Assembly: GCA_009992215.1 (NCBI GenBank)
Contig: JAACWB010000007.1
Location: 1 to 57,811 of the forward strand
DNA: 57,811 nt
Direction of reading: 5' to 3'
Source of the DNA: an archaeon
GTDB lineage: Archaea; Nanobdellota; Nanobdellia; Pacearchaeales; GW2011-AR1
Of the stretch, positions 1 through 57,811 are shown piece by piece. The translations under genes and the position numbers were made by a program. How positions within the stretch are numbered: position 1 is the stretch's first letter; every line of letters starts with the position of its first letter. The notes below the pieces were generated by a model. The model searched no databases. It was not told the DNA's origin and saw only the letters and a list, made by a program, of their open reading frames with translations.

Positions 1-198
1 GGGTCATTTACATTTATTGGCATTTGATAGTTGATAGTTTTTAGTTAGTAGTAAGTAGTTTGTAGTATTTTTAAGAGTTGTTGAGAGGGCTTTGCTGTAA
101 ACACAGTGAGAAATTTGAAATTGAAGTGTTCTTTAGAATTGGAGTCAGAAATGATTTGAGTTAATACTTTAGATTCTAGATTCTGAATAAGAAATTTG

Positions 199-302
199 TT
201 AGCAAAAGATATGAAACTCCTCTTATCTTCCATCCACAACCCCGGCCGCCACCCCAAAGACAAGAGATTATTAATGGGAAAACATGAAATGATCTTTTCT
301 AA
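199..302. repeat. C-tract-loop hairpin element, copy 1
   Basis: CTCTTATCTT/AAGACAAGAG and TTAGCAAAAGAT/ATCTTTTCTAA stems around CCATCCACAACCCCGGCCGCCACCCC. Confidence 0.6.
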
Positions 303-343
303 TTTAAGATTAAATTATTAAATCTTTTTTGTTTTACATTTTC

Positions 344-1204
344 ATGGCACGAAGAAAAGATTTGAATTATGATGAAGTTATTGAAAAAATAATGGAAAAG
401 AAGGAATTTAGGAAACTTCCACTTTCAGATGTGAAATTAGTTTATTCACAATTTGAAGATAGAGAAGATTTAATTTTGGATGAAAAAATTAAAGAAACTC
501 GTGATTTGCTTCGTAAAATGTATACGGCTTTTGTTAGTGAAAAGTTACTTAATGTTAAAGACAAAGAACCTATTTGGTTTTTACAAAAGCATATTTCTAC
601 AAAGGAGAGATTAAATCATTATATTGATGTTTACAAAAAATGTTTGGATGGATTAGATGAAGTTCATCATGAAGAATTAATTGAACCAAATTATATTTCG
701 GCAAAAGATAAATTAACAAAGGGAGGAATAATTAATGTATATGACCTTGGTTCTGGAATTAATGGTTTTAGTTATGATTATTTTTTAGAAGCTGGTTTTA
801 ATGTAAATTATTTTGGTTTTGAAGCAGTTGGGCAACTTGTGGATTTACAAAACAATTATTTTTTAAAAGAAAAAAAGAATGCAGATTGTTTTCATGGGAG
901 TTTATTTGATTTAGAAATTGTTAAAAGTTTTTTGAAAAAAGGAAAAGGGAAAAAAGTTGTTTTTTTGTTCAAGACTCTTGACAGTTTGGAAATGTTAAAA
1001 AGGAATTATTCCAAGGAACTATTAAAAGAAATTATGCCTTTCGTTGACAGGGTTGTAGTTAGTTGGGCGACAAAAAGTTTAGTTAGTAAAAAGAATTTTT
1101 ATGCCGAGAGAAAGTGGCTTAAGGATTTTATTAAAGAAAATTATAAGATAATTGATGAATTTCAAGAAGGAATAGAAAATTATTTAATTTTTGAAAATAA
1201 ATAA
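344..1204 (+). CDS. FmrO/Sgm/ArmA-like 16S rRNA (guanine-N7) methyltransferase homolog
   Basis: Motifs HISTKERL, DLGSGINGFS (SAM binding), LFKTLDSLE and VVSWATKSL match the HxSTxERL, DxxCGxNP, LxKxLPxLE and VSFPTKSL pattern of the FmrO family. ATG at 344 preferred over TTG at 329. Confidence 0.65.
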   Translation: MARRKDLNYDEVIEKIMEKKEFRKLPLSDVKLVYSQFEDREDLILDEKIKETRDLLRKMYTAFVSEKLLNVKDKEPIWFLQKHISTKERLNHYIDVYKKCLDGLDEVHHEELIEPNYISAKDKLTKGGIINVYDLGSGINGFSYDYFLEAGFNVNYFGFEAVGQLVDLQNNYFLKEKKNADCFHGSLFDLEIVKSFLKKGKGKKVVFLFKTLDSLEMLKRNYSKELLKEIMPFVDRVVVSWATKSLVSKKNFYAERKWLKDFIKENYKIIDEFQEGIENYLIFENK

Positions 1205-1243
1205 TTTCTTAACATTTATTAATCAATCTTTTCTATAATAATT

Positions 1244-1465
1244 ATGGCGGAAGAATTAGGGGAATTTAACGATCAATCTTACAAAGATAAACAAAGAGAA
1301 CTTGCAGTGGAACAAGTAGCTTTTGAATATGGACAAAAAAAGGAAGAAGAGAAAGCTCCTGAATTAAAGCGAAAACAATCAATAAAAGAAAAGGTAATTA
1401 GTTGGGGAATTTTAGTTTTGGCTTTTTTATTTGTTTTATATTTGGGTTATAGACTTTTATTTTAG
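1244..1465 (+). CDS. small C-terminally anchored membrane protein
   Basis: Charged N-terminus, one C-terminal TM helix, TATA-like box upstream. Confidence 0.6.
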   Translation: MAEELGEFNDQSYKDKQRELAVEQVAFEYGQKKEEEKAPELKRKQSIKEKVISWGILVLAFLFVLYLGYRLLF

Positions 1466-1560
1466 TTGGTAGCTGGTAGTTAATGGGAAAATAAAATTTT
1501 TTTGTATAAATTAACCTTAATCTTTATATAATAATTTTATTTAGTATCTTTGAATAAAAG

Positions 1561-2775
1561 ATGATAAAAAATTTTAAGAAAAAAGTTTTGCCTAATGGAT
1601 TTACAATTCTTTTTGAAAAAAGAGAGGTTCCTGTTGTTTCTGTTTCAATTTCTTTTAAGGGAGGAGGAATTAATGAAGAATTAAAAGAAAAGGGAATAAG
1701 TCATTTTATTGAACATATGCTCTACAAAGGAACAACAAATAGAACAAACTTAGAAATTGCTCAAGAGATTGAAAGGAGGGGCGGAGAATTTAATGGATTT
1801 ACTTCTGAAGAGATGACTTCTTTTTATTGTAAGATTTCTTCAAAGTATGTTAATGTTGCTTTAGATGTTTTGGGGGATGTTATAAAAAATCCTTTGTTTT
1901 TAGAGGAAGACATTGAAAAAGAGAGAAAAGTAATTTTTGAAGAAATAAAAATGAGAAAGGATAATCCTAGAAATTATGTTTTTGATAAAATTCATTCTTT
2001 ATTATATTCAGAAACTTTGGGACTTGATTTAGCGGGTACAGAGAAAACGGTTAATTCAATTACAAGGGAAGATTTGGTTAAGAGACATAAAAAGTACTTT
2101 ACTCCAAATAATTTAATTTTAACTGTTGTTGGAAATGTTAATTTTGAAAAAATAGTTGATTGGTCTAAAAAGTTTTTTTCTGAAAAAAATAAATCTAGAA
2201 TTCCAAATTACAAATTTCAATTTCAGAATAAAAGAAAAATTGAAAAAAGAAAAGGAATAGATCAAGCTAATTTAATTTTTGCATTTCATTCTCCCTTGGC
2301 AAATGATGAAAAAACTCATGCTGCTGAAGTTTTAATCACACTTCTTGCTGGAGGAATGTCTTCAAGATTATTTCATGAAATAAGAGAAAAAAGAAATTTG
2401 GTTTATTCTATTCATGGAGATATAGATTCAACGAAAAAATATTCTCATTCTATGATTTATGCTGGATGTAAAAAAGAAAATATGCAATTAGTTGAGAAAC
2501 TTATTTTAGAAGAGTTTAGAAAAGTTTCAAAAGATTTAACAGAAGAGGAACTTAATCATACTAAAGAGCAATTGATTGGGAATTACCAAATCTCAATGGA
2601 AGATTCTCAAAATCAAATGCTTCATTTATTGATTGAAGAAATTGATTCTGATGCTAAGAATTTTTATTTGTATGAAAATAATATTTCTAAAGTTAAGTTA
2701 GAAGATGTAAAGAAATTAGCATCAAAAGTTGTTTCTGGGAAATACAGTTTTTTTGCTTTAGTTCCAGAAGATTAA
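1561..2775 (+). CDS. M16 family (pitrilysin/insulinase) zinc peptidase
   Basis: Inverted zinc motif HFIEH, GISHFIEHMLYKGT, SSRLFHEIREKRNLVY. Confidence 0.93.
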   Translation: MIKNFKKKVLPNGFTILFEKREVPVVSVSISFKGGGINEELKEKGISHFIEHMLYKGTTNRTNLEIAQEIERRGGEFNGFTSEEMTSFYCKISSKYVNVALDVLGDVIKNPLFLEEDIEKERKVIFEEIKMRKDNPRNYVFDKIHSLLYSETLGLDLAGTEKTVNSITREDLVKRHKKYFTPNNLILTVVGNVNFEKIVDWSKKFFSEKNKSRIPNYKFQFQNKRKIEKRKGIDQANLIFAFHSPLANDEKTHAAEVLITLLAGGMSSRLFHEIREKRNLVYSIHGDIDSTKKYSHSMIYAGCKKENMQLVEKLILEEFRKVSKDLTEEELNHTKEQLIGNYQISMEDSQNQMLHLLIEEIDSDAKNFYLYENNISKVKLEDVKKLASKVVSGKYSFFALVPED

Positions 2776-2837
2776 AAACATAAAATTAAATCTTTTTTTG
2801 AGGTTAATCTTAAAAAGTGAAATTGGTTTCTATTAAG

Positions 2838-3638
2838 ATGAAAATTATTAATATTCCGATTGTAAATGGTTTGTCTAAAACGAAAGGAGTTGAAGAAGCG
2901 CCAGCAGAAATTCTAGCCAGATTAGAATCTATTTATTCAAATGGGAAAGGAAATTTAGTTAATGTTAATAATTTGGAAGTTAGCAGTATTGGAATTAGTG
3001 GGGACTTAGAAAAAGATAATGAAAACATTTACAGACGAGCTTTTGAATTGTTTGGGAATGAGAAACTTTTATTTTTAGGAGGGGATCATTCTTTAAGTTA
3101 TCCGTTGACTAGGGCTTTTTTTGATTATTCAGAACATAATTCAAGAAAACCTTGTTTGATTGTTTTTGATGCACATCCTGATTGCATGGAACCGGTTGAC
3201 AGAAAAATTCCAACACATGAAGAGTGGTTAAAGGCTTTAATTGAAGACGGGTTCCCAACAAAAAATATTCTTTTGGTTGGTTCCAGAAATGCAGATGTTT
3301 CAGAATTAAATTATTTGAAAGAAAAAAAGATAAAACAATTTACGGTTGAACAATTAATGTTTGAATTGGAAACGAAAACTGATGCTATTATGGAATTTGG
3401 TTACGGAAAAGATGTTTATGTTTCAATTGATATTGACGCTGTTGACCCTGCATATGCGCCCGGAACGGGTTATTGCGAAGTGGGAGGAATAAGTTCACAA
3501 CAATTTTTGTATATTGTAAAGAGACTTTCTAAAATGAAAAATTTGAAAGCTGTTGATTTAGTTGAAATTAATCCAAAAAAAGATGTTAATGGAATGACTC
3601 TTCAATTGGGTGCAAAGATAGTTAGTGAATTTTTGTAA
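2838..3638 (+). CDS. arginase/agmatinase family ureohydrolase
   Basis: GGDHS, DAHPD, SIDIDAVDP and APGTG motifs. Confidence 0.9.
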   Translation: MKIINIPIVNGLSKTKGVEEAPAEILARLESIYSNGKGNLVNVNNLEVSSIGISGDLEKDNENIYRRAFELFGNEKLLFLGGDHSLSYPLTRAFFDYSEHNSRKPCLIVFDAHPDCMEPVDRKIPTHEEWLKALIEDGFPTKNILLVGSRNADVSELNYLKEKKIKQFTVEQLMFELETKTDAIMEFGYGKDVYVSIDIDAVDPAYAPGTGYCEVGGISSQQFLYIVKRLSKMKNLKAVDLVEINPKKDVNGMTLQLGAKIVSEFL

Positions 3639-3639
3639 T

Positions 3640-3709
3640 GAAAATAAATTTTTGTAAGAGATATCTAGGGCAGCCCACCCAACCCGCCCAATACTAAAAA
3701 TTTATTTTC
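3640..3709. repeat. C-tract-loop hairpin element, copy 2
   Basis: GAAAATAAATTTTT/AAAAATTTATTTTC stem around CCCACCCAACCCGCCC. Confidence 0.8.
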
Positions 3710-3813
3710 TAGATATTAAATTAATCAAATAATTTTGTAATTTTTTATTGAATAAAATCCATTTATCCCTTTTCTTTGATTTCCTTAATATATCTTTAAT
3801 TCTTTTTTTATTT

Positions 3814-4107
3814 ATGAAAAAAGTAATAAAAGAACCAGTTGAAAATTTTGTTTCACATACAAAAAAGCCCTTGTTTATTTTGGGAGCTATTTTTTGGATT
3901 GGACTTTTTGTTTTCATTTTTAGTAATTCTTTTTCAAAAGTTGTTACGGGGCATTCAATTGTTGCATTAAATTCCATTGGGGGTTTCTCCTCGACTTCTG
4001 TTTTGATTGGGTTATTTTTAATTTTATCAGTTTTATTGTTCCTGATTTGGAAATTTATTTTGTGTGCAAAAAAGAAGTGTAAGAAGAGAAAATATTTTAT
4101 TAAATAA
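3814..4107 (+). CDS. hypothetical membrane protein
   Basis: Two hydrophobic segments around VTGHSI, basic tail; ATG at 3814. Confidence 0.5.
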   Translation: MKKVIKEPVENFVSHTKKPLFILGAIFWIGLFVFIFSNSFSKVVTGHSIVALNSIGGFSSTSVLIGLFLILSVLLFLIWKFILCAKKKCKKRKYFIK

Positions 4108-4752
4108 TTAATTTAGAATTTTTAAAAATTCTTTTGTATTATAATTCAGAACTGGCTCTAATTCTTTTTCTTTACTTGTAAATATTTTTTTTAGAGTTTT
4201 GAAATTTTTTATGAGTTCCCTTGATTTTTTTGGTCCAATGTTTGGAAAACTTTGCAAGACAAATAATTGTCTTTCTTCTTTTGTTAAACATTTTTTTGTT
4301 GGATTGATTTTGTTTTCCTTTTTTTGTTGGTTTGCTAAAACGCTTAGATATTCTGCTGTTTCTTCGCTGTCGTTTGTGAAAATTATTGGAACTTTATGAT
4401 TTATTAAAATTGAAAGAATGAATCCTTTGATTGCATTTTTGTGTATATTTGTTATTTTGTTTATGTTGCCTTCAATTAATAATAAATAATTAGGATATTG
4501 TTTAATTTCTTCAATCTGTTTTTTTAATCTTCCGTTAATCAAAGAATTAGAAAAGTCAACAATTGTTTTTCTCTCGATTATTGTATCTTTTACTAAATAA
4601 TCTCCCACTTTTAATTCTTCAAAATTAAGATAAAAATTTTTCGAGAGTTTTGCCGGAACTAAAGAATTTTTCTCTCGATAATCAATTGTTATTGGGGTTT
4701 TTGACTTTTTAGTTTCAATTAATTTTTCTTTTGAGAATATATCATTAAACAT
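4108..4752 (-). CDS. ERCC4/XPF nuclease with HhH (stand-alone C-terminal half of Hef)
   Basis: IDYRE, GDY and ERKT motifs; HhH FPNIGPK. Confidence 0.92.
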   Translation of the reverse strand: MFNDIFSKEKLIETKKSKTPITIDYREKNSLVPAKLSKNFYLNFEELKVGDYLVKDTIIERKTIVDFSNSLINGRLKKQIEEIKQYPNYLLLIEGNINKITNIHKNAIKGFILSILINHKVPIIFTNDSEETAEYLSVLANQQKKENKINPTKKCLTKEERQLFVLQSFPNIGPKKSRELIKNFKTLKKIFTSKEKELEPVLNYNTKEFLKILN

Positions 4753-4788
4753 TTAAGAAAAAAATGAAAAATTCTTTTATGTTTTGTT

Positions 4789-5358
4789 TTAATATTTGGA
4801 TAAAGAAAGAAGGGTGATTCTTTGTATGGCCTTTCTGAAAACTTCTTCTTGTGTTCTATATGTTGTGTCTAGTATAATATCAAAATTTGTCACATCATAA
4901 CAATTTGTTTTGTATAAATCCCAATATGCATCTTTGTCGCTTTTCATTCTTTGTTCAAGAGTTTCTAAAACTTCTTTTTCATTTTTGTAATTCTTTTCAC
5001 TTTCTCTGTCTGCAGAAAAAATTCTTTTTGCGGCTTCATGTTTGTCTACAGCAAGGAATAATTTAATTGCTTCAGGGGGAGCAAAATAATAAGGTAATCT
5101 CCCTTCAATTATCCATTTTTCATTTTCTTTCATATATCTTGCTTGAAATTCATCAAATTGTGTATCTAAGGTTTTATCATTTAATCTTCTTTCATTCATT
5201 TCATCAATTGTCATGCCTAATTCATTAACTGCAAATTCTCTTCTAAGTGTTCCAATTGAAAGTTTTGGTATCTGATAATATTCTGAAAGTCGTTTAATCA
5301 ATCCATCTTTTCCCGCTCCGGGCAATCCTGACATTGCTATTTTGTATTGTGTTTTCAT
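4789..5358 (-). CDS. cmk: archaeal-type cytidylate kinase-like NMP kinase
   Basis: P-loop SGLPGAGKD, IIEGRL, R..SD...Y..LY and FDIILDTT; atypical GKD. Confidence 0.75.
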   Translation of the reverse strand: MKTQYKIAMSGLPGAGKDGLIKRLSEYYQIPKLSIGTLRREFAVNELGMTIDEMNERRLNDKTLDTQFDEFQARYMKENEKWIIEGRLPYYFAPPEAIKLFLAVDKHEAAKRIFSADRESEKNYKNEKEVLETLEQRMKSDKDAYWDLYKTNCYDVTNFDIILDTTYRTQEEVFRKAIQRITLLSLSKY

Positions 5359-5457
5359 AATGATTAAAATTTTATTTTTTTAATAAAGAAATATGCTCTT
5401 TGAAAATATGTTTTTTAAAACATAGGTTTATTTAAATGACTACTGTATTTTTTTCTC

Positions 5458-6210
5458 ATGAGAAACAAGCATGATGTAAATTTTACGAATAATAATAATA
5501 TTGAAATGGTTTTTGTCGATATGGAAGGAACCATCTTTAAAAAAGTTGTAAAATCAACACATGGAACTGCACCTAGTTCTTGGACATATATAGCAGATTT
5601 GCTTGGTCCTGAAGCAAAGGAGATGGAAGAAGAAACAAAAAAAATTTGGAATGCTGGAGGTTATAAAAGTTATCTTGAATGGATGGATGCAACAATTGAT
5701 ATCCATAGGAAGTTTAATTTGAATAAGAAAATTTTTGATGAGGCAATGAATGTTGAATATTGGAATGGAGTAAAAGAAACTTTTGATTTTTTTAGAGAAA
5801 AAGGTTACAAAACTGCTCTTATTTCTGGGGGATTTAAAGCTCAGGCAGATAAAGCACAAAAAGATTTGAAAATAAATTATGCTTTGGCGGGTTGTGAATA
5901 CTTTTGGGATAAGAAGGGAAACTTATATCATTGGAATTTGAATAATTCTGATTTTGAAGGAAAAATTAATTTTATGAAAGAGCATATAAAAGCAGCTAAA
6001 ATTTCTCCAAATCAATGTGCTTTTATTGGAGATGGACCAAACGATGTTGGTTTAGCAAAAGAAGTCGGATTATCGATTTCATTCAATGGATGTGAGGACT
6101 TAGAAAACGCTGTAAAATATTCCATTAAACAGACAAAAGGAAATGAAGATTTTAGAGAAGTCATAAAATATTTTGATAGCAATGCATATGCTAGATATAT
6201 GAAAAAATAA
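5458..6210 (+). CDS. HAD-superfamily phosphatase (phosphoserine phosphatase-like)
   Basis: Motif I variant DMEGT, ISGGF, GDGPND. Confidence 0.85.
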   Translation: MRNKHDVNFTNNNNIEMVFVDMEGTIFKKVVKSTHGTAPSSWTYIADLLGPEAKEMEEETKKIWNAGGYKSYLEWMDATIDIHRKFNLNKKIFDEAMNVEYWNGVKETFDFFREKGYKTALISGGFKAQADKAQKDLKINYALAGCEYFWDKKGNLYHWNLNNSDFEGKINFMKEHIKAAKISPNQCAFIGDGPNDVGLAKEVGLSISFNGCEDLENAVKYSIKQTKGNEDFREVIKYFDSNAYARYMKK

Positions 6211-6292
6211 TTTTTTGTTGATGGAAGAGTATAATCCAATATATATTTTATATTTAGGAATTATTTATAATTAATTTTCATTTTTTGTTTTC

Positions 6293-7051
6293 ATGAAGAT
6301 AGTGGGAAGAGATGTTGATGAATTATTTTATAATGTTGCAAAAGAATTAATTAATTCTCCCCTGTGTTCCCCTCGAGATTTGAAAACTAAGGAAATTATA
6401 AAAGCTGAATTAGTTGTTCAAGAACCCAAATACTGTGTTGTTAGTAATGGTGCAAGGAATTTATCTTTGAAATATTTGGGAGGAGAACTTGATTGGTATT
6501 TGTCAGGAGACAAATCTATAGATAAAATAAGTGAATATTCTAGTTTTTGGGAGAAAATCGCAGATCTCAATCGGGAAGTTAATTCAAATTATGGTGAGAT
6601 AATTTTCAAACAAAAGTTGGAAAATTTTGATAATAATCAATATAGTTGGGTTTTAGATAAATTGTTTGAAGACAAATATTCTAGGAAGGCATTAATTAAT
6701 TTTAATCAACCAAAACACAAGAGCAATACGAATGATTTTGTTTGCGCTACAAGTGCCCACTATATGATAAGAGATAATAAACTTATTTCAATTGTTGATA
6801 TGAGAAGTAATGATTTAATTTTTGGATTTTCGTATGATTTCCCTTTTTTCTCTTATCTCCATCAAAATCTTTTTCTTGATTTAAAGGAGAAATATGCTGA
6901 TTTAGAATTGGGTGAAGCTTATCATGATGCAAATAGTTTACATGTTTATGAGAGACATTTCAATTTGATTGAAAAAATTGTAAAAGAATACGAGCTAAAT
7001 AATCCTAAATCAAAAACATTAGATGAATTAGGTTTGTTTAAGAAATTATGA
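6293..7051 (+). CDS. thymidylate synthase-fold enzyme, dCMP/CMP hydroxymethylase-like
   Basis: NSNYG, SRKA, catalytic Cys in DFVC, MRSNDLIFGFSYD, SLHVYERH; Asp in place of the dUMP-selecting Asn. Confidence 0.8.
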   Translation: MKIVGRDVDELFYNVAKELINSPLCSPRDLKTKEIIKAELVVQEPKYCVVSNGARNLSLKYLGGELDWYLSGDKSIDKISEYSSFWEKIADLNREVNSNYGEIIFKQKLENFDNNQYSWVLDKLFEDKYSRKALINFNQPKHKSNTNDFVCATSAHYMIRDNKLISIVDMRSNDLIFGFSYDFPFFSYLHQNLFLDLKEKYADLELGEAYHDANSLHVYERHFNLIEKIVKEYELNNPKSKTLDELGLFKKL

Positions 7052-7058
7052 TTAGATC

Positions 7059-8105
7059 TTAATTAAATTCTCTAACTCCATGAGCTGTTGATTCTTTGTA
7101 TCCTGCTGCGGAAATTTCTATGAAGTCAACTTTTCCAATGAAGGATTCCATTTCTTTTGCTCCGATGTAAGTCATTCCTGAAACTAGTCCACCCAAGAAT
7201 TTTTTTACTATTGGTTCAATTGGGCCTTTGTAGGGAACGAGAGTTTTTTCTCCTTCAACTGAAATTATTTCTGTTTTTGTTTTCCCGTCTAGTTGTTGTT
7301 TTTTTAGTGCAGCATCAAAACTAGCCATTCCTCTAAATAATTTGTAATATTTTCCTTTTTGTTTTATTATTTTTCCTGGTGATTCTTTTGTCCCTGCAAA
7401 AACTCCCCCCATCATTACAGTGTTTCCTCCAGCTCCAATAGCTTTTACCATGTCTCCAGGGTTTTTTATTCCAGCGTCAGCACAAATAGGAATTCTTCCT
7501 TGTGTTGCTTCATACGCGTCCATTATTGCAGTGATTTGCGGGACTCCTGCTCCAGTCATAATCCTTGTTGTACACATTGAGCCTGCACCAATTCCAATTT
7601 TAATTGCGTCAGCACCTTTACTCAAAAAATATTCGGCGGCGTCTTTTGTTGCGACATTTCCTGCCATTACATCAACTTTTGGATATTTATTTTTTATGTA
7701 ATCAAGAGTTTTTCCAGCATATTTTGAATGTCCGTGTGCAATGTCTAAAACGATTAGGTTTACGCCTGCTTTTACTAAAGCGTCTAAACGTTCTTCATAA
7801 TCTTTTATTCCTAAAGCCGCTGCAGCAATTAATTTATGTTTTTTTACTAGAGTCACTTGTTTTACTTGGCTTTCAATTGTATTAAATCTATGAATAACTC
7901 CAAGTCCACCAAGTTTTCCTATTGCAATTGCCATTTCTGCTTCACAAGTTGTGTCCATATTTGCAACTAAAATTGGAATATCAATTTCATAATTACGTGT
8001 AACTTTTGTTTTTGTTGAAACTTCCTTACGAGAAACAATTTTGTTATATTTTGGCACAATTAAAACGTCTTCGAATGAATACCCTTTTCCTATAACTCTT
8101 GCCAT
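7059..8105 (-). CDS. guaB: IMP dehydrogenase / GMP reductase family protein (no CBS domains)
   Basis: ANMDT, DIAHGHS, GIGAGSMCTTR, RGMAS, EG motifs. Confidence 0.85.
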   Translation of the reverse strand: MARVIGKGYSFEDVLIVPKYNKIVSRKEVSTKTKVTRNYEIDIPILVANMDTTCEAEMAIAIGKLGGLGVIHRFNTIESQVKQVTLVKKHKLIAAAALGIKDYEERLDALVKAGVNLIVLDIAHGHSKYAGKTLDYIKNKYPKVDVMAGNVATKDAAEYFLSKGADAIKIGIGAGSMCTTRIMTGAGVPQITAIMDAYEATQGRIPICADAGIKNPGDMVKAIGAGGNTVMMGGVFAGTKESPGKIIKQKGKYYKLFRGMASFDAALKKQQLDGKTKTEIISVEGEKTLVPYKGPIEPIVKKFLGGLVSGMTYIGAKEMESFIGKVDFIEISAAGYKESTAHGVREFN

Positions 8106-8155
8106 TTTCCTTTCATGGAAAAAGTTTGAAGTTTTTAATAATTGTTATTTTGATA

Positions 8156-9715
8156 TTAGAATAATTTCTTTTGAATAATCTTTTTGTCATAGAGTGTTCC
8201 TTTTCTTTTTAGTTCATCTTTCACTTTTTCAATTTGTGTTCCCATCTTTTTTTCTCTAGCACGCGAAGCGTAATTTGCAAATTCATCTTTTGTTCCTTTT
8301 GTGATTAACATAATTAATTTTCCTTTGCTTAAACGTGCGGTTCTACCTCTTCTTTGAATTGAACGAATGGCTGAAGAAACTGGTTCATAAAAAATTACGG
8401 AAGAAACTTCTGGAATGTCAAGTCCTTCTTCGGCAATACAAGTTGCAACTAGAACATTTATTTTTTTTTCACGAAATTCATCAATTATTTTCTTTTGTTC
8501 TTTTTGACTAAGTCCAACACCTTCTAATTTTCTTTGTCCCACAAAAACTTTTGAATTTATTCCTCCAAGTTTATTTAGGTTTCTTGAAATTATATTTGCG
8601 GTATCTCTAAATTGTGTAAAAATAATCATTTTCATTTCACTGTCTTCTTTTATTTCGTCACGAACAGCACGAATGATTTCTTCAACTTTTGGATGTTCTT
8701 TTCCTTTTTCTAATAAACTGTAAGTGTAAGAATAAACCAAATTGAATTCTTTTTTGTTTGCAAGTTTTATAACGCCTCTTGATTGTTTTTTTTCTGCTTG
8801 TTCTTGAATACTCCTTAGGTATTTCATGAAACTTTCAAGCGTTTGAGTTTCAAGTAGTTCAATTGCGTGTGATATCTTTATTGCCTGAGCGCATGCAGAC
8901 ATTGCAATATAACTTTCAGGAGAGGCAATATTTTTTGAGAGTTGAAAACCAATTTTTCTTTGGAGTTCAATTAATGCAATTTTTGTGTCTGGACCAAAGA
9001 GAAAATTTCTTCTTCTTAGTTCATCGATATAACTTTCATAAATTTGTTTTAGAATTGCTCTTAATTCAATTAGTTCTTCGGGAAAAGGAATTTCTCTTTT
9101 GTCAAATTCTAATTCTTGTAAATATTCTTTCACATCATCTGAATCTCTTGTTCTAATTTCAATTGATTCAATTTTTAAGTTCATTCCAATTTCCCTTATT
9201 TTTTGTAAATCGCTTCCCGGCGAAGCTGTTAGCCCAATTAAACGTGGATGATTAGCTTCTAAGTAATAACGTTTTGCAACATAAGTATAGTCGTAATTTT
9301 TCACGCAACGATGAGCTTCGTCTTCAATTAAGAGGGAAACTTCTTTTAAGGTGTAGAGTCCTTTTTTCAAATCGTTTGCAACACATTGTGGTGTTGAAAA
9401 AATTATGTTTGCAGTATCCCAAATTTTTTTTCTTTTTTCTGCTTTCACAGTTCCAGTGAAGAGTTCAATTTCAGCCCAAAGTTCTGGGAGTTTTTCTTTA
9501 AATGAAATTAAATGTTGCTCGGCAAGAGGTTTTGTTGGTGCAAGGATTAAAACTTTTTCTTTTGGAAATTTTTTTATCCTTTCAATTACAACCATTAAAG
9601 CGATTAATGTTTTACCAAGTCCAGTTGGAAGAACGACAAGACAATTTTTTTCAATGCAAGTTTTTGCAATTTCTTCTTGGTATTTTCTTGGTTTTATATT
9701 TTGTAATTCTTTCAT
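8156..9715 (-). CDS. hef: Hef/FANCM-like DEAH-box helicase (N-terminal half of Hef)
   Basis: PTGLGKT, DEAH, TASPG, EEGLDIP, QRRGRTAR. Confidence 0.92.
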   Translation of the reverse strand: MKELQNIKPRKYQEEIAKTCIEKNCLVVLPTGLGKTLIALMVVIERIKKFPKEKVLILAPTKPLAEQHLISFKEKLPELWAEIELFTGTVKAEKRKKIWDTANIIFSTPQCVANDLKKGLYTLKEVSLLIEDEAHRCVKNYDYTYVAKRYYLEANHPRLIGLTASPGSDLQKIREIGMNLKIESIEIRTRDSDDVKEYLQELEFDKREIPFPEELIELRAILKQIYESYIDELRRRNFLFGPDTKIALIELQRKIGFQLSKNIASPESYIAMSACAQAIKISHAIELLETQTLESFMKYLRSIQEQAEKKQSRGVIKLANKKEFNLVYSYTYSLLEKGKEHPKVEEIIRAVRDEIKEDSEMKMIIFTQFRDTANIISRNLNKLGGINSKVFVGQRKLEGVGLSQKEQKKIIDEFREKKINVLVATCIAEEGLDIPEVSSVIFYEPVSSAIRSIQRRGRTARLSKGKLIMLITKGTKDEFANYASRAREKKMGTQIEKVKDELKRKGTLYDKKIIQKKLF

Positions 9716-9781
9716 GAATTTAGAAAAGTTTTCTTTGTTATAAAAGTTAGTTGCTATTTGTTAGTAGAGGGTTTTTATTTC

Positions 9782-9852
9782 AAAATTTCTTCTTTAGTAA
9801 TATTAAAGCCCCTCCCAATATGGAATGCCCGCCCTAATTACGAAGAAATTTT
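9782..9852. repeat. C-tract-loop hairpin element, copy 3
   Basis: AAAATTTCTTC/GAAGAAATTTT stem around CCCCTCCC...CCCGCCC-TAATTAC. Confidence 0.8.
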
Positions 9853-9898
9853 ATGATTTAATTAAGAAGAAGAAAAAGTATTATGTTGTTATGTTATT

Positions 9899-10462
9899 TT
9901 ATTTGTGGAGTAGTTCATAATAAATTTCAGTTATTTCTGAATCAATTGATTTTCTAAACTGTTCAATTACTTGTATTTTGAAAGGTAAAATTTCTAAGGT
10001 TTTTTTATCAAATTGTGAAAGCTCATGAATTACGCAAGGGCCCCCGTGGTTTTTCCATTCGGTTTTGCTTGTAGTTACTGATAGATTTTCTTCGTATCCA
10101 AAATCAAATAAAATATTTGGAATAAAATTTTCAAGAGTTTTTTGAAATTTGTTTTTATTTAATTTTAATTTTTCTTTTAATTCTAAATATTCGGAATGTT
10201 CTAGTTTAAGTCCAGCATACGTTTTTGGAACAGCTCCAACATACACAAGTGGAAAATTATTCAATAAAAAAATTGCAGGACGAATTCTATCATTTGTACG
10301 TGGAAAATAATAACTGTTAACTTCTTCAGTTATTCCAATTTGATATTCATTTCCTTCTTTTGTTATTAAATGTGCAATAATAGCCGGAATGTGCTCTAAT
10401 TCAGAAATTAATTTTGAAAAAGTTGTAGCGACTTTTGTTTCGATTGTTTCCATTTTATACAA
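9899..10462 (-). CDS. hypothetical protein
   Basis: 187-aa ORF overlapping the upstream gene stop; no motif recognised. Confidence 0.55.
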   Translation of the reverse strand: MYKMETIETKVATTFSKLISELEHIPAIIAHLITKEGNEYQIGITEEVNSYYFPRTNDRIRPAIFLLNNFPLVYVGAVPKTYAGLKLEHSEYLELKEKLKLNKNKFQKTLENFIPNILFDFGYEENLSVTTSKTEWKNHGGPCVIHELSQFDKKTLEILPFKIQVIEQFRKSIDSEITEIYYELLHK

Positions 10463-11129
10463 TAACCATACTCATCACAAGTCCAATTGAGGCTATGATT
10501 GCTGCTGCCCACCATAAACTTTGTCTTCCAAAAAACATTTTTGTTCCATCAAGGTCTCCAAGTGGAATTACTTGGAAGAATGCGTAAACTAAATTTAATT
10601 TTGAGAAAAGTGGCATGTTAATTAAGTAACCTAAAACTGCAAATAAAAGATTTGCAATAATTCCGATAAATGCAATCCAACCCATTTCATCTTCTGTTAC
10701 TTCAGAATATTGATACATTTGCCATCTACGTGCAGTCCTGTAAACAGTTCCCTTTATTTCAAAAGTTAAACAAGCCATCCAATTAACTAACCCTACAGAA
10801 ATAAATTTAACAATTAATGGAATAAAAAATCCTGCGGGAAATTTTGATTTCATTTTTTGTGAATCTTTTAATCCGCTTATTCTTTTTGAAAAAGGATTTA
10901 TTGTAATTAGACGTTGAAATTCCCAAGTTTTAATTTCGATTTCTGCATCAAAAAAGAAAGCCATTATTTTTTTTGCAATAACGTTAATTAGGATTACCAA
11001 AAGTATTGTTCCAATAGAAGTAAAAATAAATGTTTGCCAGGCTTCCACGTTTTCTGCGTTAAGTGAAACTAGCGTTCCTAAAACAAGTGCAATACTTAAT
11101 ATTGAAAATATTTCCTTTTTACTAAACAT
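10455..11129 (-). CDS. M50/site-2-protease-like membrane protein, probably catalytically inactive
   Basis: IAFIGIIANL and FQVIPLGDLDG resemble AGPxxN and NLIPxxPLDG; HExxH replaced by NVIAK. Confidence 0.6.
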   Translation of the reverse strand: MFSKKEIFSILSIALVLGTLVSLNAENVEAWQTFIFTSIGTILLVILINVIAKKIMAFFFDAEIEIKTWEFQRLITINPFSKRISGLKDSQKMKSKFPAGFFIPLIVKFISVGLVNWMACLTFEIKGTVYRTARRWQMYQYSEVTEDEMGWIAFIGIIANLLFAVLGYLINMPLFSKLNLVYAFFQVIPLGDLDGTKMFFGRQSLWWAAAIIASIGLVMSMVIV

Positions 11130-11267
11130 GTGAAAAAAAGGTCTTTCTTTTTTATAAAATTGAGTGTTTGAAATCTTTTATTTTGCAGTGTAGATTTCCT
11201 TTAATTTTGTAGAATTCGTCTATTTTATCATGGAAAACTATTTAAATAAACTCAAATTAATTTTATT

Positions 11268-11564
11268 ATGAAGATTAAAAAAATAACAGAGGTTTTGGGA
11301 ACGAAAGTTTTCACAGATAATGGGGACCTTTTTGGTGAAATTGAAGAAGCAAATTTATATGAAAATAAAATTGATGGTTGGAGAATAAAGGTTGACTCAA
11401 GTTTATCTTCACTTCTTGGTGGAGCTAAAGGAGTTATTATTCCTCATAGATTTGTTAGAGCCATTAGTGATATTTGCATAATTAACAAAGCGGCAATGCC
11501 TAGTCAAGAATCTGATTTGACAGAGAATGAGACTATGGATTTGAGTGACGCTGACTTAATTTAA
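11268..11564 (+). CDS. PRC-barrel domain protein (CdpB-like)
   Basis: GTKVFTDNGDLFGEIEE, IIPHRFVRAISDICII. Confidence 0.85.
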   Translation: MKIKKITEVLGTKVFTDNGDLFGEIEEANLYENKIDGWRIKVDSSLSSLLGGAKGVIIPHRFVRAISDICIINKAAMPSQESDLTENETMDLSDADLI

Positions 11565-11568
11565 TTTT

Positions 11569-11674
11569 AATTTTGTTTCTTTTTGGTTATTTTGAAATGT
11601 TGAACCGACTAACACGTACCAAAGTATGCGCTGTAAATTGAAATTTTAAACTAATTCAAAAATAATTCAAAATT
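11569..11674 (+). repeat. 106-bp hairpin element, copy 1 (GTAC-core subtype), followed by the right half of a TTTAC-core copy at 11678-11731
   Basis: AATTTTGTTTCTTTTTG...CAAAAATAATTCAAAATT ends shared with copies at 32377, 34602, 37109 and 56422. Confidence 0.9.
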
Positions 11675-11773
11675 GGAAAAGTAAACAACACAAGAAAATG
11701 CCTCGTCTAAACGCAAAAATAATTCAAAATTGAGTGAAGAAATTTATTTAAAGGATTTTGTTTTATAATTACT

Positions 11774-12325
11774 ATGTCAACAATATTACAAAGTGCACTT
11801 CTTACTAATTTTTTGTATCCTCTGCTCTTAGTTTTCTTTATTGTTTTTGCAATTTTAGAAAAGACTGAAATGTTAGGAAAGGACAAAAAGCAACTTAATG
11901 CAGGAATTGGACTTATTGTTGCTTTGATTTTTGTTGGAGCTGTTTATCCAAAGTTAATTGTTGAAAACATTTTACAATATTTGTCAGTTGGATTAGTTAT
12001 AATTTTCATTTCTCTAATGCTTTGGGGATTTATTAGTGGAAATAAAGACTTTACTGTAACTGATAAAGATGGACTTAAAATAAATAAAGCATTTTTATTT
12101 TTGGTTCTTGGTTCACTTGTTTGTGCTATTCTTTGGGCAACAGGAATAGGTGGAAAAGTGATTGATGGACTTCTTTTAATTTTTGGAACACTTTTCAAAT
12201 CTGATTGGAGTAGTTCGTTTTGGGCAAATTTTGTTATCATTGCAATAATATTAATTGTTGTTGCACTTGTTACTGGTTGGAATCCTTTCAAGAAAAAATT
12301 TGATTGGTGGATTAGATTAAAATAG
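11774..12325 (+). CDS. multi-pass membrane protein, paralog 1 of 3
   Basis: LYPLLLVFFIVFAILEKT; closely similar to 12442..12963. Confidence 0.8.
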   Translation: MSTILQSALLTNFLYPLLLVFFIVFAILEKTEMLGKDKKQLNAGIGLIVALIFVGAVYPKLIVENILQYLSVGLVIIFISLMLWGFISGNKDFTVTDKDGLKINKAFLFLVLGSLVCAILWATGIGGKVIDGLLLIFGTLFKSDWSSSFWANFVIIAIILIVVALVTGWNPFKKKFDWWIRLK

Positions 12326-12406
12326 TTAATAGTATGTAGCTTGTAGTTGGTAGTTTCTGGAAATTTTACAAACTATTTACTAAATACTAATATCTACTAA
12401 CTATTA
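12323..12406. repeat. 7-nt periodic inverted repeat (TAGNNNN)n / (NNNNCTA)n
   Basis: tagttaa tagtatg tagcttg tagttgg faces tttacta aatacta atatcta ctaacta. Confidence 0.6.
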
Positions 12407-12441
12407 GAAATCTATATAAATGATTTTTAGCTTATTTTAAC

Positions 12442-12963
12442 ATGGCAACAATATTACAAAGTTCACTTTTGACGAATTTTTTATATCCGTTACTTTTAGT
12501 GTTCTTCTTGTCTTATGCTATTTTACAAAAAACAAAAATATTGGGAGATGGCAAACAACAACTTGATGCTGGTGTTTCATTAATTGTTTCATTAATTTTT
12601 GTTGGTGCGGTTTTTCCAAAATTAATTGTTGCTAATTTGGTTCAATTCATGAGTGTTGGACTTGTAATTATTTTTGTTGGTTTAATGCTTTGGGGATTTA
12701 TTAGTGGTAAAGGAGAATTTCCAGAGAAGACAGTTAAGAAATTAGGTTGGGTTGTTGGAATTGCTATTGTCTTTGCTGTTTTATGGGCTACAGGAATGGG
12801 TTCTCCAGTTGTTTTAGGTCTTCAAAAGTTAATGGCTTTCCTATTTGATTCAAATTGGAGTGGAACATTTTGGACTAATGCAATTTTTGTTGTTATAGTT
12901 GCTGCTGCTATTGCTCTTGTTATGAAGAAAGCGCCTGTTGTTGAAGAAAAGAAAGGTGACTAG
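12442..12963 (+). CDS. multi-pass membrane protein, paralog 2 of 3
   Basis: LYPLLLVFFLSYAILQKT. Confidence 0.8.
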   Translation: MATILQSSLLTNFLYPLLLVFFLSYAILQKTKILGDGKQQLDAGVSLIVSLIFVGAVFPKLIVANLVQFMSVGLVIIFVGLMLWGFISGKGEFPEKTVKKLGWVVGIAIVFAVLWATGMGSPVVLGLQKLMAFLFDSNWSGTFWTNAIFVVIVAAAIALVMKKAPVVEEKKGD

Positions 12964-13017
12964 AAATAGTTCTTTTTGAATAAAAACATATATAAACAAT
13001 TTTTCATATAAAATAAT

Positions 13018-13605
13018 ATGTTAGGTGGTATAATTTCACTCGCTTCTTATGGACTTAATACAGGTGGAACTGTTGGAAATATACTTTATCAATTAGAACA
13101 ACAAGGAGTTTTCTCTTATGTTTTACCTTTCTTGATGATTTTTGCAATAACTTATGGAATACTTGACAAGACTGGAATTTTCAAACAAAATAATATTAAT
13201 ATCATTTTATCTCTAGCTGTTAGTTTAATGGCTTTACAAATGAATTTTGTTTCATACTTTTTTAGAGAACTTTTCCCAAGAATGGGAGTTGTACTTTCAA
13301 TAATTTTAGTTATTGTAATTTTACTTGGTTTGTTTTTTGATTTGGATGAACCTTGGGTTAAAACAGGTATTGGTTTTTTTATGATTATTGGATTATTCAT
13401 AATAGTTTTTCAAAGTTTAGATATATTTAACTGGATTGGATTTAGTTGGGGAACTTCGAGTGGATTATATTATTGGTTCCAAAGAAATGGTATTGCGTTA
13501 ATTACAGGAATTTTTGTTATTGTCGGAATTATTATAATTGGGAAGAAAAAGACCCCACAAGCAGATAGTGTTGTTGAGCAAATTGCTGCAAAGAAAAAAG
13601 ATTAA
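13018..13605 (+). CDS. multi-pass membrane protein, paralog 3 of 3
   Basis: VLPFLMIFAITYGILDKT. Confidence 0.8.
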   Translation: MLGGIISLASYGLNTGGTVGNILYQLEQQGVFSYVLPFLMIFAITYGILDKTGIFKQNNINIILSLAVSLMALQMNFVSYFFRELFPRMGVVLSIILVIVILLGLFFDLDEPWVKTGIGFFMIIGLFIIVFQSLDIFNWIGFSWGTSSGLYYWFQRNGIALITGIFVIVGIIIIGKKKTPQADSVVEQIAAKKKD

Positions 13606-13625
13606 ATTTTTTTAGAATTATTAAT

Positions 13626-14357
13626 TTATAATTTTCCAGAAACTTTTGTAAAAGAATCTTCGACCATCTTTAATTCTTTTTTCATATAATCAAGTCCTTT
13701 TCCATATTCTCCTACTTTTTCCAGAATTGAGAGTTGCATTTTATCAAAACTTTTTTCCATTCTTTTTAGTCTTTCATTAATATTTTCAACTTTTGTTTCA
13801 AATATTGTCTTGAATTCACGAAATTCATGTAATTCTTTAGTTATCTTTCTTATTTTTTCTTCAAAAACTTGTTCCGCCACTTCAATTATTGTATCTGTAT
13901 TTTGAGGCATCCCATATCCTTCTTGTCCGCCATAATATTCTTCTTGTTCATAATTTTCTTGTGGGGCATATGAATCTTGTCCGTACCCTGCAAATGGTTC
14001 TTGGGCGGGATAACTTTCTTGTCCATAACCTTGAGAATATCCTTGGTTTTGCATTGGTTGTTGTGGATTATATTGTTGTTCCATTGTTTGCGGTGGTTGA
14101 GGAGAATAATTTTCCTCTGGTTTATACACGTTTTCTGTTGGTTCTTCTTTTTTTGGAAGAGTTTCGTTAAAATCCATGATTGAAGGGTTCATTCCTTCTG
14201 TTGGATTTGTATCAACAACAGCTTCTTTAATTTTTGACTGATTTAGTGCATCAGAAATTTCCATTGGACTTATTCCTTCTGCTCTAAGTGTAGCGATTAT
14301 TTCACCTTCTCCCTTTCCCTCTTTTTTTAGTTGCATTACTCTTTCTAATGCTGCCAT
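13626..14357 (-). CDS. hypothetical protein with Q/Y/P-rich linker and C-terminal coiled coil
   Basis: Low-complexity middle, IIEVAEQVFEEK, coiled coil; lies next to the pilus ATPase. Confidence 0.75.
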   Translation of the reverse strand: MAALERVMQLKKEGKGEGEIIATLRAEGISPMEISDALNQSKIKEAVVDTNPTEGMNPSIMDFNETLPKKEEPTENVYKPEENYSPQPPQTMEQQYNPQQPMQNQGYSQGYGQESYPAQEPFAGYGQDSYAPQENYEQEEYYGGQEGYGMPQNTDTIIEVAEQVFEEKIRKITKELHEFREFKTIFETKVENINERLKRMEKSFDKMQLSILEKVGEYGKGLDYMKKELKMVEDSFTKVSGKL

Positions 14358-14404
14358 GATTTTTTAAGGGATTAATTGTTTTTTAAGGTTTCTCTAGTGA
14401 AAAA

Positions 14405-14746
14405 TTATTTTTTGTGATGTGTTTCTAAGTCGGACTTTTTTACAAACTCCATTGGTTGAAACATTTTTGCTTGTTTAACTAAAATATCTAAATCTTCTTT
14501 TTTTGCAAACTTTCCAACTTCTCCGGAGAGAGTTTCAATGAAATCTCTAATCTTTTCAACATTATTGTTAAGTGTTTCAATATCTTTTTTCATTTCTAAA
14601 ATTTCATCTTCTGTTTTGTCTCTAAAATCAATTAAGTTTTGTCCAATAAGAATTAATCTATCTTTTAGGTTCCTGTTTCTTTCTTCTAAATCTCTAATTG
14701 AACTTGCGCCGTACTGGTCTTCAGAATAATTAGCACCTTCTTCCAT
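14405..14746 (-). CDS. coiled-coil hypothetical protein
   Basis: Likely start MEEGANY at 14746; heptad pattern. Confidence 0.7.
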   Translation of the reverse strand: MEEGANYSEDQYGASSIRDLEERNRNLKDRLILIGQNLIDFRDKTEDEILEMKKDIETLNNNVEKIRDFIETLSGEVGKFAKKEDLDILVKQAKMFQPMEFVKKSDLETHHKK

Positions 14747-14796
14747 AATTATTTTAGTGATTAATAGTTTAAAATGTTTTAGGAGTTTGTAAGCTG

Positions 14797-14862
14797 GAAA
14801 ATAAATTTTGCGATTGATATTAAAAACATCCCGCCCACCCACCCAATACAAAAATTTATTTT
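14797..14862. repeat. C-tract-loop hairpin element, copy 4
   Basis: GAAAATAAATTTT/AAAATTTATTTTC stem around CCCGCCCACCCACCC. Confidence 0.8.
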
Positions 14863-14946
14863 CTAAAAAATTAAGTAATTCGTAGTAAACAATGGAAGAT
14901 ATCTCTTTACAACAATTAATATAAAGTATTTTTCTTTATTTTTTAT

Positions 14947-17244
14947 ATGGCAGAAGAGGTGAACCAAACAAAGAGAACTCCCAATTATACTGTTGAGAGA
15001 AAAGGAAGTGAAGATATTCTTTATATGGATTTTAAGACTGCAAAATTTTCTCCTAGTTTATCTGATAACCCAATAGTTATGGAAATGGTTGTTGATGCTT
15101 TGATTGAAAACCAAAATGTTACAAGAATTATTTTTGTACAAGAAAAAAATTATAATTATGATTTTCGTGAAACAAATTATCTTTTAGAAATTGCAAGCGC
15201 TTATGTTTATTTTACAAGACAAGAACAAATTTTGTCACATAACAAACTTGTTACAACACATGAAGAGTTTTTCCCTAAAAGATATAATGAACTTTTTACT
15301 TTTCTTAGTTACTTTAAGCGAGATCCTTTTTTAGCATATTTTGAATTAAGAAAAATTTTAATTGAAGCTAGAATTTTTTTGAATAAATGTCCTACTGAAT
15401 TGAAAAGTGATCAAGGAAATTATGTTAGATTTTTAGAAAAGATATTTAGTTTTTTTGAAGCAACAAAATTAATACAGGCTGCGCTTCCTTATTTGTCTGA
15501 TTATAAAAAGGGAGATAGACAAATTTATCATAGATTTTTCAAGCCAGATATTATTCCTAATTTTACTTTTACAAGATTGGTTCAAGATTTGCCACTTGAT
15601 TCAGAAATAGTTGATCAATATACAATTCAAGGGGAAGATTATGATCAGAGTACAATTACTGTTTTGAAATTGGTTGATCAGTCAAAGTTTTTTTATCATA
15701 TAACTCCGCCTGAAAGCACTTTAACTGAAGATGAAAACTCTTTACTTAAACTTGCTCGTGGTGTTTTAATTGAACATCAACCAAAGGCAGAGGAATTTGT
15801 TGATACTGAAAGGACTCGTCAAGTTTTTTTTAATATTGCAAAAGATTTGGTTCGTGATTTGGCACAATCAAAGGGACTTAATATTAATTTTTCAAGATTA
15901 AATAAATTGGCAAAAATTCTTGTTCGTCATACAATTGGTTTTGGTTTGGTTGAGGTTTTACTTCAAGATAAAAATACTCAAGATATTTCTTTGAATGCGC
16001 CTATTTCAATGACTCCAATTTATTTGAAACATGGAAAGTACGGGGAATGTGAAACAAATATTTTACCAAGTCGTGAAGATAGTGATTCTTGGGCTGCGAA
16101 ATTTAGAATGCTTTCAGGTAGGCCACTTGATGAAGCAAATCCAATTTTAGATACACAATTAGAAATTGAAGGAGATTTAAGAGCCAGAATTGCAATTATA
16201 CAAAATCCTCTTAGCCCTGATGGTTTGGCGTATTCAATTAGAAGACATAGAGAATCTCCTTGGACATTACCTTTATTTGTTCAAAATAAAATGCTTAATC
16301 CTTTCGCTGCTGGTTTACTTAGTTTTTTAATTGATGGTGCTAGGACAATTCTTGTTGCTGGAACTCGTTCAAGTGGTAAGACTTCTTTACTTGGAAGTAT
16401 GATGCTTGAAATTAATACGAAGTCTAGAATAATTACTGTTGAAGATTCTTTAGAACTTCCAATTGAAGCTCTTCGTCGATTAAAGTATAATATTTTACGA
16501 ATGAAGGTTCGTTCGGCTTTACTTAAAGGAACAAGTGAAGTTAGTGCTGAAGATGGAATTAGAACTTCCTTACGTTTAGGAGATTCATGTTTGATTGTTG
16601 GTGAAGTGCGTAGTGGTGAAGCAAAGGCTTTGTATGAAGCAATGAGAGTTGGTGCATTAGCAAATGTTGTAGCGGGTACAATTCACGGTGCGAGCCCTTA
16701 TGGGGTATATGACAGAGTTGTAAATGATTTGGAAGTTCCGGCAACTTCATTTAAAGCGACAGATATAATTGCTATAGCTAATCCAATAAAGTCTGCAGAT
16801 GGCCTACATTCATGGAGAAGACTTTTAGAAATAACTGAAGTTAGAAAACATTGGACTAAAGATCCTCTTTTAGAAAAAGGATTTGTTGATTTGATGGCAT
16901 ATAGCGTTGAGAAAGATGAAATTTTTCCTACAGATGATTTAATTAACGGAGATTCAGATGTGATAAAAGATATTGCTTCAAAAGTTAAAGGTTGGGCGGG
17001 AAATTGGGATGCAGTTTATGATAATATTTTGCTTCGTGCAAAAATGAAAAAAGAAATAGTTGATGTTAGTGAAAAGTCTGGGGACAAAAATCTGTTAGAA
17101 GCAGAATTTAATACGAGGGCTAACCATGAATTTCATAAAATTTCTGATGCTGCAATAGAAGAAGTTGGGCTTCCTACAAGTGAATATGTTTTTCCTCGTT
17201 GGCAAGAATGGTTAAATAAAGAAGTTAGAAAAAGAAGCATCTAA
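14947..17244 (+). CDS. type IV pilus / type II-IV secretion assembly ATPase (FlaI/TadA/VirB11 family)
   Basis: Walker A GTRSSGKTS, TVEDSLEL, SLRLGD, VGEVR, GTIHG. Confidence 0.93.
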   Translation: MAEEVNQTKRTPNYTVERKGSEDILYMDFKTAKFSPSLSDNPIVMEMVVDALIENQNVTRIIFVQEKNYNYDFRETNYLLEIASAYVYFTRQEQILSHNKLVTTHEEFFPKRYNELFTFLSYFKRDPFLAYFELRKILIEARIFLNKCPTELKSDQGNYVRFLEKIFSFFEATKLIQAALPYLSDYKKGDRQIYHRFFKPDIIPNFTFTRLVQDLPLDSEIVDQYTIQGEDYDQSTITVLKLVDQSKFFYHITPPESTLTEDENSLLKLARGVLIEHQPKAEEFVDTERTRQVFFNIAKDLVRDLAQSKGLNINFSRLNKLAKILVRHTIGFGLVEVLLQDKNTQDISLNAPISMTPIYLKHGKYGECETNILPSREDSDSWAAKFRMLSGRPLDEANPILDTQLEIEGDLRARIAIIQNPLSPDGLAYSIRRHRESPWTLPLFVQNKMLNPFAAGLLSFLIDGARTILVAGTRSSGKTSLLGSMMLEINTKSRIITVEDSLELPIEALRRLKYNILRMKVRSALLKGTSEVSAEDGIRTSLRLGDSCLIVGEVRSGEAKALYEAMRVGALANVVAGTIHGASPYGVYDRVVNDLEVPATSFKATDIIAIANPIKSADGLHSWRRLLEITEVRKHWTKDPLLEKGFVDLMAYSVEKDEIFPTDDLINGDSDVIKDIASKVKGWAGNWDAVYDNILLRAKMKKEIVDVSEKSGDKNLLEAEFNTRANHEFHKISDAAIEEVGLPTSEYVFPRWQEWLNKEVRKRSI

Positions 17245-17445
17245 CCTTTCTTGGCTTACAAAGAATTTATTTTTGCTTTCTTTGTAGTGCTCGTTAAAAT
17301 TTTTAAAATGGTTTGGGTTTAACAGTGGCTTACAAAGATTTGGTTGTCGTTATCTTTGTAGTGAAGAATGGTTAAATAAGAAAGTTATAAAAATTATTTG
17401 TAGGTAATTTTATAAATTGGAAGTTATTATTTCTTTTGAGAGAGG

Positions 17446-20400
17446 ATGAACAGAAGAGATAAATATATTTTTGGAATTTTATTTTTAGTAGTGCTAGCAG
17501 TATTTTTTCTTAATTTTGGATTTAAATTTACTGGGCATGCCATTACAGATTCAGGTTCAGATAATTTGAATGAATGGACAATGTTTGGTAGAACTTTAAA
17601 TAAAATAGATTGGGATTTTCAAAATTATCCCATTATTTCTGGTTTAAACAATCTGTTTTCCACACATGGAACTACAGGTAAACCAATAATAATTGATGGT
17701 TTTGTTTATGTTCAAGAGGGAGGAGAACTTAAACAATTAAATGCAAGCAAAGTAACTCAATTAATTTCATCAACTTCTCTAGGTTTTGCTGGTTCTGGAG
17801 GACCTGTTTATTTTGATGGCTCAATATATTTTATGGCTTATATTTCTGGTTATAAGTTATTTCGTTTAAATTCAAGTAATCTTACACAAGTATTAGATCA
17901 ATTTAATCCAAGCGGATTAATTAGTGGAAATCTCCTTCTTCGTGATGGTTTTATTTATTTTGGTGATCAATCAGGTAGATTTTATATGCTTAATGCAACA
18001 AACTTCAGTCAACAAAATATTTTTTATTATGGACCAGGAACTTTTGGACAAGAAATAATTCTTGGAGATTTTATTTATGCAACGAAATTTTTTAATAATG
18101 GAACATTATATCAATTAAATGCAAGTAATATAAGTCAAGTAATTTCAAATATAAATTATTCTGGATCTTCATCTTCTCTTATTGGGGTAAGTGATTTAAT
18201 TTATATTTCTTTTAACAAAAGTATTTATCAATTGAATTCAAGTAATTTGAGTCAAATTATTTCTCAATATTATTCTGGAGAAGATCTTCGTGATTTGTCT
18301 TACTCAAATGGTTATTTTTATTTTTCTTCTAATGCAAATAAATTATATCAGGTTAATGCAAGTAACATAACACAAGTTATTGCAATTAATAATTTGGCTA
18401 CTTCTTCAATCTCTTGGTCAATTCCAGTTAATAATGAATATTGTTATTTTTCAGATGGTGCGGGAATAGCATATCAAGTTAATGCAAGTAACGTTAGTCA
18501 ATTGATTGCAAAAACCCCTTTGTATGGAGAATCTTCTTATGGTTTTTCTATTTCAGATAATTATATTTATGGGGTTAGGTATAATTCATCAACTAATGAA
18601 CATGGGTTAGTTCAACTAAATGCAGAAAATATTTCTCTTGAAAATAATGTTAATGATGTGGTTTTTTCAAATTTAAATGACAACTCTGGAACTTTGATAG
18701 ATGCAGGTGTTGCTGAATTTAATGTCACAATACAGGATTCAAATGGGACAGTGTATTTGAATATAGATAATCAAAATTATTCGGCAATAAATTTAGGTGG
18801 AAATAATTATGAGGTCAATTTAACTTTGAATCCTGGAGACTATAATTACCATTGGATTTCTTTTAATTTGATTGATGAATTTTTTTCTTCAATAACAAAT
18901 AGTTATGTTTTTACTTCTACGCCTGTTGTTTCAGGAGGAAGTAGTTCTTCGAGTTCAGGTGGATCTACTGGTTTGGTTGCAGAATCTTATGATTTGGGAG
19001 ATTTGGAGAATATTGATTCAAAGGTTATAAATTTAAAATATGGTGGAAAGATTTCTTTTGATTTAAAGAATATACAATATAATATTTCATTGAAAAATAT
19101 TAATCGAGTGATTGATAATGTTACTTTAGAAATTTTACCTATTAAGAAAGATGTTGTGTTGAAACCAAATGAAAGTCAAGATATTGATTTGAACGGTGAT
19201 TTGGTTTATGACCTTAATTTAGGGGTTGGAAAAATTTCAGTTGATGAAGTTGAAGTTCAACTTGCACTAAAAAGAAAACCAATTGTTAGAACAGATGGCG
19301 AACCTATAGTAAAATCAGTTGCTGATACAAGTGGGGAAATAAAACAATTTGAATCTGTGGCTTCAAGTATATTTGGAGGAATTTTGGATTTATTTAATAC
19401 GAATAAATTTAAATGTAAAAAAATTGGTGAACACATTTGGGTGAATAATTTAAATTTTTGTGTAAGTTCAAAGATTAAACCTACTGTTGATAATTTGAAA
19501 GTTTTGATTTTTTTGAAAAAGTCTGTTCCTTTTGGGAAATCTTTTGTACAAATTGAAAAAATTCAAAAGTATGATTGTAATGGTTGTTTTTCTATTAATG
19601 TTCTTGTTAATGGAAAATCAAAAATTTATAATATTCAAGATTGGAAATTAGTTGATAATATTTGTGTGCCTATAACTTGTATTAGTGATGGGCGTAGATG
19701 TGGAGAAATATCTGATGGTTGTGGGAGAACATTAACATGTGGAACTTGTTCATGGGATTATGTTTGTAGTAAAGAGGGGGTTTGTATTCCTCCGGTTGTT
19801 TCTATTGGTTGTAGTGATAGTGATTCAGGTAAAAATTATTTAGTTCAAGGAGAAACAAAAGATAGGGCAGGAACCCAATTAGATTATTGTAATGGAAATA
19901 CTTTGGTTGAAGGTGTTTGTAGTGGACTTAAGAAAACTTCTGTTAATTATGAGTGTCCGAATGGATGTAAAGGTGGGGCATGCTTGCCTGAGCCTTGGTG
20001 TACTGATGATGACGCTATAAATGATATTTTTGTATTTGGAACAACAACAAATACTGGAGGACCATATGTCTTTAATGATGTTTGTGATTTATATAAAAAT
20101 AATACTGTGACTCAATATTATTGTAGAACTGATAAAGAGGTTATTGGTTCTTTGAGTTCTGATTGTACATTTGATTGTGTAAATGGTGCTTGTGTTAAGG
20201 GAACCTGTAGTGATAGTGATTTGAATGATTCAAAGATAAAGGGGACTGTTACTGATTATTTTGGAAAACATGAAGATTATTGTTCTACTGCATTAACTCT
20301 TGCTGAGGGTACTTGTGGAGCGGTTTCACAAGGGTCTCAATACAAAAAAGAATTTATTTATTGCCCTTATGGATGTCAAGATGGAAAATGTCTTGAAAGC

Positions 20401-21243
20401 GCTCCAAAATGTTCAGATAGTGATGGCCTTAATTTTTATAATCAGGGCACAATAAATTACTTAAAGATTGATGGCAATATTGGTCAAAGATCTGATACTT
20501 GTACTGAAAACACTGCTTACATAGGATTTTCATCTGGTTCTGGAGTTTATAATTTTGATTTTATTTGTCCACCAAATATGGCAAATACGTATCCTTATTA
20601 TGGGGGTAAAATGTATGAATGTCCAGAAGGGTGTGTTGATGGAAAATGTAGGGCTCCTAAAAATGAAACATCATTTTGTGATGATTATGGATATTGCAAA
20701 CTTTATTTAGGAGATTATTTGGTCTTTGATGAATATTTGGTAATAAATGTAGATTATGTTTATACAAATGAAGGTTTAGCAATTGGAGGAGATTATAATT
20801 ATTCTGTTCCACAAAAAACTAAATTATTATTTTCTCTTGGAAATAATTTCAATATTAATTCAGGAGAGTTAAACGAAGGAAATAACTTTGAGTATAATTT
20901 TAGTAATCAAGGATTCTTCTGGATGAATATTTCTATTTTGAATTTGTTTAGTAACAGAGATAGTAATGTAGTTTATGATACGGTCGCTAAACCTTATGTT
21001 GAATTTTATTTTGATATTCCTGATTATAAAACAAATACTAAAAAAAGGAAGGTTACTGTTAGAGTTGATAAAACTAAACCCAAACCAAAAAGTACTGTTG
21101 TGTATCAAAAACCAACTGTTTTAATAAAGGTTAAAAATTTTGTTTTAGATGTTATTGATCGTGGGAGGTCTTCTGTAAAGAGTGTTAATTCTAAAGGAAA
21201 ATCTTCTTACCGGGAATATATTCCTCCCGTATCAATTCACTAG
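17446..21243 (+). CDS. large secreted/surface protein: PQQ-like beta-propeller, Ig-like region and Cys-rich CxDSD repeats
   Basis: N-terminal TM plus FTGHAI, WTMFGR, about 8 QLNASNxSQ repeats, Ser/Gly linker, 4 C[S/T]D[S/D]D...CxxGCxxGxC repeats. Confidence 0.8.
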   Translation: MNRRDKYIFGILFLVVLAVFFLNFGFKFTGHAITDSGSDNLNEWTMFGRTLNKIDWDFQNYPIISGLNNLFSTHGTTGKPIIIDGFVYVQEGGELKQLNASKVTQLISSTSLGFAGSGGPVYFDGSIYFMAYISGYKLFRLNSSNLTQVLDQFNPSGLISGNLLLRDGFIYFGDQSGRFYMLNATNFSQQNIFYYGPGTFGQEIILGDFIYATKFFNNGTLYQLNASNISQVISNINYSGSSSSLIGVSDLIYISFNKSIYQLNSSNLSQIISQYYSGEDLRDLSYSNGYFYFSSNANKLYQVNASNITQVIAINNLATSSISWSIPVNNEYCYFSDGAGIAYQVNASNVSQLIAKTPLYGESSYGFSISDNYIYGVRYNSSTNEHGLVQLNAENISLENNVNDVVFSNLNDNSGTLIDAGVAEFNVTIQDSNGTVYLNIDNQNYSAINLGGNNYEVNLTLNPGDYNYHWISFNLIDEFFSSITNSYVFTSTPVVSGGSSSSSSGGSTGLVAESYDLGDLENIDSKVINLKYGGKISFDLKNIQYNISLKNINRVIDNVTLEILPIKKDVVLKPNESQDIDLNGDLVYDLNLGVGKISVDEVEVQLALKRKPIVRTDGEPIVKSVADTSGEIKQFESVASSIFGGILDLFNTNKFKCKKIGEHIWVNNLNFCVSSKIKPTVDNLKVLIFLKKSVPFGKSFVQIEKIQKYDCNGCFSINVLVNGKSKIYNIQDWKLVDNICVPITCISDGRRCGEISDGCGRTLTCGTCSWDYVCSKEGVCIPPVVSIGCSDSDSGKNYLVQGETKDRAGTQLDYCNGNTLVEGVCSGLKKTSVNYECPNGCKGGACLPEPWCTDDDAINDIFVFGTTTNTGGPYVFNDVCDLYKNNTVTQYYCRTDKEVIGSLSSDCTFDCVNGACVKGTCSDSDLNDSKIKGTVTDYFGKHEDYCSTALTLAEGTCGAVSQGSQYKKEFIYCPYGCQDGKCLESAPKCSDSDGLNFYNQGTINYLKIDGNIGQRSDTCTENTAYIGFSSGSGVYNFDFICPPNMANTYPYYGGKMYECPEGCVDGKCRAPKNETSFCDDYGYCKLYLGDYLVFDEYLVINVDYVYTNEGLAIGGDYNYSVPQKTKLLFSLGNNFNINSGELNEGNNFEYNFSNQGFFWMNISILNLFSNRDSNVVYDTVAKPYVEFYFDIPDYKTNTKKRKVTVRVDKTKPKPKSTVVYQKPTVLIKVKNFVLDVIDRGRSSVKSVNSKGKSSYREYIPPVSIH

Positions 21244-21456
21244 TTTGTTATTTTTTAAAATTTTATAACTTTTTTGTTTGAAAATATTTGATTAAAAAGA
21301 AAACTGGTTGTTAGAATTGATAAACCTATTTTGAGATAATTTCTTAACATTTATTAATTCATTTTTCTTGTTATTTATATTAAGAGGTGACAATTACTGG
21401 AATTTGAAAATTTGAAATAAATTTTTGATAATTATTTCAGTTATAAAATTAATAAT

Positions 21457-23622
21457 ATGCCGCAAAGAAGACCTAGCGTTGATGAAGTTTTAAGGAAGTA
21501 TGGTGCAAAAATAGAAGGACAAGTAAGAACAAGTAATGTTAATACACAAGAGTTTAGTCAATCTTATGAAAAATTTAAGGGAGAAATGACTCGACAATAT
21601 TCTGGTTATGAAAAATGGTGTCATACACTTGGAAATATAATTAGACTTAAACCTTCAAAAAAAGATGAAGATAGAATAAAAAAAGCAATTGATGGGGCTC
21701 ACTTAGATGTTGAGCCTTGGCAGGCAATTGGTCTTGGGGTTATGGCTTTCATTTCTCTATTTATGTTAGGATTATTAATTTCTGTTGCGATTGCTTTAGT
21801 TAAGGGAGATTTTGCAGAATTTCCTCTTTTGTTTTTCTTTTTAGTTGTGATTTTTTCAATGTTTATTTTTTATTTTTCACAGAGTTATCCTGAAAGATTA
21901 GCAAAACTTTGGAGACTTAAAGCTTCTAGTCAAATGGTTCCAGCAATTTTGTATATCGTTGTTTACATGAGGCATACACCTAATTTAGAAAAAGCAATTG
22001 CTTTTGCTGCAGAACATTTGGAACCTCCTTTGTCGTTAGATTTTAGAAAAATATTTTATGATGTTGAAGTTGGAAAATATTCTACGATTAAAGACAGTTT
22101 AGAAATTTATTTAGAATCTTGGAGGGGCTTTTCAACGGAATTTATTGAGGGGTTTCATTTAATTGAATCAAGTTTGTTTGAGCCTGAAGAAGGAAGAAGA
22201 ATTGCAACTTTAGAAAAGGCTCTGCAAGTAGTTCTTGACGGAGTTTATGACAAGATGCTTAATTTTAGTCATGAAGTGAAAGCTCCTTTAACAAATGTTT
22301 ACATGTTGGGAGTAGTTATGCCAACACTTGGTTTAGCTTTAATCCCTTTGGCATCAGCGATGGTGGGGGGAATGTTAAATTATGTTCATGTGTTTGTATT
22401 ATTTAATTTGATTATTCCCTTTCTTGTATATTTTTTAACAGATAAAATTTTGCTTTTACGTCCTGGAGGACATGGTAATTCAAGTTTTTTAGAAAGAAAT
22501 CCCCTATACCCAAAGTTTGTTAGTAAAGAACCTTTCAAAAAAGCATTTTTGATTGCACTTCCTTTTATTTTAATTTCTTTAATCCCTCTAATCTTTCATT
22601 ATACTCCTTTACCTGAAATGATGGGACTGCAAAAGGATTATACTTTCAATCAATTGGGGCTAGGGTTTTTGGGAAGAGATGAAATGTTTTTTGGTTTCAT
22701 TGATACTCTTGATGGAACTAAGGGCCCTTTTGGACTTGGTGCTGTTTTACTTGGGATGATGTTTCCAATAGGAATAGCCTTGTTTTTTGTAACGGCTTAT
22801 CGAGAGAAAACAAAAGATTTAATTTTGGAAAGAAACAAAACAAAAGAACTTGAAAAAGAATTTAATAATTCTTTATTTCAAATAGGAAATCGATTAGGTA
22901 ATGGTGTTCCTCCTGAACTTGTTTTTAGTCGTGTTGCAGAATCAACAAAAGGACTTAGAACAGGGGAATTTTTTAGTCGAGTTAATTATAATATTCAACA
23001 ATTAGGAATGAGTGTTGAGGCTGCTGTATTTGATAAAGACCGTGGAACAATTAGATTTTTTCCTTCGCAATTAATTGCAACTTCAATGAGAGTTTTAATT
23101 GAATCCTCAAAGAAGGGATTAAAGATTGCTGCTGTTTCACTTATGAGTATTTCTGAATATATTAAGAACATAAATAAAATCACAGTTAGATTAAAAGATT
23201 TGTTAGCTGAAGTTACGAGTGATATGAAATCAAATATGACTTTTTTAGCTCCTTTACTTTCAGGAATTGTTGTTGGTTTGGCATCGATGATTACTTCTAT
23301 TTTAGGAAAACTTCAAGTTGGAGATTTAGCTGCTGGTGGAGCGGACTTAGGGGGTATTGGAGACATTGTAAATATTTTTGATTATCAATCAATGATTCCT
23401 CCTTATTTTTTACAAATTTCCGTTGGAATTTACTTAATACAAATAATATTTATTTTAACTAGCGCGCTTGTTACAATTGATGAAGGTGAAGACAAATTAG
23501 AACAAAGAAGTCAAGCTGCAGAATATTTGAAAAAAGGGATTGGTATGTTTTTTGTTACGGCACTAATTGCAACTGTAACATTATCTGTTCTTGGAACAGT
23601 TGTTTTGGGCAATTTGTTTTAG
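21457..23622 (+). CDS. type IV pilus membrane platform protein (TadC/FlaJ/T2SS-F-like)
   Basis: Multi-TM protein with two T2SSF-like cytoplasmic domains (LEKAI; GNRLGNGVPPE); in the ATPase locus. Confidence 0.8.
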   Translation: MPQRRPSVDEVLRKYGAKIEGQVRTSNVNTQEFSQSYEKFKGEMTRQYSGYEKWCHTLGNIIRLKPSKKDEDRIKKAIDGAHLDVEPWQAIGLGVMAFISLFMLGLLISVAIALVKGDFAEFPLLFFFLVVIFSMFIFYFSQSYPERLAKLWRLKASSQMVPAILYIVVYMRHTPNLEKAIAFAAEHLEPPLSLDFRKIFYDVEVGKYSTIKDSLEIYLESWRGFSTEFIEGFHLIESSLFEPEEGRRIATLEKALQVVLDGVYDKMLNFSHEVKAPLTNVYMLGVVMPTLGLALIPLASAMVGGMLNYVHVFVLFNLIIPFLVYFLTDKILLLRPGGHGNSSFLERNPLYPKFVSKEPFKKAFLIALPFILISLIPLIFHYTPLPEMMGLQKDYTFNQLGLGFLGRDEMFFGFIDTLDGTKGPFGLGAVLLGMMFPIGIALFFVTAYREKTKDLILERNKTKELEKEFNNSLFQIGNRLGNGVPPELVFSRVAESTKGLRTGEFFSRVNYNIQQLGMSVEAAVFDKDRGTIRFFPSQLIATSMRVLIESSKKGLKIAAVSLMSISEYIKNINKITVRLKDLLAEVTSDMKSNMTFLAPLLSGIVVGLASMITSILGKLQVGDLAAGGADLGGIGDIVNIFDYQSMIPPYFLQISVGIYLIQIIFILTSALVTIDEGEDKLEQRSQAAEYLKKGIGMFFVTALIATVTLSVLGTVVLGNLF

Positions 23623-23625
23623 AAA

Positions 23626-24144
23626 TTATAATTCGTTAGGGATTGCATCTGGCATACTATATCTATCTATCATAGTTTCTGTACCAATTAGTTCTCCAGA
23701 TTCATTTATCATATATAATCCAATTCTTTCTAGTCTTTTCTTTTCTGCTTCTTTTTCTATTAATGCTCTTTTATTGCTCCTATTTTTGTAACCAATATTT
23801 TTGGGACCGTCTTTTGGAAATGTTTCTTCTTTTTCTATTATAATAATATTTGTTTTTGGATCATAGAAAATTGGTTTGTTATTGTAAGTTGCAATTTTTT
23901 TTGCTTCTTCTAAATTTTTTACTTTCGCGATTATTTCTTTTGAATAAGATTCTCCACACCCTGTTGAAGGAAATAAATATTTTGCTGAGGCTTTTTGTGA
24001 ACCCATTTCTTCTTCTACTAAGAGAATATCCCCTCTTTCACTTGGAGTTAATACATATTTTTGTAAAAGGCTTTCTTGCCCCATTCCAATGAAAGGAAGG
24101 GAGCACAATGCCAATGTTGCTAAAGTTTTTTTTACTTTGTTCAT
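23626..24144 (-). CDS. hypothetical secreted protein
   Basis: Signal peptide KKTLATLALCSLPF. Confidence 0.6.
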   Translation of the reverse strand: MNKVKKTLATLALCSLPFIGMGQESLLQKYVLTPSERGDILLVEEEMGSQKASAKYLFPSTGCGESYSKEIIAKVKNLEEAKKIATYNNKPIFYDPKTNIIIIEKEETFPKDGPKNIGYKNRSNKRALIEKEAEKKRLERIGLYMINESGELIGTETMIDRYSMPDAIPNEL

Positions 24145-24262
24145 AATATTGTTAATGATATAAAGTATTTAAATGTTTCTATTTGTTGTTTCTAAGAAGG
24201 AGTAACAAAAATGCAAAATGAATTTTCAAAATCTTTATTAAACAGTTTTTCTTAATTTAGTT

Positions 24263-24427
24263 ATGATAAAGAGGTTTTGTAAAAATAAAAAGGGAATTAT
24301 TTCTGAAGCTCTTCCGTGGATTATAATTTCTATTGCTGTTTTAGTTATTTTAATGTTAACAATTTTTGTTTTGAAAGGAAAAGGGGTTTCTGTTTTAGAT
24401 AAATTAAAGGGGTTATTTAGGTTATAA
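24263..24427 (+). CDS. small pilin-like protein with class III signal peptide (54 aa, not in ORF track)
   Basis: MIKRFCKNKKG/IISEALPWIIISIAVLVILMLTIFVL; TAATG overlap with the next ORF. Confidence 0.75.
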   Translation: MIKRFCKNKKGIISEALPWIIISIAVLVILMLTIFVLKGKGVSVLDKLKGLFRL

Positions 24428-24582
24428 TGTCAGAGTTAACAGTTAATCAGCTGATAAAAATAATTATTGGAATTTTTGTAGTTGTGGTTTTAATTGGAGG
24501 ACTTTATTTGGTTTTCAAAAATAAAATTCTTAGTTTTTTTGAGAGCGTTCCCACGGGAGCGATTATTCGGAGTTTAATATGA
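24427..24582 (+). CDS. small pilin-like protein without basic leader (51 aa, not in ORF track)
   Basis: MSELTVNQLIKIIIGIFVVVVLIGGLYLVFK; coupled on both sides (TAATG, ATGA). Confidence 0.65.
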   Translation: MSELTVNQLIKIIIGIFVVVVLIGGLYLVFKNKILSFFESVPTGAIIRSLI

Positions 24583-25070
24583 AACCTAAAAAAGGTATGC
24601 TTTTAGCCAGTGAAACTTTGAAAATAATTATTGGAGTTATTTGTATTGGTTTTTTGGTTTATCTTTTAATGTCACTTTATTATTCAAAAATTGATGGACA
24701 AAATAAAGAATATGCACAAAGTTTAATTGATAGAATTAATGCAATTTTGCCGACGTTGAATTCGGAAAAGCCAACGGAGAGTATAACAGATATTAATCCT
24801 GCTGGTTGGTATATATATTCTTTTGTTGAAGGAGAAAAAAAGCCAAATCAGTGTATAGACAAGAGTTGTGTCTGTATTTGTGATGATGTTTATGAATTTG
24901 AATTTTTATTTTCTGATAAGCAAATTAAAGAATGTAGTGAAAACGGAGTTTGTCAAATTGTAACTAACTTAATGAAGTTTGAACCAATTGAAATTGTCAA
25001 ACATTCAAAGGGGGCGACAAGTATTGAATTATTTGTTCAAGGAAATTTTGTTGGGGTGAGAAAAAAATGA
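24579..25070 (+). CDS. pilin-like protein, class III signal peptide
   Basis: KKG/MLLASETLKIIIGV; Cys-rich globular domain. Confidence 0.8.
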   Translation: MKPKKGMLLASETLKIIIGVICIGFLVYLLMSLYYSKIDGQNKEYAQSLIDRINAILPTLNSEKPTESITDINPAGWYIYSFVEGEKKPNQCIDKSCVCICDDVYEFEFLFSDKQIKECSENGVCQIVTNLMKFEPIEIVKHSKGATSIELFVQGNFVGVRKK

Positions 25071-25168
25071 ACATGGATGAAATGATTAAATATTTAATTT
25101 GGGTTGTCTTTTTTATTGTGGCAATGTTTGGTATTTACCAATTGCTTGGTAAATTGGGAGTAATATAA
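25067..25168 (+). CDS. 33-aa single-TM micro-protein in the pilin operon (not in ORF track)
   Basis: MNMDEMIKYLIWVVFFIVAMFGIYQLLGKLGVI; ATGA and TAATG overlaps fill the gap exactly. Confidence 0.6.
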   Translation: MNMDEMIKYLIWVVFFIVAMFGIYQLLGKLGVI

Positions 25169-26082
25169 TGAAAAAGAAAGGTGAAATGACAACACAACAA
25201 ATTGTAACTTTGGTTATTTTAATTGCTAGCTTTATTGTGATTTTATTTTTTATATTGAGATTAAATTTGGGAGAAGAAACTGAAAAAGATGTTTGTCATA
25301 ATTCTGTTATAACTCGTGGAAGCAGTATTGTTCCGGCTGCGAGTGTTCCTTTGGATTGTAAAAGAACTTATGTTTGTATCACAAAAGATGGAACTTGTGA
25401 AAATATGACTACAAAAAATGAAATAAAAGTTAAGGATAAAAAAGAAATTTTTATTGCACTTGCAAATGAACTTAGTGATTGTTGGTGGATGTATGGTGAA
25501 GGGAAGATAAATTACGCAGAAGATGAATCTTTCTCTAAATTGCATTGTTCAGTTTGTTCACAAATAGCCTTTGATGATTCGGTTAAAGATATAATTCCTT
25601 CTGGTAATTTAAGCAAAAAAGAATTTTATCAATTCTTGGCCTTGGAAAATAAAACAGAAGGTGAAACTTATTCAATGTATTTGTTCGGAACTAATGACTT
25701 TGCAAAAAATTATCCCGGAGAATTTGGAAATATTTCTTTAGACGAACAATATTACGTTTTAACGGGAATTACTAGTGATGTTAGTACTCTTTCTTGGATT
25801 GCAATTGGTGCTGGATTGGGAATTGCAGTTCTTGCAACAGGAGGTCTTGCAGCATTAACTTTTGGGGGAATTGCAGTTGCAGGAGGAAGTGGTGCAGTTG
25901 TTGGAGGATTACTTTTGACTCCTGCTGCAGAGAAGGTTGGAGGAATAGACGGGGATTTTTCTTTTGTTGCTCCAATCATCAAAGGTGAGACTGGAAATGA
26001 GTATATCATTCCTTCTTTAGTTGAAGCAGATTCAGAGGAGTTTAATTCGTTAAATTGTAAGCGTCTTGATTCTAAAGGATAG
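25168..26082 (+). CDS. large pilin-like protein with a Gly/Ala-rich hydrophobic hairpin
   Basis: KKG/EMTTQQIVTLVIL; CWWMYGEG; glycine-zipper-like segment. Confidence 0.8.
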   Translation: MKKKGEMTTQQIVTLVILIASFIVILFFILRLNLGEETEKDVCHNSVITRGSSIVPAASVPLDCKRTYVCITKDGTCENMTTKNEIKVKDKKEIFIALANELSDCWWMYGEGKINYAEDESFSKLHCSVCSQIAFDDSVKDIIPSGNLSKKEFYQFLALENKTEGETYSMYLFGTNDFAKNYPGEFGNISLDEQYYVLTGITSDVSTLSWIAIGAGLGIAVLATGGLAALTFGGIAVAGGSGAVVGGLLLTPAAEKVGGIDGDFSFVAPIIKGETGNEYIIPSLVEADSEEFNSLNCKRLDSKG

Positions 26083-26117
26083 TTAAACTTTATTAATTAT
26101 AAATTTCTTTTTAATGT

Positions 26118-26516
26118 ATGAAGAAAAAAGGTGAGGTTTTAATTGAGAATGTTGTTTTTATAATTCTTAATTTAATTTTTTTAACAATTTTAATTCTGTT
26201 TTTATTAAAACAAGGAACGGGAGTAGTTTTGATGGAGAGAGCACATGCAAAACAAATATCTCTCTTAATTGATTCAGCTAAACCAGGAATGACTTTAAAA
26301 GTTAATTTAGAAAAATTATATGATATTTCAAAAGAAAAAAATTTTCCGTTTGATGAAACTATAAAAATTGAAAACAATATAGTCACGGTTAAACTTGATC
26401 CCGAAGGAGGTTTTTCATATCATTATTTTAATGATGTAATTGCTAATGCATATCCAGAACCAGATAATGAAGGAGGTTATACAGGAATGTATATAATAAA
26501 AATTTTGAAAAAATGA
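26118..26516 (+). CDS. pilin-like protein, class III signal peptide
   Basis: KKG/EVLIENVVFIILNLIFL. Confidence 0.8.
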   Translation: MKKKGEVLIENVVFIILNLIFLTILILFLLKQGTGVVLMERAHAKQISLLIDSAKPGMTLKVNLEKLYDISKEKNFPFDETIKIENNIVTVKLDPEGGFSYHYFNDVIANAYPEPDNEGGYTGMYIIKILKK

Positions 26517-27043
26517 AATTTACAATAAATAAACGAGGCGGAGACAAAGTAATTTCAGTTTACTGGTTTTTTGTTTTAATTTTAATTGCTGGAGGAGTAA
26601 TTTTAATGGTTAATACTTTTTATGGAGCGCCATATGACATTAGGGATTTAGAAGGAGAAGTTTTAGCTTCACACGTTGCTGATTGTATTTATTCGGGTGG
26701 AAAAATGAATCCATTACTTGTTAGTCCACAAGGAGTTTTCAAACAAGAATTTCAAGATAATTTTTTAGAAAGGTGTGATTTGAATTTTGATAAACAAGGG
26801 GAGTTTGAGGAAATTCAATATTATGTAAAGGTTTCATTTTTGGAGAGGGGAGAAAAAAATCAAAACAGGTTTGTTTTAGAAGGTGGAAATACTAATTGGG
26901 TAAATGATTGTGTTATTGATACAACTAAAAAAAGATTTACTAAATGTGTTCAAAAAGAGTTTTGGGTTTTGAATGAGAATGACAGAGCTTATTTAGTTAA
27001 GATAGATACAGTTATTGGGAAGGTTGAAGAGAATGTTAAATAA
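26513..27043 (+). CDS. pilin-like protein, class III signal peptide
   Basis: NKRG/GDKVISVYWFFVLILIAGG. Confidence 0.75.
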   Translation: MKFTINKRGGDKVISVYWFFVLILIAGGVILMVNTFYGAPYDIRDLEGEVLASHVADCIYSGGKMNPLLVSPQGVFKQEFQDNFLERCDLNFDKQGEFEEIQYYVKVSFLERGEKNQNRFVLEGGNTNWVNDCVIDTTKKRFTKCVQKEFWVLNENDRAYLVKIDTVIGKVEENVK

Positions 27044-27368
27044 AAAAGGACAAATTGGGGACACTATAACTTGGGTAGTTGCAACAATTGTAATTGTTGT
27101 CGTTTTAATGTTTTTTATTTTTGGTTCTTCAATGCTTGCTTCAACAAAAAGTGTTGGAAAATATAAAAGTTCTTTAATTTCCACTTCTTCTTTTGTTGGG
27201 GATGATATATTTTTGAAAAAAAGTTTAGAATCTTATATTATGATAAAAGATTCAACTACCAAAAGTAAAATTGATAAGGATTTAGTTAAAAAAGAAATGG
27301 AGAAAAAATTCAAACTTTCTTTAAATGAAACAAGGGGAGAAATGAATAGGAGATATAATTTAGAATGA
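27033..27368 (+). CDS. pilin-like protein, class III signal peptide
   Basis: MLNKKG/QIGDTITWVVATIVIVVVL. Confidence 0.8.
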   Translation: MLNKKGQIGDTITWVVATIVIVVVLMFFIFGSSMLASTKSVGKYKSSLISTSSFVGDDIFLKKSLESYIMIKDSTTKSKIDKDLVKKEMEKKFKLSLNETRGEMNRRYNLE

Positions 27369-27724
27369 ATAAAAAATTAAATTTTCAAAATAAGAAAGGA
27401 GATGTTCCTATAACTCTATTAGTAATTGGGGTTTTTGCGATTTGCACTTTAGCATTACTCACTTTTTTTATTGCTGATTTTAAGATGTCAAATTCTTTTG
27501 TTGGGGTTACAAAGATGCAGCAAATGAATGCAGCAATTGATGAATATTTGTGGTACAAGAATAAAGGAATTAGTGAAGAAACACTCGATAAATTATTTAA
27601 TTTTACTTATGAAGACGGAATAAAGTATTTTTATTTTGAACAAACTTACAACAAAGATTTGTTTGCTAGAATTAAAGGAGAGGACACTTTGATTTTTTCT
27701 GCAAAATATCCTGTTCCTAATTAA
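27365..27724 (+). CDS. pilin-like protein, class III signal peptide
   Basis: NKKG/DVPITLLVIGVFAIC. Confidence 0.8.
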   Translation: MNKKLNFQNKKGDVPITLLVIGVFAICTLALLTFFIADFKMSNSFVGVTKMQQMNAAIDEYLWYKNKGISEETLDKLFNFTYEDGIKYFYFEQTYNKDLFARIKGEDTLIFSAKYPVPN

Positions 27725-27775
27725 TCGGTAAGTTTTATAAAGTATTTTAGCTATAAATTATCATTGAGGTGAAAG

Positions 27776-28225
27776 ATGAAAAATAAAAAAGCTCAAGGAA
27801 TGAGTACGAATACTATTATTCTATTAATTTTAGGTATCGCTGTTTTAGTTGTTTTAATTTTAGGATTTACAATGGGTTGGCAAAAAGTTGCACCTTTTAT
27901 TTCAGGTTCTAATGTTGATACAATTTCTTCTTCATGTCAAGCTGCATGTTCTACTGGTTCAAAATATGATTTTTGTACTGCTGAAAGAGAATTAAAAGAT
28001 TTGGAGAAAAACAAGATAAAAACAAGTTGTACTGTTTTTTCAGGGGAAAAATCTTTAGCTAAGTATGGAATTCAAACCTGTGCTATTGACTGTAAAAAAC
28101 CTTGTAACCAAATTATGATTAATGGGGCTGCAGGAATTAAAACAGATTCTGGACAAACTGGAAAATATGATGTAACCTTCCTTGCAAATGATTTAGTGGA
28201 AGGTCAACTTTGTTTGATTAATTAA
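27776..28225 (+). CDS. pilin (candidate major pilin), Cys-rich
   Basis: KKA/QGMSTNTIILLILGIAVLVVL; own TATA box (TTTATAAA) and GAGGTGA ribosome-binding site. Confidence 0.82.
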   Translation: MKNKKAQGMSTNTIILLILGIAVLVVLILGFTMGWQKVAPFISGSNVDTISSSCQAACSTGSKYDFCTAERELKDLEKNKIKTSCTVFSGEKSLAKYGIQTCAIDCKKPCNQIMINGAAGIKTDSGQTGKYDVTFLANDLVEGQLCLIN

Positions 28226-28226
28226 A

Positions 28227-28526
28227 ATGAAAGAAAAAAAATTTCTTTTACCAAAAATTTCTTTTTATTTATCGTTAATTAGTCCAGTTTTTTTGTTACT
28301 TGTTGCATTTGGAGTTAAATTGATTTCAATTTTTTTCTTAATTTTTGTTGTTGGTTCAAGTCTAGCTTCAATTGTTACTGGAATTGTTTCATTAATTAAA
28401 ATTTCTAGTAAAAAATTAAAGAAAGGAATGGGATTTTCCATAACTGCAATAATTTTAGGTTCTTTCTTTTTTATTATTTGGATTTTTGGTTTTATTTATG
28501 CTATTGCTCTAATGCCTACTTTTTAG
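28227..28526 (+). CDS. small membrane protein (DUF4190-like)
   Basis: Three TM segments; GIVSL..I...K.KGMGFSITAIILG. Confidence 0.6.
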   Translation: MKEKKFLLPKISFYLSLISPVFLLLVAFGVKLISIFFLIFVVGSSLASIVTGIVSLIKISSKKLKKGMGFSITAIILGSFFFIIWIFGFIYAIALMPTF

Positions 28527-28560
28527 AAACTAATTTAAATTTAATTTTATTATTTTAATT

Positions 28561-28731
28561 ATGTCAGATGATTATGTTTGTGGTGGAAATAGAAATAAGA
28601 AAAAGGATAAACGTAGAGAAAAAAAGAAGAATCCATATAAATCCGGTGGGAAGTTTAGGGCTTCTTCTGTAAAAGAGACTGATAACAGTTCAAAAAAAGT
28701 AACTAATATGAAAAAGAAAAAGAAGAAGTAA
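28561..28731 (+). CDS. small, highly basic protein (56 aa, not in ORF track)
   Basis: MSDDYVCGGNRNKKKDKRREKKKNPYKSGGKFR...KKKKKK; TATA-like box about 25 nt upstream. Confidence 0.55.
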   Translation: MSDDYVCGGNRNKKKDKRREKKKNPYKSGGKFRASSVKETDNSSKKVTNMKKKKKK

Positions 28732-28758
28732 TTTAAACTATTTTTCTTTAATTTTGTT

Positions 28759-29613
28759 ATGGCAGTTGAGGTGATTTTTTTATTTGTTCTTGCATTAATT
28801 TGGATTATATTTGCAACTGTTGAAGATATTAGAACAAGGGAAATTGCTAATTGGTTGAATTTTAGTTTGGTTATTTTTGCACTCGGGTTTAGGTTTTTTT
28901 ATTCTCTTTTTGAATTAGGAAGCATGAATTTCTTTTATCAAGGATTAATTGGATATGGAATATTTTTTGTTCTTGGAAATTTATTTTATTATGGTAAAAT
29001 GTTTGCGGGAGGAGATGCAAAATTAATGGAGAGCCTTGGCGCGATTATTCCAATCTATAATAATTTTTATTCTAACCTAGAATTGTTTTTCTATTTTATT
29101 TTATTATTTTTATTTGTTGGTGCAATTTACGGATTTTTAGTTAGTGCATTTTATGGAATAAAGAATTTTTCAAGATTAAGAAAGGAGTTTAAGGTTCAGT
29201 TGGATAAGCATAGACAAAACATAATTATTGCGCTGGTTTTTGCATCTTTGTTTTTGATTATTGGATTCTTTTATTCGATGTTTTTTTATTTGGGATTGTT
29301 TGTTTTTATTTTGCCTTACTTTTATTTGTATGTGAAGTCTGTTGATGAAGCATGCATGATAAAAAATGTTTCTCCTTCTAAACTCACTCTTGGTGATTGG
29401 CTTTATGAAGATGTTAAAATTGGAAGAAAAAAGGTTAAGGCGACATGGGATGGCTTGACTTTGGAAGATATTGAATTACTCAAAAATAAAGAGAAAGTTT
29501 TGATTCGTTATGGAGTACAATTTGCTCCAGTATTTTTAATTAGTTTTATTTTATTATTTGTAACAGTTCAATTTGGATTTAGCTTTTCTTTTTTTAGTGC
29601 TTTTGGTTTTTAG
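28759..29613 (+). CDS. prepilin/preflagellin peptidase (A24 family, PibD/FlaK-like)
   Basis: EDIRTREIAN, GGDAKL catalytic Asp pair, C-terminal FAPVFL. Confidence 0.9.
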   Translation: MAVEVIFLFVLALIWIIFATVEDIRTREIANWLNFSLVIFALGFRFFYSLFELGSMNFFYQGLIGYGIFFVLGNLFYYGKMFAGGDAKLMESLGAIIPIYNNFYSNLELFFYFILLFLFVGAIYGFLVSAFYGIKNFSRLRKEFKVQLDKHRQNIIIALVFASLFLIIGFFYSMFFYLGLFVFILPYFYLYVKSVDEACMIKNVSPSKLTLGDWLYEDVKIGRKKVKATWDGLTLEDIELLKNKEKVLIRYGVQFAPVFLISFILLFVTVQFGFSFSFFSAFGF

Positions 29614-29620
29614 GTAATTT

Positions 29621-29705
29621 TTTAAAAAAATTTTTTCATTATTTCACGCGCCCGAATCGCAAAGTCGCGTCCCGCCACACCCTAATTACGAAAAAATTTT
29701 CTAAA
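29621..29705. repeat. C-tract-loop hairpin element, copy 5
   Basis: AAAATTTTTTC/GAAAAAATTTT stem around CGCGCCCGAAT...CGCGTCCCGCCACACCC-TAATTAC. Confidence 0.8.
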
Positions 29706-29750
29706 TGGAATTAAATTGAAAAGTTTCAAAGGTAAATAATTTATTGTATA

Positions 29751-30398
29751 TTAAGGCAACATTCTTTTTGGAATCCAAGCATCTTCTTTTATTTCTTCAC
29801 TTGATTTTTCCATTTCAATTTCTTTTGGTTTCTCTGGAAGAGTAATTTCCTTTGGTTTTGAATTTTCAATTTCTTCTTTTATTTTTTTTAATCCTTCAGG
29901 AGTTTCAGAATATCTTTCTGTTTCCATTGTTTCTACTGAATAAACTGGAAGAATATTAATTATTTCATGCCCCATTAAATTTCCATGGAAAACATCAACT
30001 CTTTGTGGCTTGAAAGCTTGAGTTAAATCAGATTTTATTTTTTCTTTTATTTCCTCTATTTCTTTAGGCAAATCACTTTCTTTTGATAAATGTTCTTTTG
30101 GAATAATCAAAGTGTGTCCTTTTGAAATTGGATTAATTTCAAGAATTGCAATTCCCTTTTCATTTTCTCCAATTTTTGTTGTTGGAATGTTTCCCGCAAT
30201 CATTTGACAAAAAATACAATTACTATTTTCTTCACCTTGTATTAATCCTTGTTTTTTTAAAAATTCTAGAAATTGTTCTTCATTCATTTCATTTATTTTC
30301 AAAATGAAATCATTTGCTTTTTGTTCATCATATTGGGTTTTTATTTGCTCAATTAGTTTTTCTTTTATATTTTTTAAATCTAATCCTGTGTCTGTCAT
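29751..30398 (-). CDS. HIT-family protein with degenerate histidine triad
   Basis: CIFC, EINPISKGHTLIIPKEH; HxHxH reduced to GHEIIN. Confidence 0.8.
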   Translation of the reverse strand: MTDTGLDLKNIKEKLIEQIKTQYDEQKANDFILKINEMNEEQFLEFLKKQGLIQGEENSNCIFCQMIAGNIPTTKIGENEKGIAILEINPISKGHTLIIPKEHLSKESDLPKEIEEIKEKIKSDLTQAFKPQRVDVFHGNLMGHEIINILPVYSVETMETERYSETPEGLKKIKEEIENSKPKEITLPEKPKEIEMEKSSEEIKEDAWIPKRMLP

Positions 30399-30430
30399 GT
30401 ATTTGTTAAGAAAAAATTATTAATAAAGAT

Positions 30431-31009
30431 TTAGTTAGAATTATTCTTCGGATAAGAGTAGAAAAAATATAATTTTTCCTTTTCTTTTTTATTATTAAAG
30501 AAAACTCTCCATGCAAAATGAGTTGGTTTTTGATTTTTTCTTAAAGTGTTCTTTATTTGGACAGGTAGTGCTTTAAATGATTGTTTTATTGGCATAAAAC
30601 TAGTCAAACTAATTGTCATTATTGTTGTTGAAAATAAAAAGAATTCTAAGAAATTGTTGAATTTAATCTCGTGAAATGTTATCTCTTCCTCTAATTTCTT
30701 GTATTCTTCAAATTCTTTTTTCTTTCTTAAATTTAATTTTTTTATTTTATTAAATATTTTTTTTGCTTCATTTTGTGTCAATTTAGGTTTTATGTTTTGC
30801 AATAAAACTATTTTTTGTATCATTATTAGTGAAATAAAAAAGACAATTAACAGGATTGTTGCAAATATTAATTTATCTAAGACTCTTATTTGAAAAAGAG
30901 AGGTTTCTCTTATCCAGTATATTGGAACATAAAGAAATAGTATTGAAAGAACATATACTGCAGATAGTTCTAGCACATCATTTGCTTTCTCAACAAATTT
31001 TTTATCCAT
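30431..31009 (-). CDS. hypothetical membrane protein
   Basis: Three hydrophobic segments. Confidence 0.5.
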   Translation of the reverse strand: MDKKFVEKANDVLELSAVYVLSILFLYVPIYWIRETSLFQIRVLDKLIFATILLIVFFISLIMIQKIVLLQNIKPKLTQNEAKKIFNKIKKLNLRKKKEFEEYKKLEEEITFHEIKFNNFLEFFLFSTTIMTISLTSFMPIKQSFKALPVQIKNTLRKNQKPTHFAWRVFFNNKKEKEKLYFFYSYPKNNSN

Positions 31010-31083
31010 GGCTTACCTAAGGGGACTTATTTAATAAAGATTTAGTTAAAAAAATAAAATAAAATTAGAAAAAATTTGTGAAT

Positions 31084-31356
31084 TTATGCGATTTTTCTTT
31101 GATCGATTAGTTCACATGAAGCAACACCTTCGATTGAAGCGAATTTTTCTTCTAATGGTTCGATGTCTTGGTCATCTGGATAGAAGAAAAATACAATTAC
31201 TGCTTTTAATCCGAATGCAATCGGTTGAACTTCGTATTCTTTGTTTGTTCCTCCGAATTCTTCTACAATCTTTTTTGCAGCTTCTTCAATTGCACCTAAA
31301 TCTACTTCTGGAGATTCGGGCATCAATTTGTATTTAGCACCATTTATTCCTGCCAT
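31084..31356 (-). CDS. ef1b: translation elongation factor aEF-1beta
   Basis: MPESPEVDL, PIAFGLKA. Confidence 0.93.
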   Translation of the reverse strand: MAGINGAKYKLMPESPEVDLGAIEEAAKKIVEEFGGTNKEYEVQPIAFGLKAVIVFFFYPDDQDIEPLEEKFASIEGVASCELIDQRKIA

Positions 31357-31457
31357 ATTTTTGTTTGGTTAAATTAGTTTATAAAATTTGGGATTGATTC
31401 TGTTATCTCTCAAAAAAGTTACATAATCCTTAAAAAGAAAAGAAAATTATTTGTCTT

Positions 31458-32378
31458 ATGGAAGGAAATTATAATAAAATTTTAGAAAAGGTGGGAAAGA
31501 TTTCTGGAATTGAGCATGATGAACTTGAACGACGTGTTGAAGCAAAGAGGGCAAAACTTTCTGGTTTAATTTCTAAAGAAGGTGCGCTTCAAGTAATTGC
31601 GGCTGAACTTGGAATTTCATTTGATCATGAGAAATTAAAAATTAATGAACTTTTACCTGGAATGAGGAAGGTTAATTTTACGGGACAGGTAGTTACAATT
31701 TATCCAATTAGAGAATATACAACAAAATCAGGAGATGTTGGAAAAGTAGCCAATATGATTGTTGCTGATGACACATCAAACATTAAGGTTGTTTTATGGG
31801 ATACAAATCATATTCAATTATTGGAGTCTGGAAATGTTAAAGAAGGAGTTTCAATTGAAATTGCTTCAGGTAGCATGAGAGACAACGAAGTTCATTTAGG
31901 TAGTTTTTCTGAATTTAGCGTTAGTTCAGAAGTATTTTCAAATATTCAAACTGAAAAACAAATCAAGAAGAAGACAATTGATGAATTCTCTCCGGGGGAC
32001 ACTGTAAAAACAAGAGCTTTTATTGTTCAGGCGTTTGATCCTAGATTTTATGAAGCGAATGTTGAAACTGGAAAGAAGATTACTGAAGAGGAACTTGCAA
32101 ATGGTGTTCCAAGTGAAAAGAAAGCTATTTTGAATGTTGTGATTGATGACGGGACTGACACAATTCGTGCAGTTATGTTTCATGAGAATGTTCAAAAGAT
32201 TGGACTTACAGAATATGATAATTCTGAATTAATGACAGAACAAAGACAAGGGTTAATTGGAAAGGAATTTTATTTTATTGGTCCAATAAAGAGAAATAGT
32301 TATATGAATAATTACGAACTTGCAGTTAATTCTGTTGAGGAAGTTGAGACGGATAAACTTCTTCTCGAACTAGAGTAA
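31458..32378 (+). CDS. replication protein A-like OB-fold ssDNA-binding protein (DUF2240 N-terminus)
   Basis: LSGLISKEGAL..IAAELG, ADDTSNIKVVLWD, DDGTDTIRAV. Confidence 0.85.
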   Translation: MEGNYNKILEKVGKISGIEHDELERRVEAKRAKLSGLISKEGALQVIAAELGISFDHEKLKINELLPGMRKVNFTGQVVTIYPIREYTTKSGDVGKVANMIVADDTSNIKVVLWDTNHIQLLESGNVKEGVSIEIASGSMRDNEVHLGSFSEFSVSSEVFSNIQTEKQIKKKTIDEFSPGDTVKTRAFIVQAFDPRFYEANVETGKKITEEELANGVPSEKKAILNVVIDDGTDTIRAVMFHENVQKIGLTEYDNSELMTEQRQGLIGKEFYFIGPIKRNSYMNNYELAVNSVEEVETDKLLLELE

Positions 32379-32481
32379 TTTTGTTTATTTTTGGTTTATA
32401 CTTTGTTATTTCCTTACTCGTTTACAGAAAGTAAACAACGCAAGAAAATACCTTGTCTAAACACAAAAATAATTCAAAATT
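32377..32481 (+). repeat. 105-bp hairpin element, copy 2 (TTTAC-core subtype)
   Basis: Conserved ends; core GTTTAC-AGAAA-GTAAAC; overlaps the RPA stop codon. Confidence 0.9.
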
Positions 32482-32523
32482 GGGAAAAGAAAGTTTTTTT
32501 AACTGTTTTAGTTAGATAAAGAA

Positions 32524-32838
32524 ATGAGTAGTTTGGAAAATTTAACTGAACAAGAAGCAATTGATTTAATGTGTTTGATGTTAAGGAAATGCAATTATGA
32601 TGTACAAGAATTAAATTCTCAAATGGATGCAAATTTTGTGAAGGAGGAATTAATGGATAAAGCAAAAGAAATTTATTCTTCCCAAAACTTTTCTAAAAAA
32701 GATAAGAATTATGTTTTATCAAAAGCGAAAGAATATTTTGAATTATTGAAAGATATTGGTAATAATTTTGATAAAGCAAATGAAATACAAGAAGAAATAA
32801 TTGAATATCTTTCTAATTTGAATTTATCCCAAAAATAA
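32524..32838 (+). CDS. hypothetical protein
   Basis: 104-aa ORF whose stop lies in a solo right end of the hairpin element. Confidence 0.55.
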   Translation: MSSLENLTEQEAIDLMCLMLRKCNYDVQELNSQMDANFVKEELMDKAKEIYSSQNFSKKDKNYVLSKAKEYFELLKDIGNNFDKANEIQEEIIEYLSNLNLSQK

Positions 32839-32887
32839 TTCAAATTGGGATTGAAAGATTTTTAATAAATAAAACATTCTTACTACC

Positions 32888-33337
32888 ATGTTATTTTGGA
32901 CACATTTACTTGTTGGGTTGTTTGGAATTTTAGTTTATCTTCCATATTCAGAGAATAAAGTTATCTTTTTTGTTGTTGCATTGGCTGCGTCGGTTTTAGC
33001 GGATATCGATTCACCAACTTCAAAACTTGGACGGAAGTTTTCTTCGAGAGTTTTATTTGCATTTAGTAAACACAGGGGATTTTTACATAGTTTAACTTTT
33101 ATGTTTCTTGTTTATTTAATTTTGAAATTTACTCTTCCTATTTTTGCTTTTCCTTTCTTATTTGGATATTCAATTCATTTATTTTTGGATATTTTTACAG
33201 TTCAAGGAATTAAATTGTTTTGGCCCTTCAAATTCAGGTTAAGAGGTTTTGTTAAAAGTGGAAAATTAATTGAATTATTTTTAATGATTTTATTTTTGAT
33301 TTTAGATTGTTTTATGTTCGTTGTTAGAATTATTTAA
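32888..33337 (+). CDS. membrane-bound metal-dependent hydrolase (YdjM family)
   Basis: TH, ADID, HRGFLHS, HLFLD. Confidence 0.88.
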   Translation: MLFWTHLLVGLFGILVYLPYSENKVIFFVVALAASVLADIDSPTSKLGRKFSSRVLFAFSKHRGFLHSLTFMFLVYLILKFTLPIFAFPFLFGYSIHLFLDIFTVQGIKLFWPFKFRLRGFVKSGKLIELFLMILFLILDCFMFVVRII

Positions 33338-33350
33338 TATATTTATTATA

Positions 33351-33420
33351 TTCGCGCCCGAATGATTTGAAACGCGCCCACCACCCCCTCCTCCGCCCAA
33401 TACCAAAATTTATTTTTTTA
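33351..33420. repeat. C-tract-loop element, copy 6
   Basis: TTCGCGCCCGAATG...CGCGCCCACCACCCCCTCCTCCGCCC-AATACCAAAATTTATTTT; left stem weak. Confidence 0.75.
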
Positions 33421-33540
33421 AAAATTAAGTGGAAAAGAAATTCTTTTTGTTCTTGTTATTTAGTAGTAAATGTCGTCGATATTTTGATTTATATTTTCTA
33501 GCGATATAAAATTTATAAAGTAAGTAAGTATTTTTTCTTT

Positions 33541-34599
33541 ATGGTTAGTAGAAAAGAAGTCGAAGAGATTAAAGAAGCTATTTCTCCTGAAGAAGATATT
33601 GATGAAAAAATTACAAAGAAAAAATCTGTGAAGAAGAAAGAAGAAAAGGAAAAAGAACCTGAATTAACCGATTTACCTGGAATCGGTCCTGCTGTTGCTA
33701 GTAAACTTGAGAGTGCTGGAATTTTTGATTTGATGAGCCTAGCAGTAATGAGTCCTGCTGCACTTGGTGATGCTGCTGGATTAGGGGCTGCTGCAGCAAG
33801 AAAAGCTATTTTAGCTGCAAGAGACATGCTTGACTTGGGTTTTAGTGATGGAGTAGAATTTGCAAAAAAAAGGGCTGATGTAACGTATATAACGACAGGG
33901 AGTAAAAATTTAGACGAACTCCTGGGCGGAAGGGGGATTGAATCAAAAGCTATAACGGAAGCTTTTGGTGCGTTTGGTTCTGGTAAAACTCAATTAGGTT
34001 TGAGTTTGGCTGTTAATGTACAATTGCCTTTGGAAAAAGGCGGTTCAGCTGGGAAAGCTGTTTACATTGACACAGAAGGAACTTTCAGGCCAAGCAGGAT
34101 TAGACAAATTGCCGAAGGCATTGGAGCTAATCCTGAAATGGTTTTGAAAAATATTTTAGTTGCAAGAGCGTTTAATAGTGATCATCAAATGCTTTTATTA
34201 GAAAAGGTAACTGAAATGGCAAAGAAGGGAGAACCAATTAAGATTGTGATAATTGATTCACTTACAGCTCATTTTAGGGCAGAATATTCTGGTCGTGGTC
34301 AACTTGCTGATAGACAACAAAAACTTAATCGTTATATGCATGAATTAATGAAACTTGCTGAATCTTGTAATTTGGCAGTTTATGTTACAAATCAAGTTAT
34401 GGCAAACCCTGCGCAATTGTTTGGGGACCCGACAACTGCAATTGGGGGAAATATTGTTGGGCACGCTTCAACTTATAGAATGTATTTACGTCGTGCTAAA
34501 CAAGGTAGCCGTGTTGCAAAATTAATTGACAGTCCAAATTTACCTGACGGAGAAGCGGTTTATTTTGTTAATGATGGTGGAGTCAGTGACAAAGCTTAA
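33541..34599 (+). CDS. radA: DNA repair and recombination protein RadA
   Basis: HhH LPGIGP, GAFGSGKTQ, YIDTEGTFRP, LADRQQKL, GGNIVGH. Confidence 0.97.
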   Translation: MVSRKEVEEIKEAISPEEDIDEKITKKKSVKKKEEKEKEPELTDLPGIGPAVASKLESAGIFDLMSLAVMSPAALGDAAGLGAAAARKAILAARDMLDLGFSDGVEFAKKRADVTYITTGSKNLDELLGGRGIESKAITEAFGAFGSGKTQLGLSLAVNVQLPLEKGGSAGKAVYIDTEGTFRPSRIRQIAEGIGANPEMVLKNILVARAFNSDHQMLLLEKVTEMAKKGEPIKIVIIDSLTAHFRAEYSGRGQLADRQQKLNRYMHELMKLAESCNLAVYVTNQVMANPAQLFGDPTTAIGGNIVGHASTYRMYLRRAKQGSRVAKLIDSPNLPDGEAVYFVNDGGVSDKA

Positions 34600-34601
34600 G
34601 T

Positions 34602-34707
34602 AATTTTGTTTCTTTTTGGTTATTTTGAAATGTTCTACTTACGAACACGTACCAAAGTACGCGTTGTAAGTTGAAATTCCAAACTAATTCAAAAATAATT
34701 CAAAATT
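34602..34707 (+). repeat. 106-bp hairpin element, copy 3 (GTAC-core subtype)
   Basis: Conserved ends; core ACTTAC-G-AAC-ACGTAC-CAAA-GTACGC-GTT-GTAAGT. Confidence 0.9.
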
Positions 34708-34756
34708 GGTTTTAGAGAATAATAATTCTTAAATAGGTTGTTTTGTTTTGTTTATT

Positions 34757-34978
34757 ATGAATTTGAATGAGATATGGCAATATTTTTTTGGAAAAAGGGA
34801 AAGTAATTTTGAAAGATATAAAAAAATAAGTATTTTTCCTCGTGAACCAACGATTAAGGATCCTTATGTTGGGAGGTTAAGTTCTTTGGGCGCATTATAT
34901 AAAAAAATTTATGGTGTAGAATATATTTCAAATCCTATTGAATTAAATAAAGGATTAGAAAAAGAAGTTAAAAAATAA
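34757..34978 (+). CDS. hypothetical small protein
   Basis: Short ORF with an upstream TATA-like box. Confidence 0.45.
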   Translation: MNLNEIWQYFFGKRESNFERYKKISIFPREPTIKDPYVGRLSSLGALYKKIYGVEYISNPIELNKGLEKEVKK

Positions 34979-35431
34979 TTATTCAATTAATTCTTCAGAG
35001 TTAAACCACAATGAAGTTTCTCTTTCTCCAGATTCAGGAGAGTCTGAAGCGTGAATTACATTTTCAAAGCAATCATTTGTAGGATTAATTCTTCCGAATC
35101 TTCCACGAAGTGTTTCATTTCCTGCTTCGTATGGATTTGTTTTTCCAGCAAGTGTTCTTACTTTTGTTATGGCATCTTCGCCTTTATAGCAAATTGCGAT
35201 AACATTTTCATTTCCATGTAATTCTCCTGTAATGTGTTTTATTAATTTTTCAACAAATGGTTTTCCTTTGTGTTCTTCATAATGAAGTTCCGCCAGTTCT
35301 CTTTTTACATTTACTAATTTTAGCCCAATCATTTTCAAATTAAGTCTTGCAAGTTCTTGCATAATTTGGCCGTATAAATTTTTAATCATTGCATCAGGTT
35401 TAATTAAAACTAAAACTTTTTCTTGTGTCAT
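34979..35431 (-). CDS. ndk: nucleoside-diphosphate kinase
   Basis: IKPDA, HYEEHKGKPF, NVIHASDS. Confidence 0.96.
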   Translation of the reverse strand: MTQEKVLVLIKPDAMIKNLYGQIMQELARLNLKMIGLKLVNVKRELAELHYEEHKGKPFVEKLIKHITGELHGNENVIAICYKGEDAITKVRTLAGKTNPYEAGNETLRGRFGRINPTNDCFENVIHASDSPESGERETSLWFNSEELIE

Positions 35432-35763
35432 TTTTTATTTTGCTCCTTAATCAATTTTGTTTTAAGTTTAATTATTTCTTTTTCGTTGTGTGCGGAACTG
35501 TTCATTCTTATTTTGAAAAATAAACTTACTGTTTCAAGAAGTATTCCCACCCCCATTAAAATGTAAGCTGATGTGAAAATTTTTCCTGCTATTGTTTGTG
35601 GCGTGAAATCTCCATAACCTACAGTTGTCAATGTAACTACAGACATATAAAATGCATCAATGATATTTATTTTTTCAACTAAGTGATAAAAAACTGTTCC
35701 CCCAACTATAAATCCAAGAACAATTAACAACATTATTCTTAGTCTTTTTTTTAGTCTTTTCAT
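35428..35763 (-). CDS. 2-TM potassium channel pore protein
   Basis: TLTTVGYGDFTP selectivity filter. Confidence 0.92.
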   Translation of the reverse strand: MKRLKKRLRIMLLIVLGFIVGGTVFYHLVEKINIIDAFYMSVVTLTTVGYGDFTPQTIAGKIFTSAYILMGVGILLETVSLFFKIRMNSSAHNEKEIIKLKTKLIKEQNKK

Positions 35764-35874
35764 TAATTGTTAAAAGAAATTAGCCTTTTTTAATTTATTG
35801 AAATTATTTCTTTTTTCTTTAGTCTAGTAAGATTTAAAAAATCAGATTTATTTGTGTAGATAGTGATTTAAGAA

Positions 35875-37110
35875 ATGGAACTAAGTGTAAACATCGTTAT
35901 ATTATGTCTTCTTATTGTTTTTTCGGCAATATTTTCTGGAATGGAAACTGCATTAATGGCGGTTAGCCGTGTTAAGATTAATTCTTTAGTTGAACAAAAA
36001 AAGAAAGGAGCTCTCGCTCTTCAGAGAATAAAAAATAAAACACATAAGTTAATTATAACAATTCTTATTGGAAATAATTTAATTAATATTAGTGCCGCTG
36101 CTCTTGCAACAGTTACTTTTTCTCAATTATTTGGATCAAATGGTGTTGGAATGGCAACTGGAATTATGACTTTTATGATTTTAGTTTTTGGGGAAATTGC
36201 TCCAAAGACTTTCGCTTCACAAAACGCTGTTAAAGTTTCTCTTAAAGTTGCAAGACCACTTGAAATTTTAATGAAAATTTTATCTCCTTTGGTTTGGTTT
36301 TTTGAGAAAATAACAGGATTTGTTACAAAACTTTCTGGAGGAAAGAAAAAGGAAGAAATTTCTGAAGAAGATTTGAAATCATTTTTATCTATGGGGCGTA
36401 AGGAAGGGGTTTTAGATAAAGACGAAGCTGAAATGATGCATAATATTTTGGAGTTTAAGGATACAAAAGTAGTTGATGTGATGACTTACGAAGATGAAAT
36501 TGAAATGATTGATGGAAACAAAACTATTCAAGATGTTTTGGAATTTATTGTAAAGTCGCCTTTTTCTCGTTATCCAATTTATTTGAATGAAAGAGATAAT
36601 GTTATTGGAATTGTTGATGTTGATGATGTACTTAGAGCTTTACACGAAAAAAAGACAAGGAGAAAAATTAAAACAATTGCAAAAGATGTTTTGTTTGTTC
36701 CAGAATCAAAAGAAGTTGATGAATTACTTAGTGAATTAGATAAACGTAACGAGAAAATTGCTCTTGTTGTAAATGAATATGGGGACGTTATTGGTTTTGT
36801 AAGTATTGAAGATATTTTAGAAGAAATTGTTGGAGATGTTTTTGATAAGAGTCGTCGTAGAAGTGCTTATTTAACAAAGATAAATGAAAGACTTTTTAGA
36901 ACTAAAGCTAAAATTCCCTTGGAAGAATTGAATAAAATATTGGAAACAAATTTAGAATCTGAAACTTCAAATACTCTTGGAGGATTTATCCAAGAGAAAT
37001 TAGGAAAAATTCCAAACAAAGGAGACAAAATAAAATATAAAAAATTTATTTTTGAAGTTGAGAAAGCTAGTCGGAAGGGGATTGAATTTGTTAAAATAAT
37101 AAAAGGGTAA
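35875..37110 (+). CDS. CNNM/CorB hemolysin-family protein (DUF21, CBS and CorC domains)
   Basis: FSGMETA, ILIGNN, FGEIAPK, FSRYPIY, EDILEEIVG. Confidence 0.93.
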   Translation: MELSVNIVILCLLIVFSAIFSGMETALMAVSRVKINSLVEQKKKGALALQRIKNKTHKLIITILIGNNLINISAAALATVTFSQLFGSNGVGMATGIMTFMILVFGEIAPKTFASQNAVKVSLKVARPLEILMKILSPLVWFFEKITGFVTKLSGGKKKEEISEEDLKSFLSMGRKEGVLDKDEAEMMHNILEFKDTKVVDVMTYEDEIEMIDGNKTIQDVLEFIVKSPFSRYPIYLNERDNVIGIVDVDDVLRALHEKKTRRKIKTIAKDVLFVPESKEVDELLSELDKRNEKIALVVNEYGDVIGFVSIEDILEEIVGDVFDKSRRRSAYLTKINERLFRTKAKIPLEELNKILETNLESETSNTLGGFIQEKLGKIPNKGDKIKYKKFIFEVEKASRKGIEFVKIIKG

Positions 37111-37214
37111 TTTTGTTTCTTTTTGGTTATTTTAAAATGTTGAAACGACGAACACGTACCGAAGTACGCGTTGTCGATTGAAATTTTAAACTAATTCAAA
37201 AATAATTCAAAATT
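37109..37214 (+). repeat. 106-bp hairpin element, copy 4 (GTAC-core subtype)
   Basis: Conserved ends; core CGAC-G-AAC-ACGTAC-CGAA-GTACGC-GTT-GTCG; overlaps the stop codon. Confidence 0.9.
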
Positions 37215-37227
37215 ATATAAATTAATT

Positions 37228-37371
37228 TTACTTGAAAAATCTGTTATCGCTTTTTGGGGCGTCTTTAATTTTTATAAATTTGTAGTGTGCATCAAGAGTT
37301 TTTCCAGTACATTTTGGACAGATTTCTTTTAAGGTATATTTTTTACAATTTGGGCATTTTCTTAGTTTCAT
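37228..37371 (-). CDS. nop10: Nop10 H/ACA RNP zinc-ribbon protein (47 aa, not in ORF track)
   Basis: MKLRKCPNCKKYTLKEICPKCTGKTLDAHYKF; downstream of aIF2-alpha, as in other archaea. Confidence 0.85.
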   Translation of the reverse strand: MKLRKCPNCKKYTLKEICPKCTGKTLDAHYKFIKIKDAPKSDNRFFK

Positions 37372-37419
37372 ATGTTTTGTAATATAAATTTATTTAAATT
37401 AGTTTTGTATTAACATTTA

Positions 37420-37827
37420 ATGGCAATTAGTAAATTTCCTCTTGGTTCAGAAATTAAAAAACTTGAAGATATTTTAGAATTAACTTTGCTAAAAGAAGGA
37501 GATAGGGTTTTGATATATTATAATGAAGCTGTTAATGAAGGTCCTACAAGGAATAGCAATATTGCTCCTGATTTAGTTTATGGAGATTATAAAAATTTTG
37601 ATATGAAATTTCCAGGTTATGGGGGAATTACTCTTACTGATTCTCTGGAATTAGATGTTAAATTTAGAAAGATAAATGAACAAACAATTAATTTCTTAGA
37701 AAACTTAAGACAATCCAAAATATTTGATATAAATAAAGAAAAACATCATTATATAAATGGTTTTTATAATTCTCCAAATGCTTTTGGAATTTATTTGATA
37801 AGAAAAGATATTAATACGTCTAAATAA
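37420..37827 (+). CDS. hypothetical protein
   Basis: 135-aa ORF, no motif recognised. Confidence 0.55.
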   Translation: MAISKFPLGSEIKKLEDILELTLLKEGDRVLIYYNEAVNEGPTRNSNIAPDLVYGDYKNFDMKFPGYGGITLTDSLELDVKFRKINEQTINFLENLRQSKIFDINKEKHHYINGFYNSPNAFGIYLIRKDINTSK

Positions 37828-37837
37828 TTTTTTAAGA

Positions 37838-38245
37838 TTATTCTAAATTAGTAATATATTCATGAAGTCTTGAAGGTAATTCAACGCCGAGTTTTTCTTC
37901 TACTTCACTAGGTTTAACCCAAAGTAATTCAGTTATTTTTCCGCCCGGTGTTACTTCTCCTTCTCTTATTTCACAAAGGAAATGAATCTTTAGTTTTTCG
38001 TTATTTTTTAGCATGTTTTCAGCGTAAACTGCACCTAAATTATGCACAGTACATCCAGTTGTTTCTTTAATTGTTCTCTTTAAGCATTTATCCAGTTCTT
38101 CTTCGTGTGTTAAGTCTCCTTCGATAAAAGAATAATGGTCTTCATTGTCTAATCTTCCTACAAGTACTTTTCTTGTTGATGTATCAAAGATTATTCCTAC
38201 AATTTTTACATAAAATTTCTCTTTTTCCATAGAATTATTTATCAT
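37838..38245 (-). CDS. NUDIX hydrolase (degenerate box)
   Basis: EG.L..EE....CLKRTIKETTG. Confidence 0.75.
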   Translation of the reverse strand: MINNSMEKEKFYVKIVGIIFDTSTRKVLVGRLDNEDHYSFIEGDLTHEEELDKCLKRTIKETTGCTVHNLGAVYAENMLKNNEKLKIHFLCEIREGEVTPGGKITELLWVKPSEVEEKLGVELPSRLHEYITNLE

Positions 38246-38288
38246 TTTTCCTTTTTAAGGATTTATGTTCCTTTTAGAGGGAAGAAAA

Positions 38289-38990
38289 TTATTTTAATTT
38301 AAAATCAATTCCTTCTTTCTTTGCTTCTTCTTCAATTAAAGTAATTGCTTCTTTTAGTTTGTTATCAGCTAATTTGATATTTTCATCTTCTCTTTTTAAT
38401 GAGTATTTTCCTGCTGCTAAATATTTTATTTCTATTCCGTCGATATTTTCTAATAATTTTTTTATTAGAGTTAATCCATTTGGTTTTATTGTTGTTAAAC
38501 TAATTTCTTTTTTGAGGATAATCGTTTTCTTTTTTTGTGAATTTAAAATTTCCAAAACTTTAGTTGAGTTTTCTTTTCCAATCATTTTTTCTAATTCTTT
38601 TGAATCAGTTTTTGAGTTTTCTAAAAATTCATATAAATTATTTTTTTCTTTTATCTTTTCAATAGTTTCTGGAGTTTTTTCTTTTAGAATTGTTTTTAGG
38701 ACACTTGCATAACTTTTTTCTAATTTGTGTTGTTCTAAAACTTCTTTTTGTTCTTTTTGTGTTACTCTTCTAAGTGAGAGCTCAATATGGTCTGGCATAA
38801 TTTTTAGAATTTTACAAACAATTGTTTTTTTTGGAACAACAAAATCACGAATATTACGAATTCTTCCGGGGGACACTTCTGAAAACACAATTGAACCAGT
38901 TTTTTCTGTTCCTTCTATTTTTACAAAAACTGTTGTTCCTGCTATTCTGTCAACAGTACAAAGTACGATGTCTCCTTGTTCAAATTCCAT
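38289..38990 (-). CDS. eif2a: translation initiation factor aIF2 alpha subunit
   Basis: S1 domain with SEVSPGRIRNIRDFV, IELSLRRV, YLAAGKY. Confidence 0.9.
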   Translation of the reverse strand: MEFEQGDIVLCTVDRIAGTTVFVKIEGTEKTGSIVFSEVSPGRIRNIRDFVVPKKTIVCKILKIMPDHIELSLRRVTQKEQKEVLEQHKLEKSYASVLKTILKEKTPETIEKIKEKNNLYEFLENSKTDSKELEKMIGKENSTKVLEILNSQKKKTIILKKEISLTTIKPNGLTLIKKLLENIDGIEIKYLAAGKYSLKREDENIKLADNKLKEAITLIEEEAKKEGIDFKLK

Positions 38991-39057
38991 ATAAAATTAA
39001 GAGGAGATGTGGTTTTAAAGGTTACGGGTTTAGTTATTTTTAATTTTACAATTAAAA

Positions 39058-40407
39058 TTAATTAGAAGCAATTTTTACAACTTCAAGTTCAAAGTTTTCT
39101 TTTATTTTTGAAATAAATTCTTCTTCTTTTTCTAGAGGAATTGAACAACCTGCCGCGAATTCATGTCCACCGACTTCTCCATTAAAATGAATCATTATGT
39201 TTGATAAAAGTTCTCTAACGTTTCTTCCGCTTCGCCCAACATTTCTTCCTGAAATTTTTATCATTTGATTTTCATCATCTTCTGCCATTGAAATAATTAT
39301 TGTTCCTTTTTCATATGCTGGAGAATTTGCAAGGATACTAGTTACAGTTCCAATCATTGTGTCTTTAATATTTTTTTTAGCGTTGATAATTACAAAACCT
39401 TCACCAACAATCTTTTCTGAATCTTGTGCAAATTTTATTCCTGAAATTAATGTTTGTTTATATTTTACGTGAATTGCTTCGGCTTTTTTCTTTGCTTCTT
39501 GATTTTCCAAGCAAAGCCCAATTGCAACTTCTGGTTTTCCGTCTCTTGAACAAGCGTTAATTTTTGCGGAGAGTTCTCTTGCGTCTTCGAGTTTTCCATA
39601 TAATTTAATTAAAAATAAATCTCCAATAATTTCTTTATTTTTCTTTTTTGGATTTCTTAAAATAATTGAAGTTACTAATCGTTCCATTTCATCATCGTTT
39701 AATTCAATTAAACTTTTGTATTTTCCTCCTTCGGGGTTTAGTCCTGCTTCACGAAGTAATTCTAAAACTCCTTTAATATCTCCTGTTACTCCTGGAATAA
39801 ATGGGTCAGAAGAATATTCTAAAACTCTGTTTAATGGACGAGTTGAAGGGAAAATTAATAGTCCTCTTTTTCTTTGGATGTTTCCATCTTCTAAGATTCC
39901 ATTATTTAATTTGTCAATATCTTTTTCTAATTGGTCTCCTATCATTCCTAAAATTGCAAGTTTTGCTAAGTCTTTATTTTTTTCATCAATTTCTTTTGCA
40001 AATAAATATGTTAATCCAGAAGAGGAAATTTTTTCTTTGTCCCAAAGCTGCGGATTTATTATTTCAACGTTATTTGGAATTTCTTCTTCTACTTCGTGAT
40101 GATCAATTATGTAAACTTTTTTTAAATTTGCTTCTTTAATATATCCAAGACTGTTTGATGCTAAATCTAAAAATACAATGACTTTGTTTTTATCTAATGA
40201 GTCAATGGTTTCCTTTGTCAAACTTTTTATTATTTTTAATGAGAATTGTTGATCTAACTTTTTTAGAGTTTGAATCATTATACTTGCAGAAGTAATTCCG
40301 TCGGTGTCAAAATGGCTTATGATTTCAATATTTTCTCCTTTAACTTGTTCTAGAAAACTTCTTACAATGTATTTTAGTTTCACCTCTAATATATTTTGAT
40401 TTTCCAT
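39058..40407 (-). CDS. RecJ-like DHH/DHHA1 phosphoesterase
   Basis: HFDTDG, IDHH, GMIGD, GGHEFAAG; follows uS15, as in other archaea. Confidence 0.92.
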   Translation of the reverse strand: MENQNILEVKLKYIVRSFLEQVKGENIEIISHFDTDGITSASIMIQTLKKLDQQFSLKIIKSLTKETIDSLDKNKVIVFLDLASNSLGYIKEANLKKVYIIDHHEVEEEIPNNVEIINPQLWDKEKISSSGLTYLFAKEIDEKNKDLAKLAILGMIGDQLEKDIDKLNNGILEDGNIQRKRGLLIFPSTRPLNRVLEYSSDPFIPGVTGDIKGVLELLREAGLNPEGGKYKSLIELNDDEMERLVTSIILRNPKKKNKEIIGDLFLIKLYGKLEDARELSAKINACSRDGKPEVAIGLCLENQEAKKKAEAIHVKYKQTLISGIKFAQDSEKIVGEGFVIINAKKNIKDTMIGTVTSILANSPAYEKGTIIISMAEDDENQMIKISGRNVGRSGRNVRELLSNIMIHFNGEVGGHEFAAGCSIPLEKEEEFISKIKENFELEVVKIASN

Positions 40408-40432
40408 TTGTAAAGAATTTAGAAGAAACTAG

Positions 40433-40774
40433 TTAACGTGTTTTGATACCAAAATATTTTTTCAATGTTCTAAGTTGTGAGAAAACTCTGTCTTTTTCTC
40501 TTTTTGCTTTTTTATCTTGGGCATTCTTTTCAGAATGTGCTTTAATCTTTGCTAGTTTTTCTTCTACGTTTTTTAAATCTGGGTTCACGTATTTGTCGCC
40601 TAAGATTTTTGATATTTTCCCTTCATATTCTGAGGGGTGAATTCCTTCATCTTTTAATCTTTGACCGATTTTTTCTGCTGTTAAGCCTTCAGTAGCTAGG
40701 GCTAGAACTTTTTTTTCATATTCTTTTTGAGTTAATTTTTGTTTTTCTACTTTCACTTTTTTTATTTTTGCCAT
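40433..40774 (-). CDS. rps15: 30S ribosomal protein uS15 (shortened)
   Basis: EGLTAEKIG..LKDEG, PDL, H...N..DKKAKR, L.KY; adjacent to the DHH gene. Confidence 0.85.
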   Translation of the reverse strand: MAKIKKVKVEKQKLTQKEYEKKVLALATEGLTAEKIGQRLKDEGIHPSEYEGKISKILGDKYVNPDLKNVEEKLAKIKAHSEKNAQDKKAKREKDRVFSQLRTLKKYFGIKTR

Positions 40775-40896
40775 GAATATTTGTGTAAATCTTCTTTTTT
40801 AAAGCTTTGCGTTTATTTTTTAGTGATTTTCTTGTTCATTTATTCTCAGTAATTACATGAAGTAAGATATATAAACTAGAAAATATATATTGGAGT

Positions 40897-41697
40897 ATGG
40901 GTAAAGTAGTGGGTGTGTTAAGCCTAAAAGGGGGTGTAGGAAAAACTTCTAGTGTTGTTTCCATTGGAGCTTCACTTGCTAAAATGGGAAAGAAAGTTTT
41001 ACTAGTTGATGGAAATTTATCTGCACCAAATTTGGGACTTCATTTAGATGTGATTACTCCAGTTAAAACACTTCATCATGTTTTGGCAGGCGAAGAAAAA
41101 ATTGATGATGTAATTTATGAAACTCATGGGCTTGATATTGTTCCTGCTTCACTATTTCATAATTTAGAAGTTAATCCCTTGAAATTAAAAAATAAAATTA
41201 GAGAATTAAAAGATAAGTACGACGTTATTTTAATTGATTCATCTCCTTCTTTAGATGATGAAACTCTTGGAGTTATGATGGCTTCTGATGAACTTTTGGT
41301 TGTGACAACACCTGACTTTTCAACTCTCTCTATGACGTTAAAATCAGTTAAATCTGCCAAAGAAAAAGGGACACCAATTACTGGTTTAATTTTAAACAAA
41401 GTTCATAATAAAAATTTTGAACTTAGCCTTGAAGACATTGAAAAGACAAGTGATGTTCCAGTGATGGCTGTGATTCCTCATGATATTAATATAATTCGTT
41501 CTCAAGCGCAATTTGTCCCTTCAACATATATCAAACCAAATTCTCAAAGTAATGTAGAATATAACAAATTAGCTCATTTAATTGTTGGAGAAAAATATAA
41601 TCCTCCTAAAAATATTTATAATATTCTTAACAGATTTTCAAATCCTCAAAGACAAGAAATCAACAGACAAATTTTTTATAATTCTATTTTTAATTAG
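40897..41697 (+). CDS. minD: MinD/ParA family ATPase
   Basis: KGGVGKTS, DGNLSAPNLGLHL, IDSSP. Confidence 0.9.
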   Translation: MGKVVGVLSLKGGVGKTSSVVSIGASLAKMGKKVLLVDGNLSAPNLGLHLDVITPVKTLHHVLAGEEKIDDVIYETHGLDIVPASLFHNLEVNPLKLKNKIRELKDKYDVILIDSSPSLDDETLGVMMASDELLVVTTPDFSTLSMTLKSVKSAKEKGTPITGLILNKVHNKNFELSLEDIEKTSDVPVMAVIPHDINIIRSQAQFVPSTYIKPNSQSNVEYNKLAHLIVGEKYNPPKNIYNILNRFSNPQRQEINRQIFYNSIFN

Positions 41698-41791
41698 GAA
41701 ACTAGTTTCAAAAAAAGACTGGCCTTTTAGGTTTGAAGTAAAATTAATTTTACCTAAAAGGCAGGAAATTAACCATATTTTTTTAACTGAG

Positions 41792-42028
41792 TTATGCAGC
41801 CAAGCTTAAGTAATTAAGATTTACCAAAGCTGTTTCTTTATTTTCTTGTCTTACCATTTGTGGTAAGTGAACCAATGCTTGTTCCCCAAAGATTCCAAGT
41901 ACAAATACTTCTATTTTTGAAGTTCTTGCATTTGGTTTTAGTTCTGTTCCAGGTAAAACTGGTTTGTAAACTAAAAGCTCGTTAAAAAAAGTTGTCTCGT
42001 ATGGGCAATAGAGATGTGCTTTTTTCAT
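41792..42028 (-). CDS. hypothetical small protein
   Basis: 78-aa ORF with ATG and upstream TATA-like box. Confidence 0.5.
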   Translation of the reverse strand: MKKAHLYCPYETTFFNELLVYKPVLPGTELKPNARTSKIEVFVLGIFGEQALVHLPQMVRQENKETALVNLNYLSLAA

Positions 42029-42274
42029 AATAAATCATGTGATGAAATCTTTATATTAAATTCCGAGTATTTTTTGATAGTAATCTTAGTTAGGAGTTTT
42101 TAGTGAAACAGTCTTGTTTCTGTTTCTCGGTGAAAGTGAAACAGGTTTTTTATGAGTAATAAATTGTATTGTTCATTATTAGGGTGAAAGAATAAGTTTT
42201 ATGCGAACTTTAATTATTTTTGAGAAAGGCAAATCTTATAAATTAAAATTCTTAGATTATTATATTGTTTTACT

Positions 42275-42405
42275 AGCCCCGTAGTCAGTTCCCAAGGATA
42301 CAGGACTTTGAATTTACTCTCACTCTTGAAATGTTCTTTAAATTCGCTTTACTCATTTATTTGAAATTTCAAAAGATGTTCGCTGTGACCTCACGATTCG
42401 AATCC
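42275..42405 (+). pseudogene. degenerate, interrupted duplicate of tRNA-Gln
   Basis: 5' half AGCCCCGTAGTC...CAGGACTTTGAAT, about 70-nt insert, then CTGTGACC..GATTCGAATCCG; 3' acceptor strand missing. Confidence 0.75.
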
Positions 42406-42469
42406 GTTTATTTTTTGCAAATGACAAATCTTATAAATTAAAATTCTTAGATTATTATATTGTTTTACT

Positions 42470-42542
42470 AGCCCCGTAGTCTAGTGGTCAAGGATACAGG
42501 ACTTTGAATCCTGTGACCCCGGTTCGAATCCGGGCGGGGCTA
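42470..42542 (+). tRNA. tRNA-Gln(TTG)
   Basis: AGCCCCG/CGGGGCT acceptor stem (archaeal A1-U72), CAGGA-CTTTGAA-TCCTG anticodon arm, GGTTCGAATCC; no encoded CCA. Confidence 0.97.
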
Positions 42543-42651
42543 TTTTTGTGGGGTCACGTGACCACAACTCAAGCCCGCAACATTTTTTATTTTTTCATTT
42601 TGAATTTATTTGAAATGTTGCAAACTTTCGGGTTTGAAAATCCGAGCGGAG

Positions 42652-43026
42652 CTACTTTTTTGTTAGAATTTCTAAATTACTTGGGCGCACAGATTTTAAT
42701 GAATTATCATTTCTATTAATATTTATTTTTGTTTTATATGGTTTGAATTCTTCTCCTTTTGTTTCTGTGAGGAGATCTTTTCCTGGTTCAATTTTAATGT
42801 TATATTGGCCTTCACCTAAATTATAATTTATTCTTCCCCAACAATCTCCATTATATACAATTGTGTCTTTTTTGCTATAGAAAGTCGCTTTAGGAAATGA
42901 AGGAAAATAGAATTCTTCTGGCTCAATTATTATTGTTCCTTTTGTTTTTGTTTCGAGGGGTTTTGAAGAGAATAAGAACGGGGACAAAGACAATGCAATT
43001 ATTGCAATACCTCTTTTTATATTCAT
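42652..43026 (-). CDS. hypothetical secreted protein
   Basis: Signal peptide KRGIAIIALSLSPFLF. Confidence 0.55.
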   Translation of the reverse strand: MNIKRGIAIIALSLSPFLFSSKPLETKTKGTIIIEPEEFYFPSFPKATFYSKKDTIVYNGDCWGRINYNLGEGQYNIKIEPGKDLLTETKGEEFKPYKTKININRNDNSLKSVRPSNLEILTKK

Positions 43027-43116
43027 TCAAATTTATGTATTTTTTTGTTTATAGTTTTCACCTATATATCTACATAGTTTGATAAATTTTATATAGTTTG
43101 AATATAATTTATATTT

Positions 43117-44055
43117 ATGAAAAAATATACTCGTAAATTACAATTTGTTGCTGGAAGCACTTATTCTATTTCACTCCCGAAGGAATGGGTGAAGGATTTT
43201 AATTTAAAACCACAACAGCTTCTTAATTTGGTTGAAATGGAAACTGGGCTTCTTATTTCTCCAGAGAATGTTTCTTTGTCTTCAAATGAAATTAGTTTCT
43301 CTTTGGATGAGATGAATTCTGGGATTAATCAAATATTAATTTCTTCTTATTATTATGGTTTTGAAAAAATAAATTTTTATTCAAAATCAGAAATTTCTCC
43401 TGAAGCGAAGAGAGACATAAGAAATATTATCAGTGAACTTCCTGGGGCAGAAATTATTTATGAAGACAAAAAGAAATTGTCAATTCAAATTATGTTTGAA
43501 AATTTGAATGTTGATATCTTTCAGTTATTGTATAGAGTTTATTTGTTAGTTGAATCTTCAATTGAAAATATTGTTTCTTTATTTGATTGGGAAGAAATTG
43601 ATTTGAATGAAAAAGAGGTTGATCGGCTTTATCATTTGGCTACAAAAATTATTACTTATTCGATAAAAAATCGTGGGGTTTTGATTTCTTCAAAGATTGA
43701 GAATCCTCTTTTTTTGCCTTCTCTTTTTTTAATTAGTAAGAGGCTTGAAAATATTGAAGACAATTTGAGTGAAATTGCAAAGTTGGTAAAAACAAATCAA
43801 ATTGTTTTGAATGAGTCAAAAAAAATTTTGCCTGAATTAAAAAATGAACTTGAGCGAGCAATTTTGTATTTGATTGGTAAAAGAAATAAGCATTTCATTA
43901 AAATGGAAAATTCCATGAAAGAAAGAATAAAGGAAGATATGAATAAAATAAAAAATGATTTGGTGAAACAAAATGTACGAGATATTTTAAGATACATTGT
44001 TAATATACAAGAGGATGTGATTACCCTTGGATTTTATGAGAAGTTGAAGAATTAA
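43117..44055 (+). CDS. archaeal phosphate uptake regulator (AbrB and PhoU domains)
   Basis: RKLQFVAGSTYSISLPKEWV, EVDRLY, LENIED. Confidence 0.88.
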   Translation: MKKYTRKLQFVAGSTYSISLPKEWVKDFNLKPQQLLNLVEMETGLLISPENVSLSSNEISFSLDEMNSGINQILISSYYYGFEKINFYSKSEISPEAKRDIRNIISELPGAEIIYEDKKKLSIQIMFENLNVDIFQLLYRVYLLVESSIENIVSLFDWEEIDLNEKEVDRLYHLATKIITYSIKNRGVLISSKIENPLFLPSLFLISKRLENIEDNLSEIAKLVKTNQIVLNESKKILPELKNELERAILYLIGKRNKHFIKMENSMKERIKEDMNKIKNDLVKQNVRDILRYIVNIQEDVITLGFYEKLKN

Positions 44056-44660
44056 TGTTTGTATCTTCCACGTTTTTCTATGGCTTTCATTTTATCAAAA
44101 ACTTTCTCTGCTTCTTTTGGATTTATACTTCTGTAACCAATTTCAAATTCTTTGAATAGTGTTTGCCAATTTTCAAAGTGTTTTGCTTCGAGCGCTTGTT
44201 TAAGTAAATGAATGTCAACTCCTTTGTCTTCGTATTTTCCGTTGAAGTATCCGAGTCCAAAATCAATTAAAAATATTTTTTTATCTTTTAATATCATGTT
44301 TGAAGTTGTTAAGTCTCCATGAATTATTCCTTTTTCGTGTAATTTTGCAATTGATTTACCTAATTCAAACATTATCTCTTCTTGTTTTTTTTGTTCGAAT
44401 TTATTTAATGAAGTGGAGAGTTTTTGTCCGTCAATAAAGGGCATGATTATTTTGTCAACTTCTTTTTGTTTTTCAGGTAGCGGGACATTAACAATTTCAC
44501 TTGCTTCTGTTAGAAGTTTTGTTTCTGACTTTGTTCTTTTTTTTATTATTGATTTGTCTAGTTCTTTATGTCTATAACCTTTAGAAATTCTTTCTTTTAT
44601 GACTTTGTCATTCTCTAAATAAATTACTGCTTCTGCACCAGAAGATATTTGTTTTTTCAT
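44052..44660 (-). CDS. bud32: KEOPS kinase/ATPase Bud32
   Basis: GAEA, K.RISKGYRH..LD, HGDLTTSN, IDFGL, RGRY. Confidence 0.95.
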   Translation of the reverse strand: MKKQISSGAEAVIYLENDKVIKERISKGYRHKELDKSIIKKRTKSETKLLTEASEIVNVPLPEKQKEVDKIIMPFIDGQKLSTSLNKFEQKKQEEIMFELGKSIAKLHEKGIIHGDLTTSNMILKDKKIFLIDFGLGYFNGKYEDKGVDIHLLKQALEAKHFENWQTLFKEFEIGYRSINPKEAEKVFDKMKAIEKRGRYKH

Positions 44661-45067
44661 TTTATTTTATATTTTCCGTCTCCTGCAAATAGTAGGATTG
44701 CTAGGCTTGTTATTACACCCAAATCTGTTGTTAAACAATATGGGCAAGTTGCATGGATTACAAAAAATTGTAGGTATAGAAAATATACTCCGAGGCATGA
44801 ACCCAGTGTTAAACCTAAAGTTAGAAATTGTTTTTTTCTTTTTGTTGGTTTTTTTATGTGTGAAAAATTAATTATGAAAAGTGCAACGAATGCTGCTAGT
44901 CCAAGGTGCGCGTTTTTCATTCCGAATACTTCATCATAATTTGAGGCTTGTACTTTGTAACAACCAGTTTCTTCTTGTCCGCATGCTTTTTCAATTGGAA
45001 TGAACGACAAAATTGCTGACGCTATTAGTGCTAGTCCAATAAAAAATAAAATTGATTTATATTTCAT
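44657..45067 (-). CDS. vitamin K epoxide reductase (VKOR) family protein
   Basis: C.....GC..V..S.Y, CPYC, TM helices. Confidence 0.88.
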   Translation of the reverse strand: MKYKSILFFIGLALIASAILSFIPIEKACGQEETGCYKVQASNYDEVFGMKNAHLGLAAFVALFIINFSHIKKPTKRKKQFLTLGLTLGSCLGVYFLYLQFFVIHATCPYCLTTDLGVITSLAILLFAGDGKYKIK

Positions 45068-45135
45068 AAAATTAGTTAAGAAAAAAGGGATTAAAAAGAT
45101 TAGGGTTTGTTTGTCGGTGTTGAAAAATTCGAAAA

Positions 45136-45202
45136 TTTCTTCGTTATTATTCGTGCCCGAATGTTTTGTGACACGTCCCCCCGCGCCCTAATTACGAAGA
45201 AA
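45136..45202. repeat. C-tract-loop hairpin element, copy 7
   Basis: TTTCTTCGTTATTA/TAATTACGAAGAAA stem around TTCGTGCCCGAATG...CCCCCCGCGCCC. Confidence 0.8.
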
Positions 45203-45293
45203 GGTTCTAGTTAAATTATCTTCGGATTATAGTTTCAACAAAGTAGCTTGTTAATTTCAAAAGATATTTAATCCATTCCTTGTTTTGTTTTTT

Positions 45294-45626
45294 ATGAGCC
45301 CAATGGAAAAAGAACTTGAAGGAATTTTGTCTTCTTTTGAAGCTATGCAAAAAAGCGAGAAGTTAGCAATTGGTAGCATGGATGAGAGAATAAAAGAATT
45401 TATTCAAAAGATTTTGAATGGTTTGATTAAATATCATTTGGATGAAGAGAAGTATTTTTCTTTTATTGAAATTTTAGATAAATTTATTGATGAAATGAGA
45501 TATAATGACAATGGAACTGACTGGATGGTTTGGTGTAATATTGATTTTGGAAAACTGAGTTTAATTAGTTCAGGGGTTGTTGAAGACATGAAAGTTTTGG
45601 AAGAGATTAAGGAGTATTATTGTTAA
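45294..45626 (+). CDS. hypothetical protein
   Basis: Acidic ORF, no motif recognised. Confidence 0.5.
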   Translation: MSPMEKELEGILSSFEAMQKSEKLAIGSMDERIKEFIQKILNGLIKYHLDEEKYFSFIEILDKFIDEMRYNDNGTDWMVWCNIDFGKLSLISSGVVEDMKVLEEIKEYYC

Positions 45627-46354
45627 TATTCGTAATTTCCTAAATCTACTACAATACTTTTTCCTTTATTTTTTTCTGAACCAAAATAGTCAATATTAAA
45701 TTCTCCTTTGCCTATTGATGTTATAACAAATTCATGAACGGCTTCTTTAAAAAATAAATTTGCTTCTTGTACAATTAAATCTTGTGGGCTTGGTCCTGAA
45801 AAGGGTGTTTCATCTATTTGCGAAGCGTGAAGATGAAATTCAGTTAAATATTCTTCTGGGTTTATGTTTTCTGGAAGAAGGTAAGAACCATCATTTTCTT
45901 TTTTTCTAATCAATTCACTTTTAAGAAGATTAAATTTAATTTTATTTTTGTTTAACGTTGTTATTCCTCCGTGTTCAGAATATTTATCGTTAATGTCATC
46001 AATAATAATTTTTCCTATTTCTTTTCTGAATTCTTTTTCTTTTAAGTTTTCTAGTGTTAAGTAAATTATTTTTAGTTGATTTTCTGTTAATTCATATATT
46101 TGTGAATAACTTTCATCTCTTGGTTTTGTTTCTAAATAGATACGGCTTTTTCTGTAAGAATGATTTTTTTCTTTTAGAGTTTCATATACTTCATCAATTA
46201 AATTTTTTCCAAGAAAATAATCTTTTGTGTTTTTTTCCAAATATTCGTTAGTTACTTTTGAAGGGAAATATTTTTCTAAAAGAGAACTGTCTTTTGTTTT
46301 CATTGGCATAAATAGGAGACTTCCAGTAAGAAGTAAAGTGTAGAGTGTTTTCAT
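45623..46354 (-). CDS. secreted protein with JAB/MPN-like metal-binding motif
   Basis: Signal peptide; EHGG...FHLHA...GPSPQD. Confidence 0.55.
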   Translation of the reverse strand: MKTLYTLLLTGSLLFMPMKTKDSSLLEKYFPSKVTNEYLEKNTKDYFLGKNLIDEVYETLKEKNHSYRKSRIYLETKPRDESYSQIYELTENQLKIIYLTLENLKEKEFRKEIGKIIIDDINDKYSEHGGITTLNKNKIKFNLLKSELIRKKENDGSYLLPENINPEEYLTEFHLHASQIDETPFSGPSPQDLIVQEANLFFKEAVHEFVITSIGKGEFNIDYFGSEKNKGKSIVVDLGNYEY

Positions 46355-46375
46355 TTTTTGAGAAGATAAAATGGG

Positions 46376-46462
46376 TATTTATTTATTGTTGTTTCGCGCC
46401 CGAATGCTTTGAGACGCGCCCACCAACCCCCTCCAACCACCCAGTTGGGAGTGAGTTAAATA
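46376..46462. repeat. C-tract-loop element, copy 8
   Basis: TTCGCGCCCGAATG...CGCGCCCACCAACCCCCTCCAACCACCC. Confidence 0.75.
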
Positions 46463-46499
46463 GGCTATTTTTTGTTTGGGAAGAATTGTAAATTTAATC

Positions 46500-47423
46500 T
46501 TAATCATACATCTTCTTTGTTGGCATAATTTCTTCTATTACATCAAAAGCAGTTTTAATTTGAGTTTCTGCTTCTTTTTTTAATTTTATCATTTTGTCTA
46601 ATTCTGTTGGGTGAGCTACATCATTTCTATCTATTTTTATGGATTGTATTTTAAAATAATTTTTATCTGAAATAATTTTTTGATTTTTTAATAGCCCTAT
46701 TTTATTTTCAAATTTCATCTCGAGTATGGATTCTTTTGTATTTAATATTTTTTTATTTTGCACTAAAATCATTAATAAGTCTGTACAGATTTTTTCAAGT
46801 AATCTTCCTGAAAGAAATACAGAAAGTTCTTCATAACCCAATCCAAAAAGATTTACAATTTCTATCCAATAAATTATATAGTCGGATGAACTCAGTTTTT
46901 TATATTTCAAAAATTTCCTATTTTTTTCATTAATTTTTTCATTAATTTCTTGTAAGGCAAGCGATGTTTTTTGGACACTGAAATATGTTTTTAATCTTTG
47001 GTGTTCTATTTCTTTTTTTATCTCGCAACCTTCTTTTTCTATTTTCTCTTTTCTTTTTTTGAGGTATTTTATAAAACTCCCTTCAACTTTTATTAATTCT
47101 TTTTCTTTTTTATATTCAAAAATTTCAATAATTTGTATTACTTTCTTTTTTATTAAAGGAATTTGATTGAAGTTATATGAATCTTTAAATGTTTTTAAAT
47201 TTTGATTAAATTTATTTATCAATATGTTAATTTTTTCTACCTTTATTTTTATTTTTTCTTTTGATTCTTTTTTAATCTTTAAAAAATCTTTTTTATTTTC
47301 TTGTGGTTCAGATAATTCATGTCCAAGGTTATGAATTATCTCAAAAAGGCTATTAATTTCTATAAAAATTATTTGTTGGTTTTGTACTAAATTGTAAAAA
47401 GGTATAGCATTTATTCCAATCAT
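46500..47423 (-). CDS. coiled-coil protein with C-terminal HEPN/DUF4145-like domain
   Basis: GRLLE...RNDVAHP (RxxxxH). Confidence 0.55.
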   Translation of the reverse strand: MIGINAIPFYNLVQNQQIIFIEINSLFEIIHNLGHELSEPQENKKDFLKIKKESKEKIKIKVEKINILINKFNQNLKTFKDSYNFNQIPLIKKKVIQIIEIFEYKKEKELIKVEGSFIKYLKKRKEKIEKEGCEIKKEIEHQRLKTYFSVQKTSLALQEINEKINEKNRKFLKYKKLSSSDYIIYWIEIVNLFGLGYEELSVFLSGRLLEKICTDLLMILVQNKKILNTKESILEMKFENKIGLLKNQKIISDKNYFKIQSIKIDRNDVAHPTELDKMIKLKKEAETQIKTAFDVIEEIMPTKKMYD

Positions 47424-47424
47424 T

Positions 47425-48801
47425 TTAAAACCTCATTTTTCCTCGCCCTCCACGAGCGAATTTTTTCATGAGTTTTTCCATTTGTTTTGGGTTCATCCCT
47501 TCAGACATATCCATTCCTTGTGTTCCTTTTACCATTCCAGCTAGCATGTCATATTGTTTTAGGAGTGCACGAAGTTCAGAGTTGTTAACTCCTGCACCTT
47601 TTGCAATTCTTCCAATTCTTGTTGTTTCTTTTTTTATTAATTCAGGGTTTTCTCTTTCTTCTTTTGTCATTGAGTTTACTAAGTGTTCCCATTTTGCAAC
47701 TTTTTTTTGTTGCTCGTCTAGTTGCGCTTTGTCAATTTTTGCTTTACCAAGTCCTGGAACCATTGAGAGCATTTTGTCCATTCCTCCAAGAGAATTCATT
47801 GATTTGATTTGTTCAACAACGTCAGTTAAAGTTATTTTTCCTTCTTGCAGTTTTTCTTGAATTTTTTGTTGTTGTTTTTCGTCAGTCACCGAACGTATTT
47901 TTTCCATTAAACTTTCCAAGTCGCCCATTCCAAGAAGACGGGAAAGGAATTGTTCTGGGTTGAATTTTTCTATGTCGTTAATTTTTTCTCCTGTTGTTAT
48001 GAAATAAACTCCCGAGTTTGTTTCTGCACATGCTGTTAGGGCTCCCCCTCCTTTTGCAGTTGAGTCCATTCTGGAAATTATTACTCCAGTTATATTTAGT
48101 GAATTAGAAAATTTCTCTGCTTGATTTTTTGCAGCTTGCCCAATGTCAGCTGGCATTACAAGAATTGTTTTGTCTGGTTTTATTTTTTTATTTAGTGTTT
48201 CAATTTCTTCAACTAATTCAGAATCCAAGTCGTGACGACCAGCTGTGTCGACAATTACTAAATCATATTTTTCTAGCTTTGGTTCAATTTGTTTCCAGTT
48301 GTTTATTGCTGAATCATTTTCAGGAACAGTATAAACGTTTAAGTTGTGTTCTTTACCAAGTTGTTCAAGTTGTTCTTTTGCGGCTGGTCTCCAAACGTCA
48401 AGTCCTACAAGTGCAACTTTTTTTCCTCGCTTTTGAAAGTAGTTTCCAAGTTTTGCAGTTGTTGTTGTTTTACCTGCAGCGTAAAGTCCACACATCATAA
48501 TTCTTGTTTGGCCTTTTTCTTTTGGGATTAATTCTTTTTTTTCTCCAAGAATGTGGATTAGTTCATCGTGTAAAATTTTAATTAAATGCTCTTTTTTTTC
48601 TATTCCAGTAATTTTTTCGTCAAATGCGGCTTTACGAATTTTTTCTGATAATTCTTTTACTAAAGGTATTGAAACATCGGCTTCAATTAAGGCACGTTGA
48701 AGTTCACGAACGATTGTATCAACTAGATTTTTGTCTAGAAAGATTGCATTACTTATCTTGTCTGTTGCTTTTTTTATTGCGTTTCCTAATTTTTCTAACA
48801 T
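47425..48801 (-). CDS. srp54: signal recognition particle protein SRP54
   Basis: ALIEADV, GLYAAGKTTT, DTAGRH, Met-rich M domain. Confidence 0.96.
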   Translation of the reverse strand: MLEKLGNAIKKATDKISNAIFLDKNLVDTIVRELQRALIEADVSIPLVKELSEKIRKAAFDEKITGIEKKEHLIKILHDELIHILGEKKELIPKEKGQTRIMMCGLYAAGKTTTTAKLGNYFQKRGKKVALVGLDVWRPAAKEQLEQLGKEHNLNVYTVPENDSAINNWKQIEPKLEKYDLVIVDTAGRHDLDSELVEEIETLNKKIKPDKTILVMPADIGQAAKNQAEKFSNSLNITGVIISRMDSTAKGGGALTACAETNSGVYFITTGEKINDIEKFNPEQFLSRLLGMGDLESLMEKIRSVTDEKQQQKIQEKLQEGKITLTDVVEQIKSMNSLGGMDKMLSMVPGLGKAKIDKAQLDEQQKKVAKWEHLVNSMTKEERENPELIKKETTRIGRIAKGAGVNNSELRALLKQYDMLAGMVKGTQGMDMSEGMNPKQMEKLMKKFARGGRGKMRF

Positions 48802-48931
48802 TTTTAGTAGCTGGTAGCCAGAAGCTTGTGGCTGGTAAGTTTAATAGAAATAAGGGGAATTTGAGAGTTTTAAGGTTTATTGTTTAGTGAGTTACATATA
48901 TTTTTTTAAAGGAATTTATGCAGTTTAATTT

Positions 48932-49816
48932 ATGGTTGAAAATAATGGATTTATTTCTAGAAACGGATTAGATAAATATATTGAGAAACATGAAAATATA
49001 AATGATTATTCTTTTGTGAAAGAATTAACAAATTCAATTAATGAAGTTGGAACTAGAAGGAATAATTATGATACCGATTTAAAAAATGCGTTGATTGAAC
49101 TAAATAGTTTTTCTAATAATATGGAAGATATATATTTAGTTGAAAGAATAATTTATGAGGAAACAGAAAAGAAATTTAGAAAAGAAATGAATGAAAAAAT
49201 TGGTTCTCTTGAAAAAATGTTTAAACAATCTGATTCTACATTAAAATCCTTAAAAAAACAATTGATAACAGAAAAGAAATTTGTGAAAGAATATGCTGTC
49301 CTTGACCGAAGTTTGTTTAATGAATCGGTAAGATATGAAACCAAGAGACAAAAGGTTAGTAGTGCTTTTAGTTCAGATTGTGATTCTTTTGAAAAGATAA
49401 ATCTTAGATTACCAATGTTTTCTCTTTATGAGTTAGATAATCCAATTTCTCAAATGCTTTTAGAGTGTAGGTTTAGTAATCTTAACGGAAATGAACATTT
49501 TCCTGATTTAATCGATATAAAAGATAATAATTTAGTTGTTCCTTTTGAAGGAAGAAAGTTTAATGGGCATGAAAAGCTTGATTATTATACGGGGGTTAAT
49601 GTGAAATCTGAATTTTATGGAAAAATATCTCATTTAAAGAAGAAAATAGAAAAAGCAAAGAAAACTTTTGGAAAAAATATTTATGTTGTTTCAAAGGCGC
49701 ATTGGAGAGACAACGAGGAAAATGGTTTTATTGGTAGAGAAATGGATGACTTTATGATTGTTGGGCATATTAAAAATACTGATAAATTTTATTTGATTGC
49801 TGAAAATAAAAAGTGA
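48932..49816 (+). CDS. hypothetical protein
   Basis: 294-aa ORF with N-terminal coiled coil. Confidence 0.6.
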   Translation: MVENNGFISRNGLDKYIEKHENINDYSFVKELTNSINEVGTRRNNYDTDLKNALIELNSFSNNMEDIYLVERIIYEETEKKFRKEMNEKIGSLEKMFKQSDSTLKSLKKQLITEKKFVKEYAVLDRSLFNESVRYETKRQKVSSAFSSDCDSFEKINLRLPMFSLYELDNPISQMLLECRFSNLNGNEHFPDLIDIKDNNLVVPFEGRKFNGHEKLDYYTGVNVKSEFYGKISHLKKKIEKAKKTFGKNIYVVSKAHWRDNEENGFIGREMDDFMIVGHIKNTDKFYLIAENKK

Positions 49817-49927
49817 TTTTGTTTTGAGAGAGATTAGTCATTAATTGTTTATTCTATTTCGATAATTTTTTTGTTCTATCTAGTTTTATATATAAATAAT
49901 TATAAATGTTAATCTTATTTTTTATTT

Positions 49928-50167
49928 ATGGAAGGCCAGTATCGTGGATATAAAATTTCAGTTGAGCGAGTAAAATCACCAAAAGAATCTATTCGGGAAT
50001 GGATTAATTTTTCTGTGTTTAGAATTAGTGATGGTTATTTGACTTTTTCGGGATATGACCCTGTAGGAAAAGAGGAAAAAGTTAAAGATGTTTACAAAAG
50101 ACTTAAAGGATCTATAGATAATTTGATTACTGAAAATAAAAATCGATTTTGTTTTGAGGGGGATTAG
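49928..50167 (+). CDS. hypothetical small protein
   Basis: 79 aa, ATG with upstream TATA-like box. Confidence 0.5.
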   Translation: MEGQYRGYKISVERVKSPKESIREWINFSVFRISDGYLTFSGYDPVGKEEKVKDVYKRLKGSIDNLITENKNRFCFEGD

Positions 50168-50267
50168 TTTCTTATTTTATTAGAAGTTGGATTTTTCAAA
50201 TGAGTTTACTTTATTCTAATGATTTCAATTAGTGAAATTATGTAAATTATGTTTTATATTATCTTTT

Positions 50268-51005
50268 TTAAAATCTTAACTTTTTTTTCAAATTTAAATC
50301 AATTTTTTCTTTTATCCTGTCTGGTAGGGCATTAAATAAATCTAATTCTTTTTTGTTTTTTTGAGGATACATTTTATTTAATTTAATTTGTAAATTTTTT
50401 CTCATTTTTTCAATACCTTTTTTAATTATTTTTTTGTTTTCACTTAAAATTATGGGATTTAACAAAAGATTGGTTAGTTGAACATCAGGATAAAATTCAT
50501 GATCTTTTTCAATAAAAGCTGAAAATTCTATTGTCTTTCCGGAGTTTATTTTTTTATAAACTTTTTTTAATTTTATTTCTTTTCCAGAAATGTTTCTAAA
50601 TGTTCGGTACTTAGATACTTTTGGGTAATTTTTGCTAATTTCATTTCTTCTAAAAAGAATATTCTTTTCTGTTAGATTTATAACATTGTTGAATGCTTTT
50701 ATATCCCAGATATGTAATCCAATTTCGAATTCTTCTTCATAAACTACACTAAATATATTGAATTTTGTTTTGATTGCATCATTTATAACTTTTGATTCAT
50801 ATGTTTGATTTATTCTTTTGTAAAATTCTTTAAAATTCATTTTTTTGAACTTTGTAATAAGAAGAATATCTAAATCTGATTTTTTTGTAACTTTTTTTGA
50901 AGAATAAGCAACAGAACCAATTAAAACTATTCCTATACATAAATCTTTTAATTTTGTGTTTAATTCTTTTGCTTTTTTTCTTCTTAATAAGTATTCTTTA
51001 TTCAT
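50268..51005 (-). CDS. Pol-beta-superfamily nucleotidyltransferase domain protein
   Basis: IVLIGSVAY......SDLDILL. Confidence 0.75.
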   Translation of the reverse strand: MNKEYLLRRKKAKELNTKLKDLCIGIVLIGSVAYSSKKVTKKSDLDILLITKFKKMNFKEFYKRINQTYESKVINDAIKTKFNIFSVVYEEEFEIGLHIWDIKAFNNVINLTEKNILFRRNEISKNYPKVSKYRTFRNISGKEIKLKKVYKKINSGKTIEFSAFIEKDHEFYPDVQLTNLLLNPIILSENKKIIKKGIEKMRKNLQIKLNKMYPQKNKKELDLFNALPDRIKEKIDLNLKKKLRF

Positions 51006-51006
51006 T

Positions 51007-52347
51007 TTAATCCAATCCTAACTTCTCGATGAATTTTTCTTTGTTGAATGGCTCGATATCTTCGTAACCTTGACCTGTTCCTAAGTAGATTATTGGTTTT
51101 TTTGTTATGTATCCAACGGAAAGGGCTGTTCCGCCTTTTTCGTCGATGTCAGCTTTACTTAAGAAAATTCCATCAATTCCAATTGTTTCATTGAATGCTT
51201 TTACTTGATCAACTGCATCGTTTCCTGTTATTGATTCACCAACAAAAATTGTTCTGTCTGGTTTACATACACGTTTTATTTTTTCCATTTCACGAAGAAG
51301 GTTTGTTGCTGTATGAATTCTTCCAGCTGTGTCAATTAAAACTACTTTTATGTTATTTTTTTTGGCGTATTGTATTGCGTCAAATCCAACGGAAGCAGGG
51401 TCACTTCCATAATCATGTGAAACTACTTTCACGTCTAAATTTTCTCCGTGTTTTTTTAGTTGTTCAACTGCTGCTGCACGAAATGTGTCGCCTGCCGCCA
51501 TAACAGAAGTTATTCCTTTATCTTTTAACATATGAGCAAACTTTGCAATTTGTGTTGTTTTTCCAACCCCATTAATTCCACAAAAAATCATAACATAAGG
51601 TTCTTCTTTATTTTTGATTTCTTCAATTATATCAAACGGTTCGATTAACACACTTTCAATAATTTCTTTTAGTGAATTGTTAATTGTTTCTTCAATTTCT
51701 TTTTTACTAAGTTCGATTCCAACAATTTTTTCTTTTAACTCTTCAATTATTTTTTCAGCTACTTCAAGAGCAACATTATTTTCTAAAAGAATCATTTCTA
51801 GGTCTTCTGAGTATTCTCTAAATTCTTCTTCAGTTATTGTTTTTTTAGATGAAACAATTTTTTTGAAAAAAGACTGTCTTTCTTTTGGTTGAATTTCCTC
51901 CGCCTCCCCCTGAATTGTGGTTTTTTCCCGCCCACCCGAGGCGTCGATTTTAATGGAGAGATTTTCTTCCTCTGGTTTAATTTCTTCTTTTTTTTGGATT
52001 TCTTCTTCAGTTTCAATTTCCTCTAGTGTTTCTTCTTTTTTAGAAAATAATTTTTTTAGAAATCCTTTTTTTTCCTTTCCTTCTTCCTTTAATTCTTCAT
52101 CTTCAACTTCTGTTACAAAGTCTGACTTTTCTTCAATCTCTTCTTCAGTGGTCTTAATTTCTTCAGCGATTTCTTTCTTTACTTTTTTTGATTTTTCTTT
52201 TGGCGCTTTAGCTTCTTTTTTCTTTTTTTCTTTAGTTGGTTTTTCTTTTACTTCTTCAACAATTTCTTCAATTTCTTCTTCGTTTTCTTCTACTTCTGAA
52301 ATCTTTTTTGTCCATTCTTTTAATTTGTTTTTTAGTTTTCCAAACAT
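51007..52347 (-). CDS. ftsY: SRP receptor FtsY with long acidic N-terminal domain
   Basis: GINGVGKTTQIAK, DTFRAAAVEQL, DTAGR, KGGTALS. Confidence 0.96.
   Translation of the reverse strand: MFGKLKNKLKEWTKKISEVEENEEEIEEIVEEVKEKPTKEKKKKEAKAPKEKSKKVKKEIAEEIKTTEEEIEEKSDFVTEVEDEELKEEGKEKKGFLKKLFSKKEETLEEIETEEEIQKKEEIKPEEENLSIKIDASGGREKTTIQGEAEEIQPKERQSFFKKIVSSKKTITEEEFREYSEDLEMILLENNVALEVAEKIIEELKEKIVGIELSKKEIEETINNSLKEIIESVLIEPFDIIEEIKNKEEPYVMIFCGINGVGKTTQIAKFAHMLKDKGITSVMAAGDTFRAAAVEQLKKHGENLDVKVVSHDYGSDPASVGFDAIQYAKKNNIKVVLIDTAGRIHTATNLLREMEKIKRVCKPDRTIFVGESITGNDAVDQVKAFNETIGIDGIFLSKADIDEKGGTALSVGYITKKPIIYLGTGQGYEDIEPFNKEKFIEKLGLD
51894..51961. repeat. C-tract-loop hairpin element, copy 9, inside ftsY
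   Basis: CGCCTC/GAGGCG stem around CCCC...CCCGCCCACCC; a GC island in an AT-rich coding stretch. Confidence 0.6.
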
Positions 52348-52435
52348 AAAATTAGATAGGAGAATTAGGTTTTAAGGTTTTTGGGATAAATTTGTAATAA
52401 GTAAAAAATAAAAAGGATATTTTTTTATTAATTAA

Positions 52436-52955
52436 ATGACAGATGTTTTGAGGGAATTTACACAATATGTTAATTTTGTAAAAGAAGCTCATGAAAAAAA
52501 ATTTAAAAAAAGAGCTGGTCCACAAGTAAGGATTTTTGATAAATCTACTTTTTATGCAGTACACCCTATTTGGTGTGCTTGCACAATTTTACAAGAACCT
52601 AATTTAAAAGAAGAAATAAGGAAGTATGGTGCTTTAACACTTCTTTTTCATGATATTTTGGAGGACACTTCAGAAAAGTTGCCTAAAGATTTGCCTAATA
52701 AAGTTAAAAAATGGGTAAAGGAAATAACTTTTGAGACTCACCAAGAATCAAGAGAAAAAATTTGGAAAAAAGAACCAGTAATTAGATTATTAAAATTATA
52801 TGATTCTACAAATAATCTTTTGGATAGTTTTACTTGGCAAACTAAAGAAAAAAAAAGAGGATAATAAATTATTCCTAAAAAAATTGATTTCTGATGTTGA
52901 AAAAAATTTTGGCAATTTACAAATTGTTAAAATTGCTAAAGCCCTTTTAAATTAA
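52436..52955 (+). pseudogene. HD-domain hydrolase (Mesh1/SpoT-hydrolase-like), frameshifted at an A9 tract
   Basis: Y..HP, HDILEDT, LKLYD; the frame stops at 52864 but the +1 frame continues 32 aa to 52955. Confidence 0.7.
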
Positions 52956-53203
52956 TTATTTTTTTTCTTTTTCATTTTAATTTTAATAGAGACAAAATTA
53001 AAATGTTAGAGTTCATGTTTTGGGTCGATTGGAAAACGACTAATCCAAAACAATCCCAATTCAAACTCTATGAAAGTTGCTTTAAATTGTGAAATAATTT
53101 ATTGGCACTTTCAGAAGATTTTCACATTCGCTTTTGCTCACCCTAAAGGGAAACATTCAATTCTTTCCGAAGCATTTAAATTTATGCTTGAATTAAATGT
53201 TTT

Positions 53204-54517
53204 ATGGAGGCTGAACTTTGGGGAATTGTAGTTGCAATTTTTTTAGGTGCACTCATTGGTTTACAAAGAGAGTACACGCAGCAACATATTCACTTGAAAC
53301 GGTTTGCAGGATTTAGGACATTTATTTTAATTACTTTTTTCGGGGCAATTTTGGGTTATTTAGGAAAAGGATTTGATTCGTTATTTGTAATTATTGGTTT
53401 TTCGGGAATTATTGTTTTAACAATTGTTTCTTATATTTTAACTTACATGAGGGAGAAGTCAACGTCGGCGACAACTGAAGTTGCAGCAATAATGGTTTAT
53501 GTTTTAGGGGTTATGTGTACAACGGGAAACATGCAACTGGCAATAATTTTTGGAATTTTAATTGTAGCTTTTTTGACATTCAAGGAAAGATTTCATAATT
53601 TTGCAAAGAAGATGGAAAAAAAGGAAATGATGGCAGTTGTGAAATTTGCCTTGGTTTCTTTAGTGGTTTTGCCAATTTTGCCTAATCGAGATTATTCCCC
53701 CAGTGATATACCTGGTTTAACACAAATCTTTGAGAGTTTTGGAATTAATTCAAATTTTCTTTCTCAGTTAAATGTTTTTAATTTTCATCAAATATGGTTG
53801 ATGGTAATATTGGTTGCAGGAATTAGTTTTGTTGGTTATTTTTTAGTTAAACTTAGTGGTTCAAAGAGAGGTTATGGATTAATCGGTTTTGTTGGGGGAC
53901 TTGTTTCTTCTACGGCAGTTACTCTTTCAATGGCTGGGGAGAGTAAAAAAAATAAAAAGGTTTACACTCCGTTTGTTATTGCAGTAATCGTTGCAATGAG
54001 TGTTATGTTTATCAGAATAATTTTTGAAGTTGCCATTGTAAACAGTTCTTTACTTAGTATTGTTTTAGTTCCTTTAATTGTCATGGCAATTTTAGGTTTT
54101 ACTGCTTCTGTGATTTTAATGAAAAAAGATTCAAAAAAAGGAAACTTGGAAAAAATTGAATTCAAGCAACCTTTTGCACTTCCGCCTGCTTTGAAGTTTG
54201 GATTATTCTTTGCTTTGATATTATTTGTTTCAAAAATCATGCAAATTCTTTTTGGTTCAACTGGACTTTATATAACAAGTATTCTTTCTGGACTTGCTGA
54301 TGTTGATGCAATCACTTTGTCTATGGCAAGTTTGAGTAAATCTGGAGAAATAAGTAATTTTGTTGCAACAACTTCAATAATTCTTGCAGCTGCGTCTAAC
54401 ACAATGGTAAAAGCAGGAATGGCTTACTTTTTAGGAGCAAAGAAGTTTGGAAAAATTATTTTAGGAATTTCTTTATTAATTTTGGCGGTAGGGCTACTGG
54501 TTTTGTTTTTAATCTAA
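53204..54517 (+). CDS. MgtC/SapB family membrane protein with DUF4010
   Basis: GALIGLQRE, AGFRTF, GGLVSSTAVT, SGLADVDAITLS. Confidence 0.92.
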   Translation: MEAELWGIVVAIFLGALIGLQREYTQQHIHLKRFAGFRTFILITFFGAILGYLGKGFDSLFVIIGFSGIIVLTIVSYILTYMREKSTSATTEVAAIMVYVLGVMCTTGNMQLAIIFGILIVAFLTFKERFHNFAKKMEKKEMMAVVKFALVSLVVLPILPNRDYSPSDIPGLTQIFESFGINSNFLSQLNVFNFHQIWLMVILVAGISFVGYFLVKLSGSKRGYGLIGFVGGLVSSTAVTLSMAGESKKNKKVYTPFVIAVIVAMSVMFIRIIFEVAIVNSSLLSIVLVPLIVMAILGFTASVILMKKDSKKGNLEKIEFKQPFALPPALKFGLFFALILFVSKIMQILFGSTGLYITSILSGLADVDAITLSMASLSKSGEISNFVATTSIILAAASNTMVKAGMAYFLGAKKFGKIILGISLLILAVGLLVLFLI

Positions 54518-54551
54518 AATCTTATAAACAATTCATTACTTTTTTATTTAG

Positions 54552-55802
54552 GTGAAAATGAAAGGAATTTTAGTTATTATTGACGGACTTGGTGACTTAC
54601 CAAATTATCAACTTAAAGGTAAGACTCCTTTGGAAGCTGCGAATACCCCAAATATGGATTTTTTAGCGACAAGAGGAGAAATGGGTTACATGTATACAGT
54701 GAAGCCTGGTTTTACTCCTGGTTCAGAGCATGCAATTCTTTCAATGTTTGGAAATAATCCTGATGCTTGTCCTCGAGGTCAAATTGAGGCTGTTGGGGCA
54801 GGAGTAAAATTAACTCCTGGAGATTTAGTATTCAGAGTTAATTTTGGAACAATTGATTCACTTGAAAGAGGAAATGTAATTGACAGGCGTGCAGGTAGAA
54901 CACTTCCAACAAAAGAAGCAAAGAAACTTGCAAAGGTCATAAATAAAATTGAATTTCCATATAAATTTGAGTTTACGCCAATTAGTCAACATAGAGCAGT
55001 TTTGGTTTTTCACGGACATTACGTTGACACTATAACTGGAAATGATTCTACTTACACCCACAGAGGTGGACGAGAGATTGAAAAAGTTGAACCTTGTTTA
55101 CCTAAAGATAAAAGTATAAAATCAAGAGAAACTGCTGAGATGGTTAATGAATTTTTTGATTTGGTTTATGAAACTTTGAAAGATCATCCAATAAATAAAA
55201 AGAGAGTTATGAAAGGTTTACTTCCTGCGAATTATTTGTTTGCTCGTGGACCTGGTTCAAAAAAACCAAAGCTCGTAAAATACAAGGGCTGGATTTCAAC
55301 ACATGCAATGCCTCTTGAAGTTGGATTTTCTATTATGTCTGGAATCAAAAATTATCCTTTCAAATATCCAAAACTAAAAGGGTTTGATGTTTACAAAAAC
55401 TTGTGGGCTGGATTAAAAAAATCGGTTGAACATTCTAAGAGAGTAATTAAAAGAAATCTAAAGAAGGCAGATTATTGTTATGTACATTTTAAGGAAGTTG
55501 ATATTCCTGGGCACGATAATAAACCATTTGAAAAAAAGGCAATGATTGAATACATTGACAAATATTTTTTCAAGTATCTTTGTAAAATTGCTCCAATGAA
55601 TAAAATTAAGGTTGTTGTTACGGGAGATCATTCAACTCCATGCAAACTTAAAGCTCACTCAAGTGACCCTGTACCTGTTTTATTATATAACTTCTCTTTA
55701 CCTAAGGAAAAGAAACATTTTACAGAGGAAGAGGCAAGGAAGGGCGCTCTTAAGAGAATTATTGGGCATGATTTTTTGAAAAAAGTTGGTTTTACAAAAT
55801 AG
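54552..55802 (+). CDS. apgM: 2,3-bisphosphoglycerate-independent phosphoglycerate mutase, archaeal type
   Basis: DGLGD, TPLEAANTPNMD, DRRAGR, GHD, TGDHSTP, HSSDPVP. Confidence 0.93.
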   Translation: MKMKGILVIIDGLGDLPNYQLKGKTPLEAANTPNMDFLATRGEMGYMYTVKPGFTPGSEHAILSMFGNNPDACPRGQIEAVGAGVKLTPGDLVFRVNFGTIDSLERGNVIDRRAGRTLPTKEAKKLAKVINKIEFPYKFEFTPISQHRAVLVFHGHYVDTITGNDSTYTHRGGREIEKVEPCLPKDKSIKSRETAEMVNEFFDLVYETLKDHPINKKRVMKGLLPANYLFARGPGSKKPKLVKYKGWISTHAMPLEVGFSIMSGIKNYPFKYPKLKGFDVYKNLWAGLKKSVEHSKRVIKRNLKKADYCYVHFKEVDIPGHDNKPFEKKAMIEYIDKYFFKYLCKIAPMNKIKVVVTGDHSTPCKLKAHSSDPVPVLLYNFSLPKEKKHFTEEEARKGALKRIIGHDFLKKVGFTK

Positions 55803-55860
55803 TGTCTTTATTTTTTAGTAGAACAATAATAATTAAAAGGAGTCATACTTTTTTTACGGT

Positions 55861-56418
55861 ATGATTACTTACAAGGACATTTATGAGGCGGCAAAAAAAG
55901 AGCGTTATTCTGAAAATTTACAACCAATTCCAAAGAGTTTTATTAAAGATGTATCTAAATATTTGAAGGAAAAAAGAGAAGCAGCTTCAAAGGAAGATGA
56001 TGTTTTTAGTGATGTTTTGTTAAAGACAAAAAAACAACTTGAGAATGCAATAACTCTTTTTCAAGAGCTTCTTCGTCGTAGGAGAAAAAAGATTCTGAAT
56101 TTGGTTTTGATTGCTAGTGAGACTGGAATTAGTAAACAAGATTTTGAAAATATGCTTTTACTTGAAAAATCTCTTTTTGAAGATTTGATGCAATGTATTG
56201 AGAAGAGCGACAGAAAAATGAATGAATCTTTGAATGGAAAGAAAGATGAGGAATTACAACAAAATAATTTAATTGTGTTTTTGGAGGACACTCCTGAATT
56301 TTTATCAACTACTGGAGAAAAATTTGGTCCTTACTTAATTGGCCAATTTGCAAATATTCCAAAAGAAATTGCAAGTGTTTTTTTGGAAGATGGGAAGGCT
56401 GAATTAATGGAAAAATAA
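55861..56418 (+). CDS. GINS complex subunit (Gins51-like)
   Basis: ITY..IYE..KKER....LQ, RRRKKI, EK.LF, C-terminal B domain FGPY..G..ANIP. Confidence 0.82.
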   Translation: MITYKDIYEAAKKERYSENLQPIPKSFIKDVSKYLKEKREAASKEDDVFSDVLLKTKKQLENAITLFQELLRRRRKKILNLVLIASETGISKQDFENMLLLEKSLFEDLMQCIEKSDRKMNESLNGKKDEELQQNNLIVFLEDTPEFLSTTGEKFGPYLIGQFANIPKEIASVFLEDGKAELMEK

Positions 56419-56421
56419 TTT

Positions 56422-56527
56422 AATTTTGTTTCTTTTTGGCTAAAATGCAAAGATTTTCCTTGCTCGTTTACAGAAGTAAACAACGCAATAAAAATCTTTA
56501 ATTTTATCTCAAAAATAATTCAAAATT
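56422..56527 (+). repeat. 106-bp hairpin element, copy 5 (TTTAC-core subtype)
   Basis: Conserved ends; AAAGATTTT..TTGC..GTTTAC-AGAA-GTAAAC..GCAA..AAAATCTTT. Confidence 0.9.
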
Positions 56528-56541
56528 GGAAATTTTTAGTA

Positions 56542-57165
56542 TTATTTTTTTATGCTTAGAACGTAATTTCCTAATATCTTCAATTTTGGCTTTTGTGGAA
56601 GAATAATGTGCCTAGAGTTTAAAATTTTAAATTTTGTTTTTACCAACTTTTCAGTTTCTTTTAATGTTGCAAAGTATATTTTAATTCCCGCAGGAGAAGT
56701 TCTTAATTTTCCAGTTCCCATGAAATTAGAATCTCCACTAAAAGCTACAGTTAAATACTTTCCCTCGTCCTTTAATGCATTTGAAATAGAATCAATATAT
56801 TTTTTTCTTTCATTTTTAGTTTTTATTTCATGAAGAAATCTCCAATCAAATATAAAATCAAATTTCTCTTTATATTGTGATACTTTTGAATAATCTTTAC
56901 ATAAAAATTTTATTTTAAATTTTTTCTTAATCTTTTTCTTTGCAAATTCTATAGCATTTTTTGAAGAATCTATTGCAATAACATCAAATCCTTTTTTTGC
57001 CAAATATATTGAGTGATTGCCTTCACCACATCCAACCTCCAAAATCTTACTTTTTTTTGGAATTATTTTTATTATCTGGTTTATTTTTTTTGGAATTTTT
57101 TTAAATGTCCATGGGGCATAATTAGGTTTAAGGTAAATTTCTTTAAACGTTTTCTCCTCTTTCAT
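56542..57165 (-). CDS. class I SAM-dependent methyltransferase (TehB/TPMT-like)
   Basis: LEVGCGEG, AIDSS, FDFIFD...LH. Confidence 0.9.
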   Translation of the reverse strand: MKEEKTFKEIYLKPNYAPWTFKKIPKKINQIIKIIPKKSKILEVGCGEGNHSIYLAKKGFDVIAIDSSKNAIEFAKKKIKKKFKIKFLCKDYSKVSQYKEKFDFIFDWRFLHEIKTKNERKKYIDSISNALKDEGKYLTVAFSGDSNFMGTGKLRTSPAGIKIYFATLKETEKLVKTKFKILNSRHIILPQKPKLKILGNYVLSIKK

Positions 57166-57314
57166 AATTGTGTTAAAGATTATTTATTTAAAAATTATTG
57201 GATACAAAAATTTTTCTAAAGAAGTACTGTAATCATTTTCATTTATCCGCAGTATACAAAAGCGTTTATAAAGAACTGCTATTTTGTTACAGTAATTAAA
57301 TTAAGGAAAACAAA

Positions 57315-57644
57315 ATGACAGTAAAAGAATTAACTTTAGAAAATTTTGAAGAAGAAGTTATTAATTCAGATGTTCCAATAATCATCGATTTTTTCGCTGA
57401 TTGGTGTGGACCATGTCAAATGATGAAACCTGTTTTTCAATCTGTAAGCGAAGAGTATAAAGGAAAATTAAAATTCCTTAAGCTTGATACTCAAGAAGAG
57501 CAAGGGCTTGCAATGAAATTCGGAATCCAAGGTATTCCTGCTTTTGTTATGGTAAATAACGGAAAAGAAGTTGGAAGAATTGTTGGTTACATGAATGAAG
57601 ACATGTTCAAAGAAAGAATTAATAATGTTTTAGAAAGATTATAA
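57315..57644 (+). CDS. trxA: thioredoxin
   Basis: DFFADWCGPC, GIP. Confidence 0.95.
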   Translation: MTVKELTLENFEEEVINSDVPIIIDFFADWCGPCQMMKPVFQSVSEEYKGKLKFLKLDTQEEQGLAMKFGIQGIPAFVMVNNGKEVGRIVGYMNEDMFKERINNVLERL

Positions 57645-57683
57645 ACTCTTTTTGTTTTATTATTATAATCTTTATTAATTAAA

Positions 57684-57811
57684 ATGATAGATTTTGCGTG
57701 TAAAAAATTTGATATAGAAGAAGTGATTAAATGTAGCTTGGCTCTTAGTAAATCGGATTTTAGAATTTTAAAATTTTTAATGCAGAATGATGACAGTTTT
57801 TCAACTGAAGA
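57684..57811 (+). CDS. 5' part of an HTH transcriptional regulator (TrmB/COG3355-like), truncated by the window end
   Basis: MIDFACKKFDIEEVIKCSLALSKSDFRILKFL. Confidence 0.6.
   Translation, partial: MIDFACKKFDIEEVIKCSLALSKSDFRILKFLMQNDDSFSTE

Follow-up and report, generated by a model that had tools for sequence, protein, structure and literature searches.

A uniformly oriented family of hairpin repeats with C-tract interiors in the genome of a Pacearchaeales archaeon

Reduced genomes commonly contain small palindromic repeats, and for most of these it is not known how they spread. Rickettsia palindromic elements (RPE) are short hairpin repeats that lie between genes and also in frame within housekeeping genes. 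We know of no demonstration that archaeal mobile DNA is coupled to the replication fork. The hairpins of REP/BIME sequences with RAYT and of IS200/IS605 elements are described as being recognized as structures on single-stranded DNA (PMC3333891, PMC6006769, PMC5027513); one of these sources also describes IS200/IS605 elements as inserting in an orientation set by the lagging-strand template (PMC5027513). In the archaeal Methanomicrobiaceae, recurrent potential G-quadruplexes of near-identical sequence, each with four G runs, are interspersed in intergenic DNA and can fold as either hairpin or G4; that study describes a GC-rich hairpin with an adjacent C-rich tract, found on both strands equally, and reports no origin-related pattern (PMC8044849). 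Integron attC sites are described as imperfect hairpins that conserve structure over sequence and recombine as a folded single strand, with an orientation to replication that matters (PMC5371416, PMC3458562).

We analyzed a window of 57,811 nt from an archaeon of the order Pacearchaeales (contig JAACWB010000007.1, positions 1 to 57,811, assembly GCA_009992215.1), in which a preliminary description had reported nine GC islands, and all nine are present where they were placed. Eight are intergenic copies of a repeat superfamily that numbers ~36 members across the 889-kb genome (24 T1, 5 T2, 4 T3, and 3 odd copies); the 24 T1 copies were found with a covariance model, R1, and the T2, T3, and odd copies were added by motif scans. 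The islands are as follows.

220..266, + strand: odd C-rich island with a CCCCGGCCGCCACCCC core; weak enclosing stem, DNA fold z -0.83, not significant
3640..3709, + strand: T2 copy; 15-bp AT-rich stem around four contiguous CCC tracts; DNA fold z -5.8 (+), -6.2 (-)
9781..9853, + strand: T1b copy, C tracts 2+2; R1 match E 1e-6; DNA fold z -2.6 / -3.1
14795..14865, + strand: T2 copy; canonical G4 motif on the minus strand, 14830-14844; DNA fold z -2.9
29626..29701, + strand: T1 copy; R1 match E 3.6e-13; flanked by convergent genes
33337..33413, + strand: T3 copy; R1 E 0.006; no significant enclosing stem (z -0.98)
45131..45207, + strand: T1 copy; R1 match E 6.9e-15; DNA fold z -3.0
46373..46465, + strand: T3 copy; R1 E 0.32; shared 5' module; no significant enclosing stem (z +0.52)
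51895..51958, no strand assigned: non-member C-rich stretch in FtsY (gene 51007..52347, SRP54 and SRP54_N domains); z +0.11

The ninth island (51920) was rejected as a family member, as it lies inside the FtsY coding sequence and has no enclosing stem (z +0.11). The superfamily membership of 220..266 is uncertain; it has a relative in the copy at G000:C16:35403-35468. The T2 copy at 3640..3709, with a canonical G4 motif on its minus strand (3674-3689), directly follows an arginase-family gene (2817..3638, +). The T1b copy at 9781..9853 has minus-strand genes on both sides and the T2 copy at 14795..14865 is flanked by divergent genes. In the T3 copy upstream of radA (33337..33413), a T1-like 5' module (CGCGCCCGAATG...ACGCGCCC) is followed by an extended C-rich run, and the 3' end resembles that of T2. 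The T1 copy at 45131..45207 borders a 2.3-kb variable insert of three genes that G007 and G009 do not have, and the T3 copy at 46373..46465 lies within it. An inverted repeat had been proposed around most islands; this was borne out at five of the nine (3640, 9781, 14795, 29626, and 45131; z -1.9 to -6.2), and the islands at 240, 33337, 46373, and 51920 show no significant enclosing stem. The sub-motifs said to be shared among the islands recur far beyond chance: CGYGCCCGAAT has four matches and CCCTAATTACGAA three, all on the + strand, against none in 100 shuffles, and CCCAATAC...AAAATTTATTTT has two exact copies and one with an extra base.

The T1 unit is a hairpin of ~76 nt with an AT-rich stem and a sequence-conserved interior rich in C tracts (three or four CCC tracts); comparison of the DNA ligase genes suggests that a tail of ~14 nt also belongs to it. 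In an alignment of 34 copies, 23 from this genome and 11 from relatives, 91.3% of T1 stem cells are paired, compared with 68.1% in shuffles (0/500 as high) and 37 to 65% in slid controls, and 11 of the 13 stem pairs have changed on both sides. The copies in G021 have the same interior and a very different stem (TTTTGGCAA/TTGCCAAAA). The earlier observation that stem sequence differs between copies while pairing is kept holds on these 34 copies. Hairpin folding is backed by DNA-fold z scores of -1.9 to -6.2 for T1 and T2; T3 and odd copies have no such support. The balance of G.T (19) and A.C (12) mismatches in stem cells, which bears on which strand folds, is not significant (p = 0.28). An AATTAAG-like word follows ~30/35 copies at a distance of 5 to 12 nt, AT-rich TATA-like words stand beside many copies, and the spacing between copies is irregular.

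Potential for G-quadruplex folding was assessed with ViennaRNA using RNA G4 parameters and is a prediction only. The two textbook motifs noted at 3674 and 14830 are real and are two of only four canonical motifs (four G3+ runs, loops 1-7) in the 889-kb genome, both strands counted, all four of them in T2 copies. A G4/i-motif description fits part of the family and not the rest: 4/36 copies are canonical, 27/36 have at least four G3 tracts, and 25/36 satisfy the G4 rule once loops of up to 21 nt are allowed. As in the Methanomicrobiaceae repeats as described, T2-type loops (1, 2-5, 1) occur and orientation is unrelated to neighboring genes (PMC8044849); unlike what is described there, an AT-rich covarying stem here encloses the tracts, polarity is strict, and copies are also found within genes.

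All copies place their C-rich side on the DNA strand that is richer in G, regardless of how the genes around them are oriented, and such uniform orientation of all copies found is unusual for hairpin repeats of this kind. On the eight contigs with a computable strand skew r, copies are in the + orientation where r is +0.09 to +0.16 and in the - orientation where r is about -0.11; co-oriented gene bases on these contigs make up only 55 to 74% (97% on C20). In relatives, 9/9 copies with a computable r agree in polarity, and the skew sign of the copy-bearing region is conserved in 7/8 syntenic loci, including those of species with no R1 match (G003 and G020). It is debated whether strand skews in archaea are a reflection of replication (bioRxiv 10.1101/2023.11.15.567178; PMC12999951). 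The copies are confined to ~251 kb of contigs (~28% of the assembly), with none in the other ~630-638 kb, which include contigs of comparable skew (C31, C54, C13, and C15). Synteny with G015 orders contigs as C31-C4-C16-C26-C9-C14-C19-C29-C7, an order that rests on this one relative, itself with almost no strand skew. Next to the orc1 gene (C7:3679-4920) is an AT-rich spacer of 498 nt that contains ORB-like inverted words. On this ordering, most copy-bearing contigs probably form one chromosome arm from an orc1-adjacent origin, so that the C-rich strand would lie on leading-strand sequence, that is, on the lagging-strand template. A fork-coupled inserter would be expected to fill both replichores with flipped orientation; ~630 kb of this genome is without copies.

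The preliminary description had all nine islands carrying C on the + strand regardless of flanking genes, and inferred that this polarity follows the replichore rather than transcription. The first statement applies to the repeat copies, island 51920 being FtsY coding sequence and not a member. The second finds support: orientation is unrelated to local transcription and matches both the strand compositional asymmetry and the fork direction inferred from the orc1-adjacent origin. This agreement with skew and fork direction is seen on one arm; because the other ~630 kb holds no copy, a flip at ori/ter could not show, and because the copies probably all lie on a single arm, contigs with uniform orientation are not independent tests.

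The copies are many, dispersed, non-coding, and share one short sequence, as in RPE-like or MITE-like families. They occur in intergenic spaces whatever the relative orientation of the flanking genes, and 5 of the 24 T1 copies are in frame within genes (DNA ligase, MnmA, TYW3, and a PLP decarboxylase in two alleles). The reading frames of these host genes are open and their Pfam matches full, and the DNA ligase is 30 codons longer than its G007 ortholog. In-gene copies occur on either coding strand and keep the chromosome-level orientation even where they run antisense to their host. Comparison of orthologous sites found site 29626 empty in G020 and G009 (an intergenic space of 137 nt here versus ~0 nt there) and site 33337 empty in G009. 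Some insertions are old: G016 also has the copies in MnmA and TYW3. In one allele pair, a 57-nt difference is flanked by an AATTAGG direct repeat, and the "empty" allele retains one arm; the other comparisons are too diverged, and neither clean ends nor a target duplication or target word could be established. The copies are scattered among conserved syntenic housekeeping genes and not within segmental duplications. R1 matches were found in 5/22 congeners, at one to six copies each, in 0/18 genomes of other genera, and, weakly, in 2/145 genomes of an order-wide sample outside the genus; among 131 family genomes, the T2 core occurs in this one alone. Judged from these genomes, the repeat is lineage-specific and patchy within the genus.

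In-frame gene copies, empty orthologous sites, and patchy distribution therefore point to a mobile hairpin repeat of the RPE/REP type, a REP-like element being one of the options first raised for the islands. Like RPE, it is a short non-coding hairpin, intergenic and also in frame in genes without breaking them, lineage-specific, and with no transposase of its own; unlike RPE, it has an archaeal host, a single chromosomal orientation, a stem that covaries around a C-tract interior, and some canonical G4 motifs. Like attC sites as described, it is an imperfect hairpin conserved in structure rather than sequence; unlike them, its alignment contains no GTTRRRY/RYYYAAC (R''/R') core sites, and its copies are dispersed among housekeeping genes with no cassette array and no adjacent integrase. 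No integrase was found beside the copies, and the two tyrosine recombinases of the genome are on other contigs.

A search for HUH, RAYT, or IS200-type transposases came back empty: in this genome (80% complete), PF01797 (Y1, HUH) had no match at E up to 1, and no gene was found for TnpB, DDE_Tnp_1, IS110, rve, reverse transcriptase, or GIY-YIG. Y1 transposases are present in 5/22 congeners, of which only G001 also has an R1 match, and G009, with an R1 match, shows only a sub-threshold Y1 fragment. The flanks of the five congener Y1 genes, read by eye, contain other hairpins, unlike the repeat family. The family thus differs from REP-RAYT and IS200/IS605 systems in that no Y1/HUH gene was found in its genome, the end hairpins of congener Y1 elements are unrelated to it, no conserved cleavage tetranucleotide was found in the repeat, and its copies lie on one arm only.

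We consider it reasonably probable that the islands belong to a lineage-specific hairpin-forming repeat that is non-coding, is of the RPE/REP/MITE kind, and owes its polarity to fork-linked insertion. Since the loop is conserved in sequence and the stem only as pairing, the active form would probably be a folded single strand that an enzyme specific for structure recognizes. New copies would then arise or insert on the template of the lagging strand as the replication fork passes, in the manner of IS200/IS605 and REP elements; this would fix their orientation, and their spread would be mostly local. A possible alternative cause of the polarity is purging of those copies that place the G-rich, quadruplex-prone strand on the lagging-strand template.

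An unlikely competitor to a fork-inserted mobile repeat is a polar DNA signal that has a function on the arm next to the origin, with the repeat domesticated or spread owing to that function; examples would be a Ter-like fork pause or trap, a translocase or SMC-type loading or orienting site, or a G4/hairpin barrier against head-on transcription. Such a signal would account for an orientation that is uniform in ~36/36 copies and independent of genes, for the restriction of copies to one arm beginning at the orc1-linked origin, and for C3 tracts that are kept across subfamilies of different layout (at least four in 27/36), and the family contains all four of the genome's canonical G4 motifs. 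Against it, 17/22 congeners have no copy and the rest one to six despite conserved regional strand skew, copies lie within coding sequences, as is typical of selfish spread, and spacing is irregular, with none on the other ~630 kb. The KOPS/Chi-like chromosome-wide signal once suggested for the islands is not supported by this distribution, with copies on ~28% of the assembly and the family missing in 17/22 congeners. KOPS, moreover, are a G-rich word on the leading strand, and here the strand bias is opposite, the leading strand bearing the C-rich side. As to the corresponding translocases, HerA/DUF87-type ATPases are present, a point in favor of a polar signal; there is no full FtsK match, the FtsK_SpoIIIE profile matching just 51/221 positions in two HerA-like proteins.

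Less probable again is a family of small structured RNA genes. The sRNAs would be C-rich hairpins, each expressed from a promoter of its own and, like other highly expressed genes, co-oriented with replication, and they might base-pair with ribosome-binding regions rich in G. The combination of stem covariation and a conserved loop does resemble an RNA family, intergenic copies are independent of neighboring gene orientation, and TATA-like AT-rich words, including the AATTAAG-like word, flank many copies. The window copies, however, have no Rfam match at E up to 1 (only tRNA-Gln matched), the C strand shows no significant excess of G.U in the stem, and in-gene copies keep their chromosome-level orientation even antisense to the host. 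Further points against this reading, which we set aside, are that five copies lie within genes, on either coding strand, that copy sites show no conservation from one species to another, and that most congeners are without the family.

An ordinary double-strand MITE from a DDE-type insertion sequence, its uniform orientation an accident of local duplication, would explain a short, non-coding, multi-copy unit with an inverted repeat and regional clustering but is very improbable, since arms that vary and covary around a conserved interior are the reverse of transposase-bound terminal repeats, DDE, rve, and IS110 transposases were not found in this genome (80% complete), orientation-blind insertion would place ~36/36 copies the same way round with a probability of only ~1e-10, and the copies sit among conserved syntenic genes outside segmental duplications.

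For the fork-inserted hairpin repeat that we favor, ~36/36 copies in one orientation, a stem conserved only as pairing, and a conserved C-tract core together offer a practical starting point for studying how a single-strand mechanism linked to the fork might work in archaea. The family would also serve as an internal marker of fork direction in unculturable organisms, and its four T2 copies, as the sole canonical G4 motifs in a genome of 29% GC, offer a clean natural test for DPANN G4 biology. More speculatively, and in our estimate improbably, the hairpin may be copied or inserted on one fork template strand only, by an enzyme unrelated to known HUH transposases, with its quadruplex-prone core as a direction-dependent obstacle or signal; if this were true, the origin-proximal arm of a DPANN chromosome would be marked by ~36 one-way structures acting on fork or transcription traffic.

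The GC islands of the window belong to a real family of mobile repeat, the general kind of which is known. A scan of the window for GC-rich 30-mers recovered all nine islands, in a contig whose genes are archaeal housekeeping genes (RadA, aEF-1beta, aIF2alpha, SRP54, FtsY, GINS, and Hef-type ERCC4) and which is part of a genome (G000) of 889 kb in 56 contigs, with 29% GC and 80% completeness by marker genes. The preliminary description treated the nine as one family; this holds for eight of them, which are intergenic, but the ninth (51895-51958) lies within the FtsY gene and was excluded as stemless FtsY coding sequence. Two shared words, CGYGCCCGAAT (four times) and CCCTAATTACGAA (three times), occur well beyond chance and on the + strand every time, with zero matches to either in any of 100 dinucleotide shuffles. 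Separately, a GC-rich palindromic block (GTGGGGTCACGTGACCAC...) was seen at window 42545-42581, immediately 3' of tRNA-Gln (42469-42543).

Scanning the whole genome for clusters of C tracts and for the words common to several islands gave three related types, as follows.

T1, lower stem: about 13 bp, commonly GAAAATTTCTTCG / CGAAGAAATTTTC
T1, interior, enclosed by the lower stem: TTATT, CRCG(C/T)CC-GAAT-TTTTGAAA-CGCG(T)CCC-N-CCC-N-CCC, TAATT
T2: stem GGAAAATAAATTTTTG / CAAAAATTTATTTTC, enclosing four contiguous CCC tracts, then AATAC
T3: the 5' module of T1, then a long C-rich run

T3 includes a copy with a T2-like end, pointing to module exchange between types. A covariance model (R1) trained on 16 T1 copies and run against the whole genome found 24 T1 copies at E < 1e-3; counted together with 5 T2 copies, 4 T3 copies, and 3 odd C-rich islands, the family comes to about 36. 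A truncated composite copy was also recognized on a 1.5-kb contig, C38; in composite elements an unrelated second small hairpin is nested in a variant of T1 with 2+2 C tracts (T1b). Some copies are immediately preceded on the 5' side by tandem heptamers, which are (GCTGGAA)n in G000 and (GGCAGAA)n in a relative, G021.

G000:C14:759-883, composite copy with nested hairpin of about 50 nt
G000:C38:260-380, composite copy with nested hairpin of about 50 nt
G000:C20:~41170-41205, tandem heptamers
G021:C44 and C29, tandem heptamers

The stem of the repeat is conserved as pairing and its interior as sequence. In an alignment of 34 T1 copies (23 from G000 and 11 from relatives, with the composite at C14:759-883 left out), 91.3% of stem cells were paired, compared with 68.1% in shuffles (0/500 as high); the alignment was fitted to the covariance model, which favors pairing. 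Eleven of the 13 stem pairs have changed on both sides, pairing falls to 37-65% when the partner is slid, and the copies of G021 carry a wholly different stem around the same conserved interior. When folded as DNA, window copies of T1 and T2 do better than shuffles on either strand (z of -1.9 to -6.2), and no such advantage was found for the window T3 copies or the island at 240. Counting G.T (19) versus A.C (12) on fixed stem columns did not distinguish the folding strand (p = 0.28). As for an inner CGCG/CRCG stem and a K-turn, the commonest combination, CACG with CGCG (12/34 copies), is mismatched, and compensatory change occurs in 3 copies only. An AATTAAG-type AT-rich word lies 5 to 12 nt past the stem in about 30/35 copies, as counted by eye in the flanks.

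The loops had been described as G-quadruplex- or i-motif-like. When both strands of the whole genome were scanned for the canonical motif (four G3+ runs, loops of 1 to 7), only four were found, all of them T2 copies and two of them in the window; as a sequence rule the description fits these four copies, and it is overstated for the family as a whole. On the G-rich strand, at least four G3 tracts are present in 27/36 copies and three in 7/36; the fourth tract of T1 lies 17 to 20 nt off, and 25/36 copies qualify only with loops up to 21 nt. Since C3 tracts persist in three layouts, the tracts seem to matter to the repeat, and the core is, as judged from its sequence, quadruplex-prone and conserved.

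Comparison with relatives showed orthologous sites to be empty at 29626 (G020 and G009) and at 33337 (G009); at 29626, convergent genes abut in both relatives, with about 0 nt between them versus 137 nt in the window. The copies at 45131 and 46373 are located in a variable 2.3-kb insert (window 45068-47424) of three genes, one with DUF4145, between a VKOR-family gene and SRP54; the same position holds 57 to 60 nt in G007 and G009 and another gene in G003. T1 matches numbered 1 to 6 in each of 5/22 congeners and were found in 0/18 genomes of other genera; in a sample of 150 genomes of the order, 2 of the 145 outside the genus had weak matches. The T2 core was found in G000 only, among 131 genomes of the family. 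The MnmA and TYW3 copies are also present in G016, so that some insertions are old, and other insertions are species-specific.

Of the 24 T1 copies, five sit in frame in genuine coding sequences. The hosts are TYW3, MnmA, an ATP-dependent DNA ligase, and, as two alleles found where contigs end, a PLP-dependent decarboxylase. All five frames are open, with full Pfam matches across the insert; the coding strand is the G-rich strand of the repeat in four cases and the C-rich strand in the fifth. The DNA ligase of G007 has exactly 30 codons fewer at the position of the repeat, which suggests a unit made of the 76-nt hairpin and about 14 nt of tail. The decarboxylase gene terminates two contigs, as follows.

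G000:C9:20126-21208, decarboxylase gene at contig end
G000:C26:10797-11312, decarboxylase gene at contig end

Protein identity between these alleles is 78%, and 87% over the part preceding the insert. The difference between the two is a 57-nt repeat piece between AATTAGG direct repeats, and the "empty" allele retains one arm. The assembly probably broke here through strain heterogeneity. The filled/empty comparisons made defined neither clean ends nor a target duplication. In contigs of four DNA runs over window 28000-47900, the same strain spans the repeat sites, and no empty-site joint was found among the joints listed. Of 17 sequencing runs matching window 38000-47500, none was listed as RNA.

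The one-way orientation of the family is unusual and well supported. As first noticed in the window, orientation disregards the flanking genes: the C-rich strand is uniform within each contig and matches the sign of its skew, with every copy on the + strand in C4, C7, C9, C16, C19 (the window), C20, and C43 and on the - strand in C14, C26, and C29. To part strand skew from coding-strand skew, we averaged the GC skew of + strand genes with that of - strand genes; this mean (r) was +0.09 to +0.16 where copies are + and about -0.11 where they are - (C14 and C26). C29 and C43 have genes on one strand only, so the sign of whole-contig skew was compared instead, and it agrees with copy orientation. 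Only 55 to 74% of gene bases are co-oriented on copy-bearing contigs (97% on C20) and all four arrangements of flanking genes occur; the polarity is thus independent of transcription. In relatives, 9/9 copies with computable r obey the same rule (2 more have no computable r), and one copy-bearing region, G021:C44, is syntenic to C31 of G000, which has no copy. The skew sign of the window region is kept in 7/8 syntenic loci of relatives, including those of G003 and G020, both of which lack an R1 match, indicating that the skew belongs to the chromosome itself and is not produced by the repeats. Values of |r| of 0.09 to 0.16 are found on many G000 contigs, and the syntenic locus is strongly skewed in most congeners too; hardly any skew was seen in the near-complete G015 or on C37, C42, and C24 of G000.

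Contigs were ordered by synteny with one relative, G015 (8 contigs), itself nearly free of strand skew. Most copy-bearing contigs fall in the run C31-C4-C16-C26-C9-C14-C19-C29-C7, all co-oriented by skew, with the C16-C4 join backed by a 25-residue identical overlap at the contig ends. C20 (no G015 match) and C43 (two scattered matches) are unplaced; a C20-C14 join by a shared end gene was rejected, since that gene, a member of a paralog family, matches at 94%. One end of the run carries the following features.

C7:3181-3678, very AT-rich spacer of 498 nt from which the flanking genes diverge, with three ORB-like words (TTTCCATAAGAAAT) in inverted orientation
C7:3679-4920, the sole orc1/cdc6 gene of the genome, directly downstream of the spacer

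From these features the spacer is likely a replication origin. If so, forks would run along the copy-bearing arm, and the C-rich strand would be the leading-strand sequence, i.e., the lagging-strand template. The approximately 36 copies would then lie on one inferred arm of about 250 kb, all directed away from the likely origin; no copy was found on the remaining ~630 kb, the similar-skew contigs C54, C13, and C15 included. Because most of the copy-bearing contigs fall on one inferred arm, they are not independent tests of polarity, and the link to replication, which rests on that arm, is plausible.

An RNA gene family is unlikely, as copies lie in genes, orthologous sites are empty, distribution is patchy, and no Rfam family matches the repeat, the same observations that mark it as mobile. 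The preliminary description had offered a polar chromosome signal or a REP-like element; the mobile repeat stands, but patchiness and empty sites argue against a chromosome-wide signal. A search for HUH/RAYT/IS200 transposases gave no Y1 gene in G000 (80% complete), nor was any TnpB, DDE_Tnp_1, IS110, rve, reverse transcriptase, or GIY-YIG gene found there; its only two tyrosine recombinases are on contigs other than the window's. No recurrent neighboring gene that might be a mobilizer was found among 115 flanking proteins. Y1 transposases (IS200/IS605 type) occur in 5/22 congeners (G001:C74:170-751, G019:C1, G012:C24, G004:C13, and G013:C50), uncorrelated with the repeat, and were rejected as its partner since their flanking end hairpins are unlike the family. 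The G001 gene is 1.5 kb from the decarboxylase ortholog.

In DDE-type MITEs the terminal repeats are conserved in sequence; the loop/stem pattern of our repeat is, on this analysis, the reverse. Recognition of a folded single strand is used by REP/RAYT, IS200/IS605 ends, and attC sites, and a sequence-conserved loop on a pairing-only stem would be the signature of such a strand and of a structure-specific enzyme. For IS200/IS605 elements, both excision and insertion reportedly take place on the lagging-strand template, so that their orientation is linked to replication (PMC5027513). Three known kinds come nearest to the repeat. It can be likened to REP/IS200-IS605 derivatives in its hairpins, which would be recognized by structure, and in an orientation that may be linked to replication, and it shares in-frame insertion with Rickettsia-type palindromic elements. 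The recurrent G4 motifs of Methanomicrobiaceae are likewise interspersed and intergenic, but they are reported on both strands equally, with no pattern relative to the origin (PMC8044849), whereas the DPANN repeat is one-way. In agreement with the preliminary description, our literature search found no strand-polarized stem-plus-C-tract repeat described in DPANN archaea; the supplementary motif lists of the latter study (PMC8044849), outside its scope, might hold related motifs.

Alternatively, the polarity could come from selection against copies with the G-rich strand on the lagging-strand template, or the repeat may have been domesticated for a polar role on the arm next to the likely origin. 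The lack of transposase genes, the folding-strand count, and the lack of clean ends speak against a fork-coupled process. Given the loop/stem signature and the IS200/IS605 precedent, we nevertheless favor fork-coupled copying or insertion: the repeat would be recognized as a folded single strand by a structure-specific enzyme, copied or inserted as a single strand at the replication fork, and spread mostly locally.

Follow-up and report, generated by a model that had tools for sequence, protein, structure and literature searches.

Three adjacent genes in the window, the 57,811-nucleotide stretch of archaeal DNA analyzed here, raise the question of whether a cellular chromosome encodes its own cytosine-nucleotide modification pathway. 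Hydroxymethylases acting on dCMP are known, at textbook level, from phages; the cellular examples that we could document (PMC5175136) belong to antibiotic pathways and take CMP as substrate. A literature search conducted mostly by title and abstract turned up no description of a dCMP hydroxymethylase gene in DPANN archaea. An earlier note had grouped a thymidylate synthase (TS) homolog, a HAD phosphatase, and a cytidylate kinase homolog into one candidate module. The gene order and strands that it described, with the kinase divergent from the HAD gene and the TS-like gene after the latter, agree with the coordinates of the open reading frames (Table 1).

Table 1. Features of the locus and of the window that bear on the TS-like gene
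Feature	Position	Strand	Length	Basis or remark
Hef nuclease half (ERCC4), one border of the slot	4108..4752	(-)		NF010337 positions 562-760, 176.8 bits
Cytidylate kinase homolog	4789-5358	(-)	189 aa	ORF list
HAD phosphatase	5458-6210	(+)	250 aa	ORF list
HAD-to-TS intergenic region	6211..6292	(+)		T6 run after the HAD stop, then AT-rich TATA-like stretch
TS-like gene, predicted dCMP 5-hydroxymethyltransferase (T4 gp42 type)	6293-7051	(+)	252 aa	
CBS-less IMPDH/GMP-reductase-family protein, convergent with the TS-like gene	7059..8105	(-)		PF00478 371.6 bits; phrog_9582 330.6 bits
Hef helicase half, opposite border of the slot	8156..9715	(-)		NF010337 positions 14-513, 550.7 bits
Nucleoside diphosphate kinase (NDK)	34979..35431	(-)		PF00334 132.8 bits

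The locus is not an assembly artifact. Contigs from other public sequencing runs that bridge its junctions (X8, positions 5759-7042; X4, 5609-6404; X5, 6090-7524) showed 0 differences from it. A joint between 6256 and 8786 seen in three runs was disregarded because its shorter side comprised 21 letters of AT-rich sequence.

The genes lie between two halves of a split hef, which enclose a conserved slot with a variable content of nucleotide-metabolism genes. In two sister genomes, an AAA_28 P-loop kinase gene follows the HAD gene in the place of the TS-like gene; no AAA_28 gene was found in the genome under study (G000; assembly 79.9% complete) by a search run without a positive control alongside. 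A three-way DNA alignment matched the HAD-to-TS spacer with the HAD-to-AAA_28 spacers of the sister genomes at a mean column identity of 81%, the 3' end of the HAD gene included, a match that carries little weight in such AT-rich sequence. The GMP-reductase-family gene is present in six of the 22 other genomes of the genus, and it was found near TS-like homologs at 6 of 163 and 1 of 79 loci in two overlapping sets.

The TS-like protein matched PF00303 with 72.6 bits (cut-off 24.3). It contains MRSNDLIFGFSYD, the final Asp of which, D182, aligns with the Asp of MRSNDVVFGFRND in T4 dCMP hydroxymethylase (HMMER alignment to 1b49, E 2.8e-27). The TS-fold enzyme thus does have Asp at the position of E. 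coli N177, as had been proposed. Asp occupied this position in 119 of 121 aligned family members and Asn in two, so it is a family trait and not a chance substitution. The key residues of the protein are C151, D148, D174, D182, S172, R131, H217, and Y219. C151, the catalytic Cys (E. coli C146), and the Asp at D174 (E. coli D169) were each present in all 121 aligned members. D148, in the motif DFVC at the E. coli L143 position, was invariant in alignments A1 and A3. S172 (S167), R131 (R126'), and H217/Y219 (H207/Y209) are all kept and were invariant in A1. In the RR pair, Lys replaces the second Arg in this protein, and Gln does so in most of the clade.

In the portion of PMC13326640 that treats these markers, an acidic residue at the E. 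coli L143 position marks a hydroxymethyl over a methyl product, a published correlation rather than a proven determinant, and Asn at E. coli D169 marks 5-hydroxy-dCMP synthases. A Ser (TS S167/CH S169) together with an Arg (TS R126'/CH R123') favors deoxyribose, according to a section of PMC5175136. Every published marker checked for a T4 gp42-type dCMP 5-hydroxymethyltransferase was present in the TS-like protein. T4 gp42 (EC 2.1.2.8; PDB 1B49/1B5D/6A9A) is also its closest solved sequence match, with 33.5% identity (tblastn) and the same fold, and equals it at all checked markers: the catalytic Cys; Asp at the L143, D169, and N177 positions; Ser167; Arg126'; and the His/Tyr pair. MilA (1e-13) came next when solved structures were ranked by sequence, and the best ThyA was at 1e-9. 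The AF2 model (pLDDT 95.7) retrieved MilA or T4 dCMP hydroxymethylase at Foldseek ranks 1-10 (E about 1e-18), with MilA on top by a small margin, and ThyA from rank 12 (1e-14). Canonical ThyA of the E. coli type shares with the TS-like protein the superfamily, the fold, the catalytic Cys, Arg166, Asp169, His207, and Tyr209, but has Leu143 and Asn177 where the TS-like protein has Asp and Asp. Sequence, marker residues, and fold agree with the earlier assignment to cytosine-nucleotide enzymes of the T4 gp42/MilA kind, not ThyA. We favor the reading, with a probability of roughly 0.72, that positions 6293-7051 encode a folate-dependent dCMP 5-hydroxymethyltransferase of the T4 gp42 type, an accessory gene acquired horizontally from a mostly viral family.

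Xp12-type dCMP methylases are TS homologs that act on dCMP and likewise have Asp at the N177 position. A methylase of this type, a flavin-dependent 5-hydroxy-dCMP synthase (RB69 gp48 type), or a CMP hydroxymethylase (MilA/BcmA type) that supplies a small-molecule pathway would all share that Asp, and the rules for telling their substrates apart rest on few characterized enzymes; the small lead of MilA in the Foldseek ranking also points this way. The bulky hydrophobic residue that marks methylases at the L143 position is, however, Asp148 here. RB69 gp48 and DLP3 gp80, described in part of PMC13326640 as TS homologs that act on dCMP with Asp at the N177 position, differ from the TS-like protein by the D169N marker, which is replaced by Asp174. 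MilA and BcmA (PDB 5B6D, 5JNH) are, like the TS-like protein, cellular TS homologs with Asp at both the N177 and L143 positions, but Ala176 and Lys133' of MilA, which go with its ribose preference in the relevant part of PMC5175136, correspond to Ser172 and Arg131, and the sequence match is weaker. Nor does the TS-like gene have a MilB-like N-glycosidase gene or antibiotic-pathway genes for neighbors. We consider any of these other chemistries or substrates very unlikely.

The earlier note had also raised a noncanonical route to dTMP, for an organism expected to lack most nucleotide biosynthesis, and had called for a search for another thyA or thyX, cmk, and dCMP deaminase. The genome is small and encodes few biosynthetic functions, and neither ThyX nor tmk (PF02223) was found in the 79.9%-complete assembly. 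SHMT, FolD, and DHFR, which bear on the source of CH2-THF, were not found in it either, a gap that counts against the favored reading of the TS-like protein and that canonical ThyA faces as well. Such a ThyA is nevertheless encoded in the same genome (contig C42; 431.5 bits; Leu143/Asn177 type; 21% identity to its TS-like paralog, E 4.2e-6), as are NrdD, NrdG, a kinase-dCMP-deaminase fusion, and dUTPase; the only cmk-like gene is the kinase of the window. With canonical ThyA, dCMP deaminase, dUTPase, and NrdD present, the TS-like gene is not needed for dTMP. Conversion of a hydroxymethyl product to dTMP would in addition need a reduction step, and nothing here suggests one. The dTMP route is thus scarcely credible.

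Whether the kinase and the HAD phosphatase serve the TS-like protein was judged from their sequences and distribution. The kinase P-loop does end in GKD, as had been noted; it reads GLPGAGKDG, and GKDG departs from the canonical GK[ST] or GKGT. The likeness to phage kinases is real, since T4 gp1 reads SGKDT, but it does not extend beyond the P-loop (BLASTP E 0.48), and the window kinase lacks the Thr found after GKD in gp1. Its match to the phage dNMP-kinase family phrog_139 was weak (E 1.7e-5) and covered residues 1-80 only. The best-scoring named family was the archaeal (d)CMP kinase family TIGR02173 (65.9 bits, below the cut-off of 102.1), for which this kinase is in turn the best match in the genome. 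No match was found in the PDB at E ≤ 1e-3 or, with 0 matches, in 50,697 phage records. A positional ortholog is present in 26 of 41 genomes (G000 and 40 relatives) and adjoins the Hef nuclease gene in every genome inspected. The kinase is the lineage's single-copy cmk homolog, a syntenic core gene. Among the 11 orthologs read, GKD was restricted to G000; the closest orthologs have GKGT, and GKT, GKS, or GKN also occur.

The HAD protein has the unusual DxE motif I that had been described; it reads DMEGT and is invariant in four aligned orthologs. It scored 47.7 bits with PF00702 and 49.4 bits with TIGR01488 (HAD-IB; cut-off 45), and the HAD-IB motifs DMEGT, ISGG, EGK, and GDGPND are conserved, with Glu instead of Asp as the second acidic residue of motif I. 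The SerB cut-off was not reached (TIGR00338; 61.2 bits vs 144.15), and the closest PDB match was M. jannaschii PSP (E 6.9e-10). It is a phosphoserine-phosphatase-like hydrolase of the HAD-IB subfamily and resides in the slot in some genomes. Orthologs were found in G001 (75%), G020 (74%), and G040 (56%), where the DMEGT-type HAD gene lies beside other genes and no TS-like gene is present. There were 0 matches to the HAD protein in the 50,697 phage records.

These data bear on the proposal of a single functional unit of three genes, serving DNA hypermodification or nucleotide poisoning, in which the TS-like protein would make 5-(hydroxy)methyl-dCMP, a GKD kinase specialized as T4 gp1 would phosphorylate it, and the DxE HAD would recycle or dephosphorylate it. 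The proposal draws on the adjacency of the genes, on the same strand and 82-bp gap shared by the HAD and TS-like genes, on a GKD motif that G000 alone among the orthologs has in common with T4 gp1, and on the phrog_139 match. Against it, the kinase is a resident single-copy gene that resembles gp1 in its P-loop only; the HAD gene also occurs where there is no TS-like gene; the HAD stop is followed by a T6 run; and neither the kinase nor the HAD protein has a phage match. G250, which belongs to the same phylum and whose chromosome also encodes an Asp-type TS, has a GKGT kinase. The suggested co-occurrence was not observed: a HAD or kinase homolog lay near TS-like homologs at 0 of 163 and 0 of 79 loci. 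The kinase and the HAD phosphatase are resident neighbors of the TS-like gene, not its dedicated partners, and we regard a three-gene unit as quite improbable.

Nothing was found that speaks for antiviral nucleotide poisoning. The TS-like, HAD, and GMP-reductase-like proteins had no PADLOC match, and the kinase matched nothing but the kinase domain of viperin-kinase fusions (71.9 bits); a viperin domain is absent here. We read this match as a sign of shared cmk ancestry and not of defense. Of the T4 cytosine-replacement pathway (gp42, gp1, gp56, and glucosyltransferases), the functions other than gp42 were not apparent: unlike gp42, the TS-like gene is a lone gene in an archaeal chromosome with no glycosyltransferase gene beside it, and the kinase is not of the gp1 type. 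No match to MazG (PF03819) or dUTPase_2 (PF08761), which we chose as proxies for a dCTP-clearing NTP pyrophosphatase in place of a T4 gp56 query, was found in the 79.9%-complete genome.

The wider family of the TS-like gene is overwhelmingly viral. In IMG/VR, at least 562 stretches, among 597 matches listed, encode a relative, and 1026 phage records match the protein. Genes for a primase-polymerase, dUTPase, dATP/dGTP diphosphohydrolase, DNA methylase, dCMP deaminase, amidoligase, or terminase occur at the nearest loci whose surroundings could be read. The nearest homolog clade has 52-62% identity to the TS-like protein; the immediate 26-row tree clade includes no IMG/VR sequence, and a clade-specific scan of IMG/VR found nothing above 47% identity. 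We infer a viral origin on two grounds, the wider family and a single locus that resembles a mobile element (L110). Cellular copies were rare. A protein query matched two of 61 genomes, G000 itself and, weakly, G021 through its canonical ThyA, and the gene was not found in the 60 relatives by this search. Only three of 401 genomes in a sample of the phylum matched above the level of canonical ThyA. A single-protein scan of genome contigs gave one locus only, on a Pacearchaeota MAG contig (L006); this contig may be chimeric, because a TonB-receptor fragment lies at one end, and the neighbors gave no useful families. The L006 copy is split into two frames, and the G250 protein has Gly at the phosphate-binding R166 position; both of these other cellular copies look degraded.

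This sporadic distribution, the state of the L006 and G250 copies, and the failure to find pathway partners (a gp1-like kinase, MazG, or a dUTPase_2-type pyrophosphatase) would fit a neutral or decaying relic, a captured virus-derived gene with no maintained cellular role. The copy in the window itself argues otherwise: all of the invariant catalytic and binding residues of the family are intact, the frame is full length, and the model is confident. GC and GC3 of the locus resemble those of its neighbors, and composition gives no sign of foreign origin. The sequence is also identical in several public runs, which possibly represent one population. One variant on a 2.3-kb contig (P0001) carries D9Y and G207C at two clade-invariant positions, through error or polymorphism. 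We judge a relic to be rather unlikely.

For the favored T4 gp42-type enzyme, the predicted reaction is dCMP + CH2-THF + H2O -> 5hm-dCMP + THF. Cys151 would attack C6 of dCMP, Asp182 would read the N3/N4 face of cytosine, and the methylene of 5,10-CH2-tetrahydrofolate would be added at C5. Water would then be admitted, giving 5-hydroxymethyl-dCMP and not 5-methyl-dCMP, because of Asp148 at the E. coli L143 position. The gene sits in the hef slot at the point where the two sister genomes carry the AAA_28 kinase gene. We infer a cellular activity for the protein, and its product would most likely be phosphorylated promiscuously by resident kinases and by NDK and then be built into DNA in part, as 5hmC; the NDK encoded in the window would yield the triphosphate if the hydroxymethylated product is phosphorylated.

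A bolder version, which we consider unlikely, has the captured viral enzyme feeding 5-hydroxymethyl-dCTP into the organism's own replication, with the P-loop of its sole cytidylate kinase changed from GKGT to GKDG so as to accept hm-dCMP, in convergence with the GKD that phage dNMP kinases have. If this were so, the organism would be a cellular one with chromosomal 5hmC made through the nucleotide pool, for example to resist nucleases of its host or its viruses.

The locus carries a caution, in that genes adjoining one another in a conserved nucleotide-metabolism slot may look like a dedicated operon. A dCMP-type copy that is complete and apparently functional, beside nucleotide-salvage genes in a genome-reduced archaeal chromosome, would be an unusual instance of a DNA-modification enzyme of viruses retained by a host. 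An active enzyme would predict 5hmC nucleotides, and perhaps 5hmC DNA, for a cellular lineage.

The window corresponds to one chromosomal contig of G000, an archaeal genome that is small and AT-rich (56 contigs totaling 889 kb; completeness 79.9%; GC ~29%), and encodes RadA, SRP54, FtsY, GINS, eIF2-alpha, and NDK. Its relatives place G000 among the DPANN archaea. The three ORFs described in the earlier note, which encode a cmk-like kinase, a HAD phosphatase, and a thymidylate synthase (TS)-like protein, were present at the same positions and on the same strands, confirming that observation. Contigs of other public runs spanned the HAD-TS and TS-GMPR junctions with 0 differences, indicating that the gene arrangement is not an assembly artifact.

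Features of the TS-like locus and the resident NDK (window coordinates)
Feature	Position	Strand	Remark
Hef nuclease half, outer border	4108-4752	-	NF010337 positions 562-760
cmk-like kinase	4789-5358	-	ORF as in the earlier note
HAD hydrolase	5458-6210	+	ORF as in the earlier note
TS-fold (TS-like) protein	6293-7051	+	ORF as in the earlier note
CBS-less IMPDH/GMP-reductase-family (GMPR-like) gene	7059-8105	-	
Hef helicase half, other outer border	8156-9715	-	NF010337 positions 14-513
NDK	34979-35431		Possible role in product phosphorylation

Among solved structures, the closest sequence relative of the TS-like protein was T4 dCMP hydroxymethylase (T4 dCH; E 2.8e-27, 99 bits). MilA, a CMP hydroxymethylase, matched at E 1e-13 and the best true ThyA structure at only E 1e-9. 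When an AlphaFold model (mean pLDDT 95.7, 42 sequences in the alignment) was compared with the PDB using Foldseek, ranks 1 to 10 were all MilA or T4 dCH (E ~1e-18), and ThyA appeared from rank 12. In a family alignment of the query and 120 database homologues, equivalents of the catalytic Cys, Arg166, Ser167, Asp169, and Gly173 (E. coli ThyA numbering) were found in all 121 rows, and the N177 equivalent was Asp in 119. PMC13326640 associates Asp at N177 with dCMP preference, an acidic residue replacing L143 with formation of a hydroxymethyl product instead of a methyl one, and Asn replacing D169 with flavin-dependent 5-hydroxy-dCMP synthases; PMC5175136 attributes the ribose preference of MilA to Ala176 and Lys133', residues that are Ser and Arg in TS and T4 dCH. 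These rules are correlations from few characterized enzymes. The window protein carries Asp148, Asp174, and Asp182 at the L143, D169, and N177 sites, and it has Ser172 and Arg131, as in T4 dCH, in place of Ala176 and Lys133'. It also keeps His217 and Tyr219, the pair that binds the 3'-hydroxyl, and all of these residues are invariant within the family. Each checkable marker thus indicates conversion of dCMP to 5-hydroxymethyl-dCMP (5hm-dCMP), and the gene is predicted to encode a dCMP 5-hydroxymethyltransferase, with a probability of about 0.7 to 0.8. The earlier note had read it as a cytosine-nucleotide enzyme, which is supported by the Asp at the N177 site and the weaker likeness to ThyA than to T4 dCH and MilA. 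A dCMP methylase, a 5-hydroxy-dCMP synthase, and a CMP hydroxymethylase were also considered, and all sequence markers checked point away from them.

The earlier note had also suggested a noncanonical route to dTMP and a check for further genes of this pathway. A canonical ThyA is encoded on another G000 contig, C42 (431.5 bits; ALPPC and PFN motifs, that is, Leu143 and Asn177), and on contig C30 the genes for NrdD, NrdG, a P-loop kinase, a kinase-dCMP-deaminase fusion, and dUTPase stand in an operon-like row. No match to ThyX, a PF02223-type tmk, or class I/II RNR was found in the 79.9%-complete assembly. The TS-like gene is an extra beside ThyA, not a replacement, and a noncanonical dTMP route is superfluous. 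SHMT, FolD, and DHFR likewise had no match in this assembly, so that no source of methylene-tetrahydrofolate was found for either TS paralogue. Within the C30 row (L193, 568-5572), the fusion of kinase and deaminase (353 aa) is unusual, and the other kinase is of the AAA_18 type. The canonical thyA lies within ~19 same-strand ORFs of at least 100 aa (L192, 6303-17644), of which only thyA passes the Pfam cutoff and one other gives a weak, sub-cutoff OMP-barrel match; this run may be an integrated element.

By its sequence, the TS-like gene belongs to the known dCMP hydroxymethylase family, and its setting is unusual. Used as a query, the protein matched in two of 61 genomes, G000 itself and, as a weak match to canonical ThyA, G021; none of the 60 relatives, 22 of them of the same genus, therefore yielded the gene. 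The ThyA Pfam family occurs in 24 of the 61, its other members being canonical ThyA or divergent archaeal-type TS, and all eight of the latter that were read have Asn at the specificity site. A family profile matched 41 of 401 genomes of a phylum sample at E <= 1e-15, only three of them above the level of G000's own ThyA (77 bits): G000 (349 bits), G250 (177.5 bits), whose chromosomal copy lies between an OB-fold gene and MCM, and G376 (100.7 bits), whose copy lies in a phage-like block with DnaG, PolA, UDG, ThyX, dCMP deaminase, Dam, and a bacterial RecA. G303 gave a ThyA-level match only. The gene is thus rare in these cells, and a literature search returned nothing relevant, by title or abstract, on such genes in DPANN or archaeal cells. 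A close homologue is present on a public contig titled as a Candidatus Pacearchaeota MAG (L006, 3-1067), the ends of which encode a TonB-dependent receptor fragment and a thermosome, respectively; this contig may be chimeric or misbinned. The copy on L006 is frameshifted and that of G250 has Gly at the R166 position, so that other cellular copies look degraded, as would suit a relic without function; the window gene, with its family-invariant residues, is unlikely to be one.

Relatives were common in viral data: at least 562 of 597 matched IMG/VR stretches, among the matches listed, encode one, as do 1026 of 50,697 phage records (T4 gp42, 33.5%; best cultured phage, 41%). Homologue loci included L110 (55% identity; primase-polymerase/helicase, dUTPase_2, dATP/dGTP diphosphohydrolase N-domain, methyltransferase), L111 (49%; C5 DNA methylase, tmk-like, dCMP deaminase, dUTPase), L115 (46%; amidoligase, GATase, GGACT, terminase), and L008 (43%; PolA, dCMP deaminase, UDG, gp32, RecA). 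A phylogeny was built with FastTree (182 rows; duplicates and loci matching <170 residues dropped, T4 gp42 and G000 ThyA added). The protein fell in a 9-row clade (support 95) whose other members are L110 and seven database proteins. This clade is nested in one of 26 rows (96) containing no IMG/VR sequences, and that one in a set of 83 rows (97), among them T4 gp42 and 16 IMG/VR rows; a clade-specific IMG/VR scan found no relative closer than 47%. Horizontal acquisition of the gene is well supported, and the donor was likely a virus or mobile element. Composition is uninformative on origin, since GC and GC3 equal those of the neighbors and the nearest homologue loci are equally AT-rich.

The gene occupies a conserved slot. 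hef is split into helicase and nuclease genes with two to six unrelated genes between them (window; L026, L027, L028), an arrangement kept in both relatives with both halves on the locus (G016 and G020). In G000 the order is Hef nuclease, cmk, HAD, TS-like, GMPR-like, Hef helicase. Three relatives' loci were annotated: G020 has Hef nuclease, cmk, HAD, an AAA_28 P-loop kinase, and Hef helicase; G001 has Hef nuclease, cmk, HAD, and the AAA_28 gene before the contig ends; and G016 has Hef helicase, three unknown genes, a dCMP-deaminase-family gene, GMPR-like (81% identical), cmk (59%), and Hef nuclease. Slot content is thus cmk, always, plus a changing set of HAD, AAA_28 kinase, dCMP-deaminase-family, GMPR-like, and TS-like genes, making cmk a fixed resident. 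Between G000 and G020/G001, identity is 29-30% for cmk and 74-76% for HAD, and the TS-like gene takes the place of the AAA_28 kinase. The spacer 3' of HAD aligns among the three as far as the differing downstream start codons, which is weak evidence because the sequence is AT-rich. The G016 slot deaminase (L028, 4461-4985, minus strand) also matches APOBEC_N (29.7 bits), SNAD4, and NAD1 besides dCMP_cyt_deam_1.

That the TS-like, HAD, and kinase genes form one three-gene module, as the earlier note had proposed, is very improbable. By tblastn, neither HAD nor kinase homologues were found in any of 163 loci with TS-like homologues or in 79 from a second scan (some contigs shared), so the co-occurrence check suggested in the earlier note came out negative. 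The kinase is the sole cmk-like gene of G000, and homologues occur in 26 of 41 genomes (G000 and 40 relatives). The GKD of its P-loop had been likened to phage kinases; T4 gp1 does read GKDT, but the window kinase reads GKDG, shares nothing else with it (E 0.48), and has no match in phage records. After the P-loop Lys, the three closest orthologues (G016, G007, G013) read GT and eight others T, S, or N, whereas DG occurs in G000 only. G250 is the other archaeon whose chromosome carries an Asp-type TS, and its P-loop reads GKGT. Against the archaeal cmk model the kinase scored 65.9 bits, less than the 71.9 bits it reached against the kinase part of a PADLOC viperin-kinase fusion model; in several relatives it lies in open frames of 375-437 aa that may be fusions. 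An Asn-type archaeal TS, a 213-aa gene, and a cmk homologue stand in tandem in G049, from another family of the order (L205, contig C6, 2940-5039), so TS-cmk closeness arises with true thymidylate synthases too. The HAD gene matches in seven of 41 genomes, three with close orthologues, and is an occasional slot resident; in G040 it lies between SRP54 and FtsY instead. Its DMEGT motif is invariant in all four orthologues and is therefore a family trait unconnected with the TS-like gene. Its score lies above the cutoff of the HAD-IB subfamily and below those of SerB and archaeal PSP-like proteins. Among solved structures it is closest to M. jannaschii phosphoserine phosphatase (E 6.9e-10); in the Atlas the nearest clusters come from Nanobdellota and Woesearchaeota, and it has no match in phage records.

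The GMPR-like gene was the only neighbor recurring with TS-like homologues, in six of the 163 loci and one of the 79 (L085, L174, L187, L188, L094, L146, L277). The four annotated are all large phage-like contigs, on which it lies in a nucleotide-metabolism cluster (4/4), followed by dCMP deaminase in three and also by thymidine kinase in two. The whole length of the protein is matched by phrog_9582 (330.6 bits), and the gene occurs without the TS-like gene in six of 22 other genomes of the genus. A speculative role in an AT-rich genome would be to steer salvaged G towards A.

The enzyme reading of the earlier note is thus supported, and its module and dTMP route are not. The TS-like enzyme would turn dCMP and methylene-tetrahydrofolate into 5hm-dCMP. 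The kinase and dCTPase features of T4-like replacement pathways were looked for and not found in G000, so the gene is not counted as a member of such a pathway. No match to MazG or a dUTPase_2-type NTP pyrophosphatase was found in the 79.9%-complete G000 assembly; dCTP would be left uncleared, and complete substitution of C is not anticipated. The product might also be dephosphorylated by HAD or deaminated by the putative dCMP deaminase. According to PMC13326640, a related synthase expressed alone in E. coli was enough to yield a trace of modified base in DNA, and a cognate kinase raised the amount greatly. By that precedent, a small hm-dC nucleotide pool with partial incorporation is likeliest here, and its extent would be set by the promiscuity of the resident kinase and NDK.

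Follow-up and report, generated by a model that had tools for sequence, protein, structure and literature searches.

The window, i.e., the whole 57,811-nucleotide stretch of archaeal DNA that was analyzed, carries five full copies of a hairpin repeat, all on the + strand and at the coordinates given by an earlier sequence-only reading. Each lies within 5 nt of the TAA of a gene on the same strand: the upstream ORFs end at 11564, 32378, 34599, 37110 and 56418, leaving gaps of 4, -2, 2, -2 and 3 nt, and the two copies with a gap of -2 overlap the TAA itself, as that reading had also claimed. Its list of full copies stands; it had missed a half copy and a short copy of the 3' arm, which are included below.

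11569..11674, + strand: copy 1, subtype B, apical GTAC..GTAT; 4 nt past the TAA of a 98-aa ORF (11268-11564); 39.1 bits with covariance model R1, on the antisense strand
11681..11731, + strand: half copy of subtype C, covering the 3' side of the hairpin (model positions 56-107); 6 nt behind copy 1
32377..32481, + strand: copy 2, subtype C; begins with the AA of the TAA that ends an OB-fold (RPA-like) gene (31458-32378); 79.1 bits
32830..32851, + strand: 3' arm and adjoining flank, repeated directly over 22 nt (CAAAAATAATTCAAATTGGGAT); marks the far end of a 348-nt insert (32482-32829)
34602..34707, + strand: copy 3, subtype B; 2 nt past the TAA of radA (33541-34599)
37109..37214, + strand: copy 4, subtype B; 2-nt overlap with the TAA of a CNNM/CorC gene (35875-37110)
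56422..56527, + strand: copy 5, subtype A; 3 nt past the TAA of a Gins51-like gene (55861-56418); 111.6 bits

Four of the five labels previously given to the host genes are backed by Pfam, namely RadA (Rad51, 1.5e-89), CNNM (3e-59), Gins51_C (5.8e-8) and an OB-fold protein (2.1e-7), the last of which is taken as RPA; the 98-aa ORF labeled "PRC-barrel" has no Pfam match at 1e-5. Copy 1, the GTAT variant, has the least stable fold (-14.4 kcal/mol, z -1.1), and the half copy behind it ends with the 3' arm repeated exactly, CAAAAATAATTCAAAATT. The insert behind copy 2 holds a promoter-like stretch and a 104-aa ORF (32524-32838), whose TAA falls within the 22-nt repeat, while behind copy 5 a convergent ORF terminates after 14 nt. 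At up to two mismatches, the 18-nt 3' end occurs seven times in the window against 0.57 expected (seven being reached in 0 of 100 shuffles), and the 18-nt 5' end occurs five times against 0.28 expected.

These five copies belong to a family of 31 in the archaeon's own genome (0.89 Mb, 29% GC; 80% complete, G000 hereafter), and our comparative set comprises 90 copies from nine related genomes. Across the archaeon and its relatives, the repeat, a single long hairpin of about 105 bases, sits on the stop codons of some thirty unrelated housekeeping genes. Its distribution is patchy: it is present in seven of 22 other species of the genus, in one of 14 other genera of the family and in none of 24 genomes from other families of the order. 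A blastn search of plasmids and phages with copy 5 returned no match, a pattern scan of viral contigs gave 0 matches and literature searches found no published description of such an element. The sequence-only reading had noticed a theme of replication, repair and division among the hosts, which proves to be chance, as the 25 hosts scanned are functionally mixed: they include tRNA synthetases, GatD/GatE, enolase, PFOR beta, a P-type ATPase, GyrA, Kae1, an eRF1-family protein, a peptidase and regulators.

Structurally, the element consists of an invariant base, made up of a 7-bp stem, a 4x5 internal loop (TTTC/TAATT) and a 6-bp stem (TTTTTG/CAAAAA), surmounted by a variable hairpin of about 70 nt. 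The terminal box AATTTTG/CAAAATT is found in most copies and the length stays between 103 and 108 nt in 89 of the 90. Hence, the asymmetric invariant ends, fixed length and variable but always paired core reported earlier are all upheld; on the other hand, the interior comes in at least four subtypes rather than the two proposed, and four distinct interiors have the same ends in common. Alignment of all 30 copies with MAFFT and RNAalifold recovered just 13 basal pairs since the subtypes misalign, and we therefore built a covariance model from subtype A. The covariation expected from the earlier reading is strong: over 75 copies, paired cells amount to 91.2% as against 72.4% in shuffles, double changes occur in 41 of 43 pairs and the covariation score is 0.468, which none of 500 shuffles attains (0.160 when shuffled) and which falls to 0.07-0.10 with slid partners, with the proviso that the underlying A4 alignment had been fitted to an antisense model and that template switching at quasi-palindromes can mimic compensatory changes without selection. 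Rfam 15 offers no counterpart: there is no family match at the gathering threshold apart from a tRNA, and in the region 32300-37300, at E up to 1, three chance-level matches were obtained, none at its own threshold.

The most distinctive feature of the element is its placement. In the own genome, the polarity is that of the upstream gene in 31 of 31 copies, each of which goes with the 3' end of an ORF in the same orientation; 27 of them stand behind a start-to-stop ORF of at least 70 aa ending -8 to +6 nt from base 1, two behind short ORFs and one at a contig edge, whereas one is read through, with 19 codons translated into the element up to a TAA in the apical loop. Likewise, 82 of the 90 copies from the nine genomes follow a frame that is open for 30 codons or more, its stop ending between -8 and +9 relative to base 1, with the mode at +2 (38 copies), followed by +1 (13 copies). 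With the stop at +2, the last two bases of the stop codon pair with the last two bases of the element and co-vary with the codon used: AA..TT in 21 of 27 TAA copies, GA..TC in six and GA..TT in three of nine TGA copies, and AG..CT in both TAG copies. The element lies between the stop codon and whatever comes next, usually the promoter region of the following gene. Across the 90 copies the flank behind it is rich in G and purines and poor in C at +1 to +13, with an AT-rich, TATA-like sequence 14-30 nt behind the element. Beyond the G/purine-rich stretch the flanks share no homology, and no promoter lies within the repeated unit itself. In sum, the element is inserted directly on the gene's stop codon, without target duplication and always in the gene's polarity, and no known transposition chemistry accounts for such exact anchoring.

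The two strands are not equivalent. The antisense strand is the better folder in 83 of the 90 copies, with a mean of -30.1 kcal/mol as against -22.8 for the sense strand; when G.U pairs are forbidden the means become -22.4 and -21.0 kcal/mol, and the antisense strand has 257 G.T pairs, compared with 133 for the sense strand. The bias varies with the genome, from roughly 3:1 in G000 through 2:1 or so in G007 and G021 to about 1:1 in G001, G016 and G003, and it may in part be inherited from founder copies. For attC sites, PMC5027507 gives 1.24 versus 0.39 G:T pairs per site and a residual of 1.28 kcal/mol.

Both strands, moreover, begin with oligo-T: the first 20 nt include a run of at least five T in 83 of 90 copies when the sense strand is read and in 86 of 90 when the antisense strand is, whereas just 27% of 873 other genes have one within 30 nt of the stop. 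An oligo-T run is the archaeal termination signal, and, going by its sequence, the element probably doubles as a two-way transcription stop. A scan for bacterial-type terminators found none in the elements. The idea that the 5' arm is a generic terminator motif of the genus can be discarded, as the exact 15-nt arm occurs at background level in element-free genomes.

These observations bear on the best of the alternative explanations, which we regard as unlikely, namely that the element belongs to the 3' UTR of the upstream gene as a structured RNA acting in cis, which tunes translation termination or ribosome release or shields the 3' end of the mRNA from exonucleases. The invariable agreement in polarity with the upstream gene, the location of the stop codon in the terminal helix, its covariation with the 3' end and the respectable folding of the sense strand (z -3.5 to -5.5 in four of the five window copies) would all be in keeping with such a role, as would the lowered translation associated with E. 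coli REPs lying less than 16 nt from a stop codon in PMC12306157. However, it is the sense strand that folds less well in nearly all copies, and the T-run on that strand (positions 12-16) lies ahead of the hairpin in 83 of 90 copies, so that transcription may in many cases stop before the hairpin has been made. The swapping of the interior for other subtypes at the same gene and the patchy distribution in the genus also tell against it.

This swapping emerged from the comparison of orthologous sites. The CNNM site is filled in the own genome alone and is devoid of the element in four related genomes, providing the empty sites that the sequence-only reading had suggested comparing in relatives. 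The RPA site is filled in three of six genomes, with a fourth retaining a 33-nt remnant whose interior is deleted, while the radA site has four different subtypes in four genomes. In all, 14 groups of host genes (13 plus radA) bear the element in two to five genomes. Copies at orthologous sites are 0.66-0.80 identical, as opposed to 0.70-0.98 for the best copy from the same genome, and the orthologous copy is the best cross-genome match in just eight of 25 pairs. The interiors are replaced or homogenized within genomes while the same genes keep the element across species. No recent insertion or excision was seen in contigs from four aquifer DNA runs covering 31000-38000, which display the same copies and no joint skipping the element; variant letters inside the elements in these contigs stem from other copies of the family.

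The own genome has six inserts of 36-348 nt at the 3' arm, bounded by direct repeats of 18-24 nt of the arm; they end in a copy of one arm only and have no hairpin of their own. The extra ORFs between the RPA-like gene and radA are confined to three of six genomes, those with a hairpin there. We considered and rejected the notion that solo 3' arms are 5'-truncated copies of the retro type: a 24-nt repeat in contig C43 spans the junction of element and flank, and hence the solo arms are duplications around other inserts. The same genome also has end duplications of about 20 nt behind tRNA genes.

The within-genome homogenization, together with the failure to find a transposase, could also be explained by a host-made terminator or insulator module that is not mobile and spreads only where short homologies (T-rich gene ends and purine-rich promoter fronts) undergo ordinary recombination or gene conversion. 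Element-free sites are indeed T-rich right past the stop (e.g., TGA-TTTTAATTTCTTTTTTTG at the CNNM site of G016), and the purine-rich, C-poor flank would supply the other homology. Nevertheless, the shared homology is limited to about 18 nt per side, the 5' arm does not rise above background in genomes without the element, and the species distribution is patchy; furthermore, four distinct interiors with the same ends are what would be expected if the ends were the recognized part. Accordingly, we give this explanation little credence.

Still less probable is a classical MITE, moved by cut-and-paste and derived from a DDE insertion sequence. In its favor are the 7-bp terminal inverted repeats, about 30 copies, the uneven occurrence among species and a look-alike hairpin that we found inside a true MITE (18-bp TIR, 4-bp target duplication) of a Muribaculaceae MAG. 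Yet none of the 31 standard copies in the own genome has a target duplication, in agreement with the earlier view that this is not an ordinary MITE, and a comparison of flanks revealed nothing above shuffles, the sole long flank duplication belonging to a divergent copy (C54:18802-18900). Pairing extends, with covariation, along the whole length, no parent IS was seen in a search that did not proceed DDE family by family, and the outer TIR of the Muribaculaceae MITE is absent from the own genome. Homology of this Bacteroidales look-alike was itself rejected: the likeness of the interior is not significant (46 of 300 shuffles are as good), and its covariance-model score derives largely from ends pre-selected by the search pattern. 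Finally, a family of small antisense RNA genes, with the hairpin transcribed against the upstream gene (e.g., by divergent activity of the next promoter) and acting on the 3' end of its mRNA, is highly improbable, for in spite of the G.U signature and lower folding energy of the antisense strand and the TATA-like sequence behind the element, the repeated unit has no promoter, the flanks diverge past the purine-rich stretch, the antisense strand mostly starts with a T5 run and no Rfam family matches.

In the own genome, as far as its 80% completeness goes, Y1_Tnp, RVT_1 and the TnpB zinc ribbon were not found. Y1_Tnp scores above cut-off in one of eight element-bearing genomes of the genus and in four of 15 others, and tyrosine recombinases (Phage_integrase matches) are present in all 23, such that the anticipated co-occurrence of an HUH enzyme or tyrosine recombinase with the element did not emerge in the genus. 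Searches with Phage_integrase, which is not an IntI-specific model, identified no integron-type integrase, and a family-wide integrase search was of little use, having sampled one genome per genus.

The comparison with known repeats helps delimit what the element resembles. The earlier reading had called it attC- or REP-like; the architecture is indeed alike, whereas membership of either family does not hold, there being no linked RAYT/Y1, tags, core sites or arrays. Bacterial REPINs and REP-BIME elements are mobilized by RAYT, a Y1 HUH transposase, and no RAYT is linked to the archaeal element. As in REPINs and REP-BIMEs, the copies are extragenic, lie behind genes, number in the tens, are vertically kept and evolve as a within-genome population. 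REPINs, as described in PMC3116915, combine conserved inverted ends with a spacer that needs just length and hairpin capacity, compensatory changes being common; our element too has conserved inverted ends, a fixed-length hairpin spacer and compensatory changes. It differs from REPs in lacking at its ends (AATTTTG...CAAAATT) the GTAG or CGTC tetranucleotide tag that PMC3733652 assigns to the REP end, in being AT-rich, 105 nt long, archaeal and a single hairpin as against paired GC-rich units of 20-40 nt, and in being joined directly to the stop codon almost without exception, as opposed to the roughly 11% of E. coli REPs within 15 nt of one in PMC12306157.

In outline the element is similar to attC sites: an imperfect hairpin begins where an ORF ends and points the same way as that ORF, its paired terminal box is separated by an unpaired spacer from another paired box, the distal structure varies, and there are inserts at the 3' arm between direct repeats of the arm. 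In attC sites, the folded bottom strand also displays extrahelical bases. The attC repeats of Vibrio cholerae (VCR) are about 124 nt. The preference for the bottom strand via G:T pairs (PMC5027507), with a residual of about 1.3-1.4 kcal/mol, would be a further likeness, with a bias that here is uneven among genomes. However, the element has neither the RYYYAAC/GTTRRRY core sites nor, at its terminal box, the conserved AAC found at the attC crossover (PMC5027507). Integrons have an integrase and arrays of cassettes that mostly lack promoters and are each closed by an attC; here there are no such arrays, the copies being dispersed behind conserved housekeeping genes in conserved order, and the inserts end in a one-arm copy instead of bringing a whole hairpin.

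MITEs and long palindromic repeats (Correia, ERIC/RU-1, RUP, SPRITE and Rickettsia RPE) are similar in their length of about 100 nt, inverted ends and stable fold, and the copy read through as protein recalls the Rickettsia RPE; nevertheless, our element is anchored to stop codons with fixed polarity and has no target duplication or parent IS. A review (PMC10969869) mentions proposed termination effects for such prokaryotic repeats, and lists archaeal MITEs for just Sulfolobus, Halobacterium, Haloquadratum, Desulfurococcus and a few others. In contrast to the IS200/IS605-derived PATEs, which have separate left and right subterminal hairpins, the element is one end-to-end hairpin, and the Y1 transposase that accompanies PATEs, often together with TnpB, was not found in G000, nor was the TnpB zinc ribbon.

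Taken together, we favor, with a probability of roughly 0.55, the interpretation that this is a non-autonomous DNA hairpin repeat specific to one lineage, DPANN archaea of the Pacearchaeota/Woesearchaeota type, built and behaving like a bacterial REPIN or integron attC site and mobile by some mechanism. Briefly, we infer that the recognized part is the invariant base of the hairpin, i.e., the 7-bp stem with the last two bases of the stop codon, the TTTC/TAATT loop and the TTTTTG/CAAAAA stem; the interior would merely have to keep its length and its ability to fold back on itself. Of the two strands, the one antisense to the gene would be the one that counts in folded, single-stranded form, serving at the DNA level as a substrate for copying, replacement or recombination by an enzyme. 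Resident copies would repeatedly be overwritten or homogenized within the genome while the sites persist. The host, for its part, most likely benefits from the oligo-T at the start of both strands, which would make the gene end an insulator or a stop for transcription from either side; this would account for the long retention at housekeeping genes. A bolder extension, which we advance as a speculation with the odds well against it, is that the hairpins are sites of an undescribed archaeal single-strand DNA recombination system homing to gene ends, in which the antisense strand is the substrate as in attC, the target is chosen by pairing of the element's last bases with the stop codon and the 3' arm then becomes a docking site for small cassettes behind core genes; the end duplications near tRNA genes would fit the same picture.

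Known from bacteria, hairpin repeats of the REP, REPIN and attC types come with a dedicated enzyme. The ultra-small archaeal genomes studied here harbor a comparable system for which no partner enzyme is recognizable, and the position rule of this system, with the element fused to the stop codon and the stop codon part of the helix, is stricter than in any described family. The strand bias and stop-codon pairing offer testable handles: the strand that folds, the binder of the invariant base and the ends of transcripts. If the element works as proposed, it would furnish DPANN genomes with ready-made two-way gene-end signals and with marked places of gene-content change, and, if true, this bears on how very compact genomes insulate neighboring genes and yet acquire DNA.

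The ~105-nt element is real, strongly non-random and structurally constrained; the best reading is a DNA hairpin repeat of a REPIN- or attC-like kind that is anchored on stop codons. The five copies described in the sequence-only reading all stand at the coordinates and on the strand that it gave:

11569, forward strand: copy behind a 98-aa ORF (a PRC-barrel in that reading)
32377, forward strand: copy behind the RPA-like OB-fold gene
34602, forward strand: copy behind radA
37109, forward strand: copy behind the CNNM gene
56422, forward strand: copy behind the Gins51-like gene

Within the window the 3' terminal 18-mer occurs seven times at up to two mismatches against 0.57 expected, and the 5' terminal 18-mer five times against 0.28, which places both ends far above chance. 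In the whole genome (G000; 889,227 bases in 56 contigs, 29.0% G+C, 80% complete, the window being contig C19), a profile search and a covariance model return the same set of 31 loci. At 27 of these, a same-strand start-to-stop ORF of at least 70 aa ends between -8 and +6 nt from the first base of the element. Two further copies lie behind short ORFs, namely a 39-67-codon zinc-ribbon-like frame and a 66-73-codon frame which we take to be L24e-like, and one is truncated by a contig end. At C31:37800-37906 (region C31:37800-38690; element variant AATTTCATCCC) a 280-aa ORF enters the element for 19 codons and ends at a TAA in the apical loop, and thus the element encodes the tail of that protein. 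None of the 31 standard copies is opposed to its ORF. The same rule of placement holds for 60 copies from related genomes: taken with 30 from G000, 82 of the 90 are preceded by an open frame of 30 codons or more, the stop of which ends between -8 and +9 nt from base 1, and the radA copy of the relative G007 falls just short of these limits, by a few bases, with its stop ~10 nt upstream.

Three or four of the host genes in the window were assigned from the sequence alone to replication, repair or division, a theme which dissolves in the larger sample. Of 25 host proteins from G000 that were scanned, 22 are named by Pfam and three have no match; the names include RadA, an OB-fold protein, CNNM, Gins51, GatD, GatE, two class II tRNA synthetases, enolase, PFOR beta, a P-type ATPase, GyrA, Kae1 and an eRF1-family protein, among others, without a common theme. 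As a separate observation, contig C54 (region 17500-22600) has a divergent copy at 18802-18900, its sense opposite to a NifU-like gene and set against that gene's stop; this copy is bordered by a 74-nt duplication of the 3' end of the same gene. Between it and a full copy at 21779-21886 there is a gene for a tyrosine recombinase, interrupted by an in-frame TAG (19863-20336).

Every copy folds end to end into a single hairpin, with a total length of 103-108 nt in all but one of 90 copies, drawn from nine genomes. Its base comprises a nearly invariant outer 7-bp stem (AATTTTG/CAAAATT), an internal loop with TTTC on the 5' side and TAATT or TAAAT on the 3' side, and an inner 6-bp stem (TTTTTG/CAAAAA). 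The interior of ~70 nt had been divided into two subtypes whose arms pair despite their differing sequences; the pairing stands, and the count rises to at least four mutually unalignable subtypes, all of them paired. The helix extends into the stop codon itself, as seen in the 38 copies where the last base of the stop is position 2 of the element: the first and last two bases are AA..TT in 21 of 27 copies with TAA stops, GA..TC in six and GA..TT in three of nine with TGA stops, and AG..CT in both with TAG stops. Likewise, the end variants AAAACTG/CAGTTTT and AATTTCA/TGAAATT preserve the terminal stem. When 75 copies are aligned to a covariance model built from 11 subtype-A copies, standard pairs occupy 91.2% of pair cells against 72.4% in shuffled controls, with changes on both sides at 41 of 43 pairs. 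Covariation, which the sequence-only reading had proposed to examine, is strong: it scores 0.468, whereas shuffled controls give 0.160 (none of 500 as high) and slid partners 0.07-0.10, on an alignment that is fitted to the model and from copies that are related.

The two strands do not fold equally well. The antisense strand, i.e., that opposite to the upstream gene, is the better folder in 29 of 30 copies from G000 and in 83 of 90 overall, with means of -30.1 against -22.8 kcal/mol for the sense strand; forbidding G.U pairs narrows the gap to -22.4 against -21.0 kcal/mol. Correspondingly, there are 257 G.T positions on the antisense strand versus 133 on the sense strand, or 179 versus 91 cells on the model-fitted alignment. 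The ratio is roughly 3:1 in G000 and 2:1 in the relatives G007 and G021, and in G001, G016 and G003 it is near 1:1, an unevenness from which it follows that part of the strand bias may have been inherited from founder copies. The same kind of asymmetry is described for integron attC sites, where G:T pairs number 1.24 versus 0.39 per site and 1.28 kcal/mol remains in favour of the recombined bottom strand (PMC5027507).

The 5' arm is no generic motif of gene ends: the element-rich genomes G000, G001, G003, G007 and G021 each contain its 15-nt sequence (at most one mismatch) 21-29 times, against 1-13 times in genomes lacking a model match and 1-9 times for a reversed-pattern control, and T-enrichment at post-stop positions genome-wide is slight, so that the arm belongs to the element. 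Behind six full copies in G000 there is an insert of 36-348 nt, closed by a direct repeat of the element's 3' arm, 18-24 nt long, for which truncated copies of the element were a candidate. These inserts with their closing repeats are:

window 11675-11731
window 32482-32851
C13:2277-2330
C20:255-355
C43:3438-3569
C9:14773-14988

At the C43 locus the 24-nt repeat bridges the junction of element and flank, reaching 8 nt into the latter, which excludes truncated copies as the source and makes the repeats duplications around other inserts. The window's tRNA-Gln displays the same pattern of an insert followed by a degenerate copy of a 3' end:

42469-42543: tRNA-Gln
behind it, to 42660: T5, an insert of ~75 nt with a GGGGTCACGTGACC hairpin, a degenerate copy of the last ~23 nt of the tRNA, and a further T run

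The insert at 32482-32829 has a promoter-like stretch and an ORF of 104 aa, with its stop codon inside the closing repeat. In a small, non-independent sample, the interval from the RPA-like gene to radA contains ORFs of 90 aa or more only in the three of six genomes with the hairpin there. A second small palindromic family, with inverted ends GAAAATTTCTTCGTTAT.../...TAATTACGAAGAAATTTTC and a GC-rich, CGCGCCCGAATTTTTGAAACGCGTCCCGCC-like core, was read at 16 places in G000 (window cores at 9814-9852 and 29665-29702), several of them directly behind hairpin elements. The window also has three large co-oriented ORFs of 765, 1265 and 721 aa at 14947-23622.

A DDE-type MITE is improbable, because the flanks of the 31 standard copies show no target duplication and share nothing above shuffled controls, in keeping with the initial inference that a classical MITE is the less fitting comparison. 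A bacterial family with a similar base is a MITE: we found at least 32 copies of a ~190-bp element in a Muribaculaceae MAG and two in a Prevotellaceae MAG (stretches L184, L185, L258-L271), with an 18-bp TIR (GGGGACTTCTATAAATTA), a 4-bp target duplication and a host of 52% GC. Its core, an AT-rich hairpin of 103 nt, matches the archaeal element in its base module (here TATTTTG-TTTC-TTTTTGG ... CTCAAAAA-TAAAT-CAAAAT) and in the better folding of its antisense strand; the interiors are not significantly alike, the match having been selected through its ends. Some bacterial copies have an additional 69-nt hairpin inserted at the 5' arm.

The nearest kinds are REPINs and attC sites. REPINs have inverted conserved ends, a spacer limited only by length and hairpin capacity, and compensatory changes (PMC3116915). 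The element resembles them in being a hairpin repeat and, with a bias uneven among genomes, attC sites in its strand asymmetry, but the sequence tags of either are missing and the defining enzyme was not found; hence, the proposed attC- or REP-like nature holds as a likeness and not as membership. No HUH enzyme or tyrosine recombinase of the kind that had been envisaged was linked to the element. Y1_Tnp, RVT_1 and the TnpB zinc-ribbon domain have no match in the 80% complete G000; across the genus, Y1_Tnp has no link to the element, scoring above cut-off in one of eight element-bearing versus four of 15 other genomes; and Phage_integrase matches are present in all 23 genomes, with 1-5 each. 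No partner enzyme was found in the MAGs of the genus, which are 74-93% complete, and one may be encoded in the missing parts. Our searches of the full-text literature found no description of such stop-codon elements. A 2024 review of prokaryotic MITEs has few archaeal cases and, by a term search, does not use the term 'stop codon' (PMC10969869); by the same kind of search, DPANN is absent from a 2025 survey of bacterial and archaeal REPs (PMC12306157).

A run of five or more Ts falls within the first 20 nt of the sense strand in 83 of 90 copies and of the antisense strand in 86 of 90. Such a run lies within 30 nt of the stop in 27% of 873 other crude gene calls, against 13% of coding control windows. 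Oligo-T is an archaeal termination signal and, with runs on both strands, transcription would be stopped from both sides, between the host gene and what follows. In a dozen cases in G000 the next co-directional ORF begins 33-69 nt behind the element; the 13 nt directly behind it are G- and purine-rich and C-poor, with AT-rich sequence next, an arrangement that fits a promoter front. Were transcription to end in the 5' arm, a hairpin of sense RNA would seldom form; the poorer folding of the sense strand is in line with this. Judged from these sequence features, a role of the element as a terminator is probable.

By the covariance model with strict filters, the element is present in seven of 22 other species of the genus, in one of 14 other genera of the family and in none of 24 genomes from the remaining families of the order. 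When species-representative genomes were scanned for the exact pattern, matches came from MAGs titled Nanoarchaeota, Nanoarchaeia or Candidatus Woesearchaeota. At orthologous sites, copies come and go. The CNNM site has the element only in G000, with T-rich sequence directly behind the stop in four relatives that lack it. The site behind the RPA-like gene has it in three of six genomes, and in a fourth (G016, L092 ~549-581) there is a 33-nt remnant, TTTTGTTTCTTTTTGGCTAA joined to CATAATTCAAAAC, with both ends retained and the interior deleted. In the same genome, radA is followed by what may be a remnant of 20 nt, CTTTTTCAAATAAATTTTTT (L092 ~1722-1741). Elsewhere, the radA match of G006 (L068) ends at residue 311 within an open frame of 844 aa, suggestive of an intein-like insertion, and the radA of G011 is divided between two contigs (L069/L070).

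The radA site bears the element in four genomes, with a different interior subtype in each, and 14 host-gene groups (radA and 13 others) have it in 2-5 genomes; thus, sites are reused across genomes. Between genomes, copies behind one and the same gene show identities of 0.66-0.80, against 0.70-0.98 for the best copy in the same genome, and the orthologous copy is the top cross-genome match in only eight of 25 pairs. This combination of shared sites with low likeness between orthologous copies points to sites that persist, their content being overwritten or homogenised within each genome.
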